Origin: a virus | Reading direction: 5' to 3' (one strand) | DNA length: 64,000 nucleotides | Virus record (IMG/VR): IMGVR_UViG_3300029258_001212 | Coordinates: 32,001 to 96,000 of that record | Part shown: positions 1-64,000 of the stretch, piece by piece | Layout: each line of letters starts with the position of its first letter | How positions within the stretch are numbered: position 1 is the first letter of the stretch | The notes under the pieces: model-generated | What the model was told of the DNA's origin: nothing | What the model saw: the letters and a program-made list of their open reading frames with translations, nothing else | The model's database searches: none | Program-made: the position numbers and the translations under genes

Positions 1-1
1 G

Positions 2-244
2 AAGCATCGCCAGATGGGCAACGCGGACACCTACACGCGCCGGGTGTCCGACAAGGAAAAGGCGATCAACTTCGTGACGGCGGCCCTCAAGGCCAACGGT
101 CTGGTGGGCTACCACAACAAGGTGGAGCAAGACGGGCTCACCGAGTATCACTTCGAGCACCGGCGCTACCGCAAGCTGGTGGCCACGCTCGAGGACTGGC
201 ACGACACCCCTGAGATGGTGCTGAGAGTACAGGACCTGGCGTAG
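2..244 (+). CDS. hypothetical protein (probably 5'-truncated by window edge)
   Basis: Frame is open from position 2 through ATG 14 to stop 244; abuts the next gene. Confidence 0.6.
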   Translation, partial: KHRQMGNADTYTRRVSDKEKAINFVTAALKANGLVGYHNKVEQDGLTEYHFEHRRYRKLVATLEDWHDTPEMVLRVQDLA

Positions 245-245
245 C

Positions 246-608
246 ATGAGCTGGTTTCTCGAGACATACCGCGAGCTCTCTGGCCTGATGGAGGCCACGG
301 CGTTCCGCGGCCTGAGCAAGGCAGAGCTCAAGGAGCTCATGGCCGAGCTCAAGTCCAAGTTCGGTCCGCTCCGGGCCAAGTATTGGACCACACCGAAGCA
401 CGCCACCGGACAGGTAACCCTGAAGCCCTACAGGCGGGACCAGGACGCCTGGGGCGAAGACCTGGACCGATGGGTGCGCCTGGTGGACCATCTCATCGCC
501 TGGGGCGCATTCAGCCCCACGGTGAGCCTCGAGAAGCAACGCGGCGAGCCTGGCGTGTGGGGTAACCAGTTCCCCCTCGCTGGATTGACGTTCTATAGGA
601 GAGCCTGA
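246..608 (+). CDS. hypothetical protein; candidate internal head (cargo) protein
   Basis: Leader MSWFLETYRELSGLME|A followed by a basic domain; TGATG coupling to next gene. Confidence 0.7.
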   Translation: MSWFLETYRELSGLMEATAFRGLSKAELKELMAELKSKFGPLRAKYWTTPKHATGQVTLKPYRRDQDAWGEDLDRWVRLVDHLIAWGAFSPTVSLEKQRGEPGVWGNQFPLAGLTFYRRA

Positions 609-1519
609 TGCGGAAAAATCATCCCTATCGTGCCACCATGCTGGCCATCAGCCGGCGGATGCAGCGCAGCGGCTACAGCGTGGCCTACACGAAGCATGGG
701 GACCATGAGCTCGGGGTGCCGGACCCACCGGCCGGGGCGGCGTGGATCTCGTTCACCGAGAGCGAGGACTGCCAGGGCTTTGCCCATGCCCTCGGGTTGC
801 TCGGGCTCGAGGAGTCCGTGAGCAAAAGCGGCCGGACATGCTTCGAGCTCCCGGACGGCGGCGCCGCGTGCGTGGTCGAGTCCGGTGACGGTACAGGGTA
901 TCTGTACCTGAGCGAGCTGGGCCCGGTGGAGGAGACCAGGGCGGCCAAGCTGGGCACCCTCCTAGAGACCATCCGCGCGCCGCGCGTCAGCGAGCCAGAT
1001 CCGCTCACCGAGGCCCGCGCGAGCCGGCCAGGGATGACCCAATTCCGCGATCTGACCCTCCGCAAAAAGGTGGTGGACCAGATCATGAAGGCCGTCATGC
1101 AGGACATTCCGATCATCCTCACCGGCCAGCCCGGGTCCGGGCGGATCATGATCGCCCGACGTATTGCCCAGATGGTGAAGGGGCCCCTCCGCGCTCCGCA
1201 CTACACGGTGAGCATGAAGGGCCTGACCGGGACGGTGCGGAACGGCCGTTACGTGGAAGGCGATCTCACCATGGCCAACCAGGGGGTGCTCCTGTTGGAC
1301 GAGGGGGCGGAGATGCGGCGGCCGGCCCTCGAGGCCATCGGCCAGGCGGTGCGCTTGAAGCAGGTGCAGCTCCCTGGGATGCAGGAGCCCCGCCAGGCGG
1401 ACTTCCACCTGGTGATGACGGCTCCGGATGCCTCCGGGGCCAAGCGCGCATTGAAGTTCATGGGGCTCACCAAGGTGGCCACCATTCACATTGCCAAGGG
1501 TGACTTGGCGGTCAAGTAG
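608..1519 (+). CDS. two-domain protein with C-terminal ComM/YifB (Mg-chelatase-like) AAA+ fragment
   Basis: ILTGQPGSGRIM (degenerate Walker A), RAPHYTVS, GDLTMANQGVLLLDE resemble ComM RAPHHTAS...GEISLAHRGVLFLDE. Confidence 0.7.
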   Translation: MRKNHPYRATMLAISRRMQRSGYSVAYTKHGDHELGVPDPPAGAAWISFTESEDCQGFAHALGLLGLEESVSKSGRTCFELPDGGAACVVESGDGTGYLYLSELGPVEETRAAKLGTLLETIRAPRVSEPDPLTEARASRPGMTQFRDLTLRKKVVDQIMKAVMQDIPIILTGQPGSGRIMIARRIAQMVKGPLRAPHYTVSMKGLTGTVRNGRYVEGDLTMANQGVLLLDEGAEMRRPALEAIGQAVRLKQVQLPGMQEPRQADFHLVMTAPDASGAKRALKFMGLTKVATIHIAKGDLAVK

Positions 1520-1531
1520 CAGGAGAACACG

Positions 1532-2155
1532 ATGAGCATCAGAACCCAGAAGCTGGCCCGGCTACTCGAGCAGATCCGCGGCGGCTCGGACGAGCCCCTG
1601 GACGAGACCATGTACGCCATCGGGTCCGGCGGTCTCCGCAAGCTCGGCGGGATGACCATCTTCCCGAACCAGGTGTATTTCATGGGCGCCTCGAGCTCGC
1701 CCAGTGGCATTTTCGTGACCCGGGTGACGGACGATGCGGTGACCTACAAACAGCTCTATTCGATGGGCAAGGAGCAGCGCATTCAGCGCCCCATCGCGGA
1801 CGACTTGGTTCGCCAGGGCACCGAGACCTGGCTCAAGTCCGGTTACCAGAAGTACCAGCCGGAGCGAGCTCGCAAGCTCAAGGCTCTCCTGGCGGGCAAG
1901 AAGCAGCCCCCGGAGAAAGAGGAGGACTACGTGCGGTGGCGCGTGGAGGTGAAGGCGGTGAACCCGCCCACCGGCAAGATGACCAGGGAGACGGATCCCT
2001 GGTATCGCGCGGAGGAGTACGGCAACGTCGGCTCGCGCGAGGACCCGAAGCACGGCACCGTCTACGAGATCACCAGCGTGACCGGGAAGGCTCTCAAGGA
2101 GCTTCGCAAGGACAAAGCATTCAAGGTGCTCAAAGCCACCCGCGAGAAACGGTAG
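1532..2155 (+). CDS. hypothetical protein; candidate internal head (cargo) protein
   Basis: SD AGGAG; leader KLARLLEQIRGGSDEPLDE|T. Confidence 0.75.
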   Translation: MSIRTQKLARLLEQIRGGSDEPLDETMYAIGSGGLRKLGGMTIFPNQVYFMGASSSPSGIFVTRVTDDAVTYKQLYSMGKEQRIQRPIADDLVRQGTETWLKSGYQKYQPERARKLKALLAGKKQPPEKEEDYVRWRVEVKAVNPPTGKMTRETDPWYRAEEYGNVGSREDPKHGTVYEITSVTGKALKELRKDKAFKVLKATREKR

Positions 2156-2164
2156 GAGGACACG

Positions 2165-2824
2165 ATGACCCCGACCCAGTACATGCTCCCCGTCCCTTAC
2201 GAGACCATCGAAGTGGACGGCCAGGAGTGGGAGGTGGTGACCGCGGGAGCGGATGCCAAGTCCTACGTGGTGAGCCTCAAGAAGCCCGGCAAGGGTGGCA
2301 ACCTCTACTACCTCGAGCTGGACCTGGAGAGCGGGGAGCCGAAGGGGTCCCCGCGCAAGATTGGCAACATCGAAATGCTCGAGGGTGATGCCCTTGGTGG
2401 GCTCCTCGGGCAGCTCCGCGAGGAGTCCGGTTTGGCGGAGGCGCGCCCACGCCTTGCCGATCAGAGATCGGTGGTCAAGATCGGCCGCTCCGGGAAATCC
2501 TACAGCTACTTCTACCAGGGTTCCACGGCGGGGCGCTGGGATGAGCTCGAGGGGCTGGACGCCCAGGAGGTGTTTCGCAAGACGCTGGCCGTTCTCAAGA
2601 TGTACCCGCAGACCACGGTGCTCCTGCCCAACAGGTGGAGCTTCGGGCGGCGATCTGAAGCTGTGCGGAGCCAGCGCCTCCCCTTTGTGCTCCTGGCGAA
2701 GCAGGGGCAGGAGGTGGACGCCACCGACAGCCCAAAGGACTTCTGGACCGAATACGGGATGCAGCTCCTACGCGGCCAAGTGAAGCTCAAGCCGCGCGAG
2801 ACGCGCCCGGCGCCGGGGTGGTAG
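2165..2824 (+). CDS. hypothetical two-domain protein; candidate cargo protein
   Basis: SD AGGAGG; internal linker LGGLLGQLREESGLAE|A. Confidence 0.75.
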   Translation: MTPTQYMLPVPYETIEVDGQEWEVVTAGADAKSYVVSLKKPGKGGNLYYLELDLESGEPKGSPRKIGNIEMLEGDALGGLLGQLREESGLAEARPRLADQRSVVKIGRSGKSYSYFYQGSTAGRWDELEGLDAQEVFRKTLAVLKMYPQTTVLLPNRWSFGRRSEAVRSQRLPFVLLAKQGQEVDATDSPKDFWTEYGMQLLRGQVKLKPRETRPAPGW

Positions 2825-2826
2825 GG

Positions 2827-3726
2827 ATGAACCTCGAGGCGATCCAGGGGCTCCTCATGGAGCTCAGGTCCCAGGTGAGCCAGATCGGGCTCGACTTCAC
2901 TGGTGCGGCAGAGCGAAAGCGCGCCAGGCGCACCCGCACGCGCGTGCGACGTGTGCCCAACCCACGGAAGCCCCGGCGCCCGTCTCCGGCCCGGGCCGAA
3001 CCAGTGCCCCTCGAGCCCCCGCCAGAGCCAGCTACCCCACGGGTCAAGCTGGCTGACTTCCGGTTGCCACCTACGCGCAAGGAGGCCCACACCGGCGAGC
3101 TCCTGGGGCGCTGTATCGACTGCAAGCGCAAGCTGGCCAAGACGGCCGGCAAGGGCACGAAGTGGTGTCCACGGTGCAACAAGCTCCACCAGCAAAGCAT
3201 CCCGGTAGACCTGGGCAGCGGGGAGCGCAAGGTCAAGAAGCGGACCAGGTGCCCCACGTGCGGCGGTGTGAAGCGCAAGACGGACTACCAGTGCCAGAAG
3301 TGTTTTCAGGCCAGGCATACCCGGTTCGCCCAGATCGAACACATCGTCCAGGCGATCCGTGAGCTCGGCAGTCTGATCCTCGAGGCCAATGCCCAGCGGC
3401 GCGACCCGTGGGAGCTCATGCCGATCCTGGACCAGTGGCTCAAGGACAAGGGATGGCGCCGCAACACGAAGGCCCCTCACTGGGTGAAACGGGCCTGGTA
3501 TAAACCGGTCTACCGCGAGGCCAAGGGAGACCAGTGGGCGAACCTTCGGAGCGCCCTCCGCAAGCTCGCCCCGAAGCTGGGCGGCAAGTACATCGAACAG
3601 CCGGCGCTGGCGGACGAGGAGGACACCCTCCTGGTGACCGTGCCGGGCTACTTCACCATCACGGCCCAGGTGCCCAACGTCCAGTTCGGCGTGGCCAAGC
3701 TGTCCGTGACGACGCGCAAGAGGTGA
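2827..3726 (+). CDS. basic zinc-finger protein
   Basis: Four CxxC pairs (CIDC, CPRC, CPTC, CQKC) and an R/P-rich N-terminal region. Confidence 0.7.
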   Translation: MNLEAIQGLLMELRSQVSQIGLDFTGAAERKRARRTRTRVRRVPNPRKPRRPSPARAEPVPLEPPPEPATPRVKLADFRLPPTRKEAHTGELLGRCIDCKRKLAKTAGKGTKWCPRCNKLHQQSIPVDLGSGERKVKKRTRCPTCGGVKRKTDYQCQKCFQARHTRFAQIEHIVQAIRELGSLILEANAQRRDPWELMPILDQWLKDKGWRRNTKAPHWVKRAWYKPVYREAKGDQWANLRSALRKLAPKLGGKYIEQPALADEEDTLLVTVPGYFTITAQVPNVQFGVAKLSVTTRKR

Positions 3727-3730
3727 CAGG

Positions 3731-5983
3731 ATGAAAACGCTGGACAAGATCGCTCGCAACGACAAGACGGGGTTCATGAAGTGGTGGGGCGAGGTTGCCG
3801 GCCTACTGAACGGCACCATGGGCGCCAATCCGGGCTACTCCAAGATCAAGATGAGCGACACCATCGGGGTCAACGTGCCCACCGGTGTGATCTACGTTTC
3901 GCCCATGCGTAGCGGGAGCGACTTCCGCGCGGAGTCCTGGATCGACAGCGAGACCGAACAAGGACACAACGCCTTCAAGTGGCGTTCCAAGGGGCTCACT
4001 CCTCGCAAGGTGGCAGCCGACATTCAACGAAAGTGGGGAAAGCATCTCTGGGAGAACACGGACGAGCAACGGATGGGTGCCATCATGGGCGTGGTACTCG
4101 AGGAGTCGGACAATATTTTGTTCCACGCGGGGCTCCTCGGGGAGCGCCAGAAGCGGCCGGGGACGGGTGACTTCCCGGACGAGTCCAAGGTGCGTCAGGG
4201 TTCCTTCAAGATCGGCCAGGACTTCATGAAGCTGGTGAAGCAGGAGAAGCTCGACGGGCCTCACATGCTTCTGTTCAGGGAGGTGCGGGACCACATCAAC
4301 AAGATCCCCAGGGAGAAGCTCCCGGAGATCTGGGGCCTGGACAACATCCCGGATGCCCAGGACGAGATCGCCCGAGCTCCACGCAAGGCGTTCCAGGCGT
4401 TCCTGCGAAACGTCCACAAGGTGGACCGCAAGCTCGCCGGGTACATCCGGCGCATCGCGGACAACGTACCGCTGGTCTGGTACATGATCATGCAGAGGAT
4501 CAGCGGCAAGGACATGGCGGACATCATCCTGAACCGCTACTTCACAACCAAGAATTACTACGAGCCGTCGCAGCGTGTGAAGATGCGCGACAAGCGGCGC
4601 CGTAAGGCAAGCAAGATGCCCTCCGGCAGCCAGCCCGGACTGTTTCCCGAGGGGCAGGAGCTGGACGAGGGCATTATGAAAAAGCACGCGGGCCTCTACA
4701 AGGCGCCGGACCGGGGAAGCTCGCAGAGCTATGTGCTGGTGAAGCGTGGTTCCGAGGGCTATCTGAAAAAGTGGGCCGAGCGCCAAGGACTCGTGTTCCA
4801 CGGCGGCCACGGCCTGAGCGGGGAAAAGGGTTACTTCGAGGACCCGAACACCGGGAGCTACTACGTGCTGGGCACGGGCAACAAGCGCAGCCCGTTCGCC
4901 GCGAACGAGGATCAGGACTCCCTCGGTGAGCTCCTCGGTGAGCTCGAGGAGGCCAAGGGCAAGTGCGGCCGGAAGCCTCGAGGCGGTGGTGTCCAGGACG
5001 GCAAGGGCCCGCATGGGGCCGGGCGCGGGCGCGGGCGGATGGAGCTCGAGGACCAGGAGCTCGGGGAGGCGGCCAGCCCCGAGCAGCTCCACCAAGCCAA
5101 GATGATGATCATCAAGATGCTGGACCAGGCGGTCCGCAAGGCCATCGGTGGCAGCGTCAAGGGCTTCACCGGTGACAAGGGCGGTGCCGTCATGGGCCGG
5201 TGGGTCACGAAGTCCAAGCTCGGGGAGCACACAATGATCGTTCGCATCCCGCCCAGGATGACCGAATTCAGTGTGTCCACTTACACGAAGCACAAGAACG
5301 CCAACATCAAACCCAAGGTGCTGGACGAGACCATGGTGGACATGCGGAAGGTGTGGAAGGGGGACAAGAAGTACGATTGGCGCCCCATCACAGATCTGTT
5401 CAAGCAAGAGATCGCCACCGGCGGCAACCGCAACGTCGTGTCCGTGGAGGACCAGGACAACCTCGGTGAGCTCCTGGGCGAGCTCCGCCAGGCGTCCGGG
5501 CTCGAGGACCTGGACGAGGCGGCGCGCCCCAAGCTGATCAAGGGTGACACGGTGCCCAAGGACCTGGCGGCCCTGTGGCCAGTGCTCCGGCGGTTCGGCT
5601 TCAAGCGCCCCAAGCTCAAGCGGACGGTGGAGTACGAGGGCACGCCTCACCAGTACACCATGGTTATGCCGGCCAGCGGGATCTGGGAGCGCAGCGGGAG
5701 CCGCAAGAAGTCCGCGTTCACGTCCAAGGAACGCTGGGAACTCTCCAAGGCGATCAAGGAGTGGGCCGCGAAGCACGGATGGACCCACAAGATGGGTCCG
5801 CGGGGGTTCCACGGCAATGAAACGGACACCTTTGCGAAGATGCAGCCCAAGCTCCCGACCCACAAGGTGCCCAACGAAGCGCACCTCACCATGCGTACTT
5901 CCGGGCGCCTCAAGAGCGGTTACGCCCCCGGCGAGGACGTGCTCCAGAACGTCTACTTCAATCTCAGCTACGCCACCAGATAG
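3731..5983 (+). CDS. 750-aa modular polyprotein-like protein; candidate internal head protein
   Basis: Basic domains separated by repeated acidic linkers EDQD(S/N)LGELLGEL...LxE. Confidence 0.8.
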   Translation: MKTLDKIARNDKTGFMKWWGEVAGLLNGTMGANPGYSKIKMSDTIGVNVPTGVIYVSPMRSGSDFRAESWIDSETEQGHNAFKWRSKGLTPRKVAADIQRKWGKHLWENTDEQRMGAIMGVVLEESDNILFHAGLLGERQKRPGTGDFPDESKVRQGSFKIGQDFMKLVKQEKLDGPHMLLFREVRDHINKIPREKLPEIWGLDNIPDAQDEIARAPRKAFQAFLRNVHKVDRKLAGYIRRIADNVPLVWYMIMQRISGKDMADIILNRYFTTKNYYEPSQRVKMRDKRRRKASKMPSGSQPGLFPEGQELDEGIMKKHAGLYKAPDRGSSQSYVLVKRGSEGYLKKWAERQGLVFHGGHGLSGEKGYFEDPNTGSYYVLGTGNKRSPFAANEDQDSLGELLGELEEAKGKCGRKPRGGGVQDGKGPHGAGRGRGRMELEDQELGEAASPEQLHQAKMMIIKMLDQAVRKAIGGSVKGFTGDKGGAVMGRWVTKSKLGEHTMIVRIPPRMTEFSVSTYTKHKNANIKPKVLDETMVDMRKVWKGDKKYDWRPITDLFKQEIATGGNRNVVSVEDQDNLGELLGELRQASGLEDLDEAARPKLIKGDTVPKDLAALWPVLRRFGFKRPKLKRTVEYEGTPHQYTMVMPASGIWERSGSRKKSAFTSKERWELSKAIKEWAAKHGWTHKMGPRGFHGNETDTFAKMQPKLPTHKVPNEAHLTMRTSGRLKSGYAPGEDVLQNVYFNLSYATR

Positions 5984-6092
5984 CACTCCTCTGAGGCATA
6001 AGCCCTTGACAGGGCTTGTATCCCCTCCATATTTCGGGCACGATAAGGGTAGTTAAGGGCAAGCAAGCGAAAGCGGCCCGACGAGGTGTACC

Positions 6093-6356
6093 ATGAGCTA
6101 CGCGGCGCAGTTGAAAGAGGAGGTTCGGATGCGGGCGGACGTGCCCACTGTCCGGCCGGCGGCCGGCGAGGACCGCGAGAGTGCCGTCTCGGCCCTCCGC
6201 GCCCTTGGGGCCCAGGCCACCCAGCTCGCAACTCAGCTCGAGCGAGGCCAGCTCTCCGAGGCCACGCTGGACGGCGTGTGGGAGCACATCAACGGTGCCA
6301 CCAGGGCGATGGTGGAGGCCACCCGTGCGGCCTTCGATGCCCAGCGGCGCAAGTAG
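6093..6356 (+). CDS. small helical hypothetical protein
   Basis: SD GAGGT before ATG; genome-typical codon usage. Confidence 0.65.
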   Translation: MSYAAQLKEEVRMRADVPTVRPAAGEDRESAVSALRALGAQATQLATQLERGQLSEATLDGVWEHINGATRAMVEATRAAFDAQRRK

Positions 6357-6366
6357 CACCTCAACC

Positions 6367-6435
6367 TTGGCACGGCTGTTGCTTCTTCTTAATTAACCTT
6401 ATCTCTCTCTGTTAGAGGAGAAGAGTCTTGAGGGT
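6367..6435 (+). promoter_or_regulatory. dispersed repeat copy 1: sigma54-type promoter + TTAATTAA + dyad
   Basis: TTGGCACGGCTGTTGCT matches the TGGCACG-N4-TTGC consensus; downstream ~50 bp conserved in six copies. Confidence 0.8.
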
Positions 6436-6474
6436 TTGATTTGCGGGCCGTGGTGGCCCGGGGAGATTGGAGCC

Positions 6475-6738
6475 ATGAAACAAGATCGGAAACCGAAGAT
6501 GATCGGGTGGGTGTTCCTGGTGTTCGGGGGCATGTTCCTGTTGGGGACGGTGCTGTTCGGAATCATGGACCGCACCATCATGGACAACATCGCTGCGGCC
6601 GTGTGCGCGTGCGGGATGGTGTTGTCGGTGGGGTTCTGGGCGCACGTGTGGGTGGCGCGCCAGCGGCTCCGCCAGAGCGAGCTCCTGGAGATCCGGCTGC
6701 AACAGCTCGGTGAGCACTGGAAGGCGAGCGCCCGGTAG
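6475..6738 (+). CDS. small two-TM membrane protein
   Basis: Two hydrophobic segments; SD GGAG. Confidence 0.7.
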   Translation: MKQDRKPKMIGWVFLVFGGMFLLGTVLFGIMDRTIMDNIAAAVCACGMVLSVGFWAHVWVARQRLRQSELLEIRLQQLGEHWKASAR

Positions 6739-6803
6739 TGCTAGGATAGGGGCGCGAATCCAAGCAAGCCCCGGCCATCGTGCCGGCGAACAAGGAGGCA
6801 ACG

Positions 6804-7241
6804 ATGGATCGGCTAGACGCATTGCTCCAGGAGGAGCGGGGGCACCAGGGCCTGGTGGACCTTCCGGCCATTGGTGGTCCGGTGGTGGACGAGGGGGCAG
6901 ACCGGCACGCAGTCCATGAGCTGGAGCTCTATATCGACAACACTCACCAGCTCTACAAGGACAAGTGGGAAAACTTCTTCTCGAGTCTCACGCGCAAGGT
7001 GGCGGCCGGGAAGTATGATCGCAAGCGGGCGCTCAAGATGATGGGCTACCTGGTGGACCGCGCGGCCAAGGAGTACGCCAAGGAGTTCGGGGGCACTTGG
7101 AATCAGATCTTCTCGGTGCCCACCCGCAAGGCCGTGGCGGCGTCACAGGTGGAGGAGTTCGAAGATGTGGTGAAGGACTCTCCGGAGGACTTGGCCAAGT
7201 GGGTCCCCAAGAAGTACGCGAAGAACAAGCTCAAGATCTGA
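6804..7241 (+). CDS. conserved phage hypothetical domain (ELELYIDN...GKYD...AAKEYAKEFG) behind an acidic leader
   Basis: SD AAGGAGG; leader MDRLDALLQEE...VVDE|G. Confidence 0.75.
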   Translation: MDRLDALLQEERGHQGLVDLPAIGGPVVDEGADRHAVHELELYIDNTHQLYKDKWENFFSSLTRKVAAGKYDRKRALKMMGYLVDRAAKEYAKEFGGTWNQIFSVPTRKAVAASQVEEFEDVVKDSPEDLAKWVPKKYAKNKLKI

Positions 7242-7305
7242 GCTCCCTTCCATCGTTCGATCTGTCCGTGGTAAGCTGCCCTCCTCGCTGTAGGAGGAAC
7301 GCAGC

Positions 7306-7581
7306 ATGGCAGACACCAGGACCTATACGGCCGTCACATCCGAGGTGATGGACGCCATCCGTGCCGGCCTCGAGGCGGCAGCCATCGACATGCCAGATAC
7401 GCCAGATGGGGAGGTGACGTTCTTCGGCACCCTCCGGTTCAAGTTCGGGTACACCTGGGATGACCAGGCAGAGACCCTCGAGCTCGAGATCCTGGACAAG
7501 CCGTTCTTCGCCCCGGCGGACAAGCTGTGGGAGTACGCAGACGCGGGGGTGAGTGCGTGCGGGGGGACGCCTCCGGCATAG
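7306..7581 (+). CDS. hypothetical acidic protein
   Basis: SD AGGAGG; compact ORF. Confidence 0.7.
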   Translation: MADTRTYTAVTSEVMDAIRAGLEAAAIDMPDTPDGEVTFFGTLRFKFGYTWDDQAETLELEILDKPFFAPADKLWEYADAGVSACGGTPPA

Positions 7582-7619
7582 CAAGCGTGGCCCGGGGCTG
7601 GGCCACCAGGAGGGAGCCG

Positions 7620-7895
7620 ATGGCGAGCTCGTTTCGCGTTGGCGAAGCAGATCTGAATTCGTTGGCCAGGTTGGTATTCGAGAGCCCAACTCACTCCAGG
7701 CGCGTGTACGCGAAGCAAGGCGATGAGCTCAAGTACATCGAACGCAATGGGCGCGGAGGCCCGCGCGTGGGCGCGTGTACGGCGGAGGAGTTCCGGCTGT
7801 GGTGCTCGAGGCGCCAGGTGCGAAGCCGGCCAGCCACCAGGCGCGAGACGGCGCGGGACTGGAAGATCATCCGGGCGATGCCCGGCGAACCATGA
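7620..7895 (+). CDS. hypothetical protein
   Basis: SD AGGAGG/GGAG upstream of ATG 7620. Confidence 0.55.
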   Translation: MASSFRVGEADLNSLARLVFESPTHSRRVYAKQGDELKYIERNGRGGPRVGACTAEEFRLWCSRRQVRSRPATRRETARDWKIIRAMPGEP

Positions 7896-7926
7896 ACGGC
7901 CCCGAGGGGGCCAGGAGGAGTCCAAG

Positions 7927-8541
7927 ATGAAACGGATGATGCGAGTGCTCCCGGCAGTGCTGGCGGTGATGCTGGTGACCGGATGCGCGGACAAGTTCTT
8001 CGCGGCCAAGGTGGCCGTCCAGTCGGGCCGGGCGGCCCTGAGCATGGCGAACATTGGCCTGACCACGGCGGATAAGGCAAAGCAGGATGCGTGCAAGATC
8101 CCGATATGCGAAAAGGTGGACAAGCCGGGGACGGTGAAGTACCGAGCCTGCATGGGGCAGGACCACAGCGCGGATCCGACCTGGGTGAGCTGCTATGCCA
8201 AGTTTAAGCACTTCATGACGGTCACGTGGCCCCAAGCCGAGAAGACGGCCAACGCCGGGTTCACCACTGCGGAGGCGAGTATCACCTTGGCGGAGGCCCA
8301 GAAGTCAGGTCTCCCCTTGGACGTGCTACCCGTGGTGAAGGCCAGCGCCTGTTTCGTGGCCCAGGCCCTCGAGTTCCTACCCGAGAAAGCGAAAAAGACC
8401 GTTCAGATGTTCCTGGACATGATGAAGGCGTTTGGCTGCCAGGCGCCCCCGGCCCCGGCGGCAGCTCCGCCGGCCCCGGCGCCAAGACCCCCGGCGGCCC
8501 CTCCGGCAACCGATTCACGTCCAGCCCCCGCGCGCCCGTGA
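7927..8541 (+). CDS. predicted lipoprotein
   Basis: MKRMMRVLPAVLAVMLVTG|C signal peptide with lipobox; SD AGGAGGAG; Pro/Ala-rich tail. Confidence 0.8.
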   Translation: MKRMMRVLPAVLAVMLVTGCADKFFAAKVAVQSGRAALSMANIGLTTADKAKQDACKIPICEKVDKPGTVKYRACMGQDHSADPTWVSCYAKFKHFMTVTWPQAEKTANAGFTTAEASITLAEAQKSGLPLDVLPVVKASACFVAQALEFLPEKAKKTVQMFLDMMKAFGCQAPPAPAAAPPAPAPRPPAAPPATDSRPAPARP

Positions 8542-8774
8542 CTGCGGCGCGGGATCCCTTCGATCTGGTGTTCCCCCTGGCGGGCCAGGAGGAGGAGCCA
8601 GAGGAGCTGGTGTGGCCCCAGGCGCCTCGGAATTGCCCCACCTGTGGAAGCGGTAGGCTTCGCTCTGGTGAGGACGGACAGGGGCGCTACTGGCGGTGCC
8701 TGACGTGCAAGCGGACGGGCGCCATCGAACCCCGCTCAGAGCAGCCGCGTCGGTATCGGATCCGCAAGCGATAG
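8538..8774 (+). CDS. zinc-ribbon protein
   Basis: CPTC...CLTC; GTGA overlap with the upstream stop. Confidence 0.55.
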   Translation: MTAARDPFDLVFPLAGQEEEPEELVWPQAPRNCPTCGSGRLRSGEDGQGRYWRCLTCKRTGAIEPRSEQPRRYRIRKR

Positions 8775-8823
8775 ATTTCTCACGCGATCCCGGCTAGTAT
8801 CTTGGGGTGAAAGCGACACCAGC

Positions 8824-8976
8824 ATGGCTCGCATCAGTGGAATACTGTGCCGGATCTTCGGCCATTCGTGGTACACGGCCCGGGGGCAGAAGTTCCGATA
8901 TTGCCGGAGGTGTCGGCGCGTTCAGACAAGATCCCAAGCCAGCGATGAGTGGCAATGGATGAAGCAGTACCCATGA
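8824..8976 (+). CDS. small Cys/His protein, DUF1660-like (not in ORF track)
   Basis: Translated by hand: MARISGILCRIFGHSWYTARGQKFRYCRRCRRVQ...; LCxxFGHxW...CxRC pattern. Confidence 0.6.
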   Translation: MARISGILCRIFGHSWYTARGQKFRYCRRCRRVQTRSQASDEWQWMKQYP

Positions 8977-9083
8977 TGCCCGTAGCGCCTAACTTCGTGT
9001 CCGGGGCCAGCCTTGGCTTCGTGATCGGTTTCATGCTCGGGCTTCTGGTGGGATTCAATGCAGGCCAGGGGCCGCGAGGATGA
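8973..9083 (+). CDS. small single-TM peptide (not in ORF track)
   Basis: MMPVAPNFVSGASLGFVIGFMLGLLVGFNAGQGPRG; ATGA overlap; GxxxG repeats. Confidence 0.5.
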   Translation: MMPVAPNFVSGASLGFVIGFMLGLLVGFNAGQGPRG

Positions 9084-9091
9084 GGTAACAG

Positions 9092-10804
9092 ATGGCGAAC
9101 CTGGGCAATCGGATCGTCAACTACGTTCGGGGGATTTTCAGCCGCGACACCGAGGAGCGGATTGAGGCAGCCGGAGGGGTGAACGTCGGGGACTTCCCGA
9201 TGGATCCATTCGGAAACCTGCAAGTCCAGCACATCGGGCAGAACGTGGTCCAGGACGCCCTGATGGTGTCCAATGCTCTGATGGCGCGGATGATCGACTA
9301 CGAGCGCATGGATGAGTATCCGGACTGCAATGCCGCGTTGAACATCTACGCGGACGATGCAACGGTTCCAGATCCGAGCACAAACCATGTGATGTGGTCC
9401 GTGTGTCGGGACGAGCAGATCCGCGGGATGCTCGACACCATGCTACACAGGCGGCTCCACGTGGACGATGAAGCGTGGGAAGCGATCCGGATGCTGGTGA
9501 AGTACGGAAACGACTTCGAGGAGATCCTGGTCAACTCCCGCGGTGTCCAAGGACTCAACTTTCTTCCAGCGCCTACGTGCCGACGCCTCGAGGGGAAACA
9601 GGGCGAGCTCAAGGGCTTCGTGCAGAGCTTCAGGGGCAACTTCACGGTGAACCCAGGCCAGCTCCAGGGGATGCAGTTCCGCCAGGGCGTGGGGCGTGAG
9701 CCACGCAGCGGCGTGGCCCTCTTCGAGCCGTGGCGTGTGGTTCACATGCGGCTCCGGAGCAACCGGCGCCGGGCGATGTACGGGATCGGGATCCTCGAGG
9801 CGTGCAGGTGGGTCTGGAAGCGCCTCATTCTCCTCGAGGACGCGGCGCTGATCAGCCGGCTGGCTCGAGCTCCCAGTCGCTTCGCGTTCTACGTGGACGT
9901 GGGCAAGCTGTCCACCGAGAACGCGGAGAAGTACCTGGACGAGATGCGCCGGAAGCTCAAGAAAAAGAAGTTCGTGAACCCACGGACCGGCCAGCTCGAT
10001 CTACGATTCAACCCTCTGTCCACGGATGAGGATTTCTTCCTCCCGGTGCGCGACAGCCGGGAGGTGGTCCGAGCGGACGTGCTCAACACGCCCACCTGGA
10101 CGGGCGTGGAAGATGTGGCCTACTTCCGCGACAAGCTCCACGCCAGTCTGATGATCCCGAAGGCGTACCTGGGCTACGATGAGAATCTCCCGAGCCGCGC
10201 TACGCTCTCCCAGGAGGACGTGCGGTTCGCCCGGACGGTGCTCCGGGTCCAGCGCGAGTACAAGGCGGGGATGCGGAAGGTGGCCAAGGTACACCTCGCC
10301 AGTCAGGGGATCGATCCGGCCTATGTGGACTTCGATCTGGCCATGACGGTGCCGAGCTCCATCTTCGAGCTCGCACGCCTCGAGATCCAGAACACCCGAG
10401 CCACGTTCGCTGCCCAGATGGGTGAGCTCGTTTCGAAGCACTGGCTTCTCGCCAACGTGTTCAACTTCTCGGACGCTGAGATCGAAAAAGTGATGGTGCA
10501 GCGGCGCGAGGAGCTCACCGAGGAAATGAAGATCCAGCAAGGGCAATTCGAATCCAGGGCCCTCCCCGTCAGAAGCCCGAACCGAATGCTCACGGACAAC
10601 CGTTCCGCGCCAGCGCGCACGCGCGAGCTGTACGGCGTGGAGCGGGATCTGTTCGCAGGAAGCCGCGAAGCGGAGAAACGCCTCGAGGGACGACTGGACC
10701 AGATGCTCACCGAGAACAGGCGTTTCGGAATGCAGCTCGCGCAGATCCAATCCTTCCTGGGCGAGGTGCGCGGAGCCATTCGCACCTCCCAGATGCCTCG
10801 CTGA
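9092..10804 (+). CDS. portal protein, T4 gp20-like
   Basis: LILLEDAALISRLARAPSRFAFYVDVGKL, EDFFLPVR, EDVAYFRDKL, SQEDVRFARTVLRVQ. Confidence 0.93.
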   Translation: MANLGNRIVNYVRGIFSRDTEERIEAAGGVNVGDFPMDPFGNLQVQHIGQNVVQDALMVSNALMARMIDYERMDEYPDCNAALNIYADDATVPDPSTNHVMWSVCRDEQIRGMLDTMLHRRLHVDDEAWEAIRMLVKYGNDFEEILVNSRGVQGLNFLPAPTCRRLEGKQGELKGFVQSFRGNFTVNPGQLQGMQFRQGVGREPRSGVALFEPWRVVHMRLRSNRRRAMYGIGILEACRWVWKRLILLEDAALISRLARAPSRFAFYVDVGKLSTENAEKYLDEMRRKLKKKKFVNPRTGQLDLRFNPLSTDEDFFLPVRDSREVVRADVLNTPTWTGVEDVAYFRDKLHASLMIPKAYLGYDENLPSRATLSQEDVRFARTVLRVQREYKAGMRKVAKVHLASQGIDPAYVDFDLAMTVPSSIFELARLEIQNTRATFAAQMGELVSKHWLLANVFNFSDAEIEKVMVQRREELTEEMKIQQGQFESRALPVRSPNRMLTDNRSAPARTRELYGVERDLFAGSREAEKRLEGRLDQMLTENRRFGMQLAQIQSFLGEVRGAIRTSQMPR

Positions 10805-10893
10805 TTCGAATCAGATCCTACACAACACTTATATAAGTGTTCGACCCTCCTTGTTTTTTTCCCTTGACCCGTGTAGAACCGTGTATTGATAAT
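10801..10893 (+). promoter_or_regulatory. intergenic control region: palindromes and sigma70-like promoter of head operon
   Basis: Perfect palindromes CTGATTCGAATCAG (10801-10814) and AACACTTATATAAGTGTT (10824-10841); TTGACC-N18-GATAAT (10864-10893). Confidence 0.55.
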
Positions 10894-11014
10894 GACAAGG
10901 ATTCAGAGGCGATCCGATGCGAAAAGGTGATCTCTCCACAGAAGTGAGACTCTCCTGGTATTTCACCGGATCTCTCTGCCCTGAGCCCACCGTTACTGGG
11001 AGTGGACGGCCACG

Positions 11015-11947
11015 ATGAGCGGACTGATTCCGGCCAATGTGCTCGCAGGAGTGACCCGCGGATCTCTCGAGGATCACGTGGGTCGAGTGATCCAGGCGGT
11101 AGAGGACAGCCACGCAAGATTCGAATCCGAGACCGGGCAGGACCTGAACGTGATTGCGACGTTCAATGAGCATGTGGTGGTGGCCAACGGGGACGGCAAC
11201 GTCTACCGCGCCAGCTACCAGCCGGCCGGTGACGGGTTTTCCATCACGAAGGTGGAGCCAGTGGAGCTCCCGGTGATTCGCGGGCGCCAGGATGGCAGGC
11301 GCTTCGTGGAGCGCACTGCATCGGAGGCGGTGGAGGCTCTGGTGGCCGGGGACTTCTCATCGGCCCGTGATCAGATCCGCACCTTGATCGAAGCGGCTCC
11401 CATGGTGGCCCCGGCGGACCAGCTCCGCGAGCTCCGCGAGCACCTCTCCGGGATGTTCGATCCGGATCGCCCATGGCGCGCGTTCTACGCGGAGGACCAT
11501 GAGCGCATTCAGCGCCTGGTGTGGGGCACCACCGGCTCCGCCCTTTCCTACACCCCTCAACCCCGCTACCAGCCCCTGTACCGTGACGGTCTCCTCGAGG
11601 ACGCCAGCGAGTACGCTTCCGCCGTGGAGGCGGACGTGGGCGTGATGGCCGAGCGCCTGGAGAAGCTCTGGGAGCAGACCACCGAGGCGTGGGGCGAGTA
11701 CCAATCGACTGGTGCCTTCAAGGCTTCGGGCATCGCCCGGCCGGCCGAGCATTTCGAGACCATCGCTTCCGATTACCTGGTGGAGCTCAAAGCTCTCTGC
11801 CACCTGATGAGCGAGGCGGCCAAGGACAACGATCCGGATACTGTGGCGGCGCGCGGCTGGCTGTTTGACCAGGTGGCGCGGCAGTATCCCCAGGTGGAAG
11901 TGACGGCCCGGCTAGTGCGTCGGGTGGCCACTGAATTTGTGAGCTAA
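11015..11947 (+). CDS. head morphogenesis-associated hypothetical protein
   Basis: Lies between portal and core/protease genes; helical and acidic. Confidence 0.7.
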   Translation: MSGLIPANVLAGVTRGSLEDHVGRVIQAVEDSHARFESETGQDLNVIATFNEHVVVANGDGNVYRASYQPAGDGFSITKVEPVELPVIRGRQDGRRFVERTASEAVEALVAGDFSSARDQIRTLIEAAPMVAPADQLRELREHLSGMFDPDRPWRAFYAEDHERIQRLVWGTTGSALSYTPQPRYQPLYRDGLLEDASEYASAVEADVGVMAERLEKLWEQTTEAWGEYQSTGAFKASGIARPAEHFETIASDYLVELKALCHLMSEAAKDNDPDTVAARGWLFDQVARQYPQVEVTARLVRRVATEFVS

Positions 11948-11992
11948 AACGACGCCCCGGCTGGGGCTCAACGAATATCACGGAGGAGCACG

Positions 11993-13066
11993 ATGCAAAA
12001 CCGACCGATCCACACCCTGGCCGAGGACTTCCAGTACCTGGGTCTTCCGGTGGACGAGACGGACCACCTGGACGAGATGGACGCCCCGCCCGCGCCCGAC
12101 AAGAAGCAGGCGGCCATGCAGAAGAAGATGAACGTGGCCAAGACGAAGATGGCGGCGCTTCAGAAGAAAGCCCTCAAGGCCGGTGTGCCGGCGGAGGACG
12201 TGGAGCTGGCCATGCTGTCCGTCACCGAGGACGAGCTGGACGAGCTCCCCGAGGACATGGAGACGCTGGACGAGTTCAAGATCGTCAAGTTCTTCAAGAA
12301 CCTCCTCAAGAAAGGCAAGAAGAAGCCGTCCCGCGCCGAGCGGCTCAAGAAGGCCAAAAAGGCGAAGCAGTACCGCAAGGGCCGGGGCCGGTCCCAAGCC
12401 AAGCGGTATCGCAAGAGCTCCCGCTTCAAGAAGCTCAAGAAGCTCTACGCCAAGGCCAAGAAGATGGGCAAAAAGGCCGTGAAGGGCGCCCGGCGCAGCT
12501 TCGCGTCCATGCTCGGCTCGAGCACCGAGTACCCAGGTGGCCAGGAGCTGTCCGAGCTCGGGTCCATCATCAACGCCCTCGAGCACACCGAGGACAGCTC
12601 CCAGTACGCGGCCGGCTACGCCAACATCGCCAAGGCGGCAACGGCCACGGCCGGCGGTCTCCGCGAGCTGGACGAGAGCTACGTGGACATTCACTTCCCG
12701 CTGGACGAGGCGGCCGACTACTGCGAGCTCATCGCCGCGGAGGCCCGGGAGTTCCTGGGCGCCCTCGAGGAGCGCGACGGCACCATCAGCGTGGAGGACC
12801 AGCGGCTCCTGGACGAGCACCTCGCTGAGCTCCACGCGGAAGCCCTCGCCATGGCCAACTACGCCGACGACACCAACATCCTGGTGGCGCTGGACGAGGG
12901 GCGGATGCCCTTCGAGCAGGAGGTGGTGGAGAGCGAGGGTCTGTTCGGCGCGGAGCTGGACGAGGACGAGGACCTGTTCTTCGAGGACGAGGACGAGGAC
13001 GAGGAAGATCCCTTCGAGGGGATCCGCGGCGAAGTCGCCCTCATGTTCGGTATCCGTCACCGCTAG
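11993..13066 (+). CDS. prohead core / scaffold-like protein
   Basis: Very basic block (T4 gp68-like character) flanked by acidic regions with many LxE sites; directly precedes the protease. Confidence 0.65.
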   Translation: MQNRPIHTLAEDFQYLGLPVDETDHLDEMDAPPAPDKKQAAMQKKMNVAKTKMAALQKKALKAGVPAEDVELAMLSVTEDELDELPEDMETLDEFKIVKFFKNLLKKGKKKPSRAERLKKAKKAKQYRKGRGRSQAKRYRKSSRFKKLKKLYAKAKKMGKKAVKGARRSFASMLGSSTEYPGGQELSELGSIINALEHTEDSSQYAAGYANIAKAATATAGGLRELDESYVDIHFPLDEAADYCELIAAEAREFLGALEERDGTISVEDQRLLDEHLAELHAEALAMANYADDTNILVALDEGRMPFEQEVVESEGLFGAELDEDEDLFFEDEDEDEEDPFEGIRGEVALMFGIRHR

Positions 13067-13075
13067 GAGGCCACC

Positions 13076-14644
13076 GTGGACCAGGTACTCACAGACTGCC
13101 AGCTATTCCGATTCGAGCTGGTGGAGGACCGGGAGGGCTCCGGGGGCATGGTAGCCCGCGGGCCCTTTGCCCGGGCAGGAGTGCCGACGGCCAACGGCCG
13201 GGTGTACTCCGGCAAGCTCTGGGAGCGAGAGCTGTCCCGGCTCCAGGACAAGATCAAGACGAGCAGCTTGTTCGGACTCCTGGACCACCCACAGGACGGC
13301 AAGACCACGCTCAAGGAAGCGTCTCACCTGATCACCAAGCTGACCTTCGATGGCACCAACGTCATCGGGGAGATGCGAGTGCTCGACACCCCCAACGGGC
13401 GCATCCTGAAGTCCATCATCGAAAGCGGAGGCGTTGTGGGCGTCTCCAGCCGTGGCGTGGGGACCACCCGCAAGAACCAACAGGGCATGAGCGAGGTTCA
13501 AGACGACTATCGGCTCCTGTCCTTTGACGCCGTGGCGGACCCGGCGAACGCTACGTCTTGGCCGAAGTTCACCACCGAGGCCGACGATCCGGAGGAGAAC
13601 ATGCCCCTCACCCTCGAGCAACTGAAGGAAACGCACCCCGAGCTGGTGCAGATGATCCAGGCGGAGGCCGTGGCAGACGTGGAGCCGGCCCCGGCGGCGC
13701 CCGACACCGAGGACATGCGCGAGAAGCTCTTGTCCATGGTGCAGGAGCAGCGCGCGGAGGTGGAGAGCCAGGTGCGGAGCGAGCTCCTGAGCGACCCGTC
13801 CGTGGGCGGCTCGCGGCTCGCCCTCGAGGGGGTGATCAAGCTCCTCCGGCCCCTGATGCTCACCGAGGATCAGCACGCCGTCCTGGAGAACAAGGAAGAG
13901 GAGCTGGCGGACACCCGGGCCAAGCTCGAGGAGGCACAGGAGCAGATCTCCCAGCTCGAGGCGGCCGTGGAGGAGCTGGTGGGCATCACCGAGGAGCTCT
14001 CCTGTCGCTACTACGCCGAGCGCGCCCTGGGTACACTCGAGGAGGTGGACACGAAGGAGCACATCCTCGGGATGCTCGGGGACCTGTCCCGCTTCGGATC
14101 CATCGAAGAGTTCAAGGAGGCCCTCGCTTCCACCGTGGAGTCGGTGCTCACCGAGACCACGCGCCAGGAGGAGGAGAACGCAGAGCTCGCGGCCATGAAG
14201 GCCGAGAACGAGAAGCTCCGCAAGGCCCTGGGCAAGTCTGTGGAGCTCGGCAAGGCCCTGGGCACCAAGGCGTACCTCGAGCAGCGCCTGAACGCTCATC
14301 CCCAGGCCAGCGCCATCCGCGAGCAAGCGGAGAACGTGCGTCTGGAGGGCAAGCGTGCCGTGGATCGCCTGATCGAATCCTTCGAGGCGGCCAACCCCTT
14401 GTCGGACGAGTTCGATCAGATCTCGTCCGAGTTCGGCGGCGGCCTGTCCCACCTCACCGAGGGGGACGAGGATCCGCAGGACTTCACCGAGGGGTTCACG
14501 GGCGCCATGCACATGCCGGAGGGTGGCGGCGGCCAGGTGCCCCTCACCGAGGACGGCTACGATCTGTTCGGTGTGGGCCAGAAAGAGCTCCGGAAGCTCT
14601 GCGGCCTGTCCGAGGGACGCGACGACGACAAGGGGCCCTACTAG
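13076..14644 (+). CDS. prohead protease (T4 gp21-like) fused to coiled-coil scaffold
   Basis: ANGRVY, GLLDHP, ASHLI, LDTPNGRIL, GVSSRGVG, FDAVADPA; long acidic coiled-coil C-terminus. Confidence 0.92.
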   Translation: MDQVLTDCQLFRFELVEDREGSGGMVARGPFARAGVPTANGRVYSGKLWERELSRLQDKIKTSSLFGLLDHPQDGKTTLKEASHLITKLTFDGTNVIGEMRVLDTPNGRILKSIIESGGVVGVSSRGVGTTRKNQQGMSEVQDDYRLLSFDAVADPANATSWPKFTTEADDPEENMPLTLEQLKETHPELVQMIQAEAVADVEPAPAAPDTEDMREKLLSMVQEQRAEVESQVRSELLSDPSVGGSRLALEGVIKLLRPLMLTEDQHAVLENKEEELADTRAKLEEAQEQISQLEAAVEELVGITEELSCRYYAERALGTLEEVDTKEHILGMLGDLSRFGSIEEFKEALASTVESVLTETTRQEEENAELAAMKAENEKLRKALGKSVELGKALGTKAYLEQRLNAHPQASAIREQAENVRLEGKRAVDRLIESFEAANPLSDEFDQISSEFGGGLSHLTEGDEDPQDFTEGFTGAMHMPEGGGGQVPLTEDGYDLFGVGQKELRKLCGLSEGRDDDKGPY

Positions 14645-14705
14645 GGGATCTCTTCCAGGAAAACCAACGCGCAATGAGCGCGTGAACCGGATTTAGGAGG
14701 CAGAA

Positions 14706-16205
14706 ATGCAGGCAAGAGACATGGTGAAGGCCCCGGGCGGCTTCGGAGGCCAGGACCGGGTGGACGAGATCCTCAAGCAGAAGTGGGCGTGGCTCCTCGA
14801 CGGAATCGAGGAGGACTGGGATCGGCGCAACCTGGCGCGCCTCTTCGAGAACCAGATGAACCACCTCCGCGACGAGGTGCGGAAGTCCGGGATCATCAGC
14901 GAAGCCACCACCAAGGCGGCCGTGCCGGACTACGTGAAGTTCATCTTCCCGCTGGTCCGCCGCGTCTGGGCGAGCCTGTTCGCCAACGGCCTGGTGAGCG
15001 TCCAGCCGATGAGCGCCCCCATCGGCGGGATCTTCTTCTTCGAGTACAAGTACGGCACCACCAAGGGATCGGTCACCGCGGGTCAGAACATGATCCAGAA
15101 CTTCGACCGGTTCTACAGCTCGGAGCGCGTGTACCACGAGCTGGTGGACACCGGAGACGGTGCCACGGCCAACTACACCGGGACCCTGGACTGGTTCCCG
15201 GTGGTGCCGAAGGACAACTTCGGCCGCGCGGGCCTCGAGTTCACCACGGTGGACGTGTCCGACAACGTGCTCCGGATCTACGATGCGGACGGATCCGGCA
15301 CCCTGGCCGGTGACACGGGCGGCGCGTCCACGGTCACCTACGCCAGCGGCGACTTCAACATCACGTTCTCCGCGAACGTGAAGAACCTCACCCCCATCTA
15401 CGCCAACTACTGGTTCAGCATGGAGGCGGCCAGTGCCAACGTGCCGGAGGTGAACGTCGAGATCTCCCTCGAGCCCGTCCAGGCGTGGAGCCGCAAGCTC
15501 AAGGCGCTGTGGAGCTCGGAGGCGGCCGACGACATGCGCGCCATGCTCGGGCTCGACATCGAATCCGAGCTGGTGGGCGGCCTGGCCAGCGAGATCGGGC
15601 TGGAGATCGACCGCGAGATCATCCAGGACCTGTACGTGGCGGCGGACGCCGGCACCAACAAGGACACCTTCGACGCGACGGTGCCCCCCGGCCGGAGCCC
15701 GGTGGAGCACTACTCCGGGATCCTCACCAAGCTGGACAAGATCGCCACGGAGATCCACACCCGCACCAAGCGCGGTCCGGGCAACTTCATCGTGTGCGCG
15801 CCCGACGTGTCCACGGTGATCTCGGCCCTGAGCCGCCACGGCGACTTCAAGGGCGTGTTCTCCCAGACCGATCCCGTCCAGGGCATCGGCACCGGCGGGC
15901 GCCCCGGCTTCCCGCTCCCGAACGCCCCGCAGGGCTACGGGATCTTCGAGGCCGGCACGCTCCAGAACCGCTGGCGCGTGATCGTGGATCCGTACTTCGA
16001 GTCGGGCAAGGCCGTGGTCGGGCTCAAGGGGAGCACCTTCCTCGACAGCGGCTACGCCTACGCCCCCTACGTGGGGCTCCAGATCACCAGCACCTGGCTG
16101 GATCCGGGCAACTTCCAGGCCCGCAAGGGCCTCCGGACCCGGTACGCCACGAAGCTGATGAACAGCAACTTCTACGGCGCCCTCGAGGTGAACAACACCC
16201 CGTAG
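14706..16205 (+). CDS. major capsid protein, T4 gp23-like
   Basis: FPLVRRV, VSVQPMSAP, SRKLKALWSSEAADD, EIGLEIDREII, YAYAPYV, KGLRTRYA; propeptide ends IISE|A. Confidence 0.95.
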   Translation: MQARDMVKAPGGFGGQDRVDEILKQKWAWLLDGIEEDWDRRNLARLFENQMNHLRDEVRKSGIISEATTKAAVPDYVKFIFPLVRRVWASLFANGLVSVQPMSAPIGGIFFFEYKYGTTKGSVTAGQNMIQNFDRFYSSERVYHELVDTGDGATANYTGTLDWFPVVPKDNFGRAGLEFTTVDVSDNVLRIYDADGSGTLAGDTGGASTVTYASGDFNITFSANVKNLTPIYANYWFSMEAASANVPEVNVEISLEPVQAWSRKLKALWSSEAADDMRAMLGLDIESELVGGLASEIGLEIDREIIQDLYVAADAGTNKDTFDATVPPGRSPVEHYSGILTKLDKIATEIHTRTKRGPGNFIVCAPDVSTVISALSRHGDFKGVFSQTDPVQGIGTGGRPGFPLPNAPQGYGIFEAGTLQNRWRVIVDPYFESGKAVVGLKGSTFLDSGYAYAPYVGLQITSTWLDPGNFQARKGLRTRYATKLMNSNFYGALEVNNTP

Positions 16206-16221
16206 CGTGAGATCGTGTCAA

Positions 16222-16272
16222 GGATCCCAACGGGGGTGACCACCTCCCGCGGCAGTCACCCCCGTTGGATCC
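16222..16272 (+). terminator. strong hairpin after the capsid gene (terminator or mRNA stabiliser)
   Basis: 14-bp stem CCAACGGGGGTGAC/GTCACCCCCGTTGG, extendable by GGATC; no clear U-tract. Confidence 0.55.
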
Positions 16273-16311
16273 GACTTCAGGTTTCAGGCTACTGCGGAGG
16301 AGGATTCCAAG

Positions 16312-16872
16312 ATGAAAATCACCTGTGTGAATCGCAGTGCAGACCCCGTTCCGATGCCCGGAGCGGTGAGCTGTGCAGCGGGCACCACGAAGGCCCTCAC
16401 CGGTCGCACGGTGGACGAGGCGGCCCAGATGCAGGAGCTGTACGCCAGCTCCACCGTCCAGATCGTCTGCGAGCTCGAGGACGACGACTATCCGCCCATC
16501 GTCTGCGTGGCCAAAGCCCCGGCGGACCCGGCGGCGGACGCCACGGACCTGGCGGCCGTGGGGTTCGACCTTCAGGACCTGTACGGCAACGCCTACAGCA
16601 GCGACATGGCCATGTACTTCGGCGTGTTCGATGATGAGGACTGCCTCATCCCGTCCGAGGATGCCACGCTGGACACGGCGGCCACCGGCACCATCGACGC
16701 GGGCGCCGGGACGAATCTCCTGACGGTGACCCCCGACGCTGGCGTGCTTTCCGTGACGGTGAGCATCCCGGCGGCGGCCGATCAGGTGGTGTACCTGAAG
16801 GCGTGGGTTGTCGGCGGTCGCCGCATGGTGGACACGTCGGACCAGCACGCCGCGACGTTCAGCGTTTCCTAG
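16312..16872 (+). CDS. putative head decoration/structural protein
   Basis: SD GGAGGAGG; beta-rich, acidic, directly after the capsid gene. Confidence 0.65.
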   Translation: MKITCVNRSADPVPMPGAVSCAAGTTKALTGRTVDEAAQMQELYASSTVQIVCELEDDDYPPIVCVAKAPADPAADATDLAAVGFDLQDLYGNAYSSDMAMYFGVFDDEDCLIPSEDATLDTAATGTIDAGAGTNLLTVTPDAGVLSVTVSIPAAADQVVYLKAWVVGGRRMVDTSDQHAATFSVS

Positions 16873-16946
16873 CATCTGGCGGAACACGCCGGTGCCCGGC
16901 CTACCTCAGATTGGACATTCGATGAGAACGTAGGGAGGAGTATGCC

Positions 16947-17585
16947 ATGGCCACCCGAGCCAACGCACGGAAGTACAAACGCAACCCCGAGTACCCCGCG
17001 GAGCGGTTTAAGCTCAACGGGGTGCTGTTCACCGATGAGACCGTGGTGGAGGGAGACCACTGGGAGAAGTACACCACCCAGCTTTTCCCCAACATCCCCC
17101 CGCAGCTCGTCTACGCGCCCTCGGGTGACCAGGTGACCACCGGGGGCACGGCCCGGGCCGAGCGCCCCCAGCGCGACGTGGAGCCCCCCAAAGGCACCAC
17201 CACGGCAGCCTTCAAGCGCAGCGAGGAGGAGCCGGCGGCCGGGGACGGCAAGAAGACCCTGGTAGAGACCGGCTCCAAACCCAAGCCGGCTTCGAAGCAG
17301 GCCATCGTTCCCCCGGAACCGGAACCGGAACCGGAGCCCGAGCCCGAGCCCGAAGAGGAGCTCGAGGACGATGTGGAGCCGGAGGACCTGACGGTGATCA
17401 ATGGCGTGGGCGACAGCCGGGCCGAGTCCCTGGCGGAGGCAGGCTTCCCCACGGTGCAATCCGTGGCCAACGCGGACCCGGCGGTGCTCCTCCATGGTGT
17501 GCGTGAGACCGGGGCTCGCATGAACCTCGCCACGGCTCGCACCATCGTGCGCCAGGCCAAGGTGGCGGCCGGTCGGAAGGAATAA
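16947..17585 (+). CDS. helix-hairpin-helix domain protein with PE linker
   Basis: DLTVINGVGDSRAESLAEAGFPTVQSVANA; (PE)n repeat. Confidence 0.75.
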   Translation: MATRANARKYKRNPEYPAERFKLNGVLFTDETVVEGDHWEKYTTQLFPNIPPQLVYAPSGDQVTTGGTARAERPQRDVEPPKGTTTAAFKRSEEEPAAGDGKKTLVETGSKPKPASKQAIVPPEPEPEPEPEPEPEEELEDDVEPEDLTVINGVGDSRAESLAEAGFPTVQSVANADPAVLLHGVRETGARMNLATARTIVRQAKVAAGRKE

Positions 17586-17604
17586 AGCAAGAGGGGCAGC
17601 GAAT

Positions 17605-17672
17605 ACCCTCTTGATTCTTATCTCTGAAGGATAGAGATAAGGTTAATTAAGAAGAAGCAACACCCGTGCCAA
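17605..17672 (-). promoter_or_regulatory. dispersed repeat copy 2 (sigma54 box, reverse orientation)
   Basis: Reverse complement TTGGCACGGGTGTTGCTTCTTCTTAATTAACCTTATCTCT...AGAGATAAG. Confidence 0.8.
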
Positions 17673-17685
17673 AGTGGAGGCACCC

Positions 17686-18486
17686 ATGATCTGGCCGACT
17701 CGCCCCCGACTTTGGGGCACCTACCTGGACGAGGTTGCGGTCCACAGTGACCCGGCCAAGCGGTTCCCTCCGCCCAGGGACCTGAACAACATCATCCAGG
17801 CCCATGCCTTCAAGACCTACGGCCAGGACAACAACACCAAGCGGGTGGCGATCAAGGGCTTCCAACGGCTCCTCAAGGGGCTCCGCTACAAGTACCGGAA
17901 CGATCCCACCATGGACCTGCACAGCGAGGAGTTTTTCACTCGTCTGGCGCGGGCCTCGAGGCGCTGGTGGGAGTCCAAGGGCCAGGCGGAGTACGAGAAG
18001 CTCATGGGCTTCCGGAAGCGCAAGCGGCGCAACATCAGGGCCGGGCGCGCACGCAAGCGCGCGGAGCTCATGGCCAAGGCCGAAAAGGAAGCGGCAGCGG
18101 CGGCGGCGAACGAATGGAGAGATCCGCTGTTCGGTGTTGTCCAGGACGTGATCACCGGCAACACCTGGGAGGGCGAGTACGCTCGCACCGTGCTGGGCGA
18201 GAAGCGCAAGGCGCCGAAGGTCCGCGGCAAGGTGAAGCGCGGCTCCACGGTGGAAGTGGTGGCTGCCAGGGGCCAGGACAAGCCGTTCCACGGAATGCGT
18301 GGTGAGGTGGTAGGCACCCGCCCCCATTTCGTCACCGTCAACTTCCCGGCCCTCGGTGAGATCGATGTGTTCACCGACAGTGTGCGCCTGGTGGAGCACA
18401 CCGAGCTCGAGGGGTGGCCGGCATGGGTGGTACAGGAAGATCTCGACGCTGTGGAGCTCGAGGGGGACCTGGATACGGGGTACTAG
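17686..18486 (+). CDS. basic protein with C-terminal KOW/SH3-like domain
   Basis: VKRGSTVEVVAARGQDKPFHGMRGEVV; SD GGAGG. Confidence 0.65.
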   Translation: MIWPTRPRLWGTYLDEVAVHSDPAKRFPPPRDLNNIIQAHAFKTYGQDNNTKRVAIKGFQRLLKGLRYKYRNDPTMDLHSEEFFTRLARASRRWWESKGQAEYEKLMGFRKRKRRNIRAGRARKRAELMAKAEKEAAAAAANEWRDPLFGVVQDVITGNTWEGEYARTVLGEKRKAPKVRGKVKRGSTVEVVAARGQDKPFHGMRGEVVGTRPHFVTVNFPALGEIDVFTDSVRLVEHTELEGWPAWVVQEDLDAVELEGDLDTGY

Positions 18487-19242
18487 ATGGCCACACTGGG
18501 CATCGAAAATATCCGCTCGTTCATTATGCGGAAGCTGGGTCACCCGGTGGTCTGCGTGGAGCTGGACGAGGAGCAGGTGGACCAGGCGATCACCGATGCG
18601 TTCATCTGGTGGAGCGCCTACAGGGGTTGGTACAAGGAGGCCGAGCTCCAACTGGTCATTGACCAGTCCGAGTACGATCTGAGCGCGGTAGATCCGCCCG
18701 TGGTGGGCATCATCGACATTTACTTCGTGGCGGACTACGGGTGGGACTTGGAGTACCTGTGGGAGGGGTTCCTGGACGTGAACGGTTACCCCTATGACTG
18801 GTATCTCCAGAATGAAGGCCAGGGTGGTTTCTACAGTGGGATCGTCCAGTGGCAACAGATGAGGGAGACGGGCGCGCGGGTGCTGTCCGTGGACGCGGAC
18901 TGGATTTTCAACTCGCAAACGAAGGTGCTCACCATCACACCGCGTCCGAGCGACAATATGGTGGCACAGAAGATCGTCTACAAGTACGAGACCCCGTTCG
19001 ATTCGAAGTACCTATCCATGGTGCCTCCCCAGGATGCGTTCCTGATCAGAGAGCGCGCACTGGCGGAGTCCAAGTACATCTTGGGGCGCATCCGAGGCAA
19101 GTACACCGGGGGCTTACCGGCGGCTCAAGGCAACGTGAGCCTGGACGGCGACAACCTACTCCAGGAGGCCCAGGCGGACTTTGACCGGCTGGACAGGGAG
19201 CTCATGGCCCTGATGCCTCCGCCGGCCATCATCACCGGGTAG
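18487..19242 (+). CDS. neck / head-tail adaptor protein, T4 gp13-like
   Basis: IMRKLGHPVVCVELDEEQVDQAI...ALAESKYILGRIRGKY...VSLDGDNLLQEA. Confidence 0.88.
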   Translation: MATLGIENIRSFIMRKLGHPVVCVELDEEQVDQAITDAFIWWSAYRGWYKEAELQLVIDQSEYDLSAVDPPVVGIIDIYFVADYGWDLEYLWEGFLDVNGYPYDWYLQNEGQGGFYSGIVQWQQMRETGARVLSVDADWIFNSQTKVLTITPRPSDNMVAQKIVYKYETPFDSKYLSMVPPQDAFLIRERALAESKYILGRIRGKYTGGLPAAQGNVSLDGDNLLQEAQADFDRLDRELMALMPPPAIITG

Positions 19243-19253
19243 AGGAGACCCAC

Positions 19254-19568
19254 ATGGCGAAAAAGATCACCGAGGACTTCCAGGAGCTCCAGGAGATGGT
19301 GCTCGGGACCACGCAGCCCCAGCAAAGGGTCTACGGGGTGCAACCCTACGAGCATCCGACCTACAAGGGCATGAAGTGGAGCTGGGGCCACCTCGGGTTC
19401 CTGGATGGGCACGAATACTACCTCCGGAACGGCGCCCTGTATCGCGCCCCGGTGTACTCCGCTTTCGACTTCGAGACGGGGTGCCGGTGGGGCGAGCTGG
19501 TGGCCAAGGGCAAGGGCGTGAAGCCCTACATCGCGTCCCTGTGGGATCGCGGGATGGTGGAGGCGTAG
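19254..19568 (+). CDS. hypothetical protein with acidic leader
   Basis: SD GAGGAG; MAKKITEDFQELQE resembles the core protein start HTLAEDFQYL. Confidence 0.65.
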   Translation: MAKKITEDFQELQEMVLGTTQPQQRVYGVQPYEHPTYKGMKWSWGHLGFLDGHEYYLRNGALYRAPVYSAFDFETGCRWGELVAKGKGVKPYIASLWDRGMVEA

Positions 19569-19569
19569 C

Positions 19570-19977
19570 ATGTTCGCAATCACCCAGGTCATGGACGTTG
19601 GCGACAACTTCGATGGGGCCCTCCCGGGCACTGATCCGGTCACCACAAACGGTGTGAAGGTGTACCCCAAGGACGACGTGGACAGCCATGGTGGTCTGTT
19701 CGAATTCACCGGCTCGGAGAACCGGGCTGTGGACGTGCGGGGGTTCCAGTTCAAGGGCGCCGGGCAGTCCACCTGGACTCTCAACATCGTGGACCCGGTG
19801 GCCGGGGACATGGCGTGGCTCACGGGCACCTCGAGCGTGGTGTACGTGCTCCTTGCTGCGGATCGGATCACCCTCCTGCCCGGCCAGAAGCTCAAGCTGG
19901 TGACCACGGGCACGCCCAGCACCACCGAGCTCCGGGCCACCGTGATGTTCGCCCCGGCGGCCCTCGGGGAGACCTGA
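19570..19977 (+). CDS. putative structural beta-sandwich protein
   Basis: Beta-rich composition, coupled to neighbours. Confidence 0.6.
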   Translation: MFAITQVMDVGDNFDGALPGTDPVTTNGVKVYPKDDVDSHGGLFEFTGSENRAVDVRGFQFKGAGQSTWTLNIVDPVAGDMAWLTGTSSVVYVLLAADRITLLPGQKLKLVTTGTPSTTELRATVMFAPAALGET

Positions 19978-20897
19978 TGCAGCTCCGCGAGCGTCTACAC
20001 GCGGCCGGCGCCTTGGTGACCGAAGCCAAGGCGCGGTTCATCGGCGGGAAGTACAGGGCCACGCTCAGGAAAGACCAGTACGATCCGGCAGACTACCGCT
20101 ACAGCCCTCCCCCGGAGGACATTGACTCGCTTCTCAAGCGGGCCGAAAGGCACCTCACCAGGTGGGGCTCCTGGGGAGATCTCAAGTACGGCTACGATGG
20201 GCCGATCCAGGACGATGGAAAGGCGTGGGAGACCCACGGCAAGGCCGAGCGCATGATCGACTCTTGGGCCCGGGCGGCGAAGTACCGGCGCGAGAGCTCA
20301 CCGAACGGTGTCGTGTGGGTGCGGGGTGCCACGGATCCCGTGATTCGGCTCACCAGGGAGCACTCGGACGAGACCGCGTGGCGCGACGATGAGCGCGCCT
20401 ACCGGATGTACCTGCGTGACGGTGGAGAGCCCGGCTACTACGCGCGGATGACTCTCCTCATGTACGATAGCCCCGAGGGGTCTCGCCTCCTAAGCCACAT
20501 CAGTGACCGACAGGACAAGACGGTCATGGACTGGGAAACGGACGCCAGCAAGCTCCGCGACTGGTTCAAGAAGCTCAGGATGCGTCACCAGAAGCGCGTG
20601 TCTATTTCGGGCATCCGGGACAAGGCCCATCGGTTCAACGCTGACATGGATACGGCGCAGCTCCAGAAGCTCCTGGGAGTGGTAACGCGGTTCGCCAGGC
20701 GCTACCCCCAGCTTCAGGACGCCACCGAGCAACAGCCAGGTGAGCGCGAATTCGTCAAGGCCGTGTTCAGGCGGTGGGAGATGCCAGACCGTTCGGCTGG
20801 CATCGTGGTGCGCGCGGACGAGTACAACCCCAAGAACAAGCAACGGCGGCGCAAGGATCACAACGTGACCATTCTCCTGTGGCCGTCTCTGGGATGA
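19977..20897 (+). CDS. hypothetical protein; candidate cargo protein
   Basis: Leader MQLRERLHAAGALVTE|A; TGATG coupling. Confidence 0.7.
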   Translation: MQLRERLHAAGALVTEAKARFIGGKYRATLRKDQYDPADYRYSPPPEDIDSLLKRAERHLTRWGSWGDLKYGYDGPIQDDGKAWETHGKAERMIDSWARAAKYRRESSPNGVVWVRGATDPVIRLTREHSDETAWRDDERAYRMYLRDGGEPGYYARMTLLMYDSPEGSRLLSHISDRQDKTVMDWETDASKLRDWFKKLRMRHQKRVSISGIRDKAHRFNADMDTAQLQKLLGVVTRFARRYPQLQDATEQQPGEREFVKAVFRRWEMPDRSAGIVVRADEYNPKNKQRRRKDHNVTILLWPSLG

Positions 20898-20902
20898 GGA
20901 CC

Positions 20903-21358
20903 ATGAACGACACCATTGACAGAATTCGCCAAGTGGGAGCTCTCACCGAGGAGGCCGAGAACCTGTTTGAGGGGCGCCCGAAGCCCGGCCCGATGTGCCG
21001 GAAGATCGTCAAGGGTCTCCTGGCGGCCGGCTTCACCAAGTCCAAGTCCCGGATGGGGATGGGCGCCACCGGCGCCACCTACACCAACCCCCAGGGGGAC
21101 ATTTTCTCCAAGGATGTGCAGGTGCCACAGGATCCGGTTTCGGTGCTCGGCGGCTCGCGTCCACAGGCGGACCCGAAGCGCGTCCAGGCGGCCGAGAAAA
21201 CCGTCCGGAAGATCGCCGGCCAGGTGGGCGTCACCGAGAAACAGAACATCGGCAACCGGGTGGCCCTGAGCGAGCCAGGCGGCCACCCCAAGGTCTGGTA
21301 TCACACCACGCCGGGCGGCACGTTCTACGTGGACGTGGACTACACCACCGACTACTAG
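20903..21358 (+). CDS. hypothetical protein; candidate cargo protein
   Basis: Leader TIDRIRQVGALTEEAENLFE|G, then a basic domain. Confidence 0.7.
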   Translation: MNDTIDRIRQVGALTEEAENLFEGRPKPGPMCRKIVKGLLAAGFTKSKSRMGMGATGATYTNPQGDIFSKDVQVPQDPVSVLGGSRPQADPKRVQAAEKTVRKIAGQVGVTEKQNIGNRVALSEPGGHPKVWYHTTPGGTFYVDVDYTTDY

Positions 21359-21360
21359 AC

Positions 21361-21428
21361 TTGGCACGGGTGTTGCTTCTGCTTAATTAACCTTATCTCT
21401 CCCTTTGGAGAGTAAGAGTCAAGAGGGT
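21361..21428 (+). promoter_or_regulatory. dispersed repeat copy 3 (sigma54 box)
   Basis: TTGGCACGGGTGTTGCTTCTGCTTAATTAACCTTATCTCTCC...GGAGAGTAAGAGTCAAGAGGGT. Confidence 0.8.
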
Positions 21429-21442
21429 CTCCGGAGGACAGA

Positions 21443-22147
21443 ATGGAAATCAAGGACCGATTGCAGAGCGCAGTGGACCAGGTGAACGAGGCGGAGCACT
21501 TCGGGGAGATGGCCCAGTCAACGCGGGAGGCGCTTCCGGACAAGGACTTCGCCATCCCCGGTGAGCGGCTGTTCCCGATTCAAAGCGCGAAGCAGGCGAT
21601 GACCGCGCTGACCTACGCCACGTGGCCCGACAACAAGAAACACAAGGACCAGGTGTTCAAGGCCGTCAAGAAGCGGTGGCCCAAGGTCTGGGAGCGGTTC
21701 CGTGGCAAGGGGAAGCGCAAGGGGAAGCGGCGCGGGCGCACCGAGTCCATCGGCACCCTCGGGGATCGCGCGGACGTGCGCGAGCGACTGGGTGCGATGC
21801 GTGGTCTCCTGGCGGATGGCCAGCGCCTCGGTGGCGGGAAACCACAGGGCGTGCCTGGTGCCCCGGAGGATCCCAACAGCATCGCGGCCATGTTCGCCCA
21901 TGAGAGCGAGGATCTCACCGAGGCACGCAGGAAAGGAGACCCACGCCGTGCCCTCAAGGTGTGGAATGACTTTCTATCCAAGATCGCCATGAGCGACGAC
22001 TTCCCCAGGGAGAGGCGGAAGCACCTCAACCCGGCCCAGCAAGCCACGGTGGATCAATTCCATGGCTCTCTCCGCCAGGCCCATGCTGCACTGAACAACT
22101 GGGTACACCAGGTGTCCACTGGCTCCTGGGAGCGAGGCGACCGATGA
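21443..22147 (+). CDS. candidate cargo protein with DUF6582-like domain
   Basis: REALPDKDFAIPGERLFPIQ motif; leaders ending HFGE|M and DLTE|A. Confidence 0.7.
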   Translation: MEIKDRLQSAVDQVNEAEHFGEMAQSTREALPDKDFAIPGERLFPIQSAKQAMTALTYATWPDNKKHKDQVFKAVKKRWPKVWERFRGKGKRKGKRRGRTESIGTLGDRADVRERLGAMRGLLADGQRLGGGKPQGVPGAPEDPNSIAAMFAHESEDLTEARRKGDPRRALKVWNDFLSKIAMSDDFPRERRKHLNPAQQATVDQFHGSLRQAHAALNNWVHQVSTGSWERGDR

Positions 22148-22560
22148 GCATCCGCGAGCTCTATGAGGACTTGTCCCACCAGCTCGAGGACGAGGGGGAG
22201 TGGGAGCTCTGGACGCACCCGGAGCCGGAGATCACCGGGGAGCCGTCCTGGGTGTTCGATGGTGGCAAGCGCCTGGTGCCCATCCGCGAGAAGAAAGACG
22301 CGGAGGGTAAACTGGACAGCAAGAACCCCCGTGGGATCCGCCGGTGCGTGGTGGACGTGTACCAGAAAGGCGAAAAGGGCAAGGAGGGCCTATCCCGAGC
22401 GTTCGCCATCTGCACGGCGGCCATGCAAAAGGCTGGACAGGTACGCAAGGGCTCCCGCAAGCTGACAAGGAAGGGAACCGGCCGCGCTACCTACTTCGCT
22501 CGCCAGGGTGACGCGGCTGACAAGGATGCGGAGTACGAGAAGATCGTGAAAGGTGTGTAG
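22144..22560 (+). CDS. hypothetical protein (RCVxxV...AFAICTA motif)
   Basis: ATGA overlap; acidic N-terminus and basic C-terminus. Confidence 0.7.
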   Translation: MSIRELYEDLSHQLEDEGEWELWTHPEPEITGEPSWVFDGGKRLVPIREKKDAEGKLDSKNPRGIRRCVVDVYQKGEKGKEGLSRAFAICTAAMQKAGQVRKGSRKLTRKGTGRATYFARQGDAADKDAEYEKIVKGV

Positions 22561-22563
22561 CCC

Positions 22564-23151
22564 ATGAGCGGCAAAAAAGGCCCCCACCACGCTACGGCCA
22601 AGACGGCCAAGCTCCCCAAGATGAGTCACAGGTATCTCACCTGGGGGGCCGTGAAGGGGGTCAAGCCGTCGAAAAAGGTGTCCGCTGCTACCAAGCTCGG
22701 GCACAGAAAGCGCGCCCTGGGAACAGCGGTGCAGAGAATCCGCGGTGAGTCCGCGGCGGAGGAAAGAACCATGTCCGATGCCCAGAAGTCCGTGATGAAG
22801 GGTGATTTGAAGGATCGTCTGAGCAACGTCCTGTCCCTGGTGAGTGAAGCCGGCGCGGCCGGAAAGAAGTGCTCCAAGGACAAGCCGGGGAGCAACGGCA
22901 GCTCCAAGCCGAAGAACGTGCCGGAGGCGGACAGCCTGGGCCTCGAGCTCGAGGACGATGGCAACGTGGCCCTCAACACCGAGCACTGGAAGCGCCTGGT
23001 GGGCGCGGCCGTGGGCGCGGTGAACGCGGAGCTCGCCACCATGGGTCTCCTCGAGGCCGGCGGCCAGGTGGATCTGTCCAGTGAGACGGCGGAGACGATG
23101 CTCGAGGCCGTGCGCCAGGTGGTGGACGACTCCGGGGTGCTCGAGGAGTAG
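22564..23151 (+). CDS. hypothetical protein (possible second start at 22771)
   Basis: Internal GGAGG-ATG; LKDRLSNVLSLVSE|A leader. Confidence 0.6.
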   Translation: MSGKKGPHHATAKTAKLPKMSHRYLTWGAVKGVKPSKKVSAATKLGHRKRALGTAVQRIRGESAAEERTMSDAQKSVMKGDLKDRLSNVLSLVSEAGAAGKKCSKDKPGSNGSSKPKNVPEADSLGLELEDDGNVALNTEHWKRLVGAAVGAVNAELATMGLLEAGGQVDLSSETAETMLEAVRQVVDDSGVLEE

Positions 23152-23152
23152 G

Positions 23153-24055
23153 ATGCTGGTTCCCCTTTCCAGGCCCAACCCCATCGCCTCGCGTGCGCGA
23201 GCGATGCGTGCCATGGCGGAGAGCTCTGCCCCGGTGCCAGTGGCCACCTACGGCCAGGAGGTGCTGGACGAGCGGCTCGGTGATGTGTTGCGGGGGGCCC
23301 GGAAGGTGGCCAGGTCGGCTATCCAGCGCGCCAGGGATCTCAAGTCCAAGGCGGCCCAGCGGCTCAAGGACCTGTTCAAGAAGCGCAAGGAAACCAAGAA
23401 GCCCACCACGAAGCCGGCGGCGGCTCGGCCACAGCCACCGAGCACCAGGGTGGGCATTCCCAAGAAGCAGCCCAAGGACGAGCCTGGTGGCCGGGTGAAG
23501 ATCCCGACCCAGCGCCATGCAGGTGGAGCTCCTCCGAAGCCAGGCAAGGAAGGCCCGCGATTCGATTCGAAGGGCATCCCGATTCCCGGCCCACCTGGTC
23601 CCGAGTACCCGGAGCCGTGGCCGGCGAACCTGGACACCACCTCGCGGAGCGCGGGGGGCAAGCCGGTCAAGCCGAAAAAGGGCCAGCCCCCAGAGGCGGT
23701 GCTCCGCCGCAAGGGGCCGAAGGGCAAGCCAGGGAAGTACAAGGCGGCCGTATCGCACGCCAATATGTATAAGCACATGGTTCGGGCGATCTACGTGCGT
23801 GGAAAGCGCACCGGGTACAAGTTCCACCACAGCCCGGCGAAGAGTTCTCAGATGATCGCCAGGCGCAAGATGGTCCAGTGGCAGTACGCCAAACGGCGGA
23901 AGTCCAAAGGTGGCGTTCCGGACCGGCGGATGATTGAGCTCACGGGGAAGGGACGCACCCGTGACTGGCAGCGGCACACCCAGGGCGAGCCCTACGCGGT
24001 GCGGGTGGCCAAGGATCGTGACTACTACGCGATCACGGGCCGAGACCCGTACTAG
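23153..24055 (+). CDS. highly basic Pro/Lys-rich protein; candidate cargo
   Basis: Leader ends QEVLDE|R; SD GAGGAG. Confidence 0.7.
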   Translation: MLVPLSRPNPIASRARAMRAMAESSAPVPVATYGQEVLDERLGDVLRGARKVARSAIQRARDLKSKAAQRLKDLFKKRKETKKPTTKPAAARPQPPSTRVGIPKKQPKDEPGGRVKIPTQRHAGGAPPKPGKEGPRFDSKGIPIPGPPGPEYPEPWPANLDTTSRSAGGKPVKPKKGQPPEAVLRRKGPKGKPGKYKAAVSHANMYKHMVRAIYVRGKRTGYKFHHSPAKSSQMIARRKMVQWQYAKRRKSKGGVPDRRMIELTGKGRTRDWQRHTQGEPYAVRVAKDRDYYAITGRDPY

Positions 24056-24061
24056 GAGACT

Positions 24062-24652
24062 GTGATGGCAAAGCGGAGCGACACCGAGCACCTGATGAAC
24101 GAGCTGGCGCACCTGAGCGGCCTTACGCGCGAGGTGATCGGGGAAGAGGTGGACTGGTTTGGGGCCGAGCTCGCTAGTATCACCGGAGACGCGCCACAGC
24201 TCCAGGAGGGATCCAAGGCCAAGCTGGCGGCCCAGCGCGAGACGATCAAGGGAGAGCTCGAGACCCTGGCCAAGCGGATGGGCGGCGTGCTGGAGATGGT
24301 GGACAACGGCAAGGCGGACCAGGCGGCGGTGAGCCTCGAGAAGATTCTGGCCGATGGAGCCAAGATCCTCGAGCGGCTCCCCAAGGCCAAGGCCCCTGAG
24401 AAGCCGAAGCCGAAGCCACAGGCCCAGGTGACGCAGCCTGGCCAGGACCAGGGCGGAGAACCGAAGGGACCCGGGGCACCACAGCCAGATGAGCGCAAGG
24501 AAGTCGGAGCACCTTCGGCCAAGGCGAACGAGGCCCTTTTCGTGGACGGCTACCTGGTCACCGAGGAGGAGCAGCGTGACCCGTTCGGGTTCGGCCAGGG
24601 CCTCATCGACTCGGTGAAGGGTGCCCTGGGGCTCGGGAAGCGGGGGCGGTAG
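24062..24652 (+). CDS. hypothetical protein; candidate cargo
   Basis: LMNELAHLSGL...PQLQE|G leader. Confidence 0.7.
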   Translation: MMAKRSDTEHLMNELAHLSGLTREVIGEEVDWFGAELASITGDAPQLQEGSKAKLAAQRETIKGELETLAKRMGGVLEMVDNGKADQAAVSLEKILADGAKILERLPKAKAPEKPKPKPQAQVTQPGQDQGGEPKGPGAPQPDERKEVGAPSAKANEALFVDGYLVTEEEQRDPFGFGQGLIDSVKGALGLGKRGR

Positions 24653-24655
24653 TTC

Positions 24656-25165
24656 ATGGGCCGGCTGATTCACACCAAGGACAAGCTGTTCATGCAGTGT
24701 ATCGCCCAGGAGGTGAATGACTTGGCCGGGATGATCGCCTACTACTTCCGCTTGGACAAGGCCAACAGCGACACCAGGAGCGGAACGTCGGCCCTGTACG
24801 ATGAGCCGGCGGCGCTGGTCTGGAAGGATCTGCCCAGTGGGCTCCGGATGCCATGCTTTGGCGTGAACCCACAGAGCTCTCTGACCACTGGTGAGGAGGG
24901 GCGCCGGAAGCAGTGGGACGGCGAGATCAACATCGCGGTGCGCGACTGGGAGGAGCAGACCCAGGGCACCGAGCGCCCGCGCGAGGGCGATGTGGTGTTC
25001 GCCTGGGATCAATACTACGATGTGACGAAGGTGAGCCGGGATGGGATCATTGACGACTCCCGGTTGGATCATACCGGATGGACCTTGACCCTCCGGCGGA
25101 ACACGAAATTCGAGGCGTGGCGGCGTGGAATCGTGGCGTCTCATGGCGGACCTGATACGGACTAG
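24656..25165 (+). CDS. head closure / neck protein, gp14-like
   Basis: AQEVNDLAG..AYYFRLD...ALYDEP, RPREGDVV; position before tail completion genes. Confidence 0.65.
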   Translation: MGRLIHTKDKLFMQCIAQEVNDLAGMIAYYFRLDKANSDTRSGTSALYDEPAALVWKDLPSGLRMPCFGVNPQSSLTTGEEGRRKQWDGEINIAVRDWEEQTQGTERPREGDVVFAWDQYYDVTKVSRDGIIDDSRLDHTGWTLTLRRNTKFEAWRRGIVASHGGPDTD

Positions 25166-25600
25166 ATGATGCGAACCGTCCATGATGAAAACGAGCCCAT
25201 GGCCGAGCCGGTGGAAGCTGACGGCCGGAAGATTTCGAGGGGCATCCTCGAGCTATTCGGAGAGCCGTCGCCGGAGGCGGTTGCCGAGCTCCGCCAGGTG
25301 GCGGAGGCGGTGGACCGCGCCCACATGAAGGAGCTCAAGCCAGATCTCAAGTTCTTCCCCAACCTCATGGACTGGCTGGTGATGCTGTTCATGGTGGGGA
25401 TTCGGCACGCGCTTCCGGATGCTACCGAGGAGAGCGCCAAGGACCTAGCGATGGTGCTGGCGCGCCAGTTCGCCGTGCCAGGCAACAAACACCTCTGGGT
25501 GACCACCGACTGGTTCCTCCGGCGCCATGGGATGAAGATGGCGATCAATCGGATCCAGCTCGAGCTACGAAGGGGGCTGATGCGTGAAAAGCTCAAGTAG
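25166..25600 (+). CDS. hypothetical protein
   Basis: Coupled ORF on the coding strand. Confidence 0.6.
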   Translation: MMRTVHDENEPMAEPVEADGRKISRGILELFGEPSPEAVAELRQVAEAVDRAHMKELKPDLKFFPNLMDWLVMLFMVGIRHALPDATEESAKDLAMVLARQFAVPGNKHLWVTTDWFLRRHGMKMAINRIQLELRRGLMREKLK

Positions 25601-26027
25601 ACCAGACGGCGCGTTCACCATCGGCCCCGAAGACGTGGCGGCGGCCATGAAGGCTGGATTCAGCTTCGTGTGCGCCATGTGCGTGAAGCTCCACGCTGGC
25701 AAGGAGGCCAGGGGCACCACGGACTGGCGCCTGGTTGAGTGCCTTGGCGAGGACTGCGGCGGACCCATGGGCGGGCGCGGTTACCCGGAGTACCGTGGCC
25801 CCCTGGGTTCCGTGAACCTCCCCCAGTATTGCTGGCGGTGTGGCCGTGATGCAGACGCGGCTGTGGAGTCAATCAAGGACAAGCGCATGGTGGGGAGCTG
25901 CGAGAAGCACCTCGAGCTCCTCAAGCCGGATTTGTACGAGCGGCGCCCGGCCGGGACACCACGGAAGCCGGCTCCACGCAACCCCATCGCGGAGCTGATC
26001 AACGGCCCAAGGGGAGACCAGGCATGA
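25584..26027 (+). CDS. Cys-rich zinc-binding protein
   Basis: CAMC, CxxxxC, CWRC, CEKH. Confidence 0.65.
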   Translation: MKSSSRPDGAFTIGPEDVAAAMKAGFSFVCAMCVKLHAGKEARGTTDWRLVECLGEDCGGPMGGRGYPEYRGPLGSVNLPQYCWRCGRDADAAVESIKDKRMVGSCEKHLELLKPDLYERRPAGTPRKPAPRNPIAELINGPRGDQA

Positions 26028-26614
26028 GCTACCTCAAGGAGAACCTCGCCCAACTCGAGGAGGCCGTGGCCGGTTTGGACGAGGGGGCGAAGTTCAAGAA
26101 CGTCACGTTCAAGGGCACCGATTTGAAGGTCAAGGGCGGCAAGCGCCCGGAGGTGAAGCTCCGAAGCGCGGCCAGGCGCGGGAAGGTGAAGCCGTCCACC
26201 ATCGAAAAGCATCTGGGCGACAAGGGCCAATGGGTCACGATCAACGGCGTCCACGTGCTGATCAACAAGGACACCGGTGAGCCCATCATCGGCCCGCGCG
26301 ATCTGACCAGCCAGCGCAAGGTCGGGCAGCGCAACCTGGACAAGGTGATGGGCGACAAGAAGCACGGTTTCGAGGTGCAGGAAAACGAGGGGAAGGGTCG
26401 AGACGAAAAAGGGCGCTTCACAATGAAGCACAAGCCCTCCGGCATGGATATTCCCCTGAGCGGCGTGGGACTCGGATCGGTTCTCCTGGGCCTCGCCATG
26501 TTCGTGGACGCAGCCAAGGCCATGGCCGTCAAGGCCGGGGCAGCCCTGGCAGACAAGCTCGAGGGCGCCATCCGCCAGGCGGACGAGGCCCTTGGGATGT
26601 GGACGATTGACTGA
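26024..26614 (+). CDS. candidate cargo protein with WxTINGxHV and RDxxGRF motifs
   Basis: Leader MSYLKENLAQLEEAVAGLDE|G; GQWVTINGVHVLI; GRDEKGRFT. Confidence 0.7.
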   Translation: MSYLKENLAQLEEAVAGLDEGAKFKNVTFKGTDLKVKGGKRPEVKLRSAARRGKVKPSTIEKHLGDKGQWVTINGVHVLINKDTGEPIIGPRDLTSQRKVGQRNLDKVMGDKKHGFEVQENEGKGRDEKGRFTMKHKPSGMDIPLSGVGLGSVLLGLAMFVDAAKAMAVKAGAALADKLEGAIRQADEALGMWTID

Positions 26615-27012
26615 TGGCCCTCTATCTACAGCGACAGTTTCGGCTCATCGTTTCGGCGGTGCAGAACATGGTCAACCCCCTGGTGGAACGCGGCGGCTCT
26701 GGTCTGGAGCTGATCAACAGCGTGGACGAACTCGCGGAGGCCAGTGGCAACAGCGTGCTGGTGCCAGCATCGCAGACAGACTACCAGCTCGCCATGCCAG
26801 CCAGCATCAGCACCGGGCGCCTCCTGTACCTCGAGACGGACCAGGACCTGGTGATCAAGCTCGGGGGCACCGAGGCGGATCGCGCCATCAGCTTGAAGGT
26901 GCCGAGCACCACGATCAAGGCGGTGCTCTACCTGGACGCGGAGGTGACCAGTATCTACGTCACCACTGGCGTTACGGCCACCAACGTCTACTACGCCGTG
27001 GTGGGGGACTAG
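26614..27012 (+). CDS. putative structural protein
   Basis: Beta-rich; TGATG coupling. Confidence 0.65.
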   Translation: MALYLQRQFRLIVSAVQNMVNPLVERGGSGLELINSVDELAEASGNSVLVPASQTDYQLAMPASISTGRLLYLETDQDLVIKLGGTEADRAISLKVPSTTIKAVLYLDAEVTSIYVTTGVTATNVYYAVVGD

Positions 27013-27013
27013 C

Positions 27014-27820
27014 GTGAAGCTCGCGGTGAAGCCAGCGGGCCGGTGGAAGCGGCTCCGCAAGCTGACGGGCACCTGGGAGGAGCGCAACAAGCGCGTCCAG
27101 GAGGTGTTCCTCCGCACGTTCATGGACAAGTTCCGCGAGCTGGTGGTTTCACAGCTCCCCGAGGACAAGTGGGGTCGCGCTTACCGGGACGCAATCCAGG
27201 AGCGAGAGGTTGCCACCTCGCTGCGTCCAGGGCAGCACGCCTACGCCCTGATCGCCGTTCCGAAGGCTGTGAAGCTCGAGGACGAGCCGAACGAGACCAC
27301 GGCCGTCTACGTGGTCCAGGAGCGCGAGACCATCACGGTGCTGGGGACCCTCCTGGTACAGCACGGGCCGTGGACCATCGACCGGCTCCCGCGCGAGGCC
27401 AAGGGCGTGGAGGGGGTGAAGTACGTCCACCGGAAGGTCACCGAGGACGAGGTGGTGCGCCTCCGAAAGCGCAACGATGAGATCCTGGACGAGTACCGGG
27501 ACAACTTCAAGGTGGCCGGCGCGACCTACGATAAGGACCACCAAGACGACGTGGAGAAGCCGGCTTCGATTCCAGATCTACTTTTCACTGCACTGCGTCT
27601 CGAGTTCGGGATCAAGATGAAGCGCCTGGCACACTGGGGCTTCGCCTACCGACTCAAGGAGCAGACCATGAAGGGGATGGTGAGAGATCCGCAGTGGGAA
27701 AAGTACCTTGGGGATCCCAACTTCACCAAGTGGGTGAGCCCGTTGCCCAACCTGAAAAAGATCCCAGGGCAACAGGTGAAGGTGATGATCAAGGCATTTC
27801 AGGCTAAGATTGCACAATGA
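27014..27820 (+). CDS. putative neck/tail completion protein
   Basis: Basic protein located between neck and terminator genes. Confidence 0.55.
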   Translation: MKLAVKPAGRWKRLRKLTGTWEERNKRVQEVFLRTFMDKFRELVVSQLPEDKWGRAYRDAIQEREVATSLRPGQHAYALIAVPKAVKLEDEPNETTAVYVVQERETITVLGTLLVQHGPWTIDRLPREAKGVEGVKYVHRKVTEDEVVRLRKRNDEILDEYRDNFKVAGATYDKDHQDDVEKPASIPDLLFTALRLEFGIKMKRLAHWGFAYRLKEQTMKGMVRDPQWEKYLGDPNFTKWVSPLPNLKKIPGQQVKVMIKAFQAKIAQ

Positions 27821-28560
27821 GTCCGACCGTCACACCGTTTGTCCAAGCTGCGCCCACGGGGGACGTGTGGATCTCGGACTTCGATCTGGGCGTGGTGCGT
27901 CACCTGGGCGCGCAACAGATCGATGACGACTGGTGGGTAAACATCGACGGTGTGGATCCGCCCCCCTACCCTGGGTCCTACCGAGTGGCGGAGCTCCGTG
28001 GCCAGGCGATGCCTGGGATCCCAGTGATCTGGAACGCGCCAGACGACCGGTTCCAGAGCTTCGTTCTTCCCTGCATCGTGGTGCGCCGCGACAGTGTGGA
28101 TCCGGCCCCAGAGCGGTGGCCTAGCGTCCACCTGAAGTACAGGGCTGGCCAGGGTGAGCAGGTCACGTCCACATGGGGCAGGACCGAATTCACCGGCGGC
28201 TACGAGGAGTACGAGGAGCAGTACGGCAGTTTTCCGTATAATCTCATGTATATGTTCTCTGTGCTCACGGCCGGGGTGAAGGCGGAGTCCAATGCCCAGC
28301 GGATGCTGAAGCATGTGATGAAGCGTTACCCTCCCCAGGGGTTTACCCGGATCCCTGTCCTGGACAGCCTGGGGGATGAGCGCACCTACGATTGCACGGC
28401 AGAGGGGCCAACAGATCTGAAGGATGCGCTGGACATTGTGGATCGCCAAGGCGGATTCGCCTTGAACGTGACGGTGCAAGGTGAGATAGACTTGAACGAC
28501 CCGCTCCTGGTGAAGGCTGCGAGATCGCTTGCAATCGAAGATCATGTAGGTGTACCATAG
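27817..28560 (+). CDS. putative tail terminator (gp15-like)
   Basis: IPVIWNAPDD, LPCIVVRR, PYNLMY pattern; upstream of the sheath. Confidence 0.6.
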   Translation: MSPTVTPFVQAAPTGDVWISDFDLGVVRHLGAQQIDDDWWVNIDGVDPPPYPGSYRVAELRGQAMPGIPVIWNAPDDRFQSFVLPCIVVRRDSVDPAPERWPSVHLKYRAGQGEQVTSTWGRTEFTGGYEEYEEQYGSFPYNLMYMFSVLTAGVKAESNAQRMLKHVMKRYPPQGFTRIPVLDSLGDERTYDCTAEGPTDLKDALDIVDRQGGFALNVTVQGEIDLNDPLLVKAARSLAIEDHVGVP

Positions 28561-28582
28561 GGCGGATCCCGGAGCTGAATAG

Positions 28583-29089
28583 ATGGCCAGATTCCGCAAC
28601 ACTCAAAATCGTCCCCTACCCGTGGACTTCGCCAACGGCGATTCCATGTCCGTTGCCCCCCTGGCCGAGTTCCCTGTGGATCGGCAGACTGCGAACAGCA
28701 GTCCGTTCCGTGCGCTGAAAAGAAAGGGTCACGTGGTCGAGGTGGGAGTGGATCCAAAGCCTGTGAAGGTGCCGGCCGCTCCCGCTCCTCTGCCACCTCC
28801 CCCGAAGCATACCCCGGAGCCAGTGAAGGCCCCGGAGCCCAAGCCTGAGCCCCAACCCGAGCCCGAGCTCGAGGTGGAGCTAGAGGCGGAACCGGCTCCA
28901 GAGCCTCCGCCAGTTCCCTCCGATGACCCCGGGCAGCCTGTTACTGAGCCCGGAGCCGAGTCTTCTGATGCTCACGAGTCCGAGCCCCCCGCCGATGACG
29001 GCGAGGAGAGCGGCAAGGATGAGCCCCCGCCCGGGGAGACTCCGACTCCGAAGCGTACCTCCAAGCGCAGACGCAAGCGCAAGGGGTAG
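28583..29089 (+). CDS. small N-terminal domain plus Pro/Glu-rich disordered tail
   Basis: Typical of the pre-sheath gene in myoviruses. Confidence 0.6.
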   Translation: MARFRNTQNRPLPVDFANGDSMSVAPLAEFPVDRQTANSSPFRALKRKGHVVEVGVDPKPVKVPAAPAPLPPPPKHTPEPVKAPEPKPEPQPEPELEVELEAEPAPEPPPVPSDDPGQPVTEPGAESSDAHESEPPADDGEESGKDEPPPGETPTPKRTSKRRRKRKG

Positions 29090-29187
29090 CAGGATCGGTA
29101 ACATGCGGCTGCCCAGGCGGTAGCTGTTCAAAAGATTCATGAACGGATCGCCGCTCCGATGGAGTGGCACATCGGAGGAGAACCATC

Positions 29188-31353
29188 ATGGCGGAATACC
29201 TGAGCCCGGGCGTCTACATCGAGGAGCGAGCGGCGGGTCCCGCGGTGGTCAGCGGCGTGAGCACGTCCACGTGCGCCACCGTGGGCTGGCTCCAGCGCGG
29301 ACCGGTGGGGAAGGCCACCCTGGTCACGGGGTTCGATGACTTCGTGGACAAGTTCGGCTCCTACTGGAGCAACAGCTACGTGCCCTACGCCATGGCGGCG
29401 TTCTTCTCCAACGGTGGCTCCCGCGCGTACATCGTGCGCGAGGTGCCGGCCAACGCGGTGAAGGCGGACTGCGCCATCGAAGATGCGGACCAGGCGGCCT
29501 ACGTGCTGGGCTGGCGCATCCCGGCGGCGGGCATCACCATCACGGCCACCACCGATGACGGGCTCAAGGTCACGGACGAGGCGGCGGCCTACGATGACAT
29601 TGACCTGACCGCGGGCGGTGGCACCGGGACCTACACGGCCACCCAGATCGCCGCTGCGATCAACGCGGACATTTCCGCCACGTCCACGGCCTCGGTGGTC
29701 ACCGACACGGACGGCTACCAGCGGATCAAGATCACGTCGGACCAGACCGGCGGCACGGGCGCGAGCTCCTCGGTGGCGGTGGAGGCCCCCACCACCCTGG
29801 GCGATGGCACCCAGCTCATCTTCGGTGGCACCCCGAGTGCCACCGGGTCGGACCAGGCGGATCGCTGGTCGATCACGGCCGAGAACGAGGGCGCCTGGGG
29901 CAACCTGGTCAAGGCGTGCCTGATCGGCAACGATTCCTACCGGGACACCACCAACGGCGGCTACACCAAGTTCGACATGCTGGTGTACGAGGAGAGCTCC
30001 CTCGGGGCCGGCGACTACGTGGTGCAGGAGCAGCTCGGGCCGTTCAACCTCACCACGGCGGGTGATCCGGACTACTTCGTGGACGAGGTGAACGCCAAGT
30101 CGGACCTGGTGCGCGTGGCGGCCGGCGCCAGCCCGGGCGTACCCTGGGAGCTCCAGCCGGCCACCTGGACGGCCGAGCCGCTGTTCCTCGAGGACGGTGC
30201 CAGCTTGGCCTACACGCTCTATCTGGCGCACCCGGAGGTGCTCCGGAGCTCGGTGAGCATCACCGATGGCACCGAGACGTTCACCGACGACGGCAATGGC
30301 ACCCTCACGGGTGACCAGGGCGGCGACGGGACGATCAACTACACCACCGGGTACGTGACCCTCAACTTCAACGCCACGGGTACGGCGGTGGTGACGGCCA
30401 CCTACAAACAGGTGAGCCATGACACCGAGGCGTGCTGCACCCTGTCCGGCGGCTCGGACGGCACGGGCGGTCTGACCCGTTCCCTGGTGACGGACCCGGC
30501 GCTCCAGTCCAGCCGGCGCGGGATCTACGCCCTGGACCAGATCGAAGAGATCCTCCAGGTGTTCCTCCCGGACTTCGCGGGCTCGGTGATCGTGGCCAAC
30601 GACCTGATCGCCTGGGCGGAGGACGGCAAGGACCGGTTCATCCTCCTGGATCCGGCTTCGGATCTCACCCCCCAGGAGGTGCTCGAGTACCGGCAGTTCA
30701 CCGGGGCGTTCGCCAGCTCCTACGCGGCGCTGTACTACCCCTGGGTGACCATCGCCAACAGCCTGGCGAACAACCGGCCCATGAACATGCCCCCCTCGGG
30801 CTTCGTGGCCGGCGTGTTCGCCCGGACGGATCAGCAGCGGAACGTCGGAAAGGCCCCCGCGGGCATCAACGACGGGAAGCTCCTCCTGGCCATCGGGCTC
30901 GAGTACGACACGAGCAAGGGCGAGCGGGATCTGATCTACCCGGCGAACATCAACCCCCTGGTGGACAGCCCCCAGACGGGCCGGGCTGTATGGGGCGCTC
31001 GGACCATGAGCATCGACGCGGAGTGGAAGTACATCCAGGTCCGCAGGTTGTTCATGTTCCTGGAGAAGTCCACGTTCCTGGCCACCCACTGGGCGGTCTT
31101 CGAGTCCAACAACGCGGGGCTGTGGGCGCGGATCTCCGCGAGCCTCAACTCGTTCATGCTCAACCTCCACAACGAGGGCTACTTCGCCGGGCAGGATCCG
31201 GACGAGTCCTTCAAGGTGGTGTGCGACAGCACCAACAACCCCCAGGAGAACATCGACCTGGGCCTGGTGACGTGCGACATTTACGCCGCTCCGAACAAGC
31301 CCGGCGAATTCGTGCGGTTCCGGTTCCAGCAAAAGGTCAACCAGAGCGCCTAA
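29188..31353 (+). CDS. tail sheath protein
   Basis: MAEYLSPGVYIEE, YAALYYPWV, PPSGFVAGVFARTD, GKAPAG, VWGART, WKYIQVRRLF, KPGEFVRFRF. Confidence 0.96.
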   Translation: MAEYLSPGVYIEERAAGPAVVSGVSTSTCATVGWLQRGPVGKATLVTGFDDFVDKFGSYWSNSYVPYAMAAFFSNGGSRAYIVREVPANAVKADCAIEDADQAAYVLGWRIPAAGITITATTDDGLKVTDEAAAYDDIDLTAGGGTGTYTATQIAAAINADISATSTASVVTDTDGYQRIKITSDQTGGTGASSSVAVEAPTTLGDGTQLIFGGTPSATGSDQADRWSITAENEGAWGNLVKACLIGNDSYRDTTNGGYTKFDMLVYEESSLGAGDYVVQEQLGPFNLTTAGDPDYFVDEVNAKSDLVRVAAGASPGVPWELQPATWTAEPLFLEDGASLAYTLYLAHPEVLRSSVSITDGTETFTDDGNGTLTGDQGGDGTINYTTGYVTLNFNATGTAVVTATYKQVSHDTEACCTLSGGSDGTGGLTRSLVTDPALQSSRRGIYALDQIEEILQVFLPDFAGSVIVANDLIAWAEDGKDRFILLDPASDLTPQEVLEYRQFTGAFASSYAALYYPWVTIANSLANNRPMNMPPSGFVAGVFARTDQQRNVGKAPAGINDGKLLLAIGLEYDTSKGERDLIYPANINPLVDSPQTGRAVWGARTMSIDAEWKYIQVRRLFMFLEKSTFLATHWAVFESNNAGLWARISASLNSFMLNLHNEGYFAGQDPDESFKVVCDSTNNPQENIDLGLVTCDIYAAPNKPGEFVRFRFQQKVNQSA

Positions 31354-31383
31354 TCGGCACTGGATCCGGAAAGGAGATAGAAC

Positions 31384-31857
31384 ATGGCGCGTTCCATTGC
31401 TCTCGACTACTACCAGGCGTTCCGGTTCGGTGCATCGTTCACCTGGAACGGCACGGCCTACGTCCAGGAAGGGACGGGGTTCAACAACATCACGATCCCG
31501 GAGACCAGCCAGGAGGCGGCCGAGTACCGCGAGGGGAAGGACACCTGGACCAAGAAGCAGCCGGGTCCCCCCACCGTCTCCGAAGTCACGCTCCAGCGTG
31601 GCGTCACCAAGGCGTTCACCGGGTTCTGGGACTGGATCATCGGATCCATCCGCGGTGCGGAGTACCGCGTGGATCTGATCATCCACCACTTTCACCGTGA
31701 GGACGACATTCAGGGCGCCGCCAGCTTCCGCGTGGAGCTCGGCCAGGCGTTCCCGAGCCGGGTGAAGCCCACGGGTGACCTGGACGCCACCAGCTCGGAG
31801 ATCTCGCTGGCGGAGCTGGAGCTCACCTGCGAGGAGATGGACATCGCCATCGCGTAG
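31384..31857 (+). CDS. tail tube protein (gp19 family)
   Basis: EYREG...KQPG...VTLQRGV...FWDWI...LDATSSEI. Confidence 0.9.
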   Translation: MARSIALDYYQAFRFGASFTWNGTAYVQEGTGFNNITIPETSQEAAEYREGKDTWTKKQPGPPTVSEVTLQRGVTKAFTGFWDWIIGSIRGAEYRVDLIIHHFHREDDIQGAASFRVELGQAFPSRVKPTGDLDATSSEISLAELELTCEEMDIAIA

Positions 31858-31896
31858 GCGGTGGACACCATGACCCCTCTTCGGTAGGATCGTCAC

Positions 31897-32493
31897 ATGC
31901 CCCGGCTCCGTTTACTGGACCGGCTCCAGGTGTACCAGTTTCACCTGATGGACGTGTCCTACAGCTTGGCGTTTCCCCCTTGGGCCCTGGACCCGCTCCT
32001 TTCCTTCAAGTCCATTACCGCTCCCGAGGTTACTCTCGAGGTGGAGGAGCTTGCAGAGGGCACGCACCCGTTCAAGCGGCACCTGATCTCAGGTGGATCT
32101 GTGAGCTCCATCACGCTGACCCGCGGGGCCAGCTTCTACGATTCGGAGTTCTGGCGGTGGATCGTGGCCACGGCCAAGGGCAACCCCGGGGGGCCGTTTG
32201 GATCCATGAGCGGCAAGCGGCGCAACCTCCTCTTGATCCAGTTCACCGGCTACAGCGCCACGGCCATCGGGGAAGCTGGTGCCGAGCTCCAGGCGGTGGC
32301 CCAGGTGGCCCGGGGGTTCCTCCCGGACGTTGGGGGCATCCTTCGGGTTCCAGCCCGGGCATGGCTCCTGATGGATTGCCTACCAATTCGGTATAAGTCT
32401 GGGAGTGACTTCGATGCGAGCTCCAGTGAGATCTCGCTGATGGAGCTCGAGCTACATCCGGACCGGATCGAGGAGTTCTCCATCACGGGGTGA
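31897..32493 (+). CDS. second tube-family protein (tube initiator-like)
   Basis: ITLTRG...FWRWI...FDASSSEISLMELEL, paralogous to the previous gene. Confidence 0.82.
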   Translation: MPRLRLLDRLQVYQFHLMDVSYSLAFPPWALDPLLSFKSITAPEVTLEVEELAEGTHPFKRHLISGGSVSSITLTRGASFYDSEFWRWIVATAKGNPGGPFGSMSGKRRNLLLIQFTGYSATAIGEAGAELQAVAQVARGFLPDVGGILRVPARAWLLMDCLPIRYKSGSDFDASSSEISLMELELHPDRIEEFSITG

Positions 32494-32495
32494 CC

Positions 32496-32738
32496 ATGAA
32501 CCTATCCAGAGCGCAGCGTGAGGCCCTGTGGGCGTATCTCGAGGGCCAGACGACCCAGGAGGCCACCACGGCCAGCATGGTGTTCCCAGCGGCCATCCTG
32601 GGGCCAGCGGTGAGTCCCCCGACCATCGTGCGCCGGCCGTGGCCAGCCCCGGTCACCGGAGAGCGCAAGCGCAAGCGCAAGGCCCGCACGCGCGTGCGGG
32701 AAGAGACCCTGTTTCCTCACTCCACGGCCGCCAAGTAG
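32496..32738 (+). CDS. small hypothetical protein
   Basis: Short coupled ORF containing LE|G and QE|A sites. Confidence 0.45.
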   Translation: MNLSRAQREALWAYLEGQTTQEATTASMVFPAAILGPAVSPPTIVRRPWPAPVTGERKRKRKARTRVREETLFPHSTAAK

Positions 32739-32773
32739 TACACTCGGATTCGAATCAGATCCCGCCAGTCCCA

Positions 32774-32817
32774 TTGACATGGGATCTACAACACCTGTAT
32801 AACTCTTGAGTAGATCC
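32774..32817 (+). promoter_or_regulatory. sigma70-like promoter with overlapping inverted repeat
   Basis: TTGACA (32774)-N18-TATAAC (32798); GGATCTAC (32782)...GTAGATCC (32810). Confidence 0.65.
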
Positions 32818-33036
32818 ATGGCAGGACGCGGCTACAAATTCCCAGATCCAGAGGACAAGCACACGTTCAACTTCTGGATGAAAAAGTCCCACTACGTGGA
32901 GCTCCAGGAGCTCGCCGGATTCGAAAGCCGAAGCGTGGCGGACATTGTGCGGGAGCTGATAGCAGAGCACCTACGTGACAAGTCAGAGGCGGACAAGGCC
33001 AGGCGCCGCCGGACCACCAGGAGGAAAGCCAGATGA
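32818..33036 (+). CDS. ribbon-helix-helix (CopG/Arc-like) DNA-binding protein
   Basis: HTFNFWM...ELQELAGFESRSVADIVRELIAEHL. Confidence 0.75.
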   Translation: MAGRGYKFPDPEDKHTFNFWMKKSHYVELQELAGFESRSVADIVRELIAEHLRDKSEADKARRRRTTRRKAR

Positions 33037-34034
33037 GCACCGATGAGAGCAAGCCCACCGATTCCCGGCCGATGCCCGAAGGCGTCAACTTCGCCCCGCT
33101 CAAGCCGGCCGGCGAGCGCCACCAGGGGCCACCCAAGTCGGACGGTCCGCCCCCTGGCATCCCCGGCGGCCCGGCCCCGGGCGCATCCCTGGGCACGGAC
33201 TTCAAGGGAGCTCACCAGGGAGGCGTCCTGGACGCCCCCAAGCCCCAGGCACCGGCGCCCTATGACATGGACAACGCGGTCCACAGTGGAGGCGAGGTGA
33301 AGCTCCTGGGGGGCGCCATCGAAGAGAACGGTGCGGAGCCCAGGCGCCTGTACCGGGTACTGCTACGTGAGATGACCGGTGTGGAGGAGGACATTCTCAC
33401 CAACGGTCGGATCGAAGCGGCCACCCGGTTCTCCCGGGTGATCTCCGGCTGCATGGAGCGCGTGGGTGGCGATGAGGGTGACTGGATCACGGATCCGCGC
33501 AAGATGCCCGGTCTCTTCGAGGAGTTCACCATCGCGGACCGCACGCTTCTCCTGTTGCACCTTCGGATCATCAGTGTGGACGACGGGGAGTGGTTCAAGT
33601 TCGTCGCACGCTGTCCCCAGTGCGGCGCGGAGAACCGGCTCCGGGTCAACCTCACCGAGCTCGAGCGCCAGCCGATGCTGGATCCGATGGAGCGTGCCTA
33701 CGATGTGACCCTTCCGAGCTCTGGCCACGTGGCGCGGTGCCGGATCATGCTCGGGAAACATGAGGGCATCGTGGCCAAGGCCCAGGAGGCGCGTCGGGAT
33801 CTCCTGTCCGCCGCTCTCCTGGCGCGCGTGGTGGAGATCAACGGGCGCCCAGTGCGGATCCAGGACCTGAAGCAGCTCTCCCTCAAGGACCGCAACTTCC
33901 TCCGCGGTGAATTCGAGAAGCGCGAGGGCGGGATCGACACCAGTGTGGACAACACGTGTGGATCCTGCGGAGCCGGATTCGAAGCCGATCTGGACATCAC
34001 CCAAAAGGATTTTTTCTTCCCCTCGGGGACATAA
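33033..34034 (+). CDS. tail assembly chaperone / baseplate hub assembly protein (gp26-like, Zn-binding)
   Basis: LREMTGVEEDIL, ADRTLLLLHLRIIS, CPQC, CGSC, DFFFP; precedes the tape measure gene. Confidence 0.8.
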   Translation: MSTDESKPTDSRPMPEGVNFAPLKPAGERHQGPPKSDGPPPGIPGGPAPGASLGTDFKGAHQGGVLDAPKPQAPAPYDMDNAVHSGGEVKLLGGAIEENGAEPRRLYRVLLREMTGVEEDILTNGRIEAATRFSRVISGCMERVGGDEGDWITDPRKMPGLFEEFTIADRTLLLLHLRIISVDDGEWFKFVARCPQCGAENRLRVNLTELERQPMLDPMERAYDVTLPSSGHVARCRIMLGKHEGIVAKAQEARRDLLSAALLARVVEINGRPVRIQDLKQLSLKDRNFLRGEFEKREGGIDTSVDNTCGSCGAGFEADLDITQKDFFFPSGT

Positions 34035-34207
34035 AGGAGCTGGAGCACGAGGTTTTCTACCTTATGGAGGAGCTCCAGATCCCATATAATGATGCGATGA
34101 CAATGCCGAGCTCGAGGCGGTTCAGAATGTGTCAACGCAAGGCAGATCTGGAAGATGCGCGGGAAGCGGCAACAAAGGCAGAGCTAAACAAGATCAAGCG
34201 GGTTTAG
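34010..34207 (+). other. -1 programmed frameshift site and frameshift extension of the chaperone
   Basis: T TTT TTC at 34010-34016; -1 frame is open to 34207 (LEHEVFYLMEELQIPYNDAMTMPSSRR). Confidence 0.75.
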
Positions 34208-34261
34208 CGCCACGATTGTACTGATTAGATCCACTGGACCCGCCAGGTAGGCGAGCAACCC

Positions 34262-37200
34262 ATGGCGGGCTACAACTTCGGCGGCCTCGGATTCACGTTC
34301 TTCGGCAAGGACGTGACACTCGGTGCGACCCTCAACAAGGTCTCCGAGGGCTTCACGACAGTCTGGAACGGGCTCAAGAATCTGGCCGGCAACGCGGCCA
34401 GGATGACGGGCCGAATCACGTCCAGCTTCAAGGGGCTCGCCTCCCGCGGCAAGGGGCTGATGGGGGCCGTCACCGGCGCCCTGGACAACATGGCCAACCG
34501 GGCCATGAACCCCAACATAGACAATGCCCTGAGCTCCACAGCGGCCCAGTTCCGCAAGACGTGGGGCGAGATCACCGTGGGCATGAACATGAACAGCAAG
34601 GTGGCCAGCCGGTGGAAGTCCGCCCTGAGTTCCGCGGCATACTCGCTCAACACCGACTGGGGGGAGGCGGCGAAAAACTGGGCGGCCTTCCGTCGCCAGG
34701 GGCTCAAGCTCGAGGAGGTGCTGGGCACGAAGGGGATGACGGCTACAGCGCGCCAACTCATCCGGGTCACCTCGGTGCTGGGCATCGAAGGGAAGCAGCT
34801 CGCCCTGATCTACTCTGGGCTCACCAAGGGGTTCGGGTTCACCACGAAGCGCGTGCGCGGGCTGATGGACATGGTGTTCTCCCTGGGCAAGCAATTCAAC
34901 TTCGGCAAGGAGGCGGTCCAAGGGATGCCAGGCATCCTGGATGTGCTCAACAAGGAGCTCGCCGGGATGTTCAAGGGGGCCGGCCCCAAGGACATTGAGA
35001 AGTTCACGTTCTCCATCATGAAGCTGGCGGCCGGCTTCAAGGAGGGGCTCGGCGCCAGCGCGGAGGACGCACTCGAGCTCTCGAAAAACCTGTTCACTAC
35101 CCTGGCCAAGGAGCGCAAGGGCCTCGAGCGGATGTTCATCGGGATGGGGGACGGATTTTCAGGCATTGCCAAGGCGCTGTCCGAAAAGGGCGGGGTCCAA
35201 AAAGCCTTCAAGATGATCATGGCGGACCCCGCCAAGTTCATGGAGGCCCTCCGCAAGATGAGCGCAGACGCGGAGAAGCGCGGCGGCAGCATGGGCGCCA
35301 GCTTCCTCCGGCTCAAGACGAGCATCACGAAGGCTCTGGGGGCCAACGTCTCGTTCCTCGCCACTGGGAAGGATTCATGGAGCAAGGCCAGCAAGGCCAT
35401 GGACACCATGAACAAGATGATCGCCAACCAGTCCAAGTACCTGGGGGCGATGGGCAAGGCGGCCAAGAAAAACTACGGCACCGGGCTCACGAAGGGGGAC
35501 GCCTACAAGCGAATGCTGGACCAGTTCAACATCCGGCTCAAAAAGCTCTCCGAGCCAGGGTTGAACAAGTGGATCAAGATGCAGAAAAAGGGATTCGACT
35601 CCCTGATGGATCGGCTCGGTGGAAAGAACGGGCTGGCCAAGAAGTCGGGTCCGATTGGAGCTCTCACCAGGCGCCTCCTCCTCATGCAGCGCGTGGGTCT
35701 CTCCGGTCTGTTTGTCGGGCTTGGAAACCTGGGGCCCATCATCGAAATGGTGGTCACCAAGATGGGCCCGATGCTCACGGCCTTGGCGGCCATGGGTGTC
35801 TCGTTCGCCTTCCTGGGCAAGCTCCTGTTGCCCGGGGGGATAATTCTCGCTGGGCTGATGCTGTTCCACAAGGGCATCCGCGAAAAGGTCCTGAGCGGCC
35901 TGGAGAAGCTCTGGGAGTACGCCAAGGAGTACCTCCCCAAGATGTGGCCCCAGATCAAGGAGGGGCTCTATCTGGCATGGACGAAAGCCGTCGCGGCCAT
36001 GAATTGGCTCATGGAGGTGGTGAGCCCGATGATGCTTCGCCTGGCGGACGCCATCGCCGGGGTGGACTGGGGCGGCCTGACCATGAAGCTCCTGTCCTAC
36101 ATGGGCAAGTTCTTCCGGGGTCTCTTCGAGGCCATCTTCGGCGGCAAGGAGGCCACGAAGGGGGTCACGGCCGGCGTGGACAAGTCCACGGACACGGCGG
36201 CGAGCAAGTTCGCTGCGGCCGGCAAGAAGCTCGCCGGGGCCATCGGCAAGGCCCTCAAGACGGTGGTGGTCACGGTCGGGAGTCAGATCTACAAGTTCTT
36301 CACCGACTGGTCCATGGGCTTCGAGAAAGGGGTGGCCCAAAAGGGCAAGCTGATCGGCGGGATTTTCATCACGATGATGTTCTTCGGGTCCACCAGGCGC
36401 CTCATGCTCCGGGGCCTGATGTGGATCGCTTCCACGATGTATTCCATGCTCGCCGGGATGCTCACCAAGATGTACGTCTGGGCGGCCGGAATGGCCACCC
36501 AGTGGGGCATCGCATTCTGGCCAGTGGTGGCAGCCATCGCAGTGATCGCAGCCCTGGGGGTGGCGTTCTACGCCCTCACGGGCAAGATGGGCAAGACGGC
36601 GAAGCTCATCGCCAAGATCATCCTGCACCCGTTCCTGATGCTGTGGGACCTAATCCAGCCCGTGATCAAGGCGATCAAGGCGCTCTGGAAGGGCGACGTG
36701 CTGGGGTTTTTCAAGTACGCCGGCATTGCCATGCTCAAGGCAATCACGTTCCCATTCCGCTATCTCGGTGGCGTGGTGGAAAACGCGGTCAACCTGGTGA
36801 GCCACCTGTGGGGCAAGCTGCGGGACTCACTCAGCGCCAGAGGCAAGGGAATCCTGGACGCAATCGCCGGACCGTTCAAGGTGATGTGGGGCGTGATCAA
36901 GCCGTTGATCGATGCGGTTAAGAAGCTGGCCGGTGGGGACTTCGTGGGCTTCTTTAAGAGCATGGGGAGCTTCCTCCTCGAGGCGCTCCTGTTCCCCTTC
37001 AAGATGCTGTGGAAGGGCGTCAAGCTGTTCTACACGTTGATCGTGGAAGGGTGGAAGTCTCTGTACGCCTCGCTCGGTTCCACCGGTCGGGGAATCATGG
37101 ACGCCATCACGTGGCCGTTCCGGATGCTGTGGAAGGCAGCGAGCTGGACTGTGGGCGCGGTGCAGACGGCGTTCCAGGGGATGTGGACAGGACTGAAGTG

Positions 37201-39271
37201 GGTGGCCAACGCCATCTGGCAGGTAATCAGTTTCCCATGGCGGATGCTCTACAAGGTGGTGTCCGGTGTCGTGAACGCAGTGCTCGCGGTGTGGCGCTAC
37301 ATGGGCGACAGCTTGACGACGCTGGCAGAGGGTATCTGGGCGATGATCTCCTGGCCGTTCCGCAAGCTGTGGCAGCTCGCCACTGCGGCCTGGAACGGAA
37401 TCAAGGCCGTCTGGGGCGTAGCGAGCCAGGTGTTCTCCGCCATCGGAAGCGCCATCTACAGCGCGGTGGGCTGGGTGTGGGAGAAGCTCAAGGTGGTGGC
37501 AACGGCGGCCTGGTCTGCGATCAAGGCTGTGTGGAGCACCGTGATCGGGTTCTACAAGAAGATCGGCACAGCGATCTACGATGGTGTCACCTGGGCGTTC
37601 CGCAAGATCAAGGAGGTGGCGCTGGCGGTGTTCGGTGCAGTCAAGGACGCAGCGAAAAAGGTGGCCGGGGCCATCACCGGGTTCTTCTCCAAGGCGTGGG
37701 GCGGCCTGAAGTCTATGGCAAGCAAGGCATGGGGAGGGATCAAGTCCGCGGCGAGCGCGGTGGGCGACAAGGTGCGGGGTGGATTCAGTGCCGTGGGCAA
37801 CGGTCTCAAGTCGTTCTTCGGTGGGGCCACCGAGACGATTGGCGTCAACATCTCGAGCATCACGTCCAGCGTGGACAAGATGGTTGCCAAGATGCAGGCG
37901 GACCAGATTGAAGCGTCCAAGAACATCACCAGGGCGACTACGGTGTCCAAGGACAAACAGGTCACCAATCAGAAGCAGATCAAGGAGACGGCGGACTGGC
38001 TCTGGAACGGCATGAAGCAGGCGGGTGGAGCTGCCCTTAACTTCCTGGGCATGAGCTCGGCCCAGGTGACCACGCAGATGGCCGGCCACATGAACGTCAC
38101 TAGCTCCAACGCGGCCACCACCTGGACGAATGTGAGCTCCGCGGCTGCCCAAGGGAACACCAACGTCGCACGCGCGAGCGCGAGTGGTGCGAACCAGTCC
38201 GCTGCGGCCTACTCGAAGATGCGAGGCAAGGTGGGCGGTGAAATGGTGTCCGTGGGCCAGACTGGCGCCAAGATGTACCAGAAGCTCACCAGGGCCGCGA
38301 GTGACGCGGCGGCTATCCAGATCAAGCTCCAGATGGCGCAGCTATCGAAACAGGCAAAGTTCACGAAACAGACGGCCGAGCTCCAGGAGGTGCTGGGCAA
38401 GATCAACACGCTTCGCCAGCAAGCGGACAAGATGGGCCTGAAGGGCGTTGGGGTCTCCACCAGGGATCTCAAGAAGCGCATCGCTGCCCAAACGAAGATT
38501 GAACGCCAGGCCAGGATCAAGTTCTACGATTGGTGGTCCACCAGGATCGGCTCCCGGGCCAGAGCCATCAAAATGGACGTGTTCGGGCAGAACGTCATGC
38601 CCATGGTCAAGGAGTACCTGGACAAGGGCATGTCCATGCAACAGGCACTCAGCAAGGGCATGATGAAGTTCCAGCGGAAGATGGTGCGCGACCGGGCGGA
38701 CCAGCTCACGCAGCTCTACGCGCAGCTCAAGACGGGCGAGAATCTGTACGATCTACCCAGGGAGCAACGCGAGGCATTCCGTGGGATCTTCCGTCGTCTC
38801 CAGGGAGCTCGAGCGCAGCGGATTTTCAAGGGCCTGGACCTGGGTGCCCTCACGGGTAAAAACGTCGAGTTGAGTCCCAAGATCATCGCGGCCCTCAAGA
38901 AGTTCGATCCGCGCCTGAAGGTAGGCGAGGGGTCCACGGTCTCCGGGATTGGCTTCAAGAAGATCGGCACGAAGGGCCTCGGGAAGGCTCCGGCCATGGG
39001 GACCGGTGGAGCTGGCGCTGGAGCTCGGGCGGGTTTCCGAGCAAGGACGCCTGAGCGCCAGGTGAGCGCCGCTATTTCCAAGGACACGAAGGCGGCCATG
39101 GCGGATGTGAGCGTGGCCATCTCGCAGCTCACCCAGGCCATCAGGACGTTCCAGGTGAACGTCTACATCCAAGGTGACATTGGCAACTATCTGGATGCGA
39201 AGTCCAAGCGAGCTCGGGTGATCAGGCAACGTGCGAACGCGAGCAAGGTCCGGAGTGCCGGCTCGCAATAG
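34262..39271 (+). CDS. tape measure protein
   Basis: 1669 aa, helical, A/G/K-rich, periodic W/F repeats, hydrophobic segments; follows the chaperone. Confidence 0.92.
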   Translation: MAGYNFGGLGFTFFGKDVTLGATLNKVSEGFTTVWNGLKNLAGNAARMTGRITSSFKGLASRGKGLMGAVTGALDNMANRAMNPNIDNALSSTAAQFRKTWGEITVGMNMNSKVASRWKSALSSAAYSLNTDWGEAAKNWAAFRRQGLKLEEVLGTKGMTATARQLIRVTSVLGIEGKQLALIYSGLTKGFGFTTKRVRGLMDMVFSLGKQFNFGKEAVQGMPGILDVLNKELAGMFKGAGPKDIEKFTFSIMKLAAGFKEGLGASAEDALELSKNLFTTLAKERKGLERMFIGMGDGFSGIAKALSEKGGVQKAFKMIMADPAKFMEALRKMSADAEKRGGSMGASFLRLKTSITKALGANVSFLATGKDSWSKASKAMDTMNKMIANQSKYLGAMGKAAKKNYGTGLTKGDAYKRMLDQFNIRLKKLSEPGLNKWIKMQKKGFDSLMDRLGGKNGLAKKSGPIGALTRRLLLMQRVGLSGLFVGLGNLGPIIEMVVTKMGPMLTALAAMGVSFAFLGKLLLPGGIILAGLMLFHKGIREKVLSGLEKLWEYAKEYLPKMWPQIKEGLYLAWTKAVAAMNWLMEVVSPMMLRLADAIAGVDWGGLTMKLLSYMGKFFRGLFEAIFGGKEATKGVTAGVDKSTDTAASKFAAAGKKLAGAIGKALKTVVVTVGSQIYKFFTDWSMGFEKGVAQKGKLIGGIFITMMFFGSTRRLMLRGLMWIASTMYSMLAGMLTKMYVWAAGMATQWGIAFWPVVAAIAVIAALGVAFYALTGKMGKTAKLIAKIILHPFLMLWDLIQPVIKAIKALWKGDVLGFFKYAGIAMLKAITFPFRYLGGVVENAVNLVSHLWGKLRDSLSARGKGILDAIAGPFKVMWGVIKPLIDAVKKLAGGDFVGFFKSMGSFLLEALLFPFKMLWKGVKLFYTLIVEGWKSLYASLGSTGRGIMDAITWPFRMLWKAASWTVGAVQTAFQGMWTGLKWVANAIWQVISFPWRMLYKVVSGVVNAVLAVWRYMGDSLTTLAEGIWAMISWPFRKLWQLATAAWNGIKAVWGVASQVFSAIGSAIYSAVGWVWEKLKVVATAAWSAIKAVWSTVIGFYKKIGTAIYDGVTWAFRKIKEVALAVFGAVKDAAKKVAGAITGFFSKAWGGLKSMASKAWGGIKSAASAVGDKVRGGFSAVGNGLKSFFGGATETIGVNISSITSSVDKMVAKMQADQIEASKNITRATTVSKDKQVTNQKQIKETADWLWNGMKQAGGAALNFLGMSSAQVTTQMAGHMNVTSSNAATTWTNVSSAAAQGNTNVARASASGANQSAAAYSKMRGKVGGEMVSVGQTGAKMYQKLTRAASDAAAIQIKLQMAQLSKQAKFTKQTAELQEVLGKINTLRQQADKMGLKGVGVSTRDLKKRIAAQTKIERQARIKFYDWWSTRIGSRARAIKMDVFGQNVMPMVKEYLDKGMSMQQALSKGMMKFQRKMVRDRADQLTQLYAQLKTGENLYDLPREQREAFRGIFRRLQGARAQRIFKGLDLGALTGKNVELSPKIIAALKKFDPRLKVGEGSTVSGIGFKKIGTKGLGKAPAMGTGGAGAGARAGFRARTPERQVSAAISKDTKAAMADVSVAISQLTQAIRTFQVNVYIQGDIGNYLDAKSKRARVIRQRANASKVRSAGSQ

Positions 39272-39278
39272 GTGACCC

Positions 39279-39605
39279 ATGACGATTGAAATTGATCCCT
39301 ACAGCCGGCTCAACTTCGCGCAGCTCATGACGGGTAGCGATGGCACGCGCGAGGTGGAGTGGTGGGATCTGCCTGTCATTCGCAAGATCAGCCCGGCGGA
39401 TTCGGATACGACGCTGCGGGTGGAGAACCATGTTCGCATTGACCGGCTGGCGAACGATTACCTGAACAGCTCCATCCTGTGGGACGTGATCGCGGAGATC
39501 AACGGATTCCGGCTTCTGCCCATGGCGCTGCGGTTCGGAGACATGATTCGCATCCCGAGCCAGATCCGAACGATGGTCAGCATCCGCGCCAAGGAGGACC
39601 AGTAG
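39279..39605 (+). CDS. baseplate LysM-like / gp53 / tail X-like protein
   Basis: RIDRLANDYLNSSILWDVIAEIN...GDMIRIPS. Confidence 0.82.
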   Translation: MTIEIDPYSRLNFAQLMTGSDGTREVEWWDLPVIRKISPADSDTTLRVENHVRIDRLANDYLNSSILWDVIAEINGFRLLPMALRFGDMIRIPSQIRTMVSIRAKEDQ

Positions 39606-39606
39606 A

Positions 39607-41058
39607 GTGGCCGGCGTGACCCCCACAGAGCCCTATGACTTCCTGGGGCTGATGATGCAGTGCAATGTCTACGCTGCGGACATCGGCAAGTGGGCCAGTT
39701 TCTCTGTGATGCCAGGCCAGGTGAAGCCGGCTGTCCACCTTCCGTGGTTCTCTTCGATGCAGCAAAAGGAGACCATGAGCGGCTTCGGGGAGGTGACGAT
39801 TAACCTCACTCCGCCCACCTACGAGGAAGCGTTACAGCTCCTCGGGTCTCACTGGCTCACCATCGGCAACACGATGGCGGTGCGCTGGGGCTACACGCGA
39901 CACGCCAGCCACCTTGGGCCGCTCAAATACTACATGATGCTCAAGCCGGACGTGAGCTTCGGGGACGAGTTCACCGTTTCGCTTCGAGGCACCAGCTTCG
40001 GGTGGCTCACGACGCAGCTCCAGAACCAGGATGCGCTGATCTGGAACCATACGTTCGCTGACAGCCAGGGCGGCAAGAAGCGAAAGAACCGGGCCACCTA
40101 TCGCCAGGTGATTGAGCTTGTCGCCAAGCGATACGGGTTCACCATCGACTGGAACGGTGACAAGAAGTATGACTCCAAGCGGTTCTCCCAGGACGCGCGA
40201 ACCATCCTGGACTCGGACAAGGAGCAGATCTGCCAGGGCGGACTGAACGATTGGCAGTTCCTGAAGCACCTGGCGGCGAGGTGCTGTTGCCGAGCCGTGA
40301 TCGTGGGGGGCAACGTGCTCCGGATCAGCGACGTGCGTGAGCCGAAGCAGGCAGACTGGACGTTCCGGTTCCGCGGCCAGCTCGACCTGGCCAACAACGT
40401 GATCCCGATGGACTCGTTCGATTCCGAGTCCACTGCGATGTTCCTGCCCGTGCGCGCGGCCGTGACCAGGTTCCTGGGGCCGGACGACAAGCGGGTGAAG
40501 CTCCACCCGACAGAGAAGACGGACATGGCCACCAGCAAGGCCAAGTCCTACAGCGGGAAGGATGCTCCGGCGGCGCCATCGGACCAGCCCGCCCAGCGCA
40601 GCCAGAGCGGCCAGAATCTACCGCACGATGCCAAGGGAAGTCAGAACGTGCCCATCCCCGGGCGTGAGCAGTTCATCGGGAGCAAGCTCAAGAACCTGTT
40701 TGACTACAACGCGGAGGCGCACGGGGCTAAGGCCAAGATTTCGAGCATCGGGGTGCCGTCTCTGCTACCTGACGACCTGGTGCGCGCCGAAGGGGTGGGG
40801 GACTACTTCACCGGGATGTACCGGGTGTTCGAAATCAACTGGTCCCTCGGTGAAAGCGTGGCGAAGCAGGACGTGGACCTGATGCCCAGGGGATTCCCCA
40901 GCGCCAGCATCGCCAACTGGATGAGCCAGCGCGCGAGCTCTCCCTACGTGGAAAAGGCGGCGAAGAAAGCTCTACAGAAGCGAGCGGCGGTAAGCACGGA
41001 CGCGAATTTCAACTGGACCCGGGAGCTGTACGGCCCCGGCGGGTGGTTTAGGGACTGA
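39607..41058 (+). CDS. baseplate hub protein (gpD/gp27-like)
   Basis: VRWGY, NDWQFLKHLA, SIGVPSL...EGVGDYFTGMYRV. Confidence 0.82.
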   Translation: MAGVTPTEPYDFLGLMMQCNVYAADIGKWASFSVMPGQVKPAVHLPWFSSMQQKETMSGFGEVTINLTPPTYEEALQLLGSHWLTIGNTMAVRWGYTRHASHLGPLKYYMMLKPDVSFGDEFTVSLRGTSFGWLTTQLQNQDALIWNHTFADSQGGKKRKNRATYRQVIELVAKRYGFTIDWNGDKKYDSKRFSQDARTILDSDKEQICQGGLNDWQFLKHLAARCCCRAVIVGGNVLRISDVREPKQADWTFRFRGQLDLANNVIPMDSFDSESTAMFLPVRAAVTRFLGPDDKRVKLHPTEKTDMATSKAKSYSGKDAPAAPSDQPAQRSQSGQNLPHDAKGSQNVPIPGREQFIGSKLKNLFDYNAEAHGAKAKISSIGVPSLLPDDLVRAEGVGDYFTGMYRVFEINWSLGESVAKQDVDLMPRGFPSASIANWMSQRASSPYVEKAAKKALQKRAAVSTDANFNWTRELYGPGGWFRD

Positions 41059-41999
41059 TGGACGCCATCGACGCATTCCTGGGGTTCATTCAGAACCTCC
41101 GCATGTACGGCCTCGAGCACTATGACCGCTGGTATGGCCTCTACCGCGGCGTGTGCGAGGACAATGAGGACCCGGACATGAAGGGACGAATCATCGTGAG
41201 CTGCCAGGCGGTGGCCGGGGATGAGCTCCTGGCGGACTGGGCGTGGCCGGTGGCCCTCGGGGCCGGGGCCCAGGCGGGTATCTTCCATGTGCCAGCCGTA
41301 GGTGACCCCGTGATGATCGCCTTCGAGAACGGCGACTCCAGGTTTCCGATGTACGTGGGCGGATGGTGGGGTAAGCCGGACGGCGTGCTGGACACCCCGA
41401 GCTCCTGTCAGAAGAACCCCCCGCACGTGCGTGCGTGGACGACGCCCAACGGGCACGCCATCGAATTCTCGGATGACCCTGGCAAGGAGTCCGTCACGAT
41501 CAAGTGGCACCAGTCCAAGGACAACAGCCCGGACGGCGAGGACCGCTACAGCTTCATCAGCGTGGACAAGGACGGCTCGGTGCAGGTGCAGGACCACACG
41601 GGCACCAGCATCCTGTTGAACGCGGCAGATGGCAAGGAGGGGCTTACCCTTCGGGACTCCAACGGCAACATCGTGTCCACCGACAAGGATGGGATCAAGC
41701 TGGTCCAGTCGGACGGCGTGTTCATCGAAGCGAAGAAAGACTTGATCCAACTCGCGGGCAAATCAGTGACCGTGGCAGCGGAGGCGTTTGGGGTCACCGG
41801 GGGGAGCACCCTCGGGGACGGGGGCACCGAGCCCCTGGTGCTCGGCAACAAGCTCCTGGCGCTGTGGGGCAAGGCGGTGGCCATCTTCGCCAGCCACACG
41901 CACCCAACCTCATCGCCGGGGGCCCCAACTGGTCCCCCGGCCGGGGCGTGGCCGACGTACACGCCAGACGTGAACAGCACCACCAACAAGGGGAAGTGA
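41058..41999 (+). CDS. baseplate spike protein (gpV/gp5 OB-fold)
   Basis: YRGVCEDNEDPDMKGRI, VPAVGDPVMIAFENGD, TPNGHAIEFSD, HTH metal-tip motif. Confidence 0.9.
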   Translation: MDAIDAFLGFIQNLRMYGLEHYDRWYGLYRGVCEDNEDPDMKGRIIVSCQAVAGDELLADWAWPVALGAGAQAGIFHVPAVGDPVMIAFENGDSRFPMYVGGWWGKPDGVLDTPSSCQKNPPHVRAWTTPNGHAIEFSDDPGKESVTIKWHQSKDNSPDGEDRYSFISVDKDGSVQVQDHTGTSILLNAADGKEGLTLRDSNGNIVSTDKDGIKLVQSDGVFIEAKKDLIQLAGKSVTVAAEAFGVTGGSTLGDGGTEPLVLGNKLLALWGKAVAIFASHTHPTSSPGAPTGPPAGAWPTYTPDVNSTTNKGK

Positions 42000-42006
42000 A
42001 CCGGAG

Positions 42007-42074
42007 ACCCTCAAGACTCTTCTCTTCTAAGAGGGGAGATAAGGTTAATTAAGCAGAAGCAACAGGCGTGCCAA
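42007..42074 (-). promoter_or_regulatory. dispersed repeat copy 4 (sigma54 box, reverse orientation)
   Basis: Reverse complement TTGGCACGCCTGTTGCTTCTGCTTAATTAACCTTATCTCC...AAGAGTCTTGAGGGT. Confidence 0.8.
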
Positions 42075-42077
42075 CTC

Positions 42078-42494
42078 ATGGTAGACATCGGAACAGCGAC
42101 TCAAGCGGCCTCGAAATGAGGGACGTGCCCACTGCCCGTGCCGGCAGTACCAGCGCCCCCGGCCATCCCCCCGGCCCCGACTCCGCCGGCTGTGCCAGAG
42201 CTCCCGGAGCCACCTGGTGCCCCGGCCTCGGTGCCCGTGGCGGCGGTGCCCCCGACGCCTACGCCGGCCATCCCGACTCCGCCGGCTATCCCGCCGTTGC
42301 CCACCCCGCCGTCTATCCCGGAGCTACCGGAGCCCCCAGCGGCCCCTGGGAGCATTCCGGTGGACGCGGCACCCCCAGTACCCCCGACACCTGTTCCGGC
42401 CATTCCAGCGCCCCCTGTGGTGCCCCCAGCGCCAGCTCTGCCCGAGGTGCCAGAGGTGCCGGAGCTGCCAGGGTGCCCACTGGACGAGGAGTAG
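42078..42494 (+). CDS. Pro-rich baseplate-region protein ending CPLDEE; in-frame TGA at 42117 (alternatively starts at GTG 42138)
   Basis: MVDIGTATQAASK*GTCPLPVPAVP...CPLDEE in a single frame. Confidence 0.55.
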
Positions 42495-42498
42495 CACC

Positions 42499-42900
42499 AT
42501 GACTGAACCTGCATACATCAACGGCACTGGCGCGACGGGTATCGCGTGGCCGTGGAGTTCCACAGGCCCCCAGGCGGTCACGGGCACTGACCTGGTGGAA
42601 GCCAAGATCAGCTTGGTGATTTTCACCTTCGTGGGCGTCCACAAGATGGAGCCGACGTTCGGATCCACAGTGCTTTCCCTGGTTTTCGAGAACATCGGGC
42701 CGATCATGCGAACGGCGGCAAGTATCGAGATCCGCAACGCATTGGCCACCTGGGTTCCGGACGTGGAAGTGGACGGGGTTCGGATCCTTGACGATGAGGA
42801 CGTTGAAGGGGGCGTTATCATTGAGGTAGACTACATCTACCTTGGGCAACCCAACACCTGGAGCCAGCCGGTGACCCCGCCGGCCGGTGGAGGCGCATAG
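42499..42900 (+). CDS. baseplate wedge protein, gp25-like
   Basis: MEPTFGSTVLSLVFEN...IRNALATWVPDVEV. Confidence 0.88.
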   Translation: MTEPAYINGTGATGIAWPWSSTGPQAVTGTDLVEAKISLVIFTFVGVHKMEPTFGSTVLSLVFENIGPIMRTAASIEIRNALATWVPDVEVDGVRILDDEDVEGGVIIEVDYIYLGQPNTWSQPVTPPAGGGA

Positions 42901-42901
42901 C

Positions 42902-45820
42902 ATGGCCGTCCTGGCGATCCCAGAATTCGATGACTATCCACTGGATCCGGAGCAGTGGTATCGCTTCTACCACACGGCCCTGGACCGGGTGTACGAGCAG
43001 ATCCTTCAGGCGGGATCCCAAGATCCGTCCACCATCGTGACGGCCACCGGAGCGGACCGCACCTCGGGCCTGGTAACCCTCACCACCACTACGGCCCACG
43101 GCCTGGCGGTGGGCGACACCATCACCGTGGCTGGGGTAACGGATCCGACCTTCGATGGCGAGTTCGTGGTGGCCAGCGTGCCCAGCACCACCAGCATCAC
43201 CTATGACCAGAGCGGCGCGGACGCCACCAGTGGATCTGGAACCATCACCCCGGCCTACCCCCGGTGGCAGGAGGTGACCACCGGCCGCGAGCTCCGCGCG
43301 GACGTGCGCGTGACCGACACCCTGGTCCGCTCCAAGTACGCCGGCCGCGACTACCAGACGTTCCTGGACGAGGGCCTGAGCTGGCTGGCCGAGAAGTACG
43401 GGGACCAGTTCACGGACTTCGTTGATTCCGATTTCGGAATCATGTTCGTGAAGTACGTGAGTTCCGCCCTGGACACCCTGAGCTGGTACATGGATAAGGA
43501 GGTGTCCGAGTGGTACTACTCGCTGATGCGCCTCCGGTCCCGGGCGGAGGAGCTCGCCCGGATGAGCGCCTACAAGCCCAGGAGCGCCACGGCCTGCACG
43601 GCGGACCTGACTCTGACCCTGGACGATGGGCCCTACGCTTTCGACATTACGGTGCCTGAGCGATTCCAGTTCCAGGGCCCGAACAGCCTGATCTTCGAGA
43701 TCACTCAGGACGTGACGTTCGCCGCGGGCGAGACCACCAAGACGGGCGTGCCGGCCACCCAGGGCCAGACCCTTCGGGACAGCGTGATCTCGGATGCGGC
43801 CCCTAACTTCCAGCTTCCGCTCACCAGCATCCTCGAGGACACCCAGGTGGCCCAGGATTCGGTGGAGGTGTACGTGGACGGGCAGCCATGGGAAGAGGTG
43901 GACTTCCTTCCGTTTGCCAAGGAGGACAAGGTGGAGGTGCTCTACGGGGCGGATCCTCCCTTCGTTCTCTTCGGTGACGGCGTGAGCGGCAACATCCCGG
44001 ATGCGGGCCTCACGTGCCTGGCGATCTACCGGGTGACCTACGGCAAGGCGGGCCTCGCGGCCACGGCCGGCACCATCGAACAGCCAGTGATCCCCCTGGT
44101 GGCCAACTCGCAGAGCATCGCCATCACGGCGAACAACCCCTCGGGGGCGCGCGGGGGCGTGGACCTGGAAACCCTCGAGGAGATCGTCAAGACGGCGCCA
44201 GCCTACTTCAAGACGGCGGACCGCGGCACCACCACGCAGGACATGACCACCCTGGCGGACTCCTACTCGAGCGGCACCTACGGCACCGTGGCCAAGGGGA
44301 AGGCGCACATCGTTCGGGGGATCTCGGATGACCTACAGCTCCAGGCCCTCCTGGCGTCCATTGACGGGCACGCCACGGACCTGGAGACGGCCATGACGGC
44401 CATCTCCACCTCGGTGGACGCTATCGCCACGGCGCGCGGCCTGGCGGCCACGCAGCTCGCGGCCATCACTACGGCCCAGGGCAACATCGACACCAACGTG
44501 ACGGCGATCAAGGGTGGTGTCACGCTTGCCACCGAGCACCTCGAGACGGCCAAGGAGGGGCTCGAGAACATCCCCTATCAACAGGTGTTCGCCCAGGCGG
44601 ATGGCGCCACGAAGGTCTGGAACAACGTCCAGCTCCAGAAAGGGGACATTTACCCCGGGACGGTGTTCCTGTGGGTGGACGACCTGAACGAAGAAACGAG
44701 CGTCAACGATGGCAACTGTGATGTGCAGCCCGGGCGAGTGCGCGTGGGATCTGCCATCTTCGAGGCCACGGATGTGGGGCGCCAGATCAAGATCGGTGAC
44801 CAGTTCCGAACCATCACGAAGTACACCAACACCACCGAGGTGACCTACTCCGGCTCGCTGATCTCCGGAACCAACCTCGAGGTGATCCTGTATGAGCAGA
44901 GCGTGTACGCGCGAGACGATGGCGCTGGCAACCTGTCCGGGCCTGGCGTCGTGTCCGGCGCTATCACCTACTCCACTGGCCTGGTGGACAGCCTCGAGCT
45001 CGCCGTGGAGCCCCCCGGAACCGGCCAGTATGGATCGAACATCTTGATCCAGTTCGGGGCCACCCAGACCGTGGCCACCCAGCCCATCGACAACGCGATC
45101 ACCGAGCTCGACGCCATCGACACCACGGCGGACTCCATCTCGGACGAGACGGGGGACATTTCCGACGCGGTAACCGAGGCCACCACGCAGCTCGTGGCCA
45201 TCGCCACCCAGGAAACGACCATCGACACGGCCATGGACACGGTGCTCGCCATCCCGGCCAGCATCGAAGACGACGTGGAGGAGCTCGAGGCGTACCTAGA
45301 CGCCAACCTGAGCGCGGACTGCAAGGCGAACATCGTGATGGTCCAGGTGCTGGTGGTGGACGAAAACGGCTTCTACGCCGCGCCCAGCCAGACCCTCCTC
45401 ACGGCTGTCCAGGAGTACCTGGACGAGCGCAATGTGCTCCCCACCACCGTGACAGCCGTGAACGGCTACTACAACCTGGTGGCCGTGAACATGCTGGTCC
45501 AGGTGAGCATCCTGAAGCCGTACCTCTACTCCAAACAGCTCCCCTCAATCCAGGCGGCCATCGACGCGGAGCTCAAGGGACGCGACTACGGTGTGAACCT
45601 GAACCGAAGCGACTACTACAACCGGGTGGTGCCGGACAAGACGACTGGCATTGGTGGAGTGGAAGGCGTTGACTACGCCAACATCACGATCACAGCCACC
45701 AGCTACCCGGATCCGGCCAACACCGGAACGCCACCGAGCGTGGACGCAAACGGAAACCTGGTGATCCCGGACACGCTGATCATCACCAGGGGAACCATCA
45801 CGTATGAGGAGATCGTCTAA
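42902..45820 (+). CDS. baseplate J / gp6-like wedge protein with insertions
   Basis: RDYQTF, SDFGIMFV, FGDGVSGNIP, GGVDLETLEEI...AP, DRGTTTQD. Confidence 0.88.
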   Translation: MAVLAIPEFDDYPLDPEQWYRFYHTALDRVYEQILQAGSQDPSTIVTATGADRTSGLVTLTTTTAHGLAVGDTITVAGVTDPTFDGEFVVASVPSTTSITYDQSGADATSGSGTITPAYPRWQEVTTGRELRADVRVTDTLVRSKYAGRDYQTFLDEGLSWLAEKYGDQFTDFVDSDFGIMFVKYVSSALDTLSWYMDKEVSEWYYSLMRLRSRAEELARMSAYKPRSATACTADLTLTLDDGPYAFDITVPERFQFQGPNSLIFEITQDVTFAAGETTKTGVPATQGQTLRDSVISDAAPNFQLPLTSILEDTQVAQDSVEVYVDGQPWEEVDFLPFAKEDKVEVLYGADPPFVLFGDGVSGNIPDAGLTCLAIYRVTYGKAGLAATAGTIEQPVIPLVANSQSIAITANNPSGARGGVDLETLEEIVKTAPAYFKTADRGTTTQDMTTLADSYSSGTYGTVAKGKAHIVRGISDDLQLQALLASIDGHATDLETAMTAISTSVDAIATARGLAATQLAAITTAQGNIDTNVTAIKGGVTLATEHLETAKEGLENIPYQQVFAQADGATKVWNNVQLQKGDIYPGTVFLWVDDLNEETSVNDGNCDVQPGRVRVGSAIFEATDVGRQIKIGDQFRTITKYTNTTEVTYSGSLISGTNLEVILYEQSVYARDDGAGNLSGPGVVSGAITYSTGLVDSLELAVEPPGTGQYGSNILIQFGATQTVATQPIDNAITELDAIDTTADSISDETGDISDAVTEATTQLVAIATQETTIDTAMDTVLAIPASIEDDVEELEAYLDANLSADCKANIVMVQVLVVDENGFYAAPSQTLLTAVQEYLDERNVLPTTVTAVNGYYNLVAVNMLVQVSILKPYLYSKQLPSIQAAIDAELKGRDYGVNLNRSDYYNRVVPDKTTGIGGVEGVDYANITITATSYPDPANTGTPPSVDANGNLVIPDTLIITRGTITYEEIV

Positions 45821-46606
45821 ATGCCCACCACCAGCCGCACCAGCCTGAAGTACCCGGCGCGCGGCCAGGAGCCGTGGTTCGATCTGTTTGAAGCGATGCT
45901 CAACCAGCTCGACGCCATGCTGTACGCCCATCGTGAGGACCGCAATATCCTCATCGTGGGGGGCGGAACGCTCTCCTGGGATGCCACCTCCAACACCCTG
46001 AGCTGGAACGCGCCCATCGTGCTCAATAGCCCCCAAAAGGGCTTCCAGGAAAGCGTGGCGGCGGGGAGCATCGAAATCGCGGAGAGCCAGGTGCTCTACG
46101 TGGACGTGTCGCGCAACCCGGGGAGCAACATCGCTCTCACAGCCAGGCGCGCCGCCACGGTGCCCAACACCGATGACGGTCTCCTCTTGTGCTACCGCTA
46201 CGGCACCTCGCTGTGGTGGCGCAATGGGCTCCGCATGGAGGACACCTACTCGGGGCCCCTGTACCCGGCTGGTGGAGGCGGCGGTGGCGGGATCTCCGGA
46301 TTCGACCGACAGACCGTGGCCGTGGCGACAACCGGTGATGCGTGGGTTGGTGGCGGAGGTGGCACAGATACGGCTAATGCCCAGGGAAGCCTGGCTGGGC
46401 CAATCCAAGGCCCTGGCGCCACGGCGCCGCTATATCCACCCGATGGCGTGGACGTTCACCTGAACAACATCCTGGTGCGGTGGGCTGCGGCCCCGTCTGG
46501 GATCAACGAATGGACCTGGGTGACCACCGGTTCGCCGGCCCCAGTGATCCAATTCGGCGCCGGCCTTACGGCCGGAGACGTAGTGGAAGTCAAGTTCCCC
46601 TACTAG
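45821..46606 (+). CDS. baseplate/tail fibre-associated protein
   Basis: Position; GGGTLSWDA; Gly linker; beta-rich C-terminal domain. Confidence 0.65.
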   Translation: MPTTSRTSLKYPARGQEPWFDLFEAMLNQLDAMLYAHREDRNILIVGGGTLSWDATSNTLSWNAPIVLNSPQKGFQESVAAGSIEIAESQVLYVDVSRNPGSNIALTARRAATVPNTDDGLLLCYRYGTSLWWRNGLRMEDTYSGPLYPAGGGGGGGISGFDRQTVAVATTGDAWVGGGGGTDTANAQGSLAGPIQGPGATAPLYPPDGVDVHLNNILVRWAAAPSGINEWTWVTTGSPAPVIQFGAGLTAGDVVEVKFPY

Positions 46607-46615
46607 GAGCAGACC

Positions 46616-49321
46616 ATGAGCGACGGACTCCCCAGAGCGGCACAATTCAGCCAGACGGAACCCATCGCCAACTTGGCGGGCGATCTGTCCGGGGACAACA
46701 CGGCGGCCGTGGTGGCAAAGCTCCGCGGCTATGCCATTGGCACCGGTGCGCCGAGCTCGGACGGCGATGTGCTCCAGTGGAACAGCTCGGCCAGCGAGTA
46801 CCAGCCTGGGCAGCTCGACCCAGCGGTAGGCGGAGACCTAAGCGGCACCATTGCGTCTGCAACGGTGGTGGCCATTCGCGGCGGCGGTGTGACCACTGAT
46901 GCCCGTGCAGACGGCAACCTCATGGAGTGGGATGACGGTGGCTCCGAGTGGGGCTACGTGAGCCCTGGCGGAGATCTGAGCGGCAAGATTGGCGCGGCCA
47001 CGGTGACTGGGCTACAAGGGCGAGACGTGGCCAACACGGCGCCCACGGACGGCCAGGCGCTAGTCTGGTCCGCGGGCAACTCGAGGTGGCAGCCCGGAGC
47101 CGGCGGCGGTGGGGCCTCGAGCTGGAATGCGCTGTACGCTGCCAGCAAGACGATGACTATCGACGGGGCGGTGCTCCAGTGGGAACAGGACATTGCTACC
47201 GGCTCTGGCTTCCGGGTGTTCCGAGACCAGGCCACCAGCGATGCTCCGCTCATGGTGGTGGAAGCTGTCAATGCGGCAGACGCGCAAGCGGCACTGAAGG
47301 TATCCGGCTTGCTCGCCCTGAATGCTGTTGGCAAGGTCACCCAGAGCATGACGGACAGCGGTACGGCTACGTTCGATGCCTACAAACTGTCCTACCAGCC
47401 AGGGGCTCTGGCGGCGGCCACCTGGGCCTACGGCATGGCAGTGGAGGCAGATGGATCGAATCTCACCGAGGCGGACTCTGCCGTGTTCGGGTACAGGGCC
47501 ACGGCTACTTCGCTCGGGTCTGGTGTTGGCGTGGGCTACTACGCGGACGACACGTGGACCCTGGGCATGTATCTCAAGTCCGCACTGAACATCGAATCGT
47601 CTGCGAGCAATCCCGCATTCCAGGCGAGTCACACCGGTGACGTGAAAGCCGGCGTGTTTTCGTCTGGCGGTCTGGCAACGGGAACACAGCCCGTTCTTTC
47701 TGTTTCCGGACAGAACACCGTGGCAACCCATACCGGCAAGACATTCGAGATCCTCACAGTGTCTGCCGAGGGCCAAGCCAACGGTGGCGCCAACGATGAC
47801 TATGACTTCATCGGTGTCAACTTCGGGTACACCGAAGCTGGTTCGGTCACGGCTCTCACGAAGGCGATGTACGTGCAGAATTCGTGGGACTGGTCTCTGT
47901 GGGCCTACGCGCCGTCATTCTGGTCGCTGACTGGAACGACGCCTTTTGCCGAGTACGCAGGGAATCCGCAAGCTGGGTCCGGGGGGAACATCAGCACAGA
48001 TAACGGCGCCACGGCGGACATGCTTCGCGTGGTGGTGGGTGGTAGCACCAGGTGGATTCCGGCATACAGCGCCACGGCGCTCGCTGGCTCCATCTCGAGC
48101 TGGGATGGGATGTACGCCGCAGACCCGAACAGCAATGTGCTCACGGTGTCTGGGGCAAGTGACCCATTCGAGATTAACCAGACTTCCAACAGTGGCAACG
48201 CATTCTACGTTCACAGAAGCAAGGCGAGTGGAAGCGAGACGGCTCCGATTGCCTGGTTCAAGCAACTCAACAACGGGACCCACACCGAGTACGTGGTGAA
48301 GGTCGAGGCGGATGACGGGTTCAATGAGATCCCGCTTTTCCAGTGCAAGGGCCAGTACGGCAACGGCTACCTCCAGGTGAGCACGCATGGCAAGGTGGAG
48401 ATCCAGCAAGCCAGCGGGCGCTACTTGGACCTGACTGGTTACAGCCGACTTCGTTGCGCCCAGATCGATTACAACAGCGCGGCCGGGCATTCGGTCAAGA
48501 TCCAAGGCAACGGCCAGGCGCTCGAGGTGGGCGCCGACACGGCGGCTTCCACGAAGATCACCGGTACGCTCCTGGACGTGAACGTGCGAACCGACATTAC
48601 CGCGTCCACCAGCGGTGGAACCCCGGCACTGTACGTGCGCCAGGACAGCACCGGCGACATTTTGCAGCTTATGGACGGCACCACCGAGCGGTGGGCGTGC
48701 GCGCCTGATGGCGCGGTGGACATGAGCGCGAATTCAGCTAACCCCGGCCTGACCGCTGACCAGGAGGGGGCTGGTGACATTTTCGACGCGCGCCTGAGCG
48801 GCACGTCCAAGTTCGCCGTCAAGAACAACGGGCGCATCACGCAACAGGTCACAGGGATCACCACCACCACCGAGGTGCTCCGGACCGAAGGCCAGTCCGG
48901 CAACCTGGGCAGCGGGCAGGGCCTGGTCGGACACAAGGTGTCGTTGGCCGGGGCCACGGACGATGCGACTTCTCAGATCTACGGTGTGTTCGTGGAGCTC
49001 ACCGGTGGAAGTGCAGCCACCACCAAGCGCGGGTTCTACGCGGACTCGAGCTGGGAGTACGGCCTTTACACCCTGAGCCCCGGCTATGTGAAGCAGAGTA
49101 GCGCCACTGGCGCCGTGGTGGCCCTCACCGTGGACCAGGCGGACAACGATGTATCCTTCATGGACTTCATCGGCTCCACGGCTGCGGACAAGACAAACAA
49201 CATCTCGAGTGGCGTAGGAACCCCGGACGGCAACGCGCCGGCCAGTGGGACCTGGACGCTGTGGCGGATGCTCAAGATCGACTTGGGCGGCACGGCCGGA
49301 TGGCTGGCCGTGTGGCAGTAG
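46616..49321 (+). CDS. tail fibre protein
   Basis: Repeated GGDLSG...V..LxG and DGQxLxW fibre motifs; long beta-rich body. Confidence 0.8.
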   Translation: MSDGLPRAAQFSQTEPIANLAGDLSGDNTAAVVAKLRGYAIGTGAPSSDGDVLQWNSSASEYQPGQLDPAVGGDLSGTIASATVVAIRGGGVTTDARADGNLMEWDDGGSEWGYVSPGGDLSGKIGAATVTGLQGRDVANTAPTDGQALVWSAGNSRWQPGAGGGGASSWNALYAASKTMTIDGAVLQWEQDIATGSGFRVFRDQATSDAPLMVVEAVNAADAQAALKVSGLLALNAVGKVTQSMTDSGTATFDAYKLSYQPGALAAATWAYGMAVEADGSNLTEADSAVFGYRATATSLGSGVGVGYYADDTWTLGMYLKSALNIESSASNPAFQASHTGDVKAGVFSSGGLATGTQPVLSVSGQNTVATHTGKTFEILTVSAEGQANGGANDDYDFIGVNFGYTEAGSVTALTKAMYVQNSWDWSLWAYAPSFWSLTGTTPFAEYAGNPQAGSGGNISTDNGATADMLRVVVGGSTRWIPAYSATALAGSISSWDGMYAADPNSNVLTVSGASDPFEINQTSNSGNAFYVHRSKASGSETAPIAWFKQLNNGTHTEYVVKVEADDGFNEIPLFQCKGQYGNGYLQVSTHGKVEIQQASGRYLDLTGYSRLRCAQIDYNSAAGHSVKIQGNGQALEVGADTAASTKITGTLLDVNVRTDITASTSGGTPALYVRQDSTGDILQLMDGTTERWACAPDGAVDMSANSANPGLTADQEGAGDIFDARLSGTSKFAVKNNGRITQQVTGITTTTEVLRTEGQSGNLGSGQGLVGHKVSLAGATDDATSQIYGVFVELTGGSAATTKRGFYADSSWEYGLYTLSPGYVKQSSATGAVVALTVDQADNDVSFMDFIGSTAADKTNNISSGVGTPDGNAPASGTWTLWRMLKIDLGGTAGWLAVWQ

Positions 49322-49348
49322 GCCAACGATTGAACAAGGAGGATTGGA

Positions 49349-49843
49349 ATGGCCCGGGACAGCAAGAAGACTAGAGCGAAGCGGACGGCGAAGCGCGCCG
49401 GGAAAGCGAAGTCCAAGGACGACTTGAAGCGAGAGGCGGTGCTCGCCCAGGTGCGGGAGCGCAAGTACCGCGTGAGCGAGGTGGAGCTCCTCAAGCTCCA
49501 GAAGCTCAAGTACCAAGGTGAGGCCATCGGCACGAAGCTCCAGGCGGCCCAGGAGAAGCTGGCCGAGCTCCAGGTCAAGGCCCAGACGGCCAGCGCCCGG
49601 TTCCAGGCAGAGGTGAGCCGTGTGTTCAAGGCCCACGGCTTCGAGGAGTGGTTCAGTATCGATCTGTCGGACGAGGAGAGCGCCGGACTGGTCACCGAGA
49701 ACATGCAGCTCAAGAAGCAGCTCGAGGCGGCCCAGGACGCGGCAAGCAAGGAGAGCGAGCCCGAGGGAGACAAGGACACCAAGGCGCCCGAGGAACCCCA
49801 GGAGGAACCGGCTCCGGCTGCGGAGGAGGCATCGGGCGATTGA
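49349..49843 (+). CDS. coiled-coil protein (possible fibre chaperone)
   Basis: SD AAGGAGG; heptad pattern; similar architecture to 61049-61615. Confidence 0.65.
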   Translation: MARDSKKTRAKRTAKRAGKAKSKDDLKREAVLAQVRERKYRVSEVELLKLQKLKYQGEAIGTKLQAAQEKLAELQVKAQTASARFQAEVSRVFKAHGFEEWFSIDLSDEESAGLVTENMQLKKQLEAAQDAASKESEPEGDKDTKAPEEPQEEPAPAAEEASGD

Positions 49844-49845
49844 GG

Positions 49846-49913
49846 ACCCTCAAGACTCTTATCTCCATAAGGGGGAGATAAGGTTAATTAAGCAGAAGCA
49901 AAGGACGTGCCAA
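49846..49913 (-). promoter_or_regulatory. dispersed repeat copy 5 (sigma54 box, reverse orientation)
   Basis: Reverse complement TTGGCACGTCCTTTGCTTCTGCTTAATTAACCTTATCTCC-N7-GGAGATAAGAGTCTTGAGGGT. Confidence 0.8.
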
Positions 49914-49917
49914 CATC

Positions 49918-50910
49918 ATGGCTCGGTATGGATTCGGAAATCGTGCGTTCGGGACGACCCCCTTCGGGGAGAGCGACTGGTGCAAGATCGTCCTGTACGA
50001 TGAGCTCCCGGGTGATGTGCGTCAGCAGGATGTGGATGCCGGGGGCCCGTACCTGAAGTTCGTGGAGGCAATGTGCCCCAGCTTCACCTGGCTCAAGCGG
50101 CACCTGGACCGGTTCAAGTACATCACCAATCCGAGGGAGATCCGTGAGGATCTCCTCCTGTACCTCGGGGAGAATTTCGGGATCACCGTGGACTTGGCCG
50201 AACCCCTCGGTTACCAGCGGATGCGAGTGGGCCTCGCTGCCAGGTGGAACATCATCAAAGGCACCCTCGAGTCCTACGTGGTGCTGTGCAGGGTTCACGG
50301 CTTCGAGGTGGACGTTCATCCGCTCTGGTGGGATGGGATCAAGTACCTTACGACGCCTCCGGTGGTGGGCGGGGAAAGTCCGACCTACCAGCGCACGGTG
50401 TCCGTCGATACCCAGTACAAGATCTGGCTCCAGTGCGCGCCAGCGGAGCCGAGTTCGGTGGTGATCACCATCGCTGGCAACACGATCACCGATGACGGTG
50501 ACGGCAAGCTCCTGGTGGGAGTCACCGAGGTGGGCACGATTGACTACGGCTGGGGCTACGCGGACCTGACGCTGACTGGGGTGGTCACCGGAGCCCCGAA
50601 GGCCACCTATCAGAGCGTGGTGGGCGGGTGCGTGGAGACGTGCCGGAAGTGCAAGACGCACAGGATCAGACTCGACATTACCACCGGGACCATCGGTGGC
50701 CAGAGCGAGCTCACCATTGCGGATGCCTTCAAGCGCATGTGGCGGAAGATCGGGCTGGACACTGGCGATGGCGTGGTGCCGATCCATGTGGAGCTCGAGT
50801 ACATCGTGGCGGAGGACACGGCCGTGGCCAGCATCGGGCATCGCTATGACATTCTGGCGGACAGCGAGGTGTCCGCTGATTCCGGTTTCCGGGCAGAGGT
50901 GGTTTCCTGA
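49918..50910 (+). CDS. baseplate protein (P2 gpI / gp7-like)
   Basis: NPREIREDLLLYLGENFGI...IKGTLESY. Confidence 0.7.
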   Translation: MARYGFGNRAFGTTPFGESDWCKIVLYDELPGDVRQQDVDAGGPYLKFVEAMCPSFTWLKRHLDRFKYITNPREIREDLLLYLGENFGITVDLAEPLGYQRMRVGLAARWNIIKGTLESYVVLCRVHGFEVDVHPLWWDGIKYLTTPPVVGGESPTYQRTVSVDTQYKIWLQCAPAEPSSVVITIAGNTITDDGDGKLLVGVTEVGTIDYGWGYADLTLTGVVTGAPKATYQSVVGGCVETCRKCKTHRIRLDITTGTIGGQSELTIADAFKRMWRKIGLDTGDGVVPIHVELEYIVAEDTAVASIGHRYDILADSEVSADSGFRAEVVS

Positions 50911-51872
50911 TGGATCTGACTGCGGTGAGCTGCAACGGCGGAGACGACGAATTCGTCCAGTACATCTTCCGGTTGCTTTCGGATGCGGACATTGCCTACT
51001 TCAAGCTGGGCGAGGGTGGCTTCGATCTGTCCGCGGTCCGCACCGAGATCGCCGGGTACGGCTCTGGGGCTACCACCTACAGCGGCACCCTCGAGCGGCT
51101 CCCTGTGGGTCGCAATGCCGTCACCATCACTGCGGATCCGCTTGGTTCCGCACAGGTGGTCACAGACGATGGTGCGGGGAACCTGTCCGGCGCTGGCGGA
51201 AGCGGGACGATCAATTACAAGACGGGCGAGTGGGAGGTGACGTTCAACGTCGCGGTGAGCGCTGGGGACCCTATCCAGGCGGACTACCAGTACCACGGCA
51301 CCTTGAGCTCCGAGCAGTCCAGCGACTTCGGGCTGGGCGACGGCACCAAAGGACCCTACTACCATGACCTGGAGAACCTCCCCGTGGCGGAGGGCACGCT
51401 CACAGTGAACGAGGAGGGGGGCCTGAGCCTCACTGATGACGGCAACGGCAACCTGGTGGGAGATGGCAGCGGCACGGTCAACTATGAGACTGGTGAAGTG
51501 TTCGCCTTGTTCTCTGGGGTGGTGGCGCTCCACAGCCGAATCACGGCCACCTACAAGTACGATGGAGCCCCGAAGGCACCAGACCCGACCCTCACGGATC
51601 TGGAATCCGAGGGAGACCCGAACCTCTACACGTTCCAGCGCGATTTCGAGGAAGGCGAAATCACGTTCGTGGAGACCACACGGGGGCGGATCCGCTGCAC
51701 CATCTACCTGGACCTGTGGGAAGGGATCGATGATGGGAACGGCTACACGCCGTACCTGTTTGAAGGAGGACTATTCAGCTCCAACGATGAGATGGCCGTC
51801 TACTTCACCTACGCGAAGATCAGGAAGACCGGCTCCACGCGCATCGACTTCGATGTGGACACGGTGCTGTAG
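50910..51872 (+). CDS. tail fibre attachment (collar-like) protein, paralog A
   Basis: YFKLGEGG...FEGGLFSS...YFTYAKIRK; two DDG modules. Confidence 0.7.
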   Translation: MDLTAVSCNGGDDEFVQYIFRLLSDADIAYFKLGEGGFDLSAVRTEIAGYGSGATTYSGTLERLPVGRNAVTITADPLGSAQVVTDDGAGNLSGAGGSGTINYKTGEWEVTFNVAVSAGDPIQADYQYHGTLSSEQSSDFGLGDGTKGPYYHDLENLPVAEGTLTVNEEGGLSLTDDGNGNLVGDGSGTVNYETGEVFALFSGVVALHSRITATYKYDGAPKAPDPTLTDLESEGDPNLYTFQRDFEEGEITFVETTRGRIRCTIYLDLWEGIDDGNGYTPYLFEGGLFSSNDEMAVYFTYAKIRKTGSTRIDFDVDTVL

Positions 51873-51881
51873 GGGTTCGCC

Positions 51882-52826
51882 ATGGATAAAACTTGGACCA
51901 TGTACCGGAATCAGCTTTTTACTCCCAACTTCTGGTTCTACGATTGGATGGCGTTCCTGATCCCGATCTTGGAGTCCAACGGCTGGACGCTGATCGGCTG
52001 GGGCGAGGGCGGGTTCAGTGGTGGGGGCGCCTACTACTGGGATCGCAGCGGGGTCACAACGCCGTTCTCTACCAGCCAGACGAATTGCTGGGCATGTCTC
52101 CAGGCGCCGGACAACGGTGACGGCAAGACGCGCCCTGAGATCGTGTGGCAGGAGCCGTGGTCCACCAACGATCTGCGGATGTGGGTGCGGCACGAAGGCG
52201 GCTATACCAATGCTGGGATCGATTCGCACATCCGTCCTACGGCCGGGGACGGCGGCGAGATGGGGCGCACGTCCACCGATCTGGAATCCAACTCCGGAAC
52301 CGCTGCGAGTAGGTGGACGTTCTGCGTGGCAAGCGACGGGTCCTACATCGCCTACAGCTCCACCAGGAACAACGCATCCGCCATGTCTGCCTTCGTGCGT
52401 TGCATGGACGTGGAGGAGCTCGACCTGTATCCCTACGCTTGCTTCCACCGGAGTTCCTACAACTACCAGATGATCGATATTTGGCAGTTTTCCTACCAGA
52501 ACGGCAACGCGAGCATCATGGCGTACCACCCGACAGCGGGGGACATTTGGGGCAACAACGGGGCCAGTGCGGACGGGTACGGGATCGCCAAGCTCTACTG
52601 CGGAGGTGGCGATATTCGGCCTGGCATAGATCCAGTGACCGGTGAGCCGACGATGTACGGAATGCACGTCATGAGCTGGGGATCTTATGGTCACGTGAAA
52701 GGGCGCCTTCCGGATATGTTCTACTCTGGGATGGCCAACAACGACCGGGTGAACAGCGGCGAGTATATCCAGTGCGGCCACCTGATGCTGCCATGGGGTT
52801 CTGATTCGGAGGTTGTGGTCCCATGA
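51882..52826 (+). CDS. virion structural protein, paralog B
   Basis: Shares W.YRN, NGWT, DPVTG and KG.LPD motifs with the next gene. Confidence 0.65.
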   Translation: MDKTWTMYRNQLFTPNFWFYDWMAFLIPILESNGWTLIGWGEGGFSGGGAYYWDRSGVTTPFSTSQTNCWACLQAPDNGDGKTRPEIVWQEPWSTNDLRMWVRHEGGYTNAGIDSHIRPTAGDGGEMGRTSTDLESNSGTAASRWTFCVASDGSYIAYSSTRNNASAMSAFVRCMDVEELDLYPYACFHRSSYNYQMIDIWQFSYQNGNASIMAYHPTAGDIWGNNGASADGYGIAKLYCGGGDIRPGIDPVTGEPTMYGMHVMSWGSYGHVKGRLPDMFYSGMANNDRVNSGEYIQCGHLMLPWGSDSEVVVP

Positions 52827-53737
52827 CCGTTTGGAACATCTACCGGAACGACATTCCGTACACCGGCGGCAGCTACGATCCACGCGGGCGAAACGCCTGG
52901 TATCAGATCAAGGAGCGCCTGGTAGAAAACGGGTGGACTATTCTCGGCACCGGGAATGGCAGCTCGAGCTTCGATGTGTCCGGAGGAGATCTCTGGACTT
53001 CGGCTGGCGCCATGTCCGGAGGGTGCTGGCTTTGGATCAAGAACATCGAAGATGTGGAGTGCGTGCTCTGGTATCAGGACATTTACAACTGGTGGCTGTG
53101 GGCCAGCTTTGACGGATTCAACACCACTGGTGTGAGCGCCTCTAGCCCGCCCGGCAATTCGAGTCCACCGGCAGACCTGTGCAACCCCGGTGCAGACGGA
53201 AACAATGATCTCGCGCCTTACGTGGATTGCTACGCTACCCTCCTGGTGAACGAGACTTCGTTCCTGACGTTTGGGCGCACGGGCAACAACTATCGCGGTG
53301 TGCCGTCCATGTGCTTCGTGAAGCTGGACGTGCGAGACCAGACGGATCCATATCCGTATTGGTTTCGCGTGTGGGGGTACAACAGCTACAGCTCGAGCAA
53401 CAAGGCTTGGCTGTCAGTGCGGATGGAGGACACGCGAGGTAACAACAGGGGGCGACACCCTGGCGGGAACGTGTACCAATACAGTGCGGCAAAGTACCAA
53501 ACCCCGCGGAGCGCCATGATGGACACGATGCCAGATGATCCGGTTACCGGTGACCCTGTGCTCCACAACGTGTGGATCTGTTGTTTCGACAATCAGCACG
53601 TGCGCGGGAAGATCCCAGACGTGTATCGCGTGAGCGAGCTCAAGGCAGACGGGACGCATCTGCACGATGATGCGTTTGTAGTGTGCTCGGACTACTGTTT
53701 TCCGTGGGAGTCCACGGACACCCTGTGGGGGACATAG
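52823..53737 (+). CDS. virion structural protein, paralog B'
   Basis: WNIYRN, ENGWT, DPVTGDP, VRGKIPD. Confidence 0.65.
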   Translation: MTVWNIYRNDIPYTGGSYDPRGRNAWYQIKERLVENGWTILGTGNGSSSFDVSGGDLWTSAGAMSGGCWLWIKNIEDVECVLWYQDIYNWWLWASFDGFNTTGVSASSPPGNSSPPADLCNPGADGNNDLAPYVDCYATLLVNETSFLTFGRTGNNYRGVPSMCFVKLDVRDQTDPYPYWFRVWGYNSYSSSNKAWLSVRMEDTRGNNRGRHPGGNVYQYSAAKYQTPRSAMMDTMPDDPVTGDPVLHNVWICCFDNQHVRGKIPDVYRVSELKADGTHLHDDAFVVCSDYCFPWESTDTLWGT

Positions 53738-53740
53738 GAT

Positions 53741-54775
53741 ATGGCCGATTACACTGCTACGCCGTTCGCCCCAGGGTTCTACGATCCGTTCATCCCCCCG
53801 GACCCGATTCCGGACCCGACCGTGATCAATGTGGTGGTCTGCGATGTGGGCCGGGACGAGCTAATCAAGCTCCGCGGTGGCCTCGGTGGATCCCAAGTGG
53901 GCTACTTCAAGTTTGGCTGTGGTGGCTGGGCTCCAGGCGCAGAGCTCGCTGAGCAAGCTGGCATCAGCACGGGGAGCGCCACGGTGCTCGGCCAGACCAC
54001 CAAGTACGTTGTGGCCCCTGGAACAGTGTCCGTGACGGTGGACGGCCAGACCGTAACTGATGATGGAGCTGGGAACCTGGTGGGGACCGGCGCCAGTGGC
54101 ACGATCAACTACCTGAGCGGTGCCTTCACCATCACGTTCACTACGCCCCCGGCGGGGGCCCAGCCGGTGATGGCCACCTACCGGACCGGGGGCACCGAAT
54201 CGGACTACCTGATGCAAGACGGTGCCATCGGCAACGGGGGCACCGGGCCGTACACTGGGACCCTGATCGGTGTGCCCGTGGTGCCCGGCTCCGCGGTGTT
54301 CTGGGATTGCTTCTCCCAGTACCTGATGGACAATGGCTCTGGCGTCCTGGTGGACCCGTCTGGCGGTGGGGGCTCCGGCACCATCGACTACGAGACCGGC
54401 GACTTCTCGGTGACGTTTGGATCCATCGTGGAGAACCTGTGCCCGATCCGCGTCACCCATCGCTACTGGCGGCGCCCATGGCAGCCGAACGCCGGCCAGA
54501 CAGATCTGGACGCGGTGGACAAGGGGCTGTTCACGATCCGCAAGGACTTGGAGCTCACGGACACGGTGTACCAGGGCGCTGGGACGCGCACCGTGCGTGT
54601 TACATGCGAGCTCGAGGCGGCCGAAGGGAACGATGACGGATCTGGAGCCGCTCCGGTGTACTATGAAGGTGGGATCTACACGTCCGACGACGTGCTGGTG
54701 ATGTACTTCACCTGGCCCGGAATCAAAAAGACCAGCGCGGCGGCCCTGACCCGCGTGATTGACTTGGTGGTGTGA
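53741..54775 (+). CDS. tail fibre attachment (collar-like) protein, paralog A'
   Basis: YFKFGCGG...YEGGIYTS...YFTWPGIKKT; two DDG modules. Confidence 0.7.
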   Translation: MADYTATPFAPGFYDPFIPPDPIPDPTVINVVVCDVGRDELIKLRGGLGGSQVGYFKFGCGGWAPGAELAEQAGISTGSATVLGQTTKYVVAPGTVSVTVDGQTVTDDGAGNLVGTGASGTINYLSGAFTITFTTPPAGAQPVMATYRTGGTESDYLMQDGAIGNGGTGPYTGTLIGVPVVPGSAVFWDCFSQYLMDNGSGVLVDPSGGGGSGTIDYETGDFSVTFGSIVENLCPIRVTHRYWRRPWQPNAGQTDLDAVDKGLFTIRKDLELTDTVYQGAGTRTVRVTCELEAAEGNDDGSGAAPVYYEGGIYTSDDVLVMYFTWPGIKKTSAAALTRVIDLVV

Positions 54776-57700
54776 CCATGGCGTTTCCGCAGTCCCTGAG
54801 CATCGTAGCAGACAACCTCAAGGCCCGATTCGAGGAGCCCTATGTGAGCGCGGCGATCAACCGCATGGGCTCCGGGCTTCCTCGAGGGATCTACCGCGGG
54901 TTCACCGTGGAGCAGATGGACACCCCCGGGGCCGGGGTGAAGATCTCTCCTGCGAGCGGCCGGGACAGCTTCGCGCTGCACGAAGATCTGGCCAACGGAT
55001 ACAAGCTGGCGATCCGATTCGATGCAGCCTTCGATTTCGAGTTTGAATTCGATGCCAGTGCGGCCTCCTTGGACCTGTACCTTTGGCTGGACGCCACCTA
55101 CCAGGTGAGCTCCACGGTCACGGGCTACGTGCGCGTGGGCGAGATCGGGGACCTTGGGGCCAACTCCATCCCGTTCGCCAAGCTCGAGATCCCCCTGGGG
55201 GCCACCACCATCCTGACCAGCTACGTGAGCCAGCTTGACAGCATGGCCAACACGCTCGAGCCCGTGCCGAGCACCACCTACCAGAACCCCTACGGGTTCA
55301 TGAATCAGGATGCGTGGGACCGGCTTCCGGACCAGGACCAGAAAGACGCAATGGACGCGGCGAGCTCCCCGAGCTCGAGCAATCCGTTCGCCACCATCAG
55401 CGCCACCGAAGCCCGGGTGTTCGCCAAGAAGACCACCCAGGTGGTGACCGTGACCCCTCCGGTGGCCAGCTTCCAGCTCCTGGGCACCTGGTACATCGGG
55501 AAGGGCGCGGTCGGTACGGCCAAGAAGTGGTTTGAGCTGTTTCGTGCCAGTGGCGGCGAGGCGCTCGAGGAGGGGCTCCGCGACTACTACACGTGGGAGC
55601 AGATTCAGATCTCCGGGATCTATGACAGCACCAACACATCACAGCTCATCCCGAGCTCGGACGCGGACGCGGATGGATTCTACGAAAACCCATTCATTCG
55701 CATGAGCCCCACCGTTGAGGTGTGGACTGAGGTGGCAGTCAAGGCCGGTGCCAAGTCTACCTTCGGTTCGTTGGACGTGCAGGAGTACACCAAGGGAGTC
55801 CTGGGTGTACGCGAGGGGATGAGCGCCGTCACCAGCGAGTTCATCAGGGAGCACGCTCCAAGCGTGCTGGTGGTGAGCGAAGTGAGCGGACAGCGCACGG
55901 ATTTCTCCGGCTCATCTTCCCTAGCGAGCGCCATTTCGTGGCTCGAGAGCGAGAATATCAATGGCACGATCTACGTGCGTGACCCTGGAAGCATCGCCTC
56001 TACTGGCCAGTGGTTTTCCGGCACCATTGCGATTACCCAGAAGATCAAGATCGTTTTCGAGGAGGGGGCAACGTGTCGGGTCTTCTCTCCGCTATCCACC
56101 CCCATCTTCCAGCTCGCCGGAAGCTACGCGAGCCTGGAGCTGGTGAACGCCAGCGTCACCAGTACCACCAGTGGGTACGTGTTCATCGACTCCAAAACGA
56201 ATGGCGGTGACGTGCGCTTGGTGAATACCCGGATGGGTGAGGCGTGCGAGTTCGGTGATGGCATGGTGGAGTTCCTGGACTGCGTGTTCCTGGACGATGC
56301 CCATGTGGAGTTCGTTGGCTCATACGGCCGCGTGGTGAACACCCGTTTCGCCGGCCAGGTGATTTGTGACGATGTGGGGAGGGCGCTGGTTCAGGGGAGC
56401 GGATACGCGGACCGCCTGATGTTCCAGACGTGCAGCTTCATCCCGAATGCGGTTGCCGGGCTCACGGACGAGTACGCCTTGGTGATTACTGGGAGCACCG
56501 AGAACCATGCCTATGTGGTGTTTCGGGACTGCGAGATCGATCCGGCTGTCACCAACTCCGGGGAAGGGGGAGGCGTCTGGATCGATGAGGATGCAGAGAC
56601 CGGGGACATTTTGTTTGAGGATTGCAGGATTGCCCAAAAAGACAGTGGATCCATCTTCCCGTCGTGCCTCTACGTGGAGACCAACCTGGCGGAGGGGATC
56701 ACCCTGACGCTGGACAAGGTGTCCTTTGTCCACCGTGGGATCAACTACGGTGTGTTCATCGGCCAGCGCGGAAGTGGTGGCGGCTACGGCCGGCTCACGG
56801 TACGAGACTGCAAGCTCAAGTACGATCACCCTGTCAACACCAACATCGGGGTGGCCCTGTTCGCCATTACTGGCGCTGGCCAGAAGATGCTGGTGGACGT
56901 TCACGGCCTCGAGATCGACATGGGCGAGGGCGAGCCCAACTTCGTTGCGGGGAGCGATGCTCTGCGAGGGGTATTTTGCCTGGACTGCACGGCCGGTTCT
57001 CAGGAGCACGTCCTGGAGGACATTGTGTTCAAGAATGTCGGCTACGGCCGTACCTTCGATCACGATGACAACTGCCTGTTGAACGTGAGCGACGTGAGCG
57101 GCGCGGAGGCCAGCGTCAAGATCGTCCGGCCGGCCATCGTTAATTACAGCTCCACGGTGGGGGGCACCGCGTTCGGACTCACAGCCATTCGGCTGCGGAA
57201 CGTGGAACAGCGCGGCCAGGTGGACATTGTGGCGGCGAACCTTCCCGGCCCAGACCCGCAAGTGGCCACCGAGTCCTATAAGGGGGTCTACATCACCAAC
57301 AGTGCCACCTACGGCTCGGTGAACATCATCGGCGGCTCCATCAAAAACTGGCAGACGAATGACGTTCACTGCGATGCGTTCTGCCGCTTGGTGATCGATG
57401 GGATGCACCATGTCAGCGTGGGGTCTGACCGGCACAAGTCTGGCCAACTGAATGCGCGGATCCGGGTGGACGACATTCTGAGCCTGGTGGTGGCCAACTG
57501 CGTTTACGAGGATCAGATGGGGAGCTCGAGTGCAGACCAGCGGGTGTGGCTCGGGATCGATTACCTGAGCGACTATCCCAACGGCGGCCCCTACGGGGTG
57601 AGCGTGACTGGGAATTCGGTGGCCATGGTTGGAACATCGCCCAACTTCGGCCGGGCGCTCTGGGTCAACACAATGGTGGTGAGCTTCCCGGATGCTTGTG

Positions 57701-57837
57701 TCATGAGCAACTCCGGCCAGGGACGAGCTCGGTATCCGGGCGGAGGGAGCACGAATCGGATCGTGGGCCTGAGTGGAAACAATCTCACCAGGAGCACTAC
57801 CTTCAACTTCAACACTTGGGACCTGGAGGAGGTGTAG
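54772..57837 (+). CDS. tail spike / receptor-binding protein with probable beta-helix
   Basis: N-terminal PRGIYRGF attachment motif; repeated FxDCxI/F coils. Confidence 0.7.
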   Translation: MTMAFPQSLSIVADNLKARFEEPYVSAAINRMGSGLPRGIYRGFTVEQMDTPGAGVKISPASGRDSFALHEDLANGYKLAIRFDAAFDFEFEFDASAASLDLYLWLDATYQVSSTVTGYVRVGEIGDLGANSIPFAKLEIPLGATTILTSYVSQLDSMANTLEPVPSTTYQNPYGFMNQDAWDRLPDQDQKDAMDAASSPSSSNPFATISATEARVFAKKTTQVVTVTPPVASFQLLGTWYIGKGAVGTAKKWFELFRASGGEALEEGLRDYYTWEQIQISGIYDSTNTSQLIPSSDADADGFYENPFIRMSPTVEVWTEVAVKAGAKSTFGSLDVQEYTKGVLGVREGMSAVTSEFIREHAPSVLVVSEVSGQRTDFSGSSSLASAISWLESENINGTIYVRDPGSIASTGQWFSGTIAITQKIKIVFEEGATCRVFSPLSTPIFQLAGSYASLELVNASVTSTTSGYVFIDSKTNGGDVRLVNTRMGEACEFGDGMVEFLDCVFLDDAHVEFVGSYGRVVNTRFAGQVICDDVGRALVQGSGYADRLMFQTCSFIPNAVAGLTDEYALVITGSTENHAYVVFRDCEIDPAVTNSGEGGGVWIDEDAETGDILFEDCRIAQKDSGSIFPSCLYVETNLAEGITLTLDKVSFVHRGINYGVFIGQRGSGGGYGRLTVRDCKLKYDHPVNTNIGVALFAITGAGQKMLVDVHGLEIDMGEGEPNFVAGSDALRGVFCLDCTAGSQEHVLEDIVFKNVGYGRTFDHDDNCLLNVSDVSGAEASVKIVRPAIVNYSSTVGGTAFGLTAIRLRNVEQRGQVDIVAANLPGPDPQVATESYKGVYITNSATYGSVNIIGGSIKNWQTNDVHCDAFCRLVIDGMHHVSVGSDRHKSGQLNARIRVDDILSLVVANCVYEDQMGSSSADQRVWLGIDYLSDYPNGGPYGVSVTGNSVAMVGTSPNFGRALWVNTMVVSFPDACVMSNSGQGRARYPGGGSTNRIVGLSGNNLTRSTTFNFNTWDLEEV

Positions 57838-57840
57838 GCC

Positions 57841-58509
57841 ATGGCCGGTCTGCTTTCGCTGGTGGGGAGCTGGATGGGGGGGCAAAAAACAGGGTTCATA
57901 CAGAGCTCCGGGGCGAACGTCTATCTATTGCCGTGTACCCCCGAGGGGAACATCGACACCACGTGGCTCCGTGCGTTCCAGTTCTGGCCCCCGTCGATTG
58001 CGGACAACTACTCCCCCAATTGGAGCAACAAGACGATCCCGGGTGGCTCGGTGCCCCTGTACCAGTTCATCGCCATGGGGGAGCACACCATCAGCTTCAC
58101 AGCTACATTCGCCCGAGACCTGGCGGGGGAGTTCGGGCCGGCCCCCGGGCAACTCACCGAGAACAAGCACGACGTGGACATTGAAGCGGCTATCGCCTAC
58201 CTGCGAAGCCTGAGCACCCCGACCTATGACACCAAGAAGCAGTTTGTCCTGCCCCCGCCGCTGATCTACCTGACCATCCCCTACAACGCCATCGCTCCGA
58301 GCGAGGGGATCGCAGACGAGATGCTCTGCATCATGACCCAGTGCGACGTGGAGCGGAAGCGGTGGTTCCCTGATGGGACCACCCGGCTGGCGGAGGCGAC
58401 CCTGCAATTCAATGAGGTGGCCCAGAGGCCGAAGGCCACCCAGTGGTACGGCCGGACCCAGTGGCAAAAGGTGGCCAAGAATTACAAGTGGCAGGGCCAG
58501 AAGCCGTGA
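57841..58509 (+). CDS. CIS-tube-like baseplate protein (tube initiator)
   Basis: FQFWPPSIADNYSPNW...IPGGSVPLYQF...ISF; PPP; WFPDGTTRLAEATLQFNE. Confidence 0.75.
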   Translation: MAGLLSLVGSWMGGQKTGFIQSSGANVYLLPCTPEGNIDTTWLRAFQFWPPSIADNYSPNWSNKTIPGGSVPLYQFIAMGEHTISFTATFARDLAGEFGPAPGQLTENKHDVDIEAAIAYLRSLSTPTYDTKKQFVLPPPLIYLTIPYNAIAPSEGIADEMLCIMTQCDVERKRWFPDGTTRLAEATLQFNEVAQRPKATQWYGRTQWQKVAKNYKWQGQKP

Positions 58510-58522
58510 CCTGCCATCGGAG

Positions 58523-58591
58523 ACCCTCAAGACTCTTCTCTTCTAAGAGGGGAGATAGGGTATAGAGAAACAGAAGCAACAGGTGTGCCAA
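58523..58591 (-). promoter_or_regulatory. dispersed repeat copy 6 (sigma54 box, TTAATTAA lost)
   Basis: Reverse complement TTGGCACACCTGTTGCTTCTGTTTCTCTATACCCTATCTCC...AAGAGTCTTGAGGGT. Confidence 0.75.
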
Positions 58592-58592
58592 G

Positions 58593-58808
58593 ATGAGAAG
58601 CCAACCAGATGATGATGCGAGCGCAGTCCCCGTGGAGACCGTCCAGGGCGAGGACAATTTCGTTCTGGTGACAACTCCTGTAAGATATAGGCAGCTCTCC
58701 GATGCAGCGGTTCGCCTCGGGATGAGTGTTCAGGACTTTGTGGGACACACGCTCGAGAGCGCAGTACAGGCCGTAGCCGAAGGGCGGCGGCCATGGGAAA
58801 GGACGTGA
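58593..58808 (+). CDS. small RHH-like protein
   Basis: YRQLSDAAVRLGMSVQDFV pattern. Confidence 0.5.
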   Translation: MRSQPDDDASAVPVETVQGEDNFVLVTTPVRYRQLSDAAVRLGMSVQDFVGHTLESAVQAVAEGRRPWERT

Positions 58809-58812
58809 GACA

Positions 58813-59577
58813 ATGCGACGATCCATGATGACCCTGGCCTTCCTGGCCCTCCTCCTGGTGGGCGCCACCCCCTCGAGCTCCCAGCCGGCCGCCCGGCCGG
58901 CGCCCCGCGCCACGGCTCCGGCTCCGGCTCCGGCAATGACGGTTGCTCCCGCTGCCATGACCGTGCCCGTGCCCGCGATGGCAGCCATGGCGCCCAAGGT
59001 GGCCCCCGTGGCTCCAGCGGCGGCAGCTCCGTCCGCCGGCGCCCCTGTGATGGCCCCAGCGTCCACGAGCGCCCCTGTGGCAGCCATGGGGGCACCCATG
59101 GCCACCGAGGCCCCTGTGATGGCTCCAGCGCCAGTCAGTGCCCAACCAGCGGCCATGGCGGCCCAGGACAAGCCCAAGGTGAGCGGATGGGACAAGGCGG
59201 ACAAGTGGATCGGGCTGATCGTCAAGATTCTGATCGGGCTCCTGAGCATCATCGGGGCCATCCTGGGCGTCGTGAAAGGCCAGGACTGGCGTGCCAAGCT
59301 CAAGACGGAACGCTGGCAGAAGATCCTCGGGTACGTGGACCAGGCATTCCCCGTGGTGGAGTCGCTGGCCAAGGGCACCTCCTGGAAGGGCGACGACAAG
59401 CTGGTGGAGCTCCTGAAGCGCGTGAACGATTGGCTCAAGGGCGAGGGCGCCCAGGGGCTCTCCGCAGAGGAGATGGCCCTGGTGAAGCGGGAAGCGGCCG
59501 ACAAGGCGGCGAAGCTCAAGACGGACAACGGCGCCGCGGACAAGGTGGACGCCAAGGCCGTGACCCGGAACGGGTAA
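58813..59577 (+). CDS. putative holin-like membrane protein with signal peptide and A/P/M-rich linker
   Basis: N-terminal signal; TM WIGLIVKILIGLLSIIGAILGVV; C-terminal VE...KGDDKL reminiscent of LL-H-type holins. Confidence 0.55.
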   Translation: MRRSMMTLAFLALLLVGATPSSSQPAARPAPRATAPAPAPAMTVAPAAMTVPVPAMAAMAPKVAPVAPAAAAPSAGAPVMAPASTSAPVAAMGAPMATEAPVMAPAPVSAQPAAMAAQDKPKVSGWDKADKWIGLIVKILIGLLSIIGAILGVVKGQDWRAKLKTERWQKILGYVDQAFPVVESLAKGTSWKGDDKLVELLKRVNDWLKGEGAQGLSAEEMALVKREAADKAAKLKTDNGAADKVDAKAVTRNG

Positions 59578-59581
59578 CACC

Positions 59582-59884
59582 ATGGCCCGCTTCAAAGCGT
59601 GGATCCGAAAGTGGTGGTGGGTCCTGGTGCTGGTGCTGGTGACAGTGGGCGGACTTGTCCTGTATTTACTCTTACGAAAAAGCCCCAAACCGGCTCCGGC
59701 CGAGACCTTCACAGTGAAAGCTCGCAAGGAGATCCTGAAAGCCGAAACAGACGCCACCATCGAACGCGCCAAAGTGGAAGCCAGGAGCTCCGTGGAGCGA
59801 GCCAAGCTCGAAGAGATCGGGAAGGTCGAGGACGATTTTGCTCGCCGCAAACGGCTGGCCGATTACCTGGACGAGGTGCTGTAG
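59582..59884 (+). CDS. membrane-anchored coiled-coil protein (i-spanin-like)
   Basis: N-terminal TM followed by a charged helix. Confidence 0.55.
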   Translation: MARFKAWIRKWWWVLVLVLVTVGGLVLYLLLRKSPKPAPAETFTVKARKEILKAETDATIERAKVEARSSVERAKLEEIGKVEDDFARRKRLADYLDEVL

Positions 59885-59915
59885 CGAGGGGACGCGATGG
59901 CAAACGGTAAGCGTC

Positions 59916-60383
59916 ATGAACCAGTGGATCGGTCCGATAGTGACAGCCGGAGGAGCTCTGCTTTCCGCTATCTTCGCTCTCATCGCCTGGGTAGCTCTGA
60001 GGGAGATCCGCCGAAAGGACAAGGAGATAGAGGATCTCCAGACGGACATGGAGGAGCTCCTCAAAATAGTCGTGATACTGGAGAACTTAGAAAAATCCTG
60101 CGAGCGCGAACGGAACGAGAGGAGAACGGTGGAGGAGCAGCTCTGGAGCAAGATCAACAGGCTGGTGGCGCAGATCTCGGCCCAGGCTACTACCATCTCG
60201 GAGCATCAGAGATCGTGTCGGAGCGTCTACATGACCCAGACAGAACACGACCGCCTGGAAGCTCTCCGGGACAAGGTGGAGGACGCGAAAGCGATCACGG
60301 ATGCCCGGCTGGATGCCAAGGTGGAGAATGTGATTCAGACCCTGAATTTCCTCCTCCAGCGGAATGGGATGAGCAGGAGATAA
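59916..60383 (+). CDS. membrane-anchored coiled-coil protein
   Basis: TM GALLSAIFALIAWVAL followed by heptads. Confidence 0.6.
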   Translation: MNQWIGPIVTAGGALLSAIFALIAWVALREIRRKDKEIEDLQTDMEELLKIVVILENLEKSCERERNERRTVEEQLWSKINRLVAQISAQATTISEHQRSCRSVYMTQTEHDRLEALRDKVEDAKAITDARLDAKVENVIQTLNFLLQRNGMSRR

Positions 60384-60535
60384 CCGGCGTGATCGATCTG
60401 GCCGAGTCAGTCTCACCGGTGGTGGCAAAGCAGATTCGTCAAGACCGCGAGACCACCAAGCGGCGCCAGGCGTTCGTGGAGCGCATGGACACGCTCCTGG
60501 CGAAACTCCACGCACTCACGGTATGATGCGGCCCG

Positions 60536-60952
60536 ATGCGCCAACGAAACACCGTAGCGTCAACGGCCGGCTCCATCGTCCGCGGCTCCTGCACCGCGGC
60601 GGAATCGGTCGGGGATCCGGTCTACCTCACAGGTGACCCCTCCGGCTACGTGTACCCGGTCGAAAAGGCAGAAGCGTGGGACGAGGACAAGATGCCAGCG
60701 TTTGGCATCGTGATCCGAAAGCTGTCCGATACCGTCTGCTTGGTGCAAACCGATGGAATCCTTCCTCACGGGATCCTGTCCGGCCTTCAGAGGGGCCACG
60801 GCTACATGGTGGGGGGCACCGGGGGCCTCGAGGCGGCCCCGCCAGTGGTTGGCCCCAACGGCTACTCCTGGATCCAATTCATGGGCCGGTCCCTGGGTGA
60901 CGACCGGTTCCAGGTGCGCCCGGACACCCTTATCACCATCAGACGTTCCTGA
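60536..60952 (+). CDS. DUF2190/capsid-cement-like structural protein
   Basis: CTAAESVGDPVYL...PAFGIV...CLVQTDG...GYMVG. Confidence 0.6.
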   Translation: MRQRNTVASTAGSIVRGSCTAAESVGDPVYLTGDPSGYVYPVEKAEAWDEDKMPAFGIVIRKLSDTVCLVQTDGILPHGILSGLQRGHGYMVGGTGGLEAAPPVVGPNGYSWIQFMGRSLGDDRFQVRPDTLITIRRS

Positions 60953-61048
60953 TAGTGTTGTTTCGGTCATGGGTTACGGGTACAATGATGCCCGAGATCC
61001 AAATCAAGATTCGAATCCCAGCAAAGGGAAACCCGATTGGAGGCGAAG

Positions 61049-61615
61049 ATGACGACGAAAGCATCGAAATCCACCCGTTCCAAAAAGGCTCCGGCCAAGA
61101 AGCGCACCACGAAGCGCAAGGCAGCGGCCAAGAAAAAGGCCGCCAAGGCCAAGGTGAAGCCCGCGCCCGAGCCCGCGGACAAGGATGAGCCCCATCCGCT
61201 CGCTGAGATCACACTCGAGGAGCGTGACTGGCTCATGAGCAAGTTCATGGTGGAGCGAGTCAGCGGCACCCAGGCGAAGCTCACGGCGGCCAAGCAGCAG
61301 CTCGAGATCCTCATGAGGGATCACATCGCTCAAAAGGCTGCCCAGAAAGCCCAGATCAACACCGCGGAGGCGGAGGTTCGCCAGGCGGACAACGAGATGA
61401 AGGTGTTTTTGGGGGAACTCGAGCACAAGCTCGGGATCAACCTTCAGAATTACACCTGGCAGTCGGACGGCAAGATCATCTACATGGGTGACCTGGAAGA
61501 GATCGGCAATCAACAGCCGTCTCAACAGGCCAGCCAGCCCAAGAAAACCGAATCACCCGAACCTGGATCTGAGGATGAGGCGGAAGCTGAATTCCTGAAC
61601 AGTCGGGTGGTCTAA
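61049..61615 (+). CDS. coiled-coil protein with histone H1-like K/A-rich N-terminus
   Basis: KKAPAKKRTTKRKAAAKKKAAKAK; SD GGAGG. Confidence 0.65.
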   Translation: MTTKASKSTRSKKAPAKKRTTKRKAAAKKKAAKAKVKPAPEPADKDEPHPLAEITLEERDWLMSKFMVERVSGTQAKLTAAKQQLEILMRDHIAQKAAQKAQINTAEAEVRQADNEMKVFLGELEHKLGINLQNYTWQSDGKIIYMGDLEEIGNQQPSQQASQPKKTESPEPGSEDEAEAEFLNSRVV

Positions 61616-61642
61616 CCATCTTCTGGACAGGAGCACCGAGAC

Positions 61643-63043
61643 ATGGCCCAAGTCAGATTTTTCAAGCTGGATCCGAGCAACGGATTCCACGATCAGCACG
61701 ACCCCACGGCGGACGAGCTCACCCTCGCCGGCATTGTGATGAATGGCGACATTGCCATGGGATCGAACGAGGTGACCGGCCTACCGGGGACGCCCAGCGG
61801 CGACACGGCGGCGGCCTCGAAAGCCTACGTGGACAGCGTGGCGGCGGGGCTGGCGTGGAAGGAACCGGCGGCGGTGCTCAAGATCAAGGATGACTCCGAC
61901 CAGAGCGGAGTGGATCCGACCGCTGGTGCGACCGGCGAGGCGTGGCTGGTGAACAACTGGTCCACCCAGACGGATGGCGACATTGTGGAGTGGGACGGCT
62001 CCCAGTGGAACGTGGTGGTGGCCAACTCCGGCGGCGAGCCCCCGGACGGCACCCGGGTGGTGGTGATCGACACCGGCGCGGCTGGATCGTTCACCGGCGA
62101 AGAGAACAACATCGGCACCTACGATGCTACCGGGAACACCTGGAGCTTCGATACTGCCACGGACGGCTGGGCGGTGCTGATCAACGGTGAGCTGTCCGTC
62201 TACGAGAACAAGGCGTTCGTCTACGATACCAACGCCTGGATCCAGTTCTCCGGCGGCAACTTCACGGCCGGCACCGGCCTGGACCTGACCGGCAACGTGC
62301 TGTCCGTCAACTTCGGTGACGGTATCACCGAGCTCCCCACGGACAGCGTGGGCATCGACCTGGCCACCACGCCGGGCCTCGAGCTCACCGGCGTCTCGCC
62401 GGACAAGCAGCTCCGCGTCCTGGTGGACGGTGCCCACGGCCTGGTGCTCGGTGCCAGCGGCGTGGAGCTCGAGCTGGACGACACCCCGGACACCCTGGAC
62501 GTGGACGGCGACGGGCTCAAGGTGGTCGGTCTGCCGAGCCTGTTCAAGATCAACGATGTGGCCGTGTCGGCCAACGTGACGGCGGCCAACCTGAACACCC
62601 TCACGGCGGGCCCCACCTCCAACGCGGACTCGCTGCACACGCACACCATCTCCGCCGTGGCCAGCGCCAAAAAGGTGCTCGACACCCACCTCAACAACGC
62701 AGCCGTCACCAGCGGCCGAGCAGTCCGCTGGAGTGCGGTCAACAACGAGATCCAGCACGCGGACAACGCGCCCATCGCCACCCCGGCCAATTCCCGGGCC
62801 ATCGGCGTGGCCCAGACGGGTGGCGCAGCCAACCCCGGCACCAGCGACGTGGTGAAGCATGGGATCTGCACCGGGTGCTTGAGCGGCGCCACGGTCAACA
62901 CGCCCTACTTCCTGGGCACGGCCGGCGCCCTGGTGACCTTCGGCAGCATCCCCACCCCGGGCCGCGTGGTCCGCATGGGCTTCGCTGCCAACGGGTCCGA
63001 CCTGGACGTGCAGGTGACGGACCTGGGCACCAAGCGCGTATAG
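61643..63043 (+). CDS. virion fibre protein with C-terminal DUF2190-like domain
   Basis: AASKAYVD, TAGTGL, HTH, AIGVA...YFLG motifs. Confidence 0.75.
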   Translation: MAQVRFFKLDPSNGFHDQHDPTADELTLAGIVMNGDIAMGSNEVTGLPGTPSGDTAAASKAYVDSVAAGLAWKEPAAVLKIKDDSDQSGVDPTAGATGEAWLVNNWSTQTDGDIVEWDGSQWNVVVANSGGEPPDGTRVVVIDTGAAGSFTGEENNIGTYDATGNTWSFDTATDGWAVLINGELSVYENKAFVYDTNAWIQFSGGNFTAGTGLDLTGNVLSVNFGDGITELPTDSVGIDLATTPGLELTGVSPDKQLRVLVDGAHGLVLGASGVELELDDTPDTLDVDGDGLKVVGLPSLFKINDVAVSANVTAANLNTLTAGPTSNADSLHTHTISAVASAKKVLDTHLNNAAVTSGRAVRWSAVNNEIQHADNAPIATPANSRAIGVAQTGGAANPGTSDVVKHGICTGCLSGATVNTPYFLGTAGALVTFGSIPTPGRVVRMGFAANGSDLDVQVTDLGTKRV

Positions 63044-63049
63044 CGCAAC

Positions 63050-63087
63050 CTGGAGCCGGGCAGCGATAGGGCTGCCCGGCCCTCCAG
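63050..63087 (+). terminator. GC-rich hairpin between structural genes
   Basis: CTGGAG CCGGGCAGC...GCTGCCCGG..CTCCAG. Confidence 0.45.
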
Positions 63088-63101
63088 ATTGGAGGCCGCA
63101 G

Positions 63102-63656
63102 ATGGGCACTGATGGCGATGCGGTACTCCCTGTAAAGTGGGAAAGTCCTAGCAGCGGAGGCACCGAGACCGACTACACCCCCGGGGAGGTGAACCCCTGG
63201 GAAGATGTGCTCGCTGCCCGCGGAATCTATCCCCAGCGACCATCCCCTGATTCCACCATCCGCAAGACGGTCAAGCTATCCCAGGACGGCGCGGACCGGA
63301 TGACCTTCGAGGACGCGGAGAACACTACACCTCTGACTCTCACTGATTTGGCCACAGGTGGGGGTGGACTCACGCCGGCAACGCATCGTGTACTGGATCA
63401 ACTCGTCCACGATGTGGCAGAGGACTACTACCTGGAAAACACGTGGAGCGGTGCCCGGCTCACGAATATGACGTACTGGACGGATGCTACCAAGACGGTC
63501 AGGGTCCGCGAGCACCAATACACGTACACGGGCAGTCGGGTGACCCAAGAGGTGATCATTCAGTATGATGGGAGTGGTGTCGCTGTGGAGACGTTGACGA
63601 TCACGAACACCTGGAGCGGCGGCAAGCTGGCCAGCCAGACGGCGGTGCTTACATGA
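63102..63656 (+). CDS. virion structural protein
   Basis: HRVLDQLVH followed by YD-like beta hairpins. Confidence 0.65.
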   Translation: MGTDGDAVLPVKWESPSSGGTETDYTPGEVNPWEDVLAARGIYPQRPSPDSTIRKTVKLSQDGADRMTFEDAENTTPLTLTDLATGGGGLTPATHRVLDQLVHDVAEDYYLENTWSGARLTNMTYWTDATKTVRVREHQYTYTGSRVTQEVIIQYDGSGVAVETLTITNTWSGGKLASQTAVLT

Positions 63657-64000
63657 GCGGAGCAACGATTGTCGTCATTGACGAAAGCAGCCCCCGGAAC
63701 ATCCTGGGGACCTACGAGTGGGACAGGAGCGGCGGCGGAGTGCTGATTGCCCCGGCCGTGAGCGCCCTACCCAGCCCCGCAGAGCCCGGGGAGATCGTCT
63801 GGCTAAAGACCGACAACAAGCTGTACCGTCGAAACGACTTGGACACGGCTTGGGATGCACTGGAGTCGGCTGTCGCATTGCACGGAAGCACCCATGAGGA
63901 AGGGGGTGCCGACGAAATCAACGTGGCCGGGCTCTCCGGTGTCCTGGCCGACGACCAGCCTGCCCAAACTCACGCCCTTGGCGGCTCGAAGCACAGCGCA
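63653..64000 (+). CDS. tail-fibre-like protein, 3'-truncated (not in ORF track)
   Basis: ATGA overlap; MSGATIVVIDE...HGSTHEEGGADEI; open to the window end. Confidence 0.65.
   Translation, partial: MSGATIVVIDESSPRNILGTYEWDRSGGGVLIAPAVSALPSPAEPGEIVWLKTDNKLYRRNDLDTAWDALESAVALHGSTHEEGGADEINVAGLSGVLADDQPAQTHALGGSKHSA

Follow-up and report, generated by a model that had tools for sequence, protein, structure and literature searches.

A row of otherwise unrelated phage genes next to a T4-type head module carries a common tag that probably serves capsid targeting and release

The internal head proteins of T-even phages are diverse and share only a capsid targeting leader, which is regarded as a means of loading varied proteins (PMC3012670, PMC9026906, PMC12373910). 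In T4 these proteins are basic (PMC9026906), and each of the three Ips specifically inhibits type IV restriction enzymes (PMC12373910). Because T-even proteins sharing such a leader have already been described, the idea of a cargo tag is not in itself new. In the giant phages phiKZ, 201phi2-1, and SPN3US, propeptides span 20-254 residues, sometimes with several cut sites, and the C-terminal extension of the protease is itself cleaved (PMC10052503, PMC5694885). Head proteins that are injected act ahead of any phage gene expression.

Here, we analyzed a window of 64,000 nucleotides (positions 32,001 to 96,000) from the virus record IMGVR_UViG_3300029258_001212, the complete 153.5-kb genome of an uncultured T4-type phage. 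The window carries the genes for a T4-type portal, an S77 prohead protease, and a gp23-type capsid protein. Directly upstream of these, on the same strand, lies a row of plus-strand genes (genome 21.2-39.2 kb) with a shared tag, which consists of an amphipathic helix, L-G-x-L-L-x-x-L-R, followed by G-L-x-E. The whole row comprises ∼16 tagged genes over 17.6 kb, and the window holds its 3′ half. The original prediction, made from the window's letters, had placed the cluster at 246-7241; seven tagged genes are found there, but the array begins ∼10.8 kb upstream of the window. The features of the row are listed below (a slash marks the predicted cut; genes are named by their start).

14..244, + strand: 3′ end of a tagged 308-aa gene (genome 31318-32244), whose tag (helix plus G-L-V-E/A, residues 104-125) falls immediately 5′ of the window
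246..608, + strand: basic 120-aa protein with a weak 16-residue N-terminal leader (nt 246-293) ending in G-L-M-E/A
608..1519, + strand: 303-aa protein with an N-module (1-109), an internal tag (residues 110-135, nt 935-1012, ending in P-L-T-E/A), and a ComM/ChlI-like AAA+ domain
1532..2155, + strand: 207-aa protein with an N-terminal leader (residues 1-25, nt 1532-1606, ending in L-D-E/T) and a 180-residue cargo domain
2165..2824, + strand: 219-aa protein with an N-module (1-71), a tag (residues 72-92, nt 2378-2440, ending in G-L-A-E/A), and a basic C-module
2827..3726, + strand: 299-aa very basic protein (pI 10.6) with an N-terminal tag-type helix, an Arg/Lys tract, and CxxC zinc-ribbon motifs
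3731..5983, + strand: 750-aa polyprotein in the order module A (1-313), module B (314-407), K/R/G spacer, module C (447-596), module D (597-750), with tags at nt 4904-4951 and nt 5444-5518 and a short Q-E-L-x-E junction at each of residues 313 and 446
6093..6356, + strand: 87-aa ORF without the tag
6475..6738, + strand: small membrane protein without the tag, start probably ATG 6475
6804..7241, + strand: 145-aa protein with an N-terminal leader (nt 6804-6893) ending in V-D-E/G

All six leader and site examples cited in the original prediction are present at their ORFs. The example in gene 246, which is without a counterpart in a close relative, is the weakest (3 bits): G-L-M-E/A is there without more of the tag. 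The starts ATG 6804 and ATG 2827 were taken as true, judged by ribosome-binding sites; gene 2827, too, has the helix at its N-terminus. Genes 246, 1532, 2827, and 6804, together with four genes upstream, have the tag at the N-terminus; genes 608, 2165, and 3731, together with another three upstream, carry it internally. A sigma-54-type promoter cassette is located inside the row.

Outside the tag, the proteins have little in common. Pairwise BLASTP found cluster proteins alike only across tag segments of 13-50 residues, which bears out the expectation of otherwise unrelated ORFs. The predicted alternation of charge was also recovered: leaders are net acidic, the parts after the site are net basic (+5 to +35), and the median pI of the cluster is 9.5 versus 6.1. 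Two of the proteins had been regarded as orphans and are not. Gene 608 encodes a ComM/ChlI-like AAA+ domain (PF01078 at 7e-14) that aligns to ComM (PDB 8RXD). Its Walker B (L-L-L-D-E; consensus h-h-h-h-D-E) is present, but its Walker A, G-S-G-R-I, departs from the consensus G-x-x-G-x-G-K-[ST] in having Arg for Lys and Ile for Thr, as in the relative. For gene 1532, the cargo falls into a large, widespread, metagenome-only family with 203 relative clusters at E<1e-3.

The tag is confined to this one row. When 169 genes (42,446 aa) were scanned with the pattern L-[GADS]-x-L-L-x-x-h-[REQK], seven sites appeared in six neighboring genes and none in the other ∼160. HMMs made from these sites recovered two further genes, upstream, and when the whole genome was scanned in six frames, all matches of at least 17.9 bits fell at genome 21,209-38,795 on the plus strand; outside the row nothing exceeded 10 bits, the best match scoring 8.3 bits. 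Measured against within-protein shuffles, [LI]-x-E-[ASGT] is ∼3-fold overrepresented in the cluster (42 observed versus 12.7 expected, z 8.5), compared with 100 versus 81.5 in the rest of the genome (z 2.1), and L-[DE]-E-[ASG] occurs 14 times in the cluster versus 0.9 expected (z 14). Enrichment relative to the genome's other proteins, on which the original prediction had staked itself beforehand, was thus found. Some L-[DE]-E-[AG] junctions coincide with a Shine-Dalgarno-like GAGG followed by ATG, so that translated gene junctions may account for part of the motif count. Synonymous codons differ among the tag copies, and the motif is therefore one at the protein level, not a DNA repeat.

The site at the end of the tag fits the protease that the genome encodes, as had been proposed, since hydrophobic-x-Glu (h-x-E) is the rule of the S77 family. 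The head module lies downstream.

9092..10804, + strand: portal, T4 gp20-type (PF07230 at 1e-62)
11993..13066, + strand: scaffold-like charged protein with several L-D-E sites
13076..14644, + strand: S77 prohead protease (PF03420 at 5e-20; phrog_207 at 2e-50)
14706..16205, + strand: major capsid protein, gp23-type (PF07068 at 7e-69), with candidate maturation site I-S-E66/A67

Residues 23-173 of the protease align to T4 gp21 (PDB 5JBL), with the His and Ser kept. The same ORF has a helical C-terminal extension of 350 residues that contains L-T-E/G and L-T-E/D, two sites that had been assigned to the scaffold. In the capsid protein, a single h-x-E, I-S-E66/A, separates the T4-homologous propeptide from the mature body, in agreement with the earlier reading of the propeptide end; its context, R-x-x-G-h-x-x-E, is like that of the tag. 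The large terminase gene is not adjacent to the tagged row; the row is thus not simply inside a contiguous packaging-head operon, unlike in relatives.

Comparison of three related phages, including a close relative with 95% identical portal DNA, revealed that cargo modules are swapped, inserted, or fused precisely at the tag. Identical or near-identical leaders precede unrelated cargo, and the breakpoints between related phages coincide with the tag. In gene 6804, 28 of the first 32 residues are kept in the close relative and the cargo is replaced by an unrelated module, which shares 63% identity with the module that ends a 658-aa polyprotein in the third phage. That phage lacks module B of the 750-aa polyprotein, and the breakpoints fall at its two Q-E-L-x-E junctions. 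Relatives of gene 2165 keep the N-module and tag and differ in everything after G-L-x-E/A, and at least one internal tag of this genome is a fused N-terminal leader, its counterpart in the relative standing at the N-terminus. These sequence comparisons support the claim that the tag is portable between cargo modules.

In 61% of 112 homologs of the gene 1532 cargo, an h-x-E falls between positions -4 and +3 relative to the start of the domain, versus 11% at random positions (p 1.6e-36). An AlphaFold model of gene 1532 (pLDDT 94) places a helix at residues 4-16, a coil with the site at 17-27, and the folded domain from 28 onward.

In other S77 phages the leader consensus is a different one: what precedes the Glu site is lineage specific, yet common to many genes inside one genome. 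On one S77 contig, 31 of 50 consecutive ORFs carry a leader of the type M-x-K-A-x-D-I-L-x-L-x-E, close to the T4 capsid targeting sequence (CTS) MKTYQEFIAE (PMC8442874). Relatives with 42-50% portal identity encode polyproteins of 8 and 18 modules linked by E-D-V-E-L-D-E followed by A or G, among them modules homologous to those of this genome, and polyproteins in other S77 phages reach 3365 residues. These comparable leader arrays share a contig with an S77 protease gene and adjoin portal, neck, and tail genes.

On the basis of these results, we propose that the products of the row are probably internal head proteins and polyproteins, each bearing a tag for address and release that resembles the T4 CTS. 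Each cargo module would be joined to a short acidic amphipathic helix, a short flexible stretch, and a hydrophobic-x-Glu site. By analogy with the T4 CTS, the helix would dock the precursor to the assembling prohead core, and the S77 prohead protease would then cut after the Glu and release basic mature modules. These may accompany the DNA inside the head and probably pass into the host together with it. In fused cassettes one internal tag could serve the modules on both sides, giving beads-on-a-string polyproteins, and the conserved tag may double as a recombination junction for the exchange of cargo between phages.

Several observations speak against this reading. The tag is often internal, whereas the T4 CTS is strictly N-terminal. 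In tagged gene 2827, L-D-F stands in place of the expected Glu site (in an I-G-L-D-F junction that recurs in the gene at genome 25874). The distant terminase and the overlap of junctions with GAGG-ATG weigh on the same side, as does the outcome of the searches: the cargo proteins matched no known effector, anti-defense, or DNA-binding family, and PHROGs gave no family-level match for any cluster protein; three cargo proteins compared by tblastn with 50,697 GenBank phage records had no match. The original interpretation is partly supported: the portable tag, the h-x-E rule, and the enrichment stand, and a recognizable effector fold in the cargo was not found. Judged from sequence, the conserved part could also be protease recognition with no address, because the capsid protein's own site resembles the tag in its context, R-x-x-G-h-x-x-E.

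That last point leads to an alternative that we regard as unlikely, namely, that the row encodes prohead core or scaffold-like, DNA-condensing proteins and that the conserved segment is merely an extended protease recognition and linker element. The modules themselves or co-assembly with the scaffold would then bring the proteins into the head, and most fragments would be structural or expelled, with no effector delivery. The capsid propeptide context is consistent with this, as are the enrichment of L-[DE]-E sites in the scaffold and protease tail, the lack of an effector fold, and the uniformly basic cargo, whose K/R/G tracts and zinc ribbons would suit neutralization of DNA charge. However, an upstream part that is lineage specific and shared within a genome would sooner be expected of a co-evolving docking partner than of a universal protease rule, and structural core proteins do not typically turn over as fast as this cargo does between phages whose portal DNA is 95% identical. 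Moreover, the T4 leader unites both functions (PMC9026906).

It is still less probable that the products are cytoplasmic, nonvirion proteins, such as early host-takeover polyproteins, in which the helix would be an oligomerization, chaperone, or degradation signal and processing would be by another protease, if it occurs at all. The promoter cassette suggests that the row may not form one late operon, and the distance to the terminase agrees with such a view. Against it, the end of the tag follows a rule that is specific to S77 proteases, leader arrays of a comparable kind lie on contigs with S77 genes beside portal, neck, and tail genes, and h-x-E marks the domain boundary in the majority of gene 1532 homologs. 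Finally, although some pairs resemble paralogs past the tag (window gene 2827 and the gene at genome 25874 have their junction and a zinc-ribbon stretch in common, and a module of the relative is similar to the gene 608 N-module), the idea that the tag is a functionless leftover of recent tandem duplication or compositional chance is very hard to sustain, given that the likeness of nearly all pairs ends at the tag, that the shuffle controls gave z 8.5-14, that the conserved residues are encoded by different synonymous codons, and that related phages put different cargo behind the same tag.

If the row does encode tagged internal head proteins, then a lineage-specific leader plus h-x-E near an S77 protease would point to hundreds of candidate first-strike proteins in uncultured, unannotated phages. 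Cassette exchange at the tag would explain how such repertoires diversify, and the tags would offer natural addresses for loading foreign proteins into non-T4 phage capsids. We consider it possible, with some doubt, that a general, hardly described capsid-cargo system is common to those S77-protease phages that metagenomes alone have revealed, and that it combines a lineage-specific address helix with the universal hydrophobic-x-Glu as release site. Such a system would hold dozens of fast-evolving modules, as arrays of up to ∼30-50 small genes or polyproteins of up to 3365 residues, shuffled through the tag; the injected arsenal would follow a logic comparable to that of polymorphic toxin systems.

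Among known systems, the polyvalent proteins (Iyer et al. 2017, PMC5512222) are likewise large and multimodular, predicted to be packaged and delivered with DNA, with domain shuffling and proposed processing. They are defined by conflict domains (MuF, ART, zincin-like peptidase, and others) and embedded peptidases, whereas Pfam found no family in the 750-aa protein or in the six longest relatives examined (845-3365 aa), and the linkers here fit a separate head protease. The Dar anti-restriction head proteins of phage P1 (PMC9024508, PMC12810830) are also internal proteins loaded at assembly and injected against restriction, as may be the case here, but their loading is hierarchical, via DarA/Hdf and other proteins, without a common cleavable leader. 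The ejection and inner-body proteins of the giant phages phiKZ, 201phi2-1, and SPN3US (PMC10052503, PMC5694885) are likewise processed by S77-type proteases, and many head-internal proteins are cut there after x-x-Glu, as is predicted here; those phages cut at A/S/G-x-E, whereas P3 is mostly Leu here and a common helix precedes the site. No portable leader common to their substrates has been described, and ∼80% of SPN3US head proteins are uncut.

T4 Ip1, Ip2, Ip3, and Alt, which carry a CTS and are cut by gp21, come closest. Both systems have an S77 protease in a T4-type head module and unrelated, basic, nonconserved proteins behind a short leader with a hydrophobic i/i+3/i+4 pattern and an h-x-E end, and cargo turns over between related phages as among T-even Ips. 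Homology to the T4 CTS or Ip proteins was not found in the leader or proteins here (PHROGs at family level; tblastn of three cargo proteins). The T4 CTS is 10-19 residues at the extreme N-terminus, whereas the tag here is longer and bipartite (9-residue helix, spacer, G-L-x-E) and often internal, following modules of 70-390 residues and linking them into polyproteins. T4 has three Ips plus Alt, with ∼10 Ip types across the T-evens, compared to ∼16 tagged genes in this one genome. T4 Ip1-3 already exemplify the packaging principle; what is new here is its scale, the internal placement of tags, and the occurrence of polyproteins.

The original prediction held that otherwise unrelated proteins of this row of + strand genes (window 246-7241) carry a common acidic amphipathic segment that ends in a hydrophobic-x-Glu (h-x-E) site and is followed at once by a basic domain. 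Regex, HMM, and six-frame evidence indicate that this shared segment, hereafter called the tag, is real. A regex for the helix found seven sites in six neighboring genes and no others among the 169 called genes, and HMMs built on these sites brought in two more upstream genes. From the upstream genes, the tag could be extended to h-x-x-h-h-x-x-h-R, a spacer of two or three residues, [AS]-G-L-x-E, and then [AS] with basic residues. When the whole genome was scanned in six frames, all matches of at least 17.9 bits fell on the coding strand within positions 21,209 to 38,795 of the record; the best match elsewhere reached 8.3 bits. Of this array of about 16 tagged genes, the window thus covers the 3′ half only. 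Ribosome-binding sites set the true starts of two genes at ATG 6804 and ATG 2827, which places the helix at the extreme N terminus of both. When IMG/VR was scanned with a degenerate DNA pattern encoding D-x-L-G-E-L-L-G-E-L, 35 stretches were returned, and real in-frame copies occurred only in a close relative; thus, the exact helix is lineage-specific.

The prediction also implied that the cleavage motif should be enriched in these proteins, as we observed. Relative to within-protein shuffles, the row contained 42 copies of [LI]-x-E-[ASGT] versus 12.7 expected (z 8.5) and 14 copies of L-[DE]-E-[ASG] versus 0.9 expected, and the cleavage-rule motifs were near expectation in the remaining genome.

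The record, of which the window is bases 32,001-96,000, is a complete virus of 153,540 bp with direct terminal repeats and a G+C content of 64%, and its + strand carries nearly all genes. Capsid identity to the closest GenBank phages is only about 30-33%, which identifies a distant, uncultured T4-like lineage. Downstream of the tagged row lies a T4-type head module, running from portal to capsid gene:

9092-10804: gp20-type portal (PF07230, 1e-62)
11015-11947: 310-aa orphan between portal and scaffold
11993-13066: scaffold-like charged protein
13076-14644: S77 (gp21-type) prohead protease (PF03420, 5e-20)
Starting at 14706: gp23-type capsid protein (PF07068, 7e-69)

No family was found for the 310-aa protein; its position and N-terminal sequence are conserved in two related contigs (L010 and L014), and we consider it a candidate member of the prohead core and possibly the receptor for the leaders. 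The scaffold-like protein contains three L-D-E sites. Residues 23-173 of the protease align to T4 gp21 (PDB 5JBL) with His and Ser kept, and behind this domain is a 350-residue helical tail that carries L-T-E|G and L-T-E|D. The large terminase is encoded at genome positions 140996-143059 (window 108996-111059, outside the window), about 50 kb from the portal across the record ends; in relatives, it lies 0.3-4 kb upstream of the portal.

The capsid protein suggests a link between the tag and the protease. Residues 10-43 of T4 gp23, the F-E-N-Q region of its propeptide, align with residues 24-53 of capsid protein 14706, and gp23 residues 80-132 align with its residues 65-117. In T4 gp23, cleavage occurs at 65|66. 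Between its two aligned blocks, capsid protein 14706 has a single h-x-E, I-S-E66|A67, whose context, R-x-x-G-h-x-x-E, is tag-like. A P1 Glu is the rule of the S77 family, with L/I-x-E in T4 and A/S/G-x-E in phiKZ and SPN3US (PMC9026906, PMC10052503).

Module exchange was evident when the row was compared with related phages. G001, a relative with 95% identical portal DNA, is only 89% identical over window 635-6876 and wholly different in two places: 5′ of position 635 and in the cargo (the module after the site) of gene 6804, which encodes a 145-aa protein. This gene retains 28 of its first 32 residues, followed by unrelated sequence; the replacement cargo shares 63% identity with the final module of P0003, a 658-aa polyprotein of a third phage, where it comes after another helix copy plus G-L-E-E|A. 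P0003 has modules A and C in common with the 750-aa polyprotein of gene 3731 and lacks module B, and the breakpoints are two Q-E-L-x-E junctions. For gene 2165, the relatives match over the N-module and tag (67-83% identity); past G-L-x-E|A-R, the sequences are entirely different. Upstream of the window, one gene contains a module absent from its relative, placed between two L-V-E|A sites. A second upstream gene has an internal tag that matches the N-terminal leader of the relative's shorter gene, and the N-module of this second gene starts exactly where another phage's homolog starts after its own leader. Through fusion, a single tag can therefore serve two modules.

The proposal that the cargo domains are orphans did not hold for gene 1532. 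HMMER searches of 1.84 billion representative proteins returned 203 clusters for its cargo (E < 1e-3). The 149 best-matching relatives include 78 stand-alone proteins no longer than 230 aa and 23 proteins above 500 aa; the largest, at 3365 aa, contains at least 25 E-S-[VL]-D-E|A linkers, and no Pfam domains were found in the six longest. An h-x-E ends -4 to +3 residues from the projected domain start in 61% of 112 homologs compared to 11% at random positions (p 1.6e-36). In the AlphaFold model of gene 1532 (pLDDT 94), residues 4-16 form a helix, 17-27 a coil with the site, and a folded domain starts at 28. A fold search with the cargo model gave no match at E ≤ 0.001 in PDB or BFVD, and in VIA-align residues 134-207 matched only a generic ferredoxin-like beta-alpha-beta (Z ≤ 6.3), which gives no basis for assigning a function. 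ESM Atlas returned nothing usable, and tblastn against 50,697 GenBank phage records found no match for genes 1532 and 3731 or for an upstream 272-aa gene.

Gene 608 (608-1519) carries a ComM/ChlI-like AAA+ cargo in which the Walker A Lys is replaced by Arg in this phage and its relative, suggesting an ATPase that is either inactive or unusual in its chemistry. A weak Sigma54_activat match and the sigma-54 cassettes in the genome raised the possibility of a bacterial enhancer-binding protein; this was rejected on the ComM/ChlI type of the alignment and the lack of a G-A-F-T-G-A loop. One such AT-rich intergenic cassette (6367-6435) comprises T-G-G-C-A-C, five bases, and T-T-G-C (a sigma-54 -24/-12 box), T-T-A-A-T-T-A-A, and an inverted repeat, in the same direction as the genes and directly upstream of a small membrane-protein gene. 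An upstream 308-aa protein weakly matches a phosphatase domain of polymorphic toxins, below threshold (17 bits versus a cut-off of 27; E 0.008). Gene calls are uncertain at 7600-9000: within 7723-8541, a lipoprotein-type signal (a hydrophobic stretch ending G-C) starts at an internal Met and precedes a proline-rich tail, PHROG gives a weak match to an Rz-like spanin, and the overlapping frame 8226-8774 ends in a CxxC...CxxC zinc ribbon.

Arrays and polyproteins also occur in other phages. The narrow tag HMM found no match in relatives with 42-50% portal identity; these have their own leader and linker consensus, with leader-bearing ORFs directly upstream of the portal. Their giant ORFs of 1092 and 1661 residues comprise 8 and 18 modules, split at E-D-V-E-L-D-E|A/G, and two of these modules are homologous to N-modules of the row. 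The most extreme leader array among the contigs compared is in a 98-kb, S77-encoding contig (IMGVR_UViG_3300001687_000013), where 31 of 50 consecutive small ORFs (127-20478) open with a roughly 12-residue leader of the type M-x-K-A-x-D-I-L-x-L-x-E, close to the capsid targeting sequence of T4. Other IMG/VR contigs carry M-x-L-R-K-R-x-Y-L-x-E on many genes, amid neck and tail genes. The segment before the Glu site is thus lineage-specific yet shared among the genes of one genome, the pattern expected if the leader co-evolves with a docking partner.

We propose that the row is probably an enlarged, variant T4 internal-protein system, which would combine an address helix, an S77 release site, and basic cargo retained with the DNA. 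The median pI of row proteins is 9.5 versus 6.1 for others; leaders are acidic, and mature parts are net positive. The main rival keeps packaging and cleavage and denies the address or effector role, and we regard it as unlikely. A complex prediction for gene 1532's leader (residues 1-40), the protease, and the scaffold-like protein (score 0.12, mark 0.34) weighs on neither side of the binding question. The N-termini of scaffold-like proteins (11993-13066; L010:7431-8240), h-x-x-x-F-x-x-h-G-h-x-x-x-E, look like cargo leaders, and therefore the leaders may mimic the scaffold's own docking segment. Less probable than the main rival is that the row proteins are not virion proteins, a reading that fits the data poorly. 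Two observations weaken a simple internal-protein story: the capsid protein itself has a tag-like site, and some L-[DE]-E-[AG] junctions coincide with a Shine-Dalgarno-like GAGG plus ATG, and some linkers may be translated gene junctions. Paralogy or chance also fits poorly and is very improbable; row proteins resemble one another in the tag only, and synonymous codons vary at conserved tag residues.

The principle of a shared packaging leader on otherwise differing proteins has already been published for the internal proteins (Ips) of T-even phages, of which at least 10 types are known; these have only the leader in common, which directs packaging, and each of Ip1-3 inhibits its own GmrSD enzyme, different from those of the other two (PMC12373910, PMC3012670, PMC9026906). 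Relative to the T-even Ips, what is new in an internal-protein system of the kind proposed here is a tag that is bipartite and often internal, cassettes fused into polyproteins, and the size of the array. A further new finding is that arrays of a similar kind, whose leaders differ between lineages, are common among S77 phages known from metagenomes only.

Follow-up and report, generated by a model that had tools for sequence, protein, structure and literature searches.

RNA viruses and retroviruses obtain several mature proteins from one translation product, which a virus-encoded protease cuts at short consensus sites. In phage T4 the internal proteins IPI, IPII and IPIII, together with Alt, are processed by gp21, the S77-family head protease, according to an (L/I)-x-E rule (PMC9026906, PMC3012670). 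The T4 internal proteins reside in the prohead core or mature head, are cleaved there and leave it with the DNA at ejection. They have an N-terminal propeptide of about 10 residues ending in this motif; processing of IPIII depends on residues 8 and 10 of its capsid targeting sequence (CTS), that is on P3 and P1 (PMC9026906). The cargo is small, basic, diverse and fast-evolving; the short acidic-hydrophobic signal alone is conserved.

We analysed a 64,000-nucleotide window (positions 32,001 to 96,000 of the IMG/VR record IMGVR_UViG_3300029258_001212) from an uncultured phage whose head is T4-type, and found an ORF, P0001, that shares with the T4 internal proteins the type of protease, the predicted cutting rule and the character of the putative cargo. 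With a probability of about 0.6, this ORF is the precursor of several small proteins carried inside the phage head. Its linkers place the (L/I)-x-E↓ motif (the arrow marks the predicted cut) at module boundaries, as T4 places it at the boundary of the mature part. The arrangement differs in that six putative cargoes lie in one ORF and the signals are internal; the chain starts without an L-x-E leader or a propeptide of the T4 kind, the first [LI]xE being at residue 106. A tblastn search with P0001 and a low-GC module-2 gene against 50,697 phage records gave no match, and neither tblastn against these records nor Pfam or PHROG indicated homology to IPI, IPII, IPIII or Alt.

The features are collected in Table 1. 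All five acidic linkers quoted in an earlier, sequence-only reading of this DNA were found between the modules of the ORF. Net charge over the 12 residues preceding each linker site is −2 to −5. A 727-aa antisense ORF (3803–5986, minus strand) was rejected as a high-GC artefact, because homologues, the pattern of synonymous changes and the confident fold all belong to the plus frame.

Table 1 Features of the putative cargo locus and head module (positions in the window; for the pI of modules 1–6, the acidic linker tail is counted with the preceding piece)
Feature	Position	Strand	pI	Details
120-aa gene	246–608	+		16-aa leader ending GLME↓A
207-aa gene	1532–2155	+		25-aa N-terminal leader ending PLDE↓T
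219-aa gene	2165–2824	+		internal linker copy LGGLLGQLREESGLAE↓A, residues 77–93, nt about 2393–2443
Neighbouring gene	2827–3726	+		N-terminal leader MNLEAIQGLLMELRSQ...
ORF P0001, predicted head-cargo polyprotein precursor	3731–5983	+	9.7	ATG start; open; 750 aa, 83 kDa
Module 1	3731–4144	+	8.0	residues 1–138, 15.4 kDa; alpha+beta; last part is linker 1, GLLGE↓R (residues 134–139, nt 4130–4144)
Module 2	4145–4669	+	10.0	residues 139–313, 20.6 kDa; ends with linker 2, GQELDE↓G (residues 308–314, nt 4652–4669)
Module 3	4670–4951	+	6.3	residues 314–407, 10.3 kDa; ends with linker 3, EDQDSLGELLGELEE↓A (residues 393–408, nt 4907–4951)
Module 4	4952–5068	+	9.6	residues 408–446, 4.0 kDa; ends with linker 4, EDQELGE↓A (residues 440–447, nt 5048–5068)
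Module 5	5069–5518	+	9.1	residues 447–596, 16.8 kDa; helix + beta-sheet; ends with linker 5, EDQDNLGELLGELRQASGLEDLDE↓A (residues 573–597, nt 5447–5518)
Module 6	5519–5983	+	10.3	residues 597–750, 17.6 kDa; C-terminal, hypervariable
Scaffold-like protein	11993–13066	+		acidic ends, extremely basic centre
Prohead protease, Peptidase_S77 (T4 gp21 family)	13076–14644	+		long C-terminal extension
gp23-type major capsid protein	14706–16205	+		predicted maturation site IISE66↓A67 (codon 66, nt 14901–14903)

Each of the five linkers closes with L-x-E; the next residue is R, G or A. The chain contains 16 [LI]xE motifs where 5.9 ± 2.2 are expected from 5000 shuffles; LGE alone occurs seven times against an expected 0.4. 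The linker sites are kept in every relative that has them while P2 varies (LGE, LNE or LTE), and linker 1 appears in all three forms across three relatives. Of the seven in-domain [LI]xE sites, five (197, 497, 531, 651 and 675) are each missing from one relative or more.

The head module supplies a matching enzyme. The prohead protease scores 72 bits against PF03420 (cut-off 27) and matches PHROG 207 with an E value of 1.6e-50; His71 and the GVSSRG serine columns are conserved with T4 gp21. The predicted site of the capsid protein has its equivalent in the N-terminal segment of T4 gp23, LTE65↓A66. The proposal that the ORF is a polyprotein matured by the head protease thus stood in its in-silico part, which comprises the S77 protease, the I-S-E↓A capsid site, the L-x-E linkers, the conservation of the sites and the occurrence of separate leader-bearing genes.

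Module 2 is a widespread all-helical domain with a basic tail, whose family comprises about 70 representative clusters at E < 1e-10. An aliphatic-x-E precedes it at 60 of 61 family sites. P3 in these 61 boundaries is L (38), I (13), V (7), M (2) or K (1), P2 takes 15 different residues, and P1′ is R, A or G; the pattern used to anchor this tally fixed P1 as Glu, which is only partly offset by an independent alignment (A4) in which E138 is nearly invariant. At module 2, the E-R/A-Q-K boundary could reflect the structure of the domain and not a cleavage site. In 25 of the 61 cases the boundary lies in an N-terminal leader of 6–30 aa, and these proteins look exactly like CTS-led precursors; in the other 36 it is internal. 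Repeats of the linkers DDLDE↓A or ESEDHLxE↓ occur in other family members. In an IMG/VR phage of 185 kb that also encodes an S77 protease, an ORF of 1038 aa has seven (E/S)(D/A)xDDLxE↓ linkers, five of them EDVDDLxE↓ and one directly before module 2. No IMG/VR relative of P0038 was found.

Separate genes and altered orders are seen among the relatives. Modules 4 and 2 are adjacent separate genes in L010, a contig of another phage, with the leaders MASNLIDKLDYLLNE↓ and MSKLEGLLNE↓. Module 4 is a Gly/Arg-rich peptide, CGRxPxGxGVQDGKGPHGxGRGRG; it also follows a 15-aa N-terminal leader ending LNE↓ in the stand-alone gene P0080 and an internal linker in P0087. Taken strictly, a viral polyprotein is one ORF with at least two independently existing or folding units that a viral protease demonstrably cuts apart; modules 2 and 4 are independent units in this sense. 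Module 5 has homologues in P0082, P0083 and P0088, and none were found for module 3 outside the closest relative. Two full-length relatives of P0001 occupy the same position upstream of the head module. The closest relative is collinear over the full length, yet mosaic, with module identities of 42–97% (42% for residues 631–750 of module 6). P0010, in syntenic position, has the order 1-2-5-4-new: it is without module 3, module 4 comes after module 5, and module 6 is replaced by an unrelated one. Module 2 similarity is incongruent, being higher to window-L003 (67%) than to window-L002 (59%). The shuffling of cargo domains envisaged from the sequence is borne out by the order in P0010 and by the incongruence of module 2. 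Leader-bearing separate genes and reordering in relatives thus lend comparative support to both the polyprotein and the shuffling ideas.

The role given to linker DNA fared differently. Two of the linkers had been called near-identical in DNA, with a similar one near 2395–2445. The repeat (4907–4945 and 5447–5485) is real but amounts to 87% identity (34 of 39), and three of the five differences are synonymous. The copy at 2378–2416 is clearly akin as a peptide and 67% identical in DNA. In the protein comparison (BLASTP), the product of ORF 2165–2824 aligns with P0001 residues 564–610 at 41% identity (E 8e-4). When the 153.5-kb genome is translated in all six frames, the pattern LG[EG]LLG[EQ]L turns up just three times, twice in P0001 and once in ORF 2165–2824. 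One peptide serves in this genome both as the internal linker of a gene and, at 76% identity across 17 aa, as the N-terminal leader of the gene that follows. Since the differences between the copies are largely synonymous, selection appears to act on the peptide; linker conservation is mainly at the peptide level. In the third relative the linker copies are not detectable as DNA repeats. The suggestion that linker DNA serves as a homology module for recombination is not sustained: the copies are 82–87% identical across 39 nt and their longest exact matches are about 14 nt, which is too little and too short.

AF2 modelling of module 2 alone gave a pLDDT of 89.4. The full-length model (mean pLDDT 47, pTM 0.26) is of low confidence across all linkers and usable only as a map of ordered islands, one being residues 1–108 of module 1 (pLDDT 59–83) and another module 5. 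Independent folding, as anticipated in the earlier reading, is therefore seen for module 2, whereas the full-length model is too poor to prove domain independence. P0001 had no match in Pfam (also at E ≤ 5), PHROG or PADLOC, and searches of Pfam, PHROGs and PADLOC with 16 large family members returned nothing bar a sub-threshold KOW-like match in P0036. For module 2, no fold or profile search (PDB and BFVD by Foldseek, PDB by profile, ESM Atlas, VIA wide) rose above noise; the best fold match, an FF-domain repeat at Z 5.4, says little where the model is helical.

Because the acidic linkers match the cutting rule of the phage's own head protease, the polyprotein is probably loaded into the capsid and cut there into separate proteins. 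The 83-kDa chain would be made late in infection. Its acidic amphipathic segments of the LLGEL type, which would be the counterpart of the T4 capsid targeting sequence, would bring it into the prohead core during assembly. We know of no experimental precedent for internal targeting sequences. The scaffold-like protein, a candidate partner for acidic leaders and linkers alike, may offer these segments a docking site in its very basic centre. The gp21-type serine protease would cut after the Glu of L-x-E at residues 138, 313, 407, 446 and 596, with extra trimming possible at 400/404 and 580/584. After loss of the acidic linker remnants, products of approximately 15, 21, 10, 4, 17 and 18 kDa would remain with the DNA and probably be ejected into the host.

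As to origin, in-frame fusion of neighbouring leader-bearing cargo genes could have produced the ORF, so that former N-terminal leaders are now internal linkers; cassettes would then have been gained, lost, swapped and reordered at the linkers. Gene junctions within the cluster have the in-frame sequence TAG-GAG-GAC-ACC-ATG; three linkers start x-GAG-GA(C/T)-CAG-GA(C/G). Only seven of 15 bases match between junction and linker start, and the analogous linkers in L013 have no matching junction. Derivation of the E-D-Q-D linker start from a translated gene junction is conceivable, if on the doubtful side. Amber read-through at the in-frame TAG junctions was dropped, because no tRNA genes are present in the genome and translation table 11 leaves the conserved genes open. 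We note that an HExxH-bearing ORF adjoins the analogous polyprotein in L013.

Were P0001 an ordinary multi-domain protein that acts without cleavage, its acidic Leu/Glu-rich segments would be flexible or helical connectors and the L-x-E enrichment a matter of their composition. Acidic amphipathic helices do naturally contain L-x-E, the closest relative is collinear, and the virion RNA polymerase of phage N4, which PMC5512222 lists with the polyvalent proteins, goes into the head unprocessed. We nevertheless consider this unlikely. In 61 diverse sequences it is precisely at the borders of modules that P3 and P1 are conserved and P2 varies freely. Linkers and domain bodies also differ in how well their sites are conserved. 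The modules occur as genes of their own too, with short leaders ending in the same motif, and the genome encodes the protease and a matching capsid site.

Cutting could also occur to a different end or by a different enzyme. As a core or scaffold component (compare T4 gp22, gp67 and gp68, or the multi-cut propeptides of phiKZ and SPN3US), the chain would be degraded to exported peptides and leave at most one mature product. Its many sites and acidic segments do recall scaffold and propeptide degradation; in giant phages, propeptides are cleared by cutting at several sites (PMC10052503), and the gene lies just upstream of the head module. The modules are basic, however, and module 2 is confidently folded, widely conserved and independently encoded; a separate scaffold-like protein adjoins the protease, and hypervariable modules suit conflict-type cargo better. 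A scaffold role is accordingly rated quite unlikely. Processing by another host or phage enzyme, or after injection, would make the likeness to the gp21 rule a coincidence, which we hold to be very improbable. For polyvalent proteins, processing by metallopeptidase domains of their own has been proposed (PMC5512222), and L013 offers its HExxH-bearing ORF; against this, no peptidase domain was found in P0001 or neighbouring genes, and the motif agrees with the T4 rule as well as with the site predicted in the capsid protein itself.

The head-cargo precursor may represent something broader. Tentatively, and at a little less than even odds, we suggest a broad undescribed clade of uncultured phages with T4-type head proteases in which injected cargo is encoded as polyproteins of up to about 2,100 aa. 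These would be fused leader-bearing genes whose leaders have become cleavable linkers; the capsid protease would double as polyprotein processor, and cassettes would be traded at the linkers. If true, these dsDNA phages would have their own counterpart of RNA-virus polyproteins, and with it a natural scaffold for delivering several cargoes. Confirmation would widen the T4 rule of targeting peptide and head protease from single cargo to cargo strings, explain many very long orphan ORFs in uncultured phages, and make an acidic segment ending L-x-E plus an S77 protease a genome-only predictor of the virion-internal proteome. The linkers would then be ready parts for packing several foreign proteins into T4-type capsids, and the hypervariable modules are candidate injected counter-defence or DNA-handling proteins.

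Among other described systems, the inner-body and ejection proteins of phiKZ, 201phi2-1 and SPN3US (cut by gp175/gp245) likewise depend on a T4-related prohead protease that makes several post-Glu cuts per substrate (PMC10052503, PMC9026906) and acts on numerous head-internal proteins without an assigned function. The motif reported there is (S/A/G)-x-E, whereas P3 is Leu at all five sites of P0001. Their extra cuts serve to remove long N-terminal propeptides, and a single mature product is left; here, in a 153-kb phage, the pieces appear to be independent modules. P0001 gave no sequence or fold match to viral models that would place it among phiKZ-like inner-body proteins. Polyvalent proteins (Iyer et al. 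2017, PMC5512222) have 2–15 mosaic domains per chain, are thought to be delivered with the DNA and shuffle fast, and P0001 resembles them in its mosaic domain order and in the solo versions of its modules elsewhere. They are defined by enzymatic or anti-defence domains (methylase, ART, peptidase, ParB, lysozyme), none of which was detected in P0001, and an own metallopeptidase is proposed for them, where for P0001 the head protease is predicted to act at regular linkers. The PeSL-mediated shuffling of T4-type hyperplastic regions (Arbiol et al. 2010, PMC2839356) also has short conserved flanks around orphan cassettes, and PeSLs and P0001 linkers alike mark places where related phages differ by insertion, deletion or replacement. 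PeSLs are, however, promoter/terminator cassettes that lie between genes, measure about 100 bp and have yielded demonstrated recombination products, whereas the linkers are coding, 20–70 nt long and just 82–87% identical in DNA. Compared with RNA-virus polyproteins, the carrier of this chain is a tailed dsDNA phage, the separately encoded protease is the capsid maturation enzyme, and the predicted products are accessory cargo and not essentials of replication or structure. Judged from its sequence, the system is probably a variant of the T4 internal-protein system, new as a multi-cargo chain.

All five acidic linkers picked out in the sequence-only reading are present in P0001, the 750-residue product (pI 9.7) of the ORF; they end at E138, E313, E407, E446 and E596. 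The 12 residues preceding each site carry a net charge of -2 to -5, and the six pieces so delimited (modules 1 to 6, 4-21 kDa each) are basic for the most part. The pattern [LI]xE occurs 16 times, compared with 5.9 ± 2.2 in shuffled sequence, and LGE seven times where 0.4 is expected; LGELLGEL is CTCGGTGAGCTC doubled in tandem. Linker DNA had been described as near-identical. The repeat does exist, but at 87% identity with three of its five differences synonymous, and the neighbouring gene's copy has 67% identity; the description was thus overstated and it is the linker peptide, not the DNA, that is conserved. A long antisense ORF was rejected as a high-GC artefact, typical at 63-65% GC, and should stay unannotated.

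Positions of features (window coordinates unless a genome or contig is named)
Feature	Position	Strand	Remark
P0001 ORF	3731-5983	+	
Linker DNA repeat	4907-4945 / 5447-5485		
Antisense ORF	3803-5986	-	727 aa; overlies entire gene
Module 4 peptide	4952-5068; L010:988-1551; L012:179-1036		
Stand-alone module-2 gene	L010:1582-2109		
In-frame junctions	genome 29455-29460, 30283-30288, 31315-31320; window 1517-1534, 2153-2167		
MoxR/Mg-chelatase-like AAA+ ATPase	608-1519		within cluster of leader-bearing genes
Portal_T4 protein	9092-10804		Pfam score far over cut-off
Scaffold-like protein	11993-13066		adjoins protease
Peptidase_S77/gp21 prohead protease	13076-14644		Pfam score far over cut-off
Gp23 capsid protein	14706-16205		Pfam score far over cut-off
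673-aa ORF	L013:975-2996		directly upstream of seven-linker polyprotein

P0001 is built of modules that exist as distinct, separable units. Only two relatives spanning all of P0001 turned up in an exhaustive HMMER search; some 70 representative clusters match it only at residues ~136-290, in proteins of 77 to 2118 aa where the match is N-terminal, central or C-terminal. At 61 module-2 boundaries, for which Glu at P1 was preset by the anchor pattern, P3 is L (38), I (13), V (7), M (2) or K (1), P2 takes 15 different residues and P1' is R, A or G. A separate MAFFT alignment of 30 module-2 members shows E138 to be almost invariant. The boundary lies no more than 30 residues from the N-terminus in 25 of the 61 and is internal in 36. 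Modelled from the 30-member alignment, module 2 folds confidently as a helical domain (pLDDT 89.4) with poorly ordered residues before the site. Over its full length the chain models poorly (pLDDT 47, pTM 0.26), with modules 1, 2, 5 and 6 as ordered islands and every linker at low confidence. We found no family or solved or predicted structure matching any P0001 module, nor module 2 in cultured phages.

Segments of the L(L/M)x(E/Q)L type are grouped in consecutive + strand genes at 29.7-37.5 kb of the genome, and a six-frame scan of the genome did not find the strict motif outside this region. They form N-terminal leaders in some genes, for example MNTDKLRNLLGELRSGDLEE↓G and MSWFLETYRELSGLME↓A (↓, predicted cut), and are internal in others; the internal linker of the gene at 29458 is 76% identical over 17 aa to the leader of the gene that follows it (30286). 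Judged by sequence, the linker is a signal used genome-wide. In the MoxR-like protein, GLLGLEE↓S and DPLTE↓A precede the ATPase domain, so the head cargo to be processed may include this ATPase too.

In L010, an unrelated low-GC contig, modules 4 and 2 are two adjacent separate genes, starting MASNLIDKLDYLLNE↓IKGPCGR... and MSKLEGLLNE↓AQKK... respectively; its module 2 is 54% identical to ours. The LNE of the module-4 leader aligns exactly with LEE407 in linker 3 of P0001, and in another protein (P0087) module 4 follows an internal LNGLLAGLRQDE↓ linker. Leaders and linkers are equivalent; on the simplest interpretation, the modules would once have been leader-bearing genes, the linkers being ex-leaders. 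The stand-alone module-2 gene ends ...MSKLNMLLNNLLDE↓SRNR, which resembles a fused leader of the next gene and is possibly a gene-fusion intermediate. Junctions in our cluster are near-constant (TAG-GAG-GAC-ACC-ATG), with an AGGAGG ribosome-binding site overlapping the stop codon. Because stop and start share a frame, a single stop-codon substitution would fuse neighbouring genes. Three linkers start E-D-Q-(D/E), coded GAG-GA(C/T)-CAG-GA(C/G); that these are translated Shine-Dalgarno region is a tentative suggestion, the match being weak and having no counterpart in contig L013. Module 4 is Gly/Arg-rich with one Cys and a conserved CGRxPxGxGVQDGKGPHGxG(R/V)GRG, is common to phages of widely differing GC content, and is always immediately preceded by L-x-E (or Q-D-E). 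Conceivably it is released as a small peptide.

The closest relative (L002, a 153-kb genome that encodes an S77 protease of its own) is collinear yet mosaic, with identities of 81% in module 1, 59% in the module 2 core, 93-97% from the module 2 tail to module 5 and 42% in the module 6 body. The third relative, P0010 on contig L003, occupies a syntenic locus upstream of the portal, protease and capsid genes and has the order 1-2-5-4'-new; homologues are therefore not collinear over their full length, and such collinearity was among the outcomes that the sequence-only reading had named as counting against it. Two Q-E-L-x-E-type linkers stand in P0010 without modules 3 and 4 between them, and module 4 is found past module 5 with one linker copy each side. 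The module 2 core is closer to L003 (67%) than to L002 (59%), whereas modules 1 and 5 show the opposite ranking, and this cassette thus has a separate history. Linker copies share 82-87% DNA identity over 39 nt; in L003 they are undetectable as DNA repeats.

Regular linkers recur in other family members, as DDLDE↓A in P0026 and ESEDHL(G/S)E↓ in P0082; P0031 and P0084 have varied acidic L-x-E sites. A 185-kb IMG/VR phage (L013) encodes both an S77 protease and a 1038-aa ORF with seven (E/S)(D/A)xDDLxE↓ linkers spaced 68-190 aa apart. Five of the seven are EDVDDLxE↓, two are identical over ~30 nt and one lies immediately before module 2. The 673-aa ORF beside it carries a HEIGH (HExxH) metallopeptidase-like motif, reminiscent of the peptidases by which polyvalent proteins are proposed to process themselves.

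The source record, an IMG/VR entry of 153,540 bp with direct terminal repeats from which the window takes bases 32001-96000, is a very distant T4-type phage, whose capsid protein is at best ~30-33% identical to that of any cultured phage. ARAGORN found no tRNA or tmRNA genes anywhere in the 153.5 kb, unusual in a T4-type phage so large. In an alignment with T4 gp21, the protease keeps both the His column and the GVSSRG column. Past the conserved FENQ motif and ahead of its mature body, the capsid protein reads I-I-S-E66↓A67, and the corresponding stretch of T4 gp23 reads F-L-T-E65↓A66; gp23 is cut at that site, and the gp21 rule is (L/I)-x-E. T4 processing is reported to be governed by residues 8 and 10 of the capsid targeting sequence, CTS (PMC9026906). 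The scaffold-like protein has acidic ends and a centre of ~70 residues, nearly all Lys/Arg, a plausible electrostatic partner for acidic leaders and linkers.

We predict, with a probability of about 0.6, that P0001 is processed head cargo. In the best-supported model the chain would be recruited to the prohead core and cut by the S77 protease at the five L-x-E sites; the basic pieces would be kept with the DNA and then ejected. The sequence-only reading was correct in what it observed, and its interpretation as a shuffled polyprotein is supported in part. A literature search found no description of phage cargo polyproteins processed by a head protease. In giant phages additional cuts remove propeptides (PMC10052503), and our model differs from such clearance. 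P0001 also differs from polyvalent proteins, whose defining features are known effector domains and self-processing peptidases (PMC5512222). PeSL shuffling (PMC2839356) likewise exchanges cassettes at conserved flanks; those of P0001 are coding. The proposed mode of action is that of the T4 internal-protein/CTS system (PMC3012670, PMC9026906), although P0001 is not a sequence member and is without its own N-terminal leader. P0001 would represent the T4 internal-protein mode in a form with its cargoes strung in a chain.

Follow-up and report, generated by a model that had tools for sequence, protein, structure and literature searches.

A dispersed intergenic cassette with a predicted sigma-54 promoter box in the genome of an uncultured tailed phage

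Results

Layout and distribution of the cassette

The DNA analysed here, referred to as the window, is a stretch of 64,000 nucleotides from the 153.5-kb genome of an uncultured tailed phage. The description of its source as a phage is borne out by the gene content, which is that of a myovirus (portal, prohead protease, T4-type major capsid protein, sheath and baseplate genes), and nearly all genes lie on the + strand. Between these genes lies a cassette of 68-69 bp, near-identical from copy to copy, which a first-pass annotation had reported at six places in the window; every position and strand was confirmed. Scanning the whole genome and aligning the copies raised the count to twelve and confined the homology to the element itself, whose edges coincide with the limits of homology. 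The intergenic location and AT-richness claimed for the six hold for all twelve. In the window, the 20-nt pattern of the box described below has six matches, against 0.01 expected by chance.

The cassette reads TTGGCAC-N5-TTGCTTCT, followed by TTAATTAA, a small hairpin and AAGAGTC(AA/TT)GAGGGT. In the copy at 21361..21428 (+), these parts are a sigma-54 -24/-12 core, TGGCAC-N5-TTGCT (21362..21377, +), present at equivalent positions in every copy; the palindromic octamer TTAATTAA (21383..21390, +); a hairpin with one pyrimidine and one purine arm (21392..21416, +); and GAGGGT, a Shine-Dalgarno-like (SD) motif that ends the cassette (21423..21428, +).

Four copies are oriented with the genes (sense) and eight against them (antisense), four of the six in the window belonging to the latter group. 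This antisense majority, which the first-pass annotation did not discuss, is the main puzzle posed by the family. All four sense copies begin 1-10 nt past a stop codon and stand immediately 5' of ORFs with normal codon-position GC. The first in the window (6367..6435, +; 69 nt) starts 10 nt after the stop of the upstream + gene and precedes a small membrane-protein gene (ATG at 6475, +), which has its own GGAG and heads the portal/protease/major capsid block. The second, at 21361, lies 2 nt past a TAG stop and precedes a 234-aa gene (start at 21443, +), which has its own GGAGG and heads the neck/tail block. A terminase gene, relative to which the fourth sense copy might have been placed, was not found.

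The eight antisense copies all occupy the stop-to-start gap of + strand genes and are followed by no gene on the minus strand; the flanking + genes have family matches. The head block ends with the copy at 17605..17672 (-), which has no credible minus-strand gene behind it and fills the gap between an HHH-domain gene ending at 17585 and the next + gene, whose GGAGG is followed by an ATG at 17686. The copy at 42007..42074 (-) closes the tail block, 7 nt past the stop of a baseplate hub/spike gene (Phage_base_V), and carries a hairpin variant that we call 'type e'. At 49846..49913 (-), a copy is squeezed in 2 nt past a stop codon, and 4 nt beyond it a baseplate gene (Tail_P2_I-like) begins with its ATG. 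The last copy in the window (58523..58591, -) lies 13 nt past a stop and also has a 'type e' hairpin; its TTAATTAA has diverged and its box is intact. In at least three antisense copies (17605 and 49846 in the window, 98417 in genome coordinates), a + gene starts at most 17 nt from the end of the box. The head and tail blocks are each bracketed by convergent copies.

Selective constraint on the sigma-54 box

Of the twelve copies, 11 have a perfect TGGCAC-N5-TTGCT core, among them all six in the window; the remaining copy has TGGCAT. A sister phage contig from IMG 3300028920, 92% identical, carries the cassette at all twelve orthologous positions and in the same orientations. The GG-N10-GC spacing, reported earlier as invariant, is intact throughout the 24 copies that the two genomes carry together, the 16 antisense ones included. 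Between orthologous copies, changes affect 3 of 180 box positions and 10 of 60 positions of the N5 spacer (Fisher p = 7.7e-5). This agrees with the first-pass view that variation falls at the N positions of the consensus, and the box behaves as a constrained sigma-54 -24/-12 site, conserved where specified and free in its spacer. For 10-13 specified positions to resemble one known consensus by chance would have a probability of roughly 1e-4 per 68-nt element. Near-consensus sequence at all sites fits binding strength as well as regulation. A sigma-70 consensus scan flagged no promoter in the elements.

Alone among bacterial sigma factors, sigma-54 forms stable promoter complexes that depend on an ATP-driven activator to start transcription. 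The phage RpoN gene or GAFTGA activator that had been suggested as a search target did not turn up in a six-frame search with PF00158, PF04552 and PF04963: the single PF00158 (Sigma54_activat) match is a ComM/Mg-chelatase-like AAA+ protein without GAFTGA. The copies appear to have no common enhancer site either, since no k-mer is shared among them within 250 nt upstream or downstream beyond the level of random windows.

Octamer, hairpin and Shine-Dalgarno-like end

The octamer TTAATTAA occurs ten times in the genome, always within an element, against 0.17 expected occurrences. Its assignment to positions -5 to +3, the predicted melting and start region, holds if +1 is 12 nt past the C of GC. 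By counting, the hairpin would then begin 2-4 nt after the predicted start. In two sense copies, both outside the window, the terminal GAGGGT lies 5-6 nt upstream of an ATG.

The capacity of the hairpin to fold is genuine, its minimum free energy being far below that of right-arm shuffles in most variants. Of the covariation claimed for the dyad, one compensatory pair stands, a C-G to U-A change in the 17.6-kb copy; pairing or covariation in a fixed register does not exceed that of column shuffles. The left arm is conserved and the right arm drifts, and we reject the proposal of a downstream operator because one arm of the dyad alone is conserved.

On average, hairpin stability favours the complement of the sigma-54 transcript strand by 2.4 kcal/mol. 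The extreme case is 'type e', at -9.0 on the complement strand versus -2.7 on the sigma-54 transcript strand; this variant makes up six of the 24 copies (four positions in the sister, two here) and no longer folds on the transcript strand. The + RNA gives the more stable fold in 14 of 16 antisense copies, and the minus strand folds slightly better in six of eight sense copies. The stems are weak, and the elements contain no U-tract and no consistent terminator; no Rfam family matches anywhere in the 64-kb window. The further suggestion that the cassettes are hairpin RNA genes of ~55 nt fails because there is neither a common terminator nor an Rfam match, and a quarter of the copies (6/24) are unfolded on the transcript strand. 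Roadblock-assisted termination at the hairpin was also considered and rejected: by our own estimate of the footprints, an oncoming polymerase would be halted with the hairpin not yet fully transcribed.

Exchange between copies, relatives and host

Three of the twelve sister copies are nearer to a non-orthologous copy than to their ortholog, and partial exchange tracts are seen. Two ORF-sized indels adjoin antisense copies, and a 21-bp inverted repeat surrounds a 114-aa ORF next to one copy. Pfam and PHROGs scans of about 70 larger proteins revealed no recombinase or transposase, and an informal look at the flanks showed no target-site duplications. An invertible segment was rejected because no recombinase was found among the scanned proteins and the orientations are identical in both genomes.

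Megablast found no close cultured relatives, and the best capsid match is at most 34% identical. No copy of the cassette occurs in relatives at 51-72% capsid identity, and none analogous to it was found there; in relative L028, the junction orthologous to the 17605 copy is a compact stop-SD-ATG. The first-pass annotation had raised the prospect of a known host REP or MITE family; a search of 185,579 species genomes of bacteria or archaea found no match to the element, and its only metagenome match is the sister phage contig. The sole hint of a host rpoN comes from a related phage contig, itself without the cassette, that is binned with an Ignavibacteriaceae MAG having this gene. A capsid profile run over 401 genomes of one phylum recovered only this already known MAG, an endolysin search for the host returned viral clusters only, and no tRNAs that could serve as host clues were found in the phage genome. 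Scanning IMG/VR for the box gave mostly single matches among those listed, together with one viral contig bearing five tandem boxes with a 26-nt period.

Comparison with known systems

Our literature search found no paper describing this cassette family. The cassette resembles bacterial sigma-54 promoters (glnAp2, pspA, nifH) in having GG and GC one helical turn apart in TGGCAC-N5-TTGCW, an AT-rich start region and a free spacer. Unlike these promoters, it exists as twelve near-identical copies in a virus, two thirds of them directed against all genes, has a fixed hairpin/SD leader attached, and comes without an upstream activator site or cognate activator that we could find. Mycobacteriophage stoperators, which are 13-bp repressor sites oriented with transcription, are likewise numerous, dispersed and oriented short sites in phage intergenic gaps whose bound protein can affect through-transcription, whereas no repressor is implicated for the cassette.

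The PeSL cassettes (promoter-early stem-loops) of T4-type phages (PMC2839356, PMC4122927) are repeated units of promoter, stem-loop, SD and start codon that fill the stop-to-start gap, and their copies recombine and are adjoined by ORF indels. Our cassette shares the stop-to-start unit with stem-loop and SD, the exchange between copies and the ORF indels, and the present phage has T4-type head genes. It departs from PeSLs in lacking a strong sigma-70-like early promoter, a stem-loop that acts as a terminator and co-orientation with genes. Where PeSLs combine sigma-70-like early promoters with GC-rich terminator stem-loops in hyperplastic regions, the cassette is of sigma-54 type, has a weak AT-rich hairpin, lies in the head/tail/baseplate region and is inverted in 8 of 12 copies.

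To our knowledge, phages do not base their gene programme on sigma-54, and the only phage precedent found in the literature is a single promoter of Pseudomonas phage YuA. This sigma-54-like promoter (Ceyssens 2008) is cited and re-mapped in a preprint (bioRxiv 10.1101/2023.10.13.562163). Like the cassette, it has a sigma-54-like motif and lies in a phage, in a promoter region, but it occurs as one site and not as a dispersed family of repeats, and an antisense set is not reported there. Intragenic and antisense sigma-54 sites of E. coli, as described in a ChIP-seq report (PMC4591121), resemble the cassettes in being conserved, off conventional promoter positions, bound by inactive holoenzyme and of largely unknown function; those sites are intragenic in the host and do not form repeats, whereas the cassettes are intergenic, identical and in a phage.

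Discussion

We propose, at a probability of about one half, that the cassette is a recombining PeSL-like unit built on a host sigma-54 promoter, with sense copies acting as enhancer-dependent promoters and antisense copies as selected backward-facing sites. As DNA, this lineage-specific intergenic unit would be a high-affinity docking site for the host sigma-54 (RpoN) polymerase. The sense copies (6367 and 21361 in the window) are most likely enhancer-dependent promoters starting within TTAATTAA, about 12 nt past the -12 GC, and their RNA would begin with a 5' hairpin and provide the leading gene of the block with a ribosome-binding site, GAGGG. Blocks so served would comprise small early-type genes, the head genes, the neck/tail genes and one further block. 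The antisense copies (17605, 42007, 49846 and 58523 in the window) would be inverted insertions into once-compact stop/start junctions. Selection on their box suggests that sigma-54 holoenzyme most likely still binds them, in a backward orientation. They might either direct regulated antisense transcription into the last part of the block before them or form silent closed complexes; their hairpins would have drifted toward folding in the sense mRNA. Several observations count against this explanation: two thirds of the copies oppose every gene, which would be costly if they fired; the hairpin is more stable opposite the sigma-54 transcript; and neither an enhancer site nor a phage activator was found.

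The holoenzyme decoy of the first-pass annotation is a live rival, although we consider it unlikely. All twelve copies would act as an orientation-independent sink or roadblock that only binds silent holoenzyme, none ever firing, and could, with the multiplication of phage DNA, draw host sigma-54 off its own regulons (defence or stress regulons, possibly), or else serve as insulators between gene blocks. Such a role would suit near-perfect consensus at all sites, the mixed orientation (four versus eight), selection on the box in antisense copies and the failure to find an enhancer site or activator, and the viral contig with five tandem boxes, among the matches listed, points the same way. According to the E. 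coli report, most sigma-54 sites in that species bind transcriptionally inactive holoenzyme; the same source, however, describes intragenic binding without effect on the expression of overlapping genes (PMC4591121). A sink would also leave unexplained the conserved leader, hairpin and SD, and the precision with which promoter, SD and ATG are laid out in the four sense copies. Less probable still is a role in + strand RNA, with the hairpin and UUAAUUAA, both orientation-symmetric, forming a processing or stability signal in polycistronic messages and the box being secondary. In antisense copies, the message upstream would be shielded by a 3' hairpin; in sense copies, a 5' hairpin would do this for the message downstream. 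The palindromic TTAATTAA and a hairpin that forms on + RNA in either orientation would be expected of such a signal, as would the stabler + RNA fold of 14/16 antisense copies and the 'type e' variant, which folds on + RNA only and has four sister positions versus two here. Constraint on the box, however, would have no explanation, the minus strand folds slightly better in 6/8 sense copies, there is no U-tract terminator, and fixed-register covariation stays within shuffles.

Two further readings bring in other proteins. That the cassette is the site of a phage DNA-binding or recombination protein, serving cassette shuffling or forming the inverted end of a mobile unit, seems to us highly improbable: exchange of segments between copies, the ORF indels, the 21-bp inverted repeat around the 114-aa ORF and the convergent copies bracketing the head and tail blocks speak for it, but the sigma-54 likeness would have to be a coincidence of about 1e-4 per element, all twelve positions are orthologous in the sister genome, and neither a recombinase or transposase (among the ~70 larger proteins scanned) nor target-site duplications (in the informal look at the flanks) were seen. 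Hardly credible is a face-to-face dual promoter, in which the other strand would carry a sigma-70 promoter with a long spacer (TTGACT-N21/22-TAAGGT) that depends on a MerR-type protein and competes with the sigma-54 site. TTGACT or TTGATT is present on the complement strand of 8/12 copies, the phage encodes a protein with a MerR-type HTH, and + genes start close to the box in the three or more antisense copies noted above; yet four copies, including 3/8 antisense ones, have AAGACT instead, the candidate -10 matches at three of six positions, the sigma-70 consensus scan found no site, and a spacer of 21-22 nt exceeds the 19 nt of the mer promoter.

We tentatively raise the possibility that backward-facing closed complexes are a deliberate phage device, in which high-affinity sites at block ends park host holoenzyme against the course of phage transcription, the sense copies using an activator of a new kind. 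If so, the antisense sites might be antisense promoters switchable by a host stress activator, insulators or a sigma-54 sink, and expression of the head and tail genes would depend on sigma-54 through the sense copies. The five-box stack in another viral contig suggests that such a device may be widespread.

The E. coli ChIP-seq work leaves open the purpose of silent and antisense sigma-54 complexes (PMC4591121), and eight backward sites under selection in one phage offer a natural test of it. The cassette may represent a new viral means of timing late genes or of disarming host sigma-54 regulons, and it would extend the PeSL idea of promoter-bearing recombination linkers past sigma-70 and the classical T4-like phages.

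Organization of the cassette family

The phage genome, an IMG/VR virus record of 153,540 bp with 64% GC whose bases 32001-96000 form the window, has nearly all of its genes on the + strand according to codon-position GC analysis. Family matches occur on this strand only: portal, prohead protease, T4-type major capsid protein, sheath, baseplate hub and wedge, together with a DnaB-like helicase, primase, ParB and amidase. The nearest cultured phages reach at most 34% capsid identity. The 'terminal repeat' of the record is a 144-bp exact overlap (genome 1-144 and 153397-153540) within what seems to be coding sequence. Rather than a physical repeat, it looks like the join at which the assembly of a circular or permuted map was closed, and the map was therefore treated as circular. 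At genome 104280-104425, an AT-rich gap that precedes a 486-aa ORF, with HTH_36, DnaB-like and primase genes nearby, contains roughly GGAAGTTTTCTTCTACATGGTC three times in tandem and looks like an iteron-type replication origin.

The six copies of the intergenic cassette reported by the first-pass annotation, at 6367(+), 17605(-), 21361(+), 42007(-), 49846(-) and 58523(-) of the window, were all recovered with 0 mismatches: searching the window for TTGGCACR-N4-TTGCTTCT with up to 2 mismatches yields 6 matches, versus 0.01 from shuffles. Genome-wide there are 12 copies, 4 on the + strand (sense, along the genes) and 8 on the - strand (antisense), and a profile search returns exactly these 12, with no partial copies. 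Alignment with 100-nt flanks limits the homology to 68-69 nt. Each copy opens with a sigma-54 -24/-12 box, TTGGCAC-N5-TTGCTTCT, followed by a linker of 1 or 2 bases, the palindrome TTAATTAA, CC, a hairpin made of a pyrimidine left arm (CTTATCTCY...), a loop of 4-7 nt and a purine right arm, and finally AAGAGTC(AA/TT)GAGGGT. The predicted +1, 12 nt past the C of the GC, falls within TTAATTAA, 2-4 nt 5' of the hairpin base. The palindrome itself occurs 10 times in the genome (0.17 expected), inside elements only.

Sense and antisense copies bracket gene blocks: the head block opens with the sense copy at 6367 and closes with the antisense copy at 17605, the neck/tail block opens with the sense copy at 21361 and closes, after the hub gene, with the antisense copy at 42007, and two further antisense window copies lie among baseplate genes. 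All four sense copies start 1-10 nt past a stop codon and are followed by real + strand ORFs, at +5, +39, +14 and +6 nt; in two of the four, GAGGGT is the sole Shine-Dalgarno sequence for the next ORF. Antisense copies start 2-19 nt past the stop of the upstream + gene (seven of eight, where that gene was called), and the far end of at least three (window 17605 and 49846; genome 98417) is followed within 17 nt by the start of the next + gene. The minus-strand ORFs behind antisense copies all have an antisense-frame codon-position GC profile.

Constraint on the box

A sister phage, IMGVR_UViG_3300028920_000034, with 92% identity across 90% of the genome, retains 12 of 12 copies at orthologous positions in identical orientations. 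Between orthologs, the 15 box positions show 3 changes out of 180, versus 10 out of 60 at the five spacer positions (Fisher p = 7.7e-5), and none of the 24 copies in the two genomes, 16 of them antisense, has lost GG or GC. Copies do exchange sequence: three in the sister genome are closer to a non-orthologous copy than to their positional ortholog, and in some the exchange took in just one half, that of the hairpin or that of the box. Homogenisation alone is excluded as the cause of the invariant boxes, because a conversion tract over the box covers the spacer too, and the boxes surround seven different spacers. Our reading of this comparison is that purifying selection acts directly on the box, whichever way a copy points.

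The hairpin

Of the dyad covariation proposed initially, one two-sided pair change stands, the very example first put forward, while covariation beyond column shuffles does not: fixed-register pairing holds in 77% of cells, which is not above such shuffles. Hardly any variation is seen in the left arm, while the right one drifts; even so, shuffling the right arm makes the fold far less stable in most variants. The strand complementary to the sigma-54 transcript consistently folds better, with a mean advantage of 2.4 kcal/mol; the hairpin variant 'type e' (6 of 24 copies, antisense only) reaches -9.0 kcal/mol on the complement versus -2.7 on the transcript strand. As the better-folding strand in antisense copies is the sense mRNA, the hairpin cannot be essential to any sigma-54-made antisense RNA, and in these copies it is probably read within the + strand message.

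Origin and distribution

Relatives with 51-72% capsid identity (GC 39% to 66%) contain no cassette and no motif enrichment, and one of them has a bare stop-SD-ATG at the site orthologous to 17605, so the present lineage must have gained the family through insertion at compact junctions. The pattern has no match in 185,579 bacterial and archaeal species genomes, and in metagenomes matches the sister contig only. ORF differences between the two sister genomes also lie next to copies. The sister genome has an extra ORF of ~90 aa (60717-60985 in reverse-complemented coordinates) between an HHH-domain gene and the ortholog of window 17605, a copy whose hairpin has changed to another type and whose TTGC reads GTGC. 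The present genome has an extra 114-aa ORF, absent from the sister, adjoining an antisense copy and flanked by a 21-bp perfect inverted repeat (genome 125384-125404 and 125772-125792). The right arm of this repeat is the immediate downstream flank of the cassette and the left arm lies in the 5' leader of the ORF, a hint that a promoter-plus-leader unit, duplicated in inverted orientation, gives rise to antisense copies.

Search for an activator and a host

The search for an RpoN-like gene or GAFTGA activator elsewhere in the genome, suggested at first pass, was negative: six-frame translation gave no RpoN domains, and the sole Sigma54_activat match (window 608-1516, +) lacks the GAFTGA loop. 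It is a 303-aa AAA+ protein closest to ComM/Mg-chelatase, with Walker A GSGR in place of GSGK (lysine to arginine). No motif is shared among copies within 250 nt on either side, hence no common enhancer. Sigma-70 and terminator scans found nothing above chance at the elements, and Rfam returned no family match in the window. Elsewhere, a good sigma-70-type match (TTGACA, ~18 nt, TATAAC; window 32774-32805) lies in a short gap 5' of a tail gene, suggesting that ordinary host promoters are probably used too. The gap after the portal gene contains an 18-bp AT-rich perfect palindrome, AACACTTATATAAGTGTT (window 10824-10841), near a sigma-70-like TTGACC-N18-GATAAT (10864-10893).

A related 125-kb phage contig, CAZLJI010000001.1, sits in an Ignavibacteriaceae MAG that encodes rpoN; the contig has no cassette. 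Its capsid protein is 70% identical to that of the present phage and its head-gene order is the same, but its GC is 39% versus 64%; either hosts of this clade differ widely in base composition, or the binning of the contig is wrong.

Interpretation

The family behaves like the promoter-early stem-loop (PeSL) cassettes of T4-type phages, but differs from them in its sigma factor and its inverted members (PMC2839356, PMC4122927). Conserved yet unexplained sigma-54 sites are described in E. coli (PMC4591121), and phage YuA is known to have a single sigma-54-like promoter (bioRxiv 10.1101/2023.10.13.562163); our literature search found no paper on sigma-54 cassettes dispersed as a family through a phage genome. 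Five tandem sigma-54-type boxes, TTGGCACG-N4-TTGCT (ATGCT in the last), recur with a ~26 nt period in an unrelated 19-kb viral contig (IMGVR_UViG_3300025121_000154, 7330-7470), a spacing probably too tight for several holoenzymes side by side.

Binding of the cassette by sigma-54 holoenzyme is likely (probability about 0.65), because a 68-nt repeat would match at least 10 specified sigma-54 positions by chance with a probability of only ~1e-4, and because the variation follows the pattern expected of a bipartite -24/-12 site. Sense copies have the full layout of promoter, 5' hairpin, SD and ATG at the heads of gene blocks, and would be enhancer-dependent promoters. Antisense copies would be selected sigma-54 sites with no gene to drive, acting either as regulated antisense promoters or as silent closed complexes that serve as insulator or sink, while their hairpin probably serves the sense mRNA.
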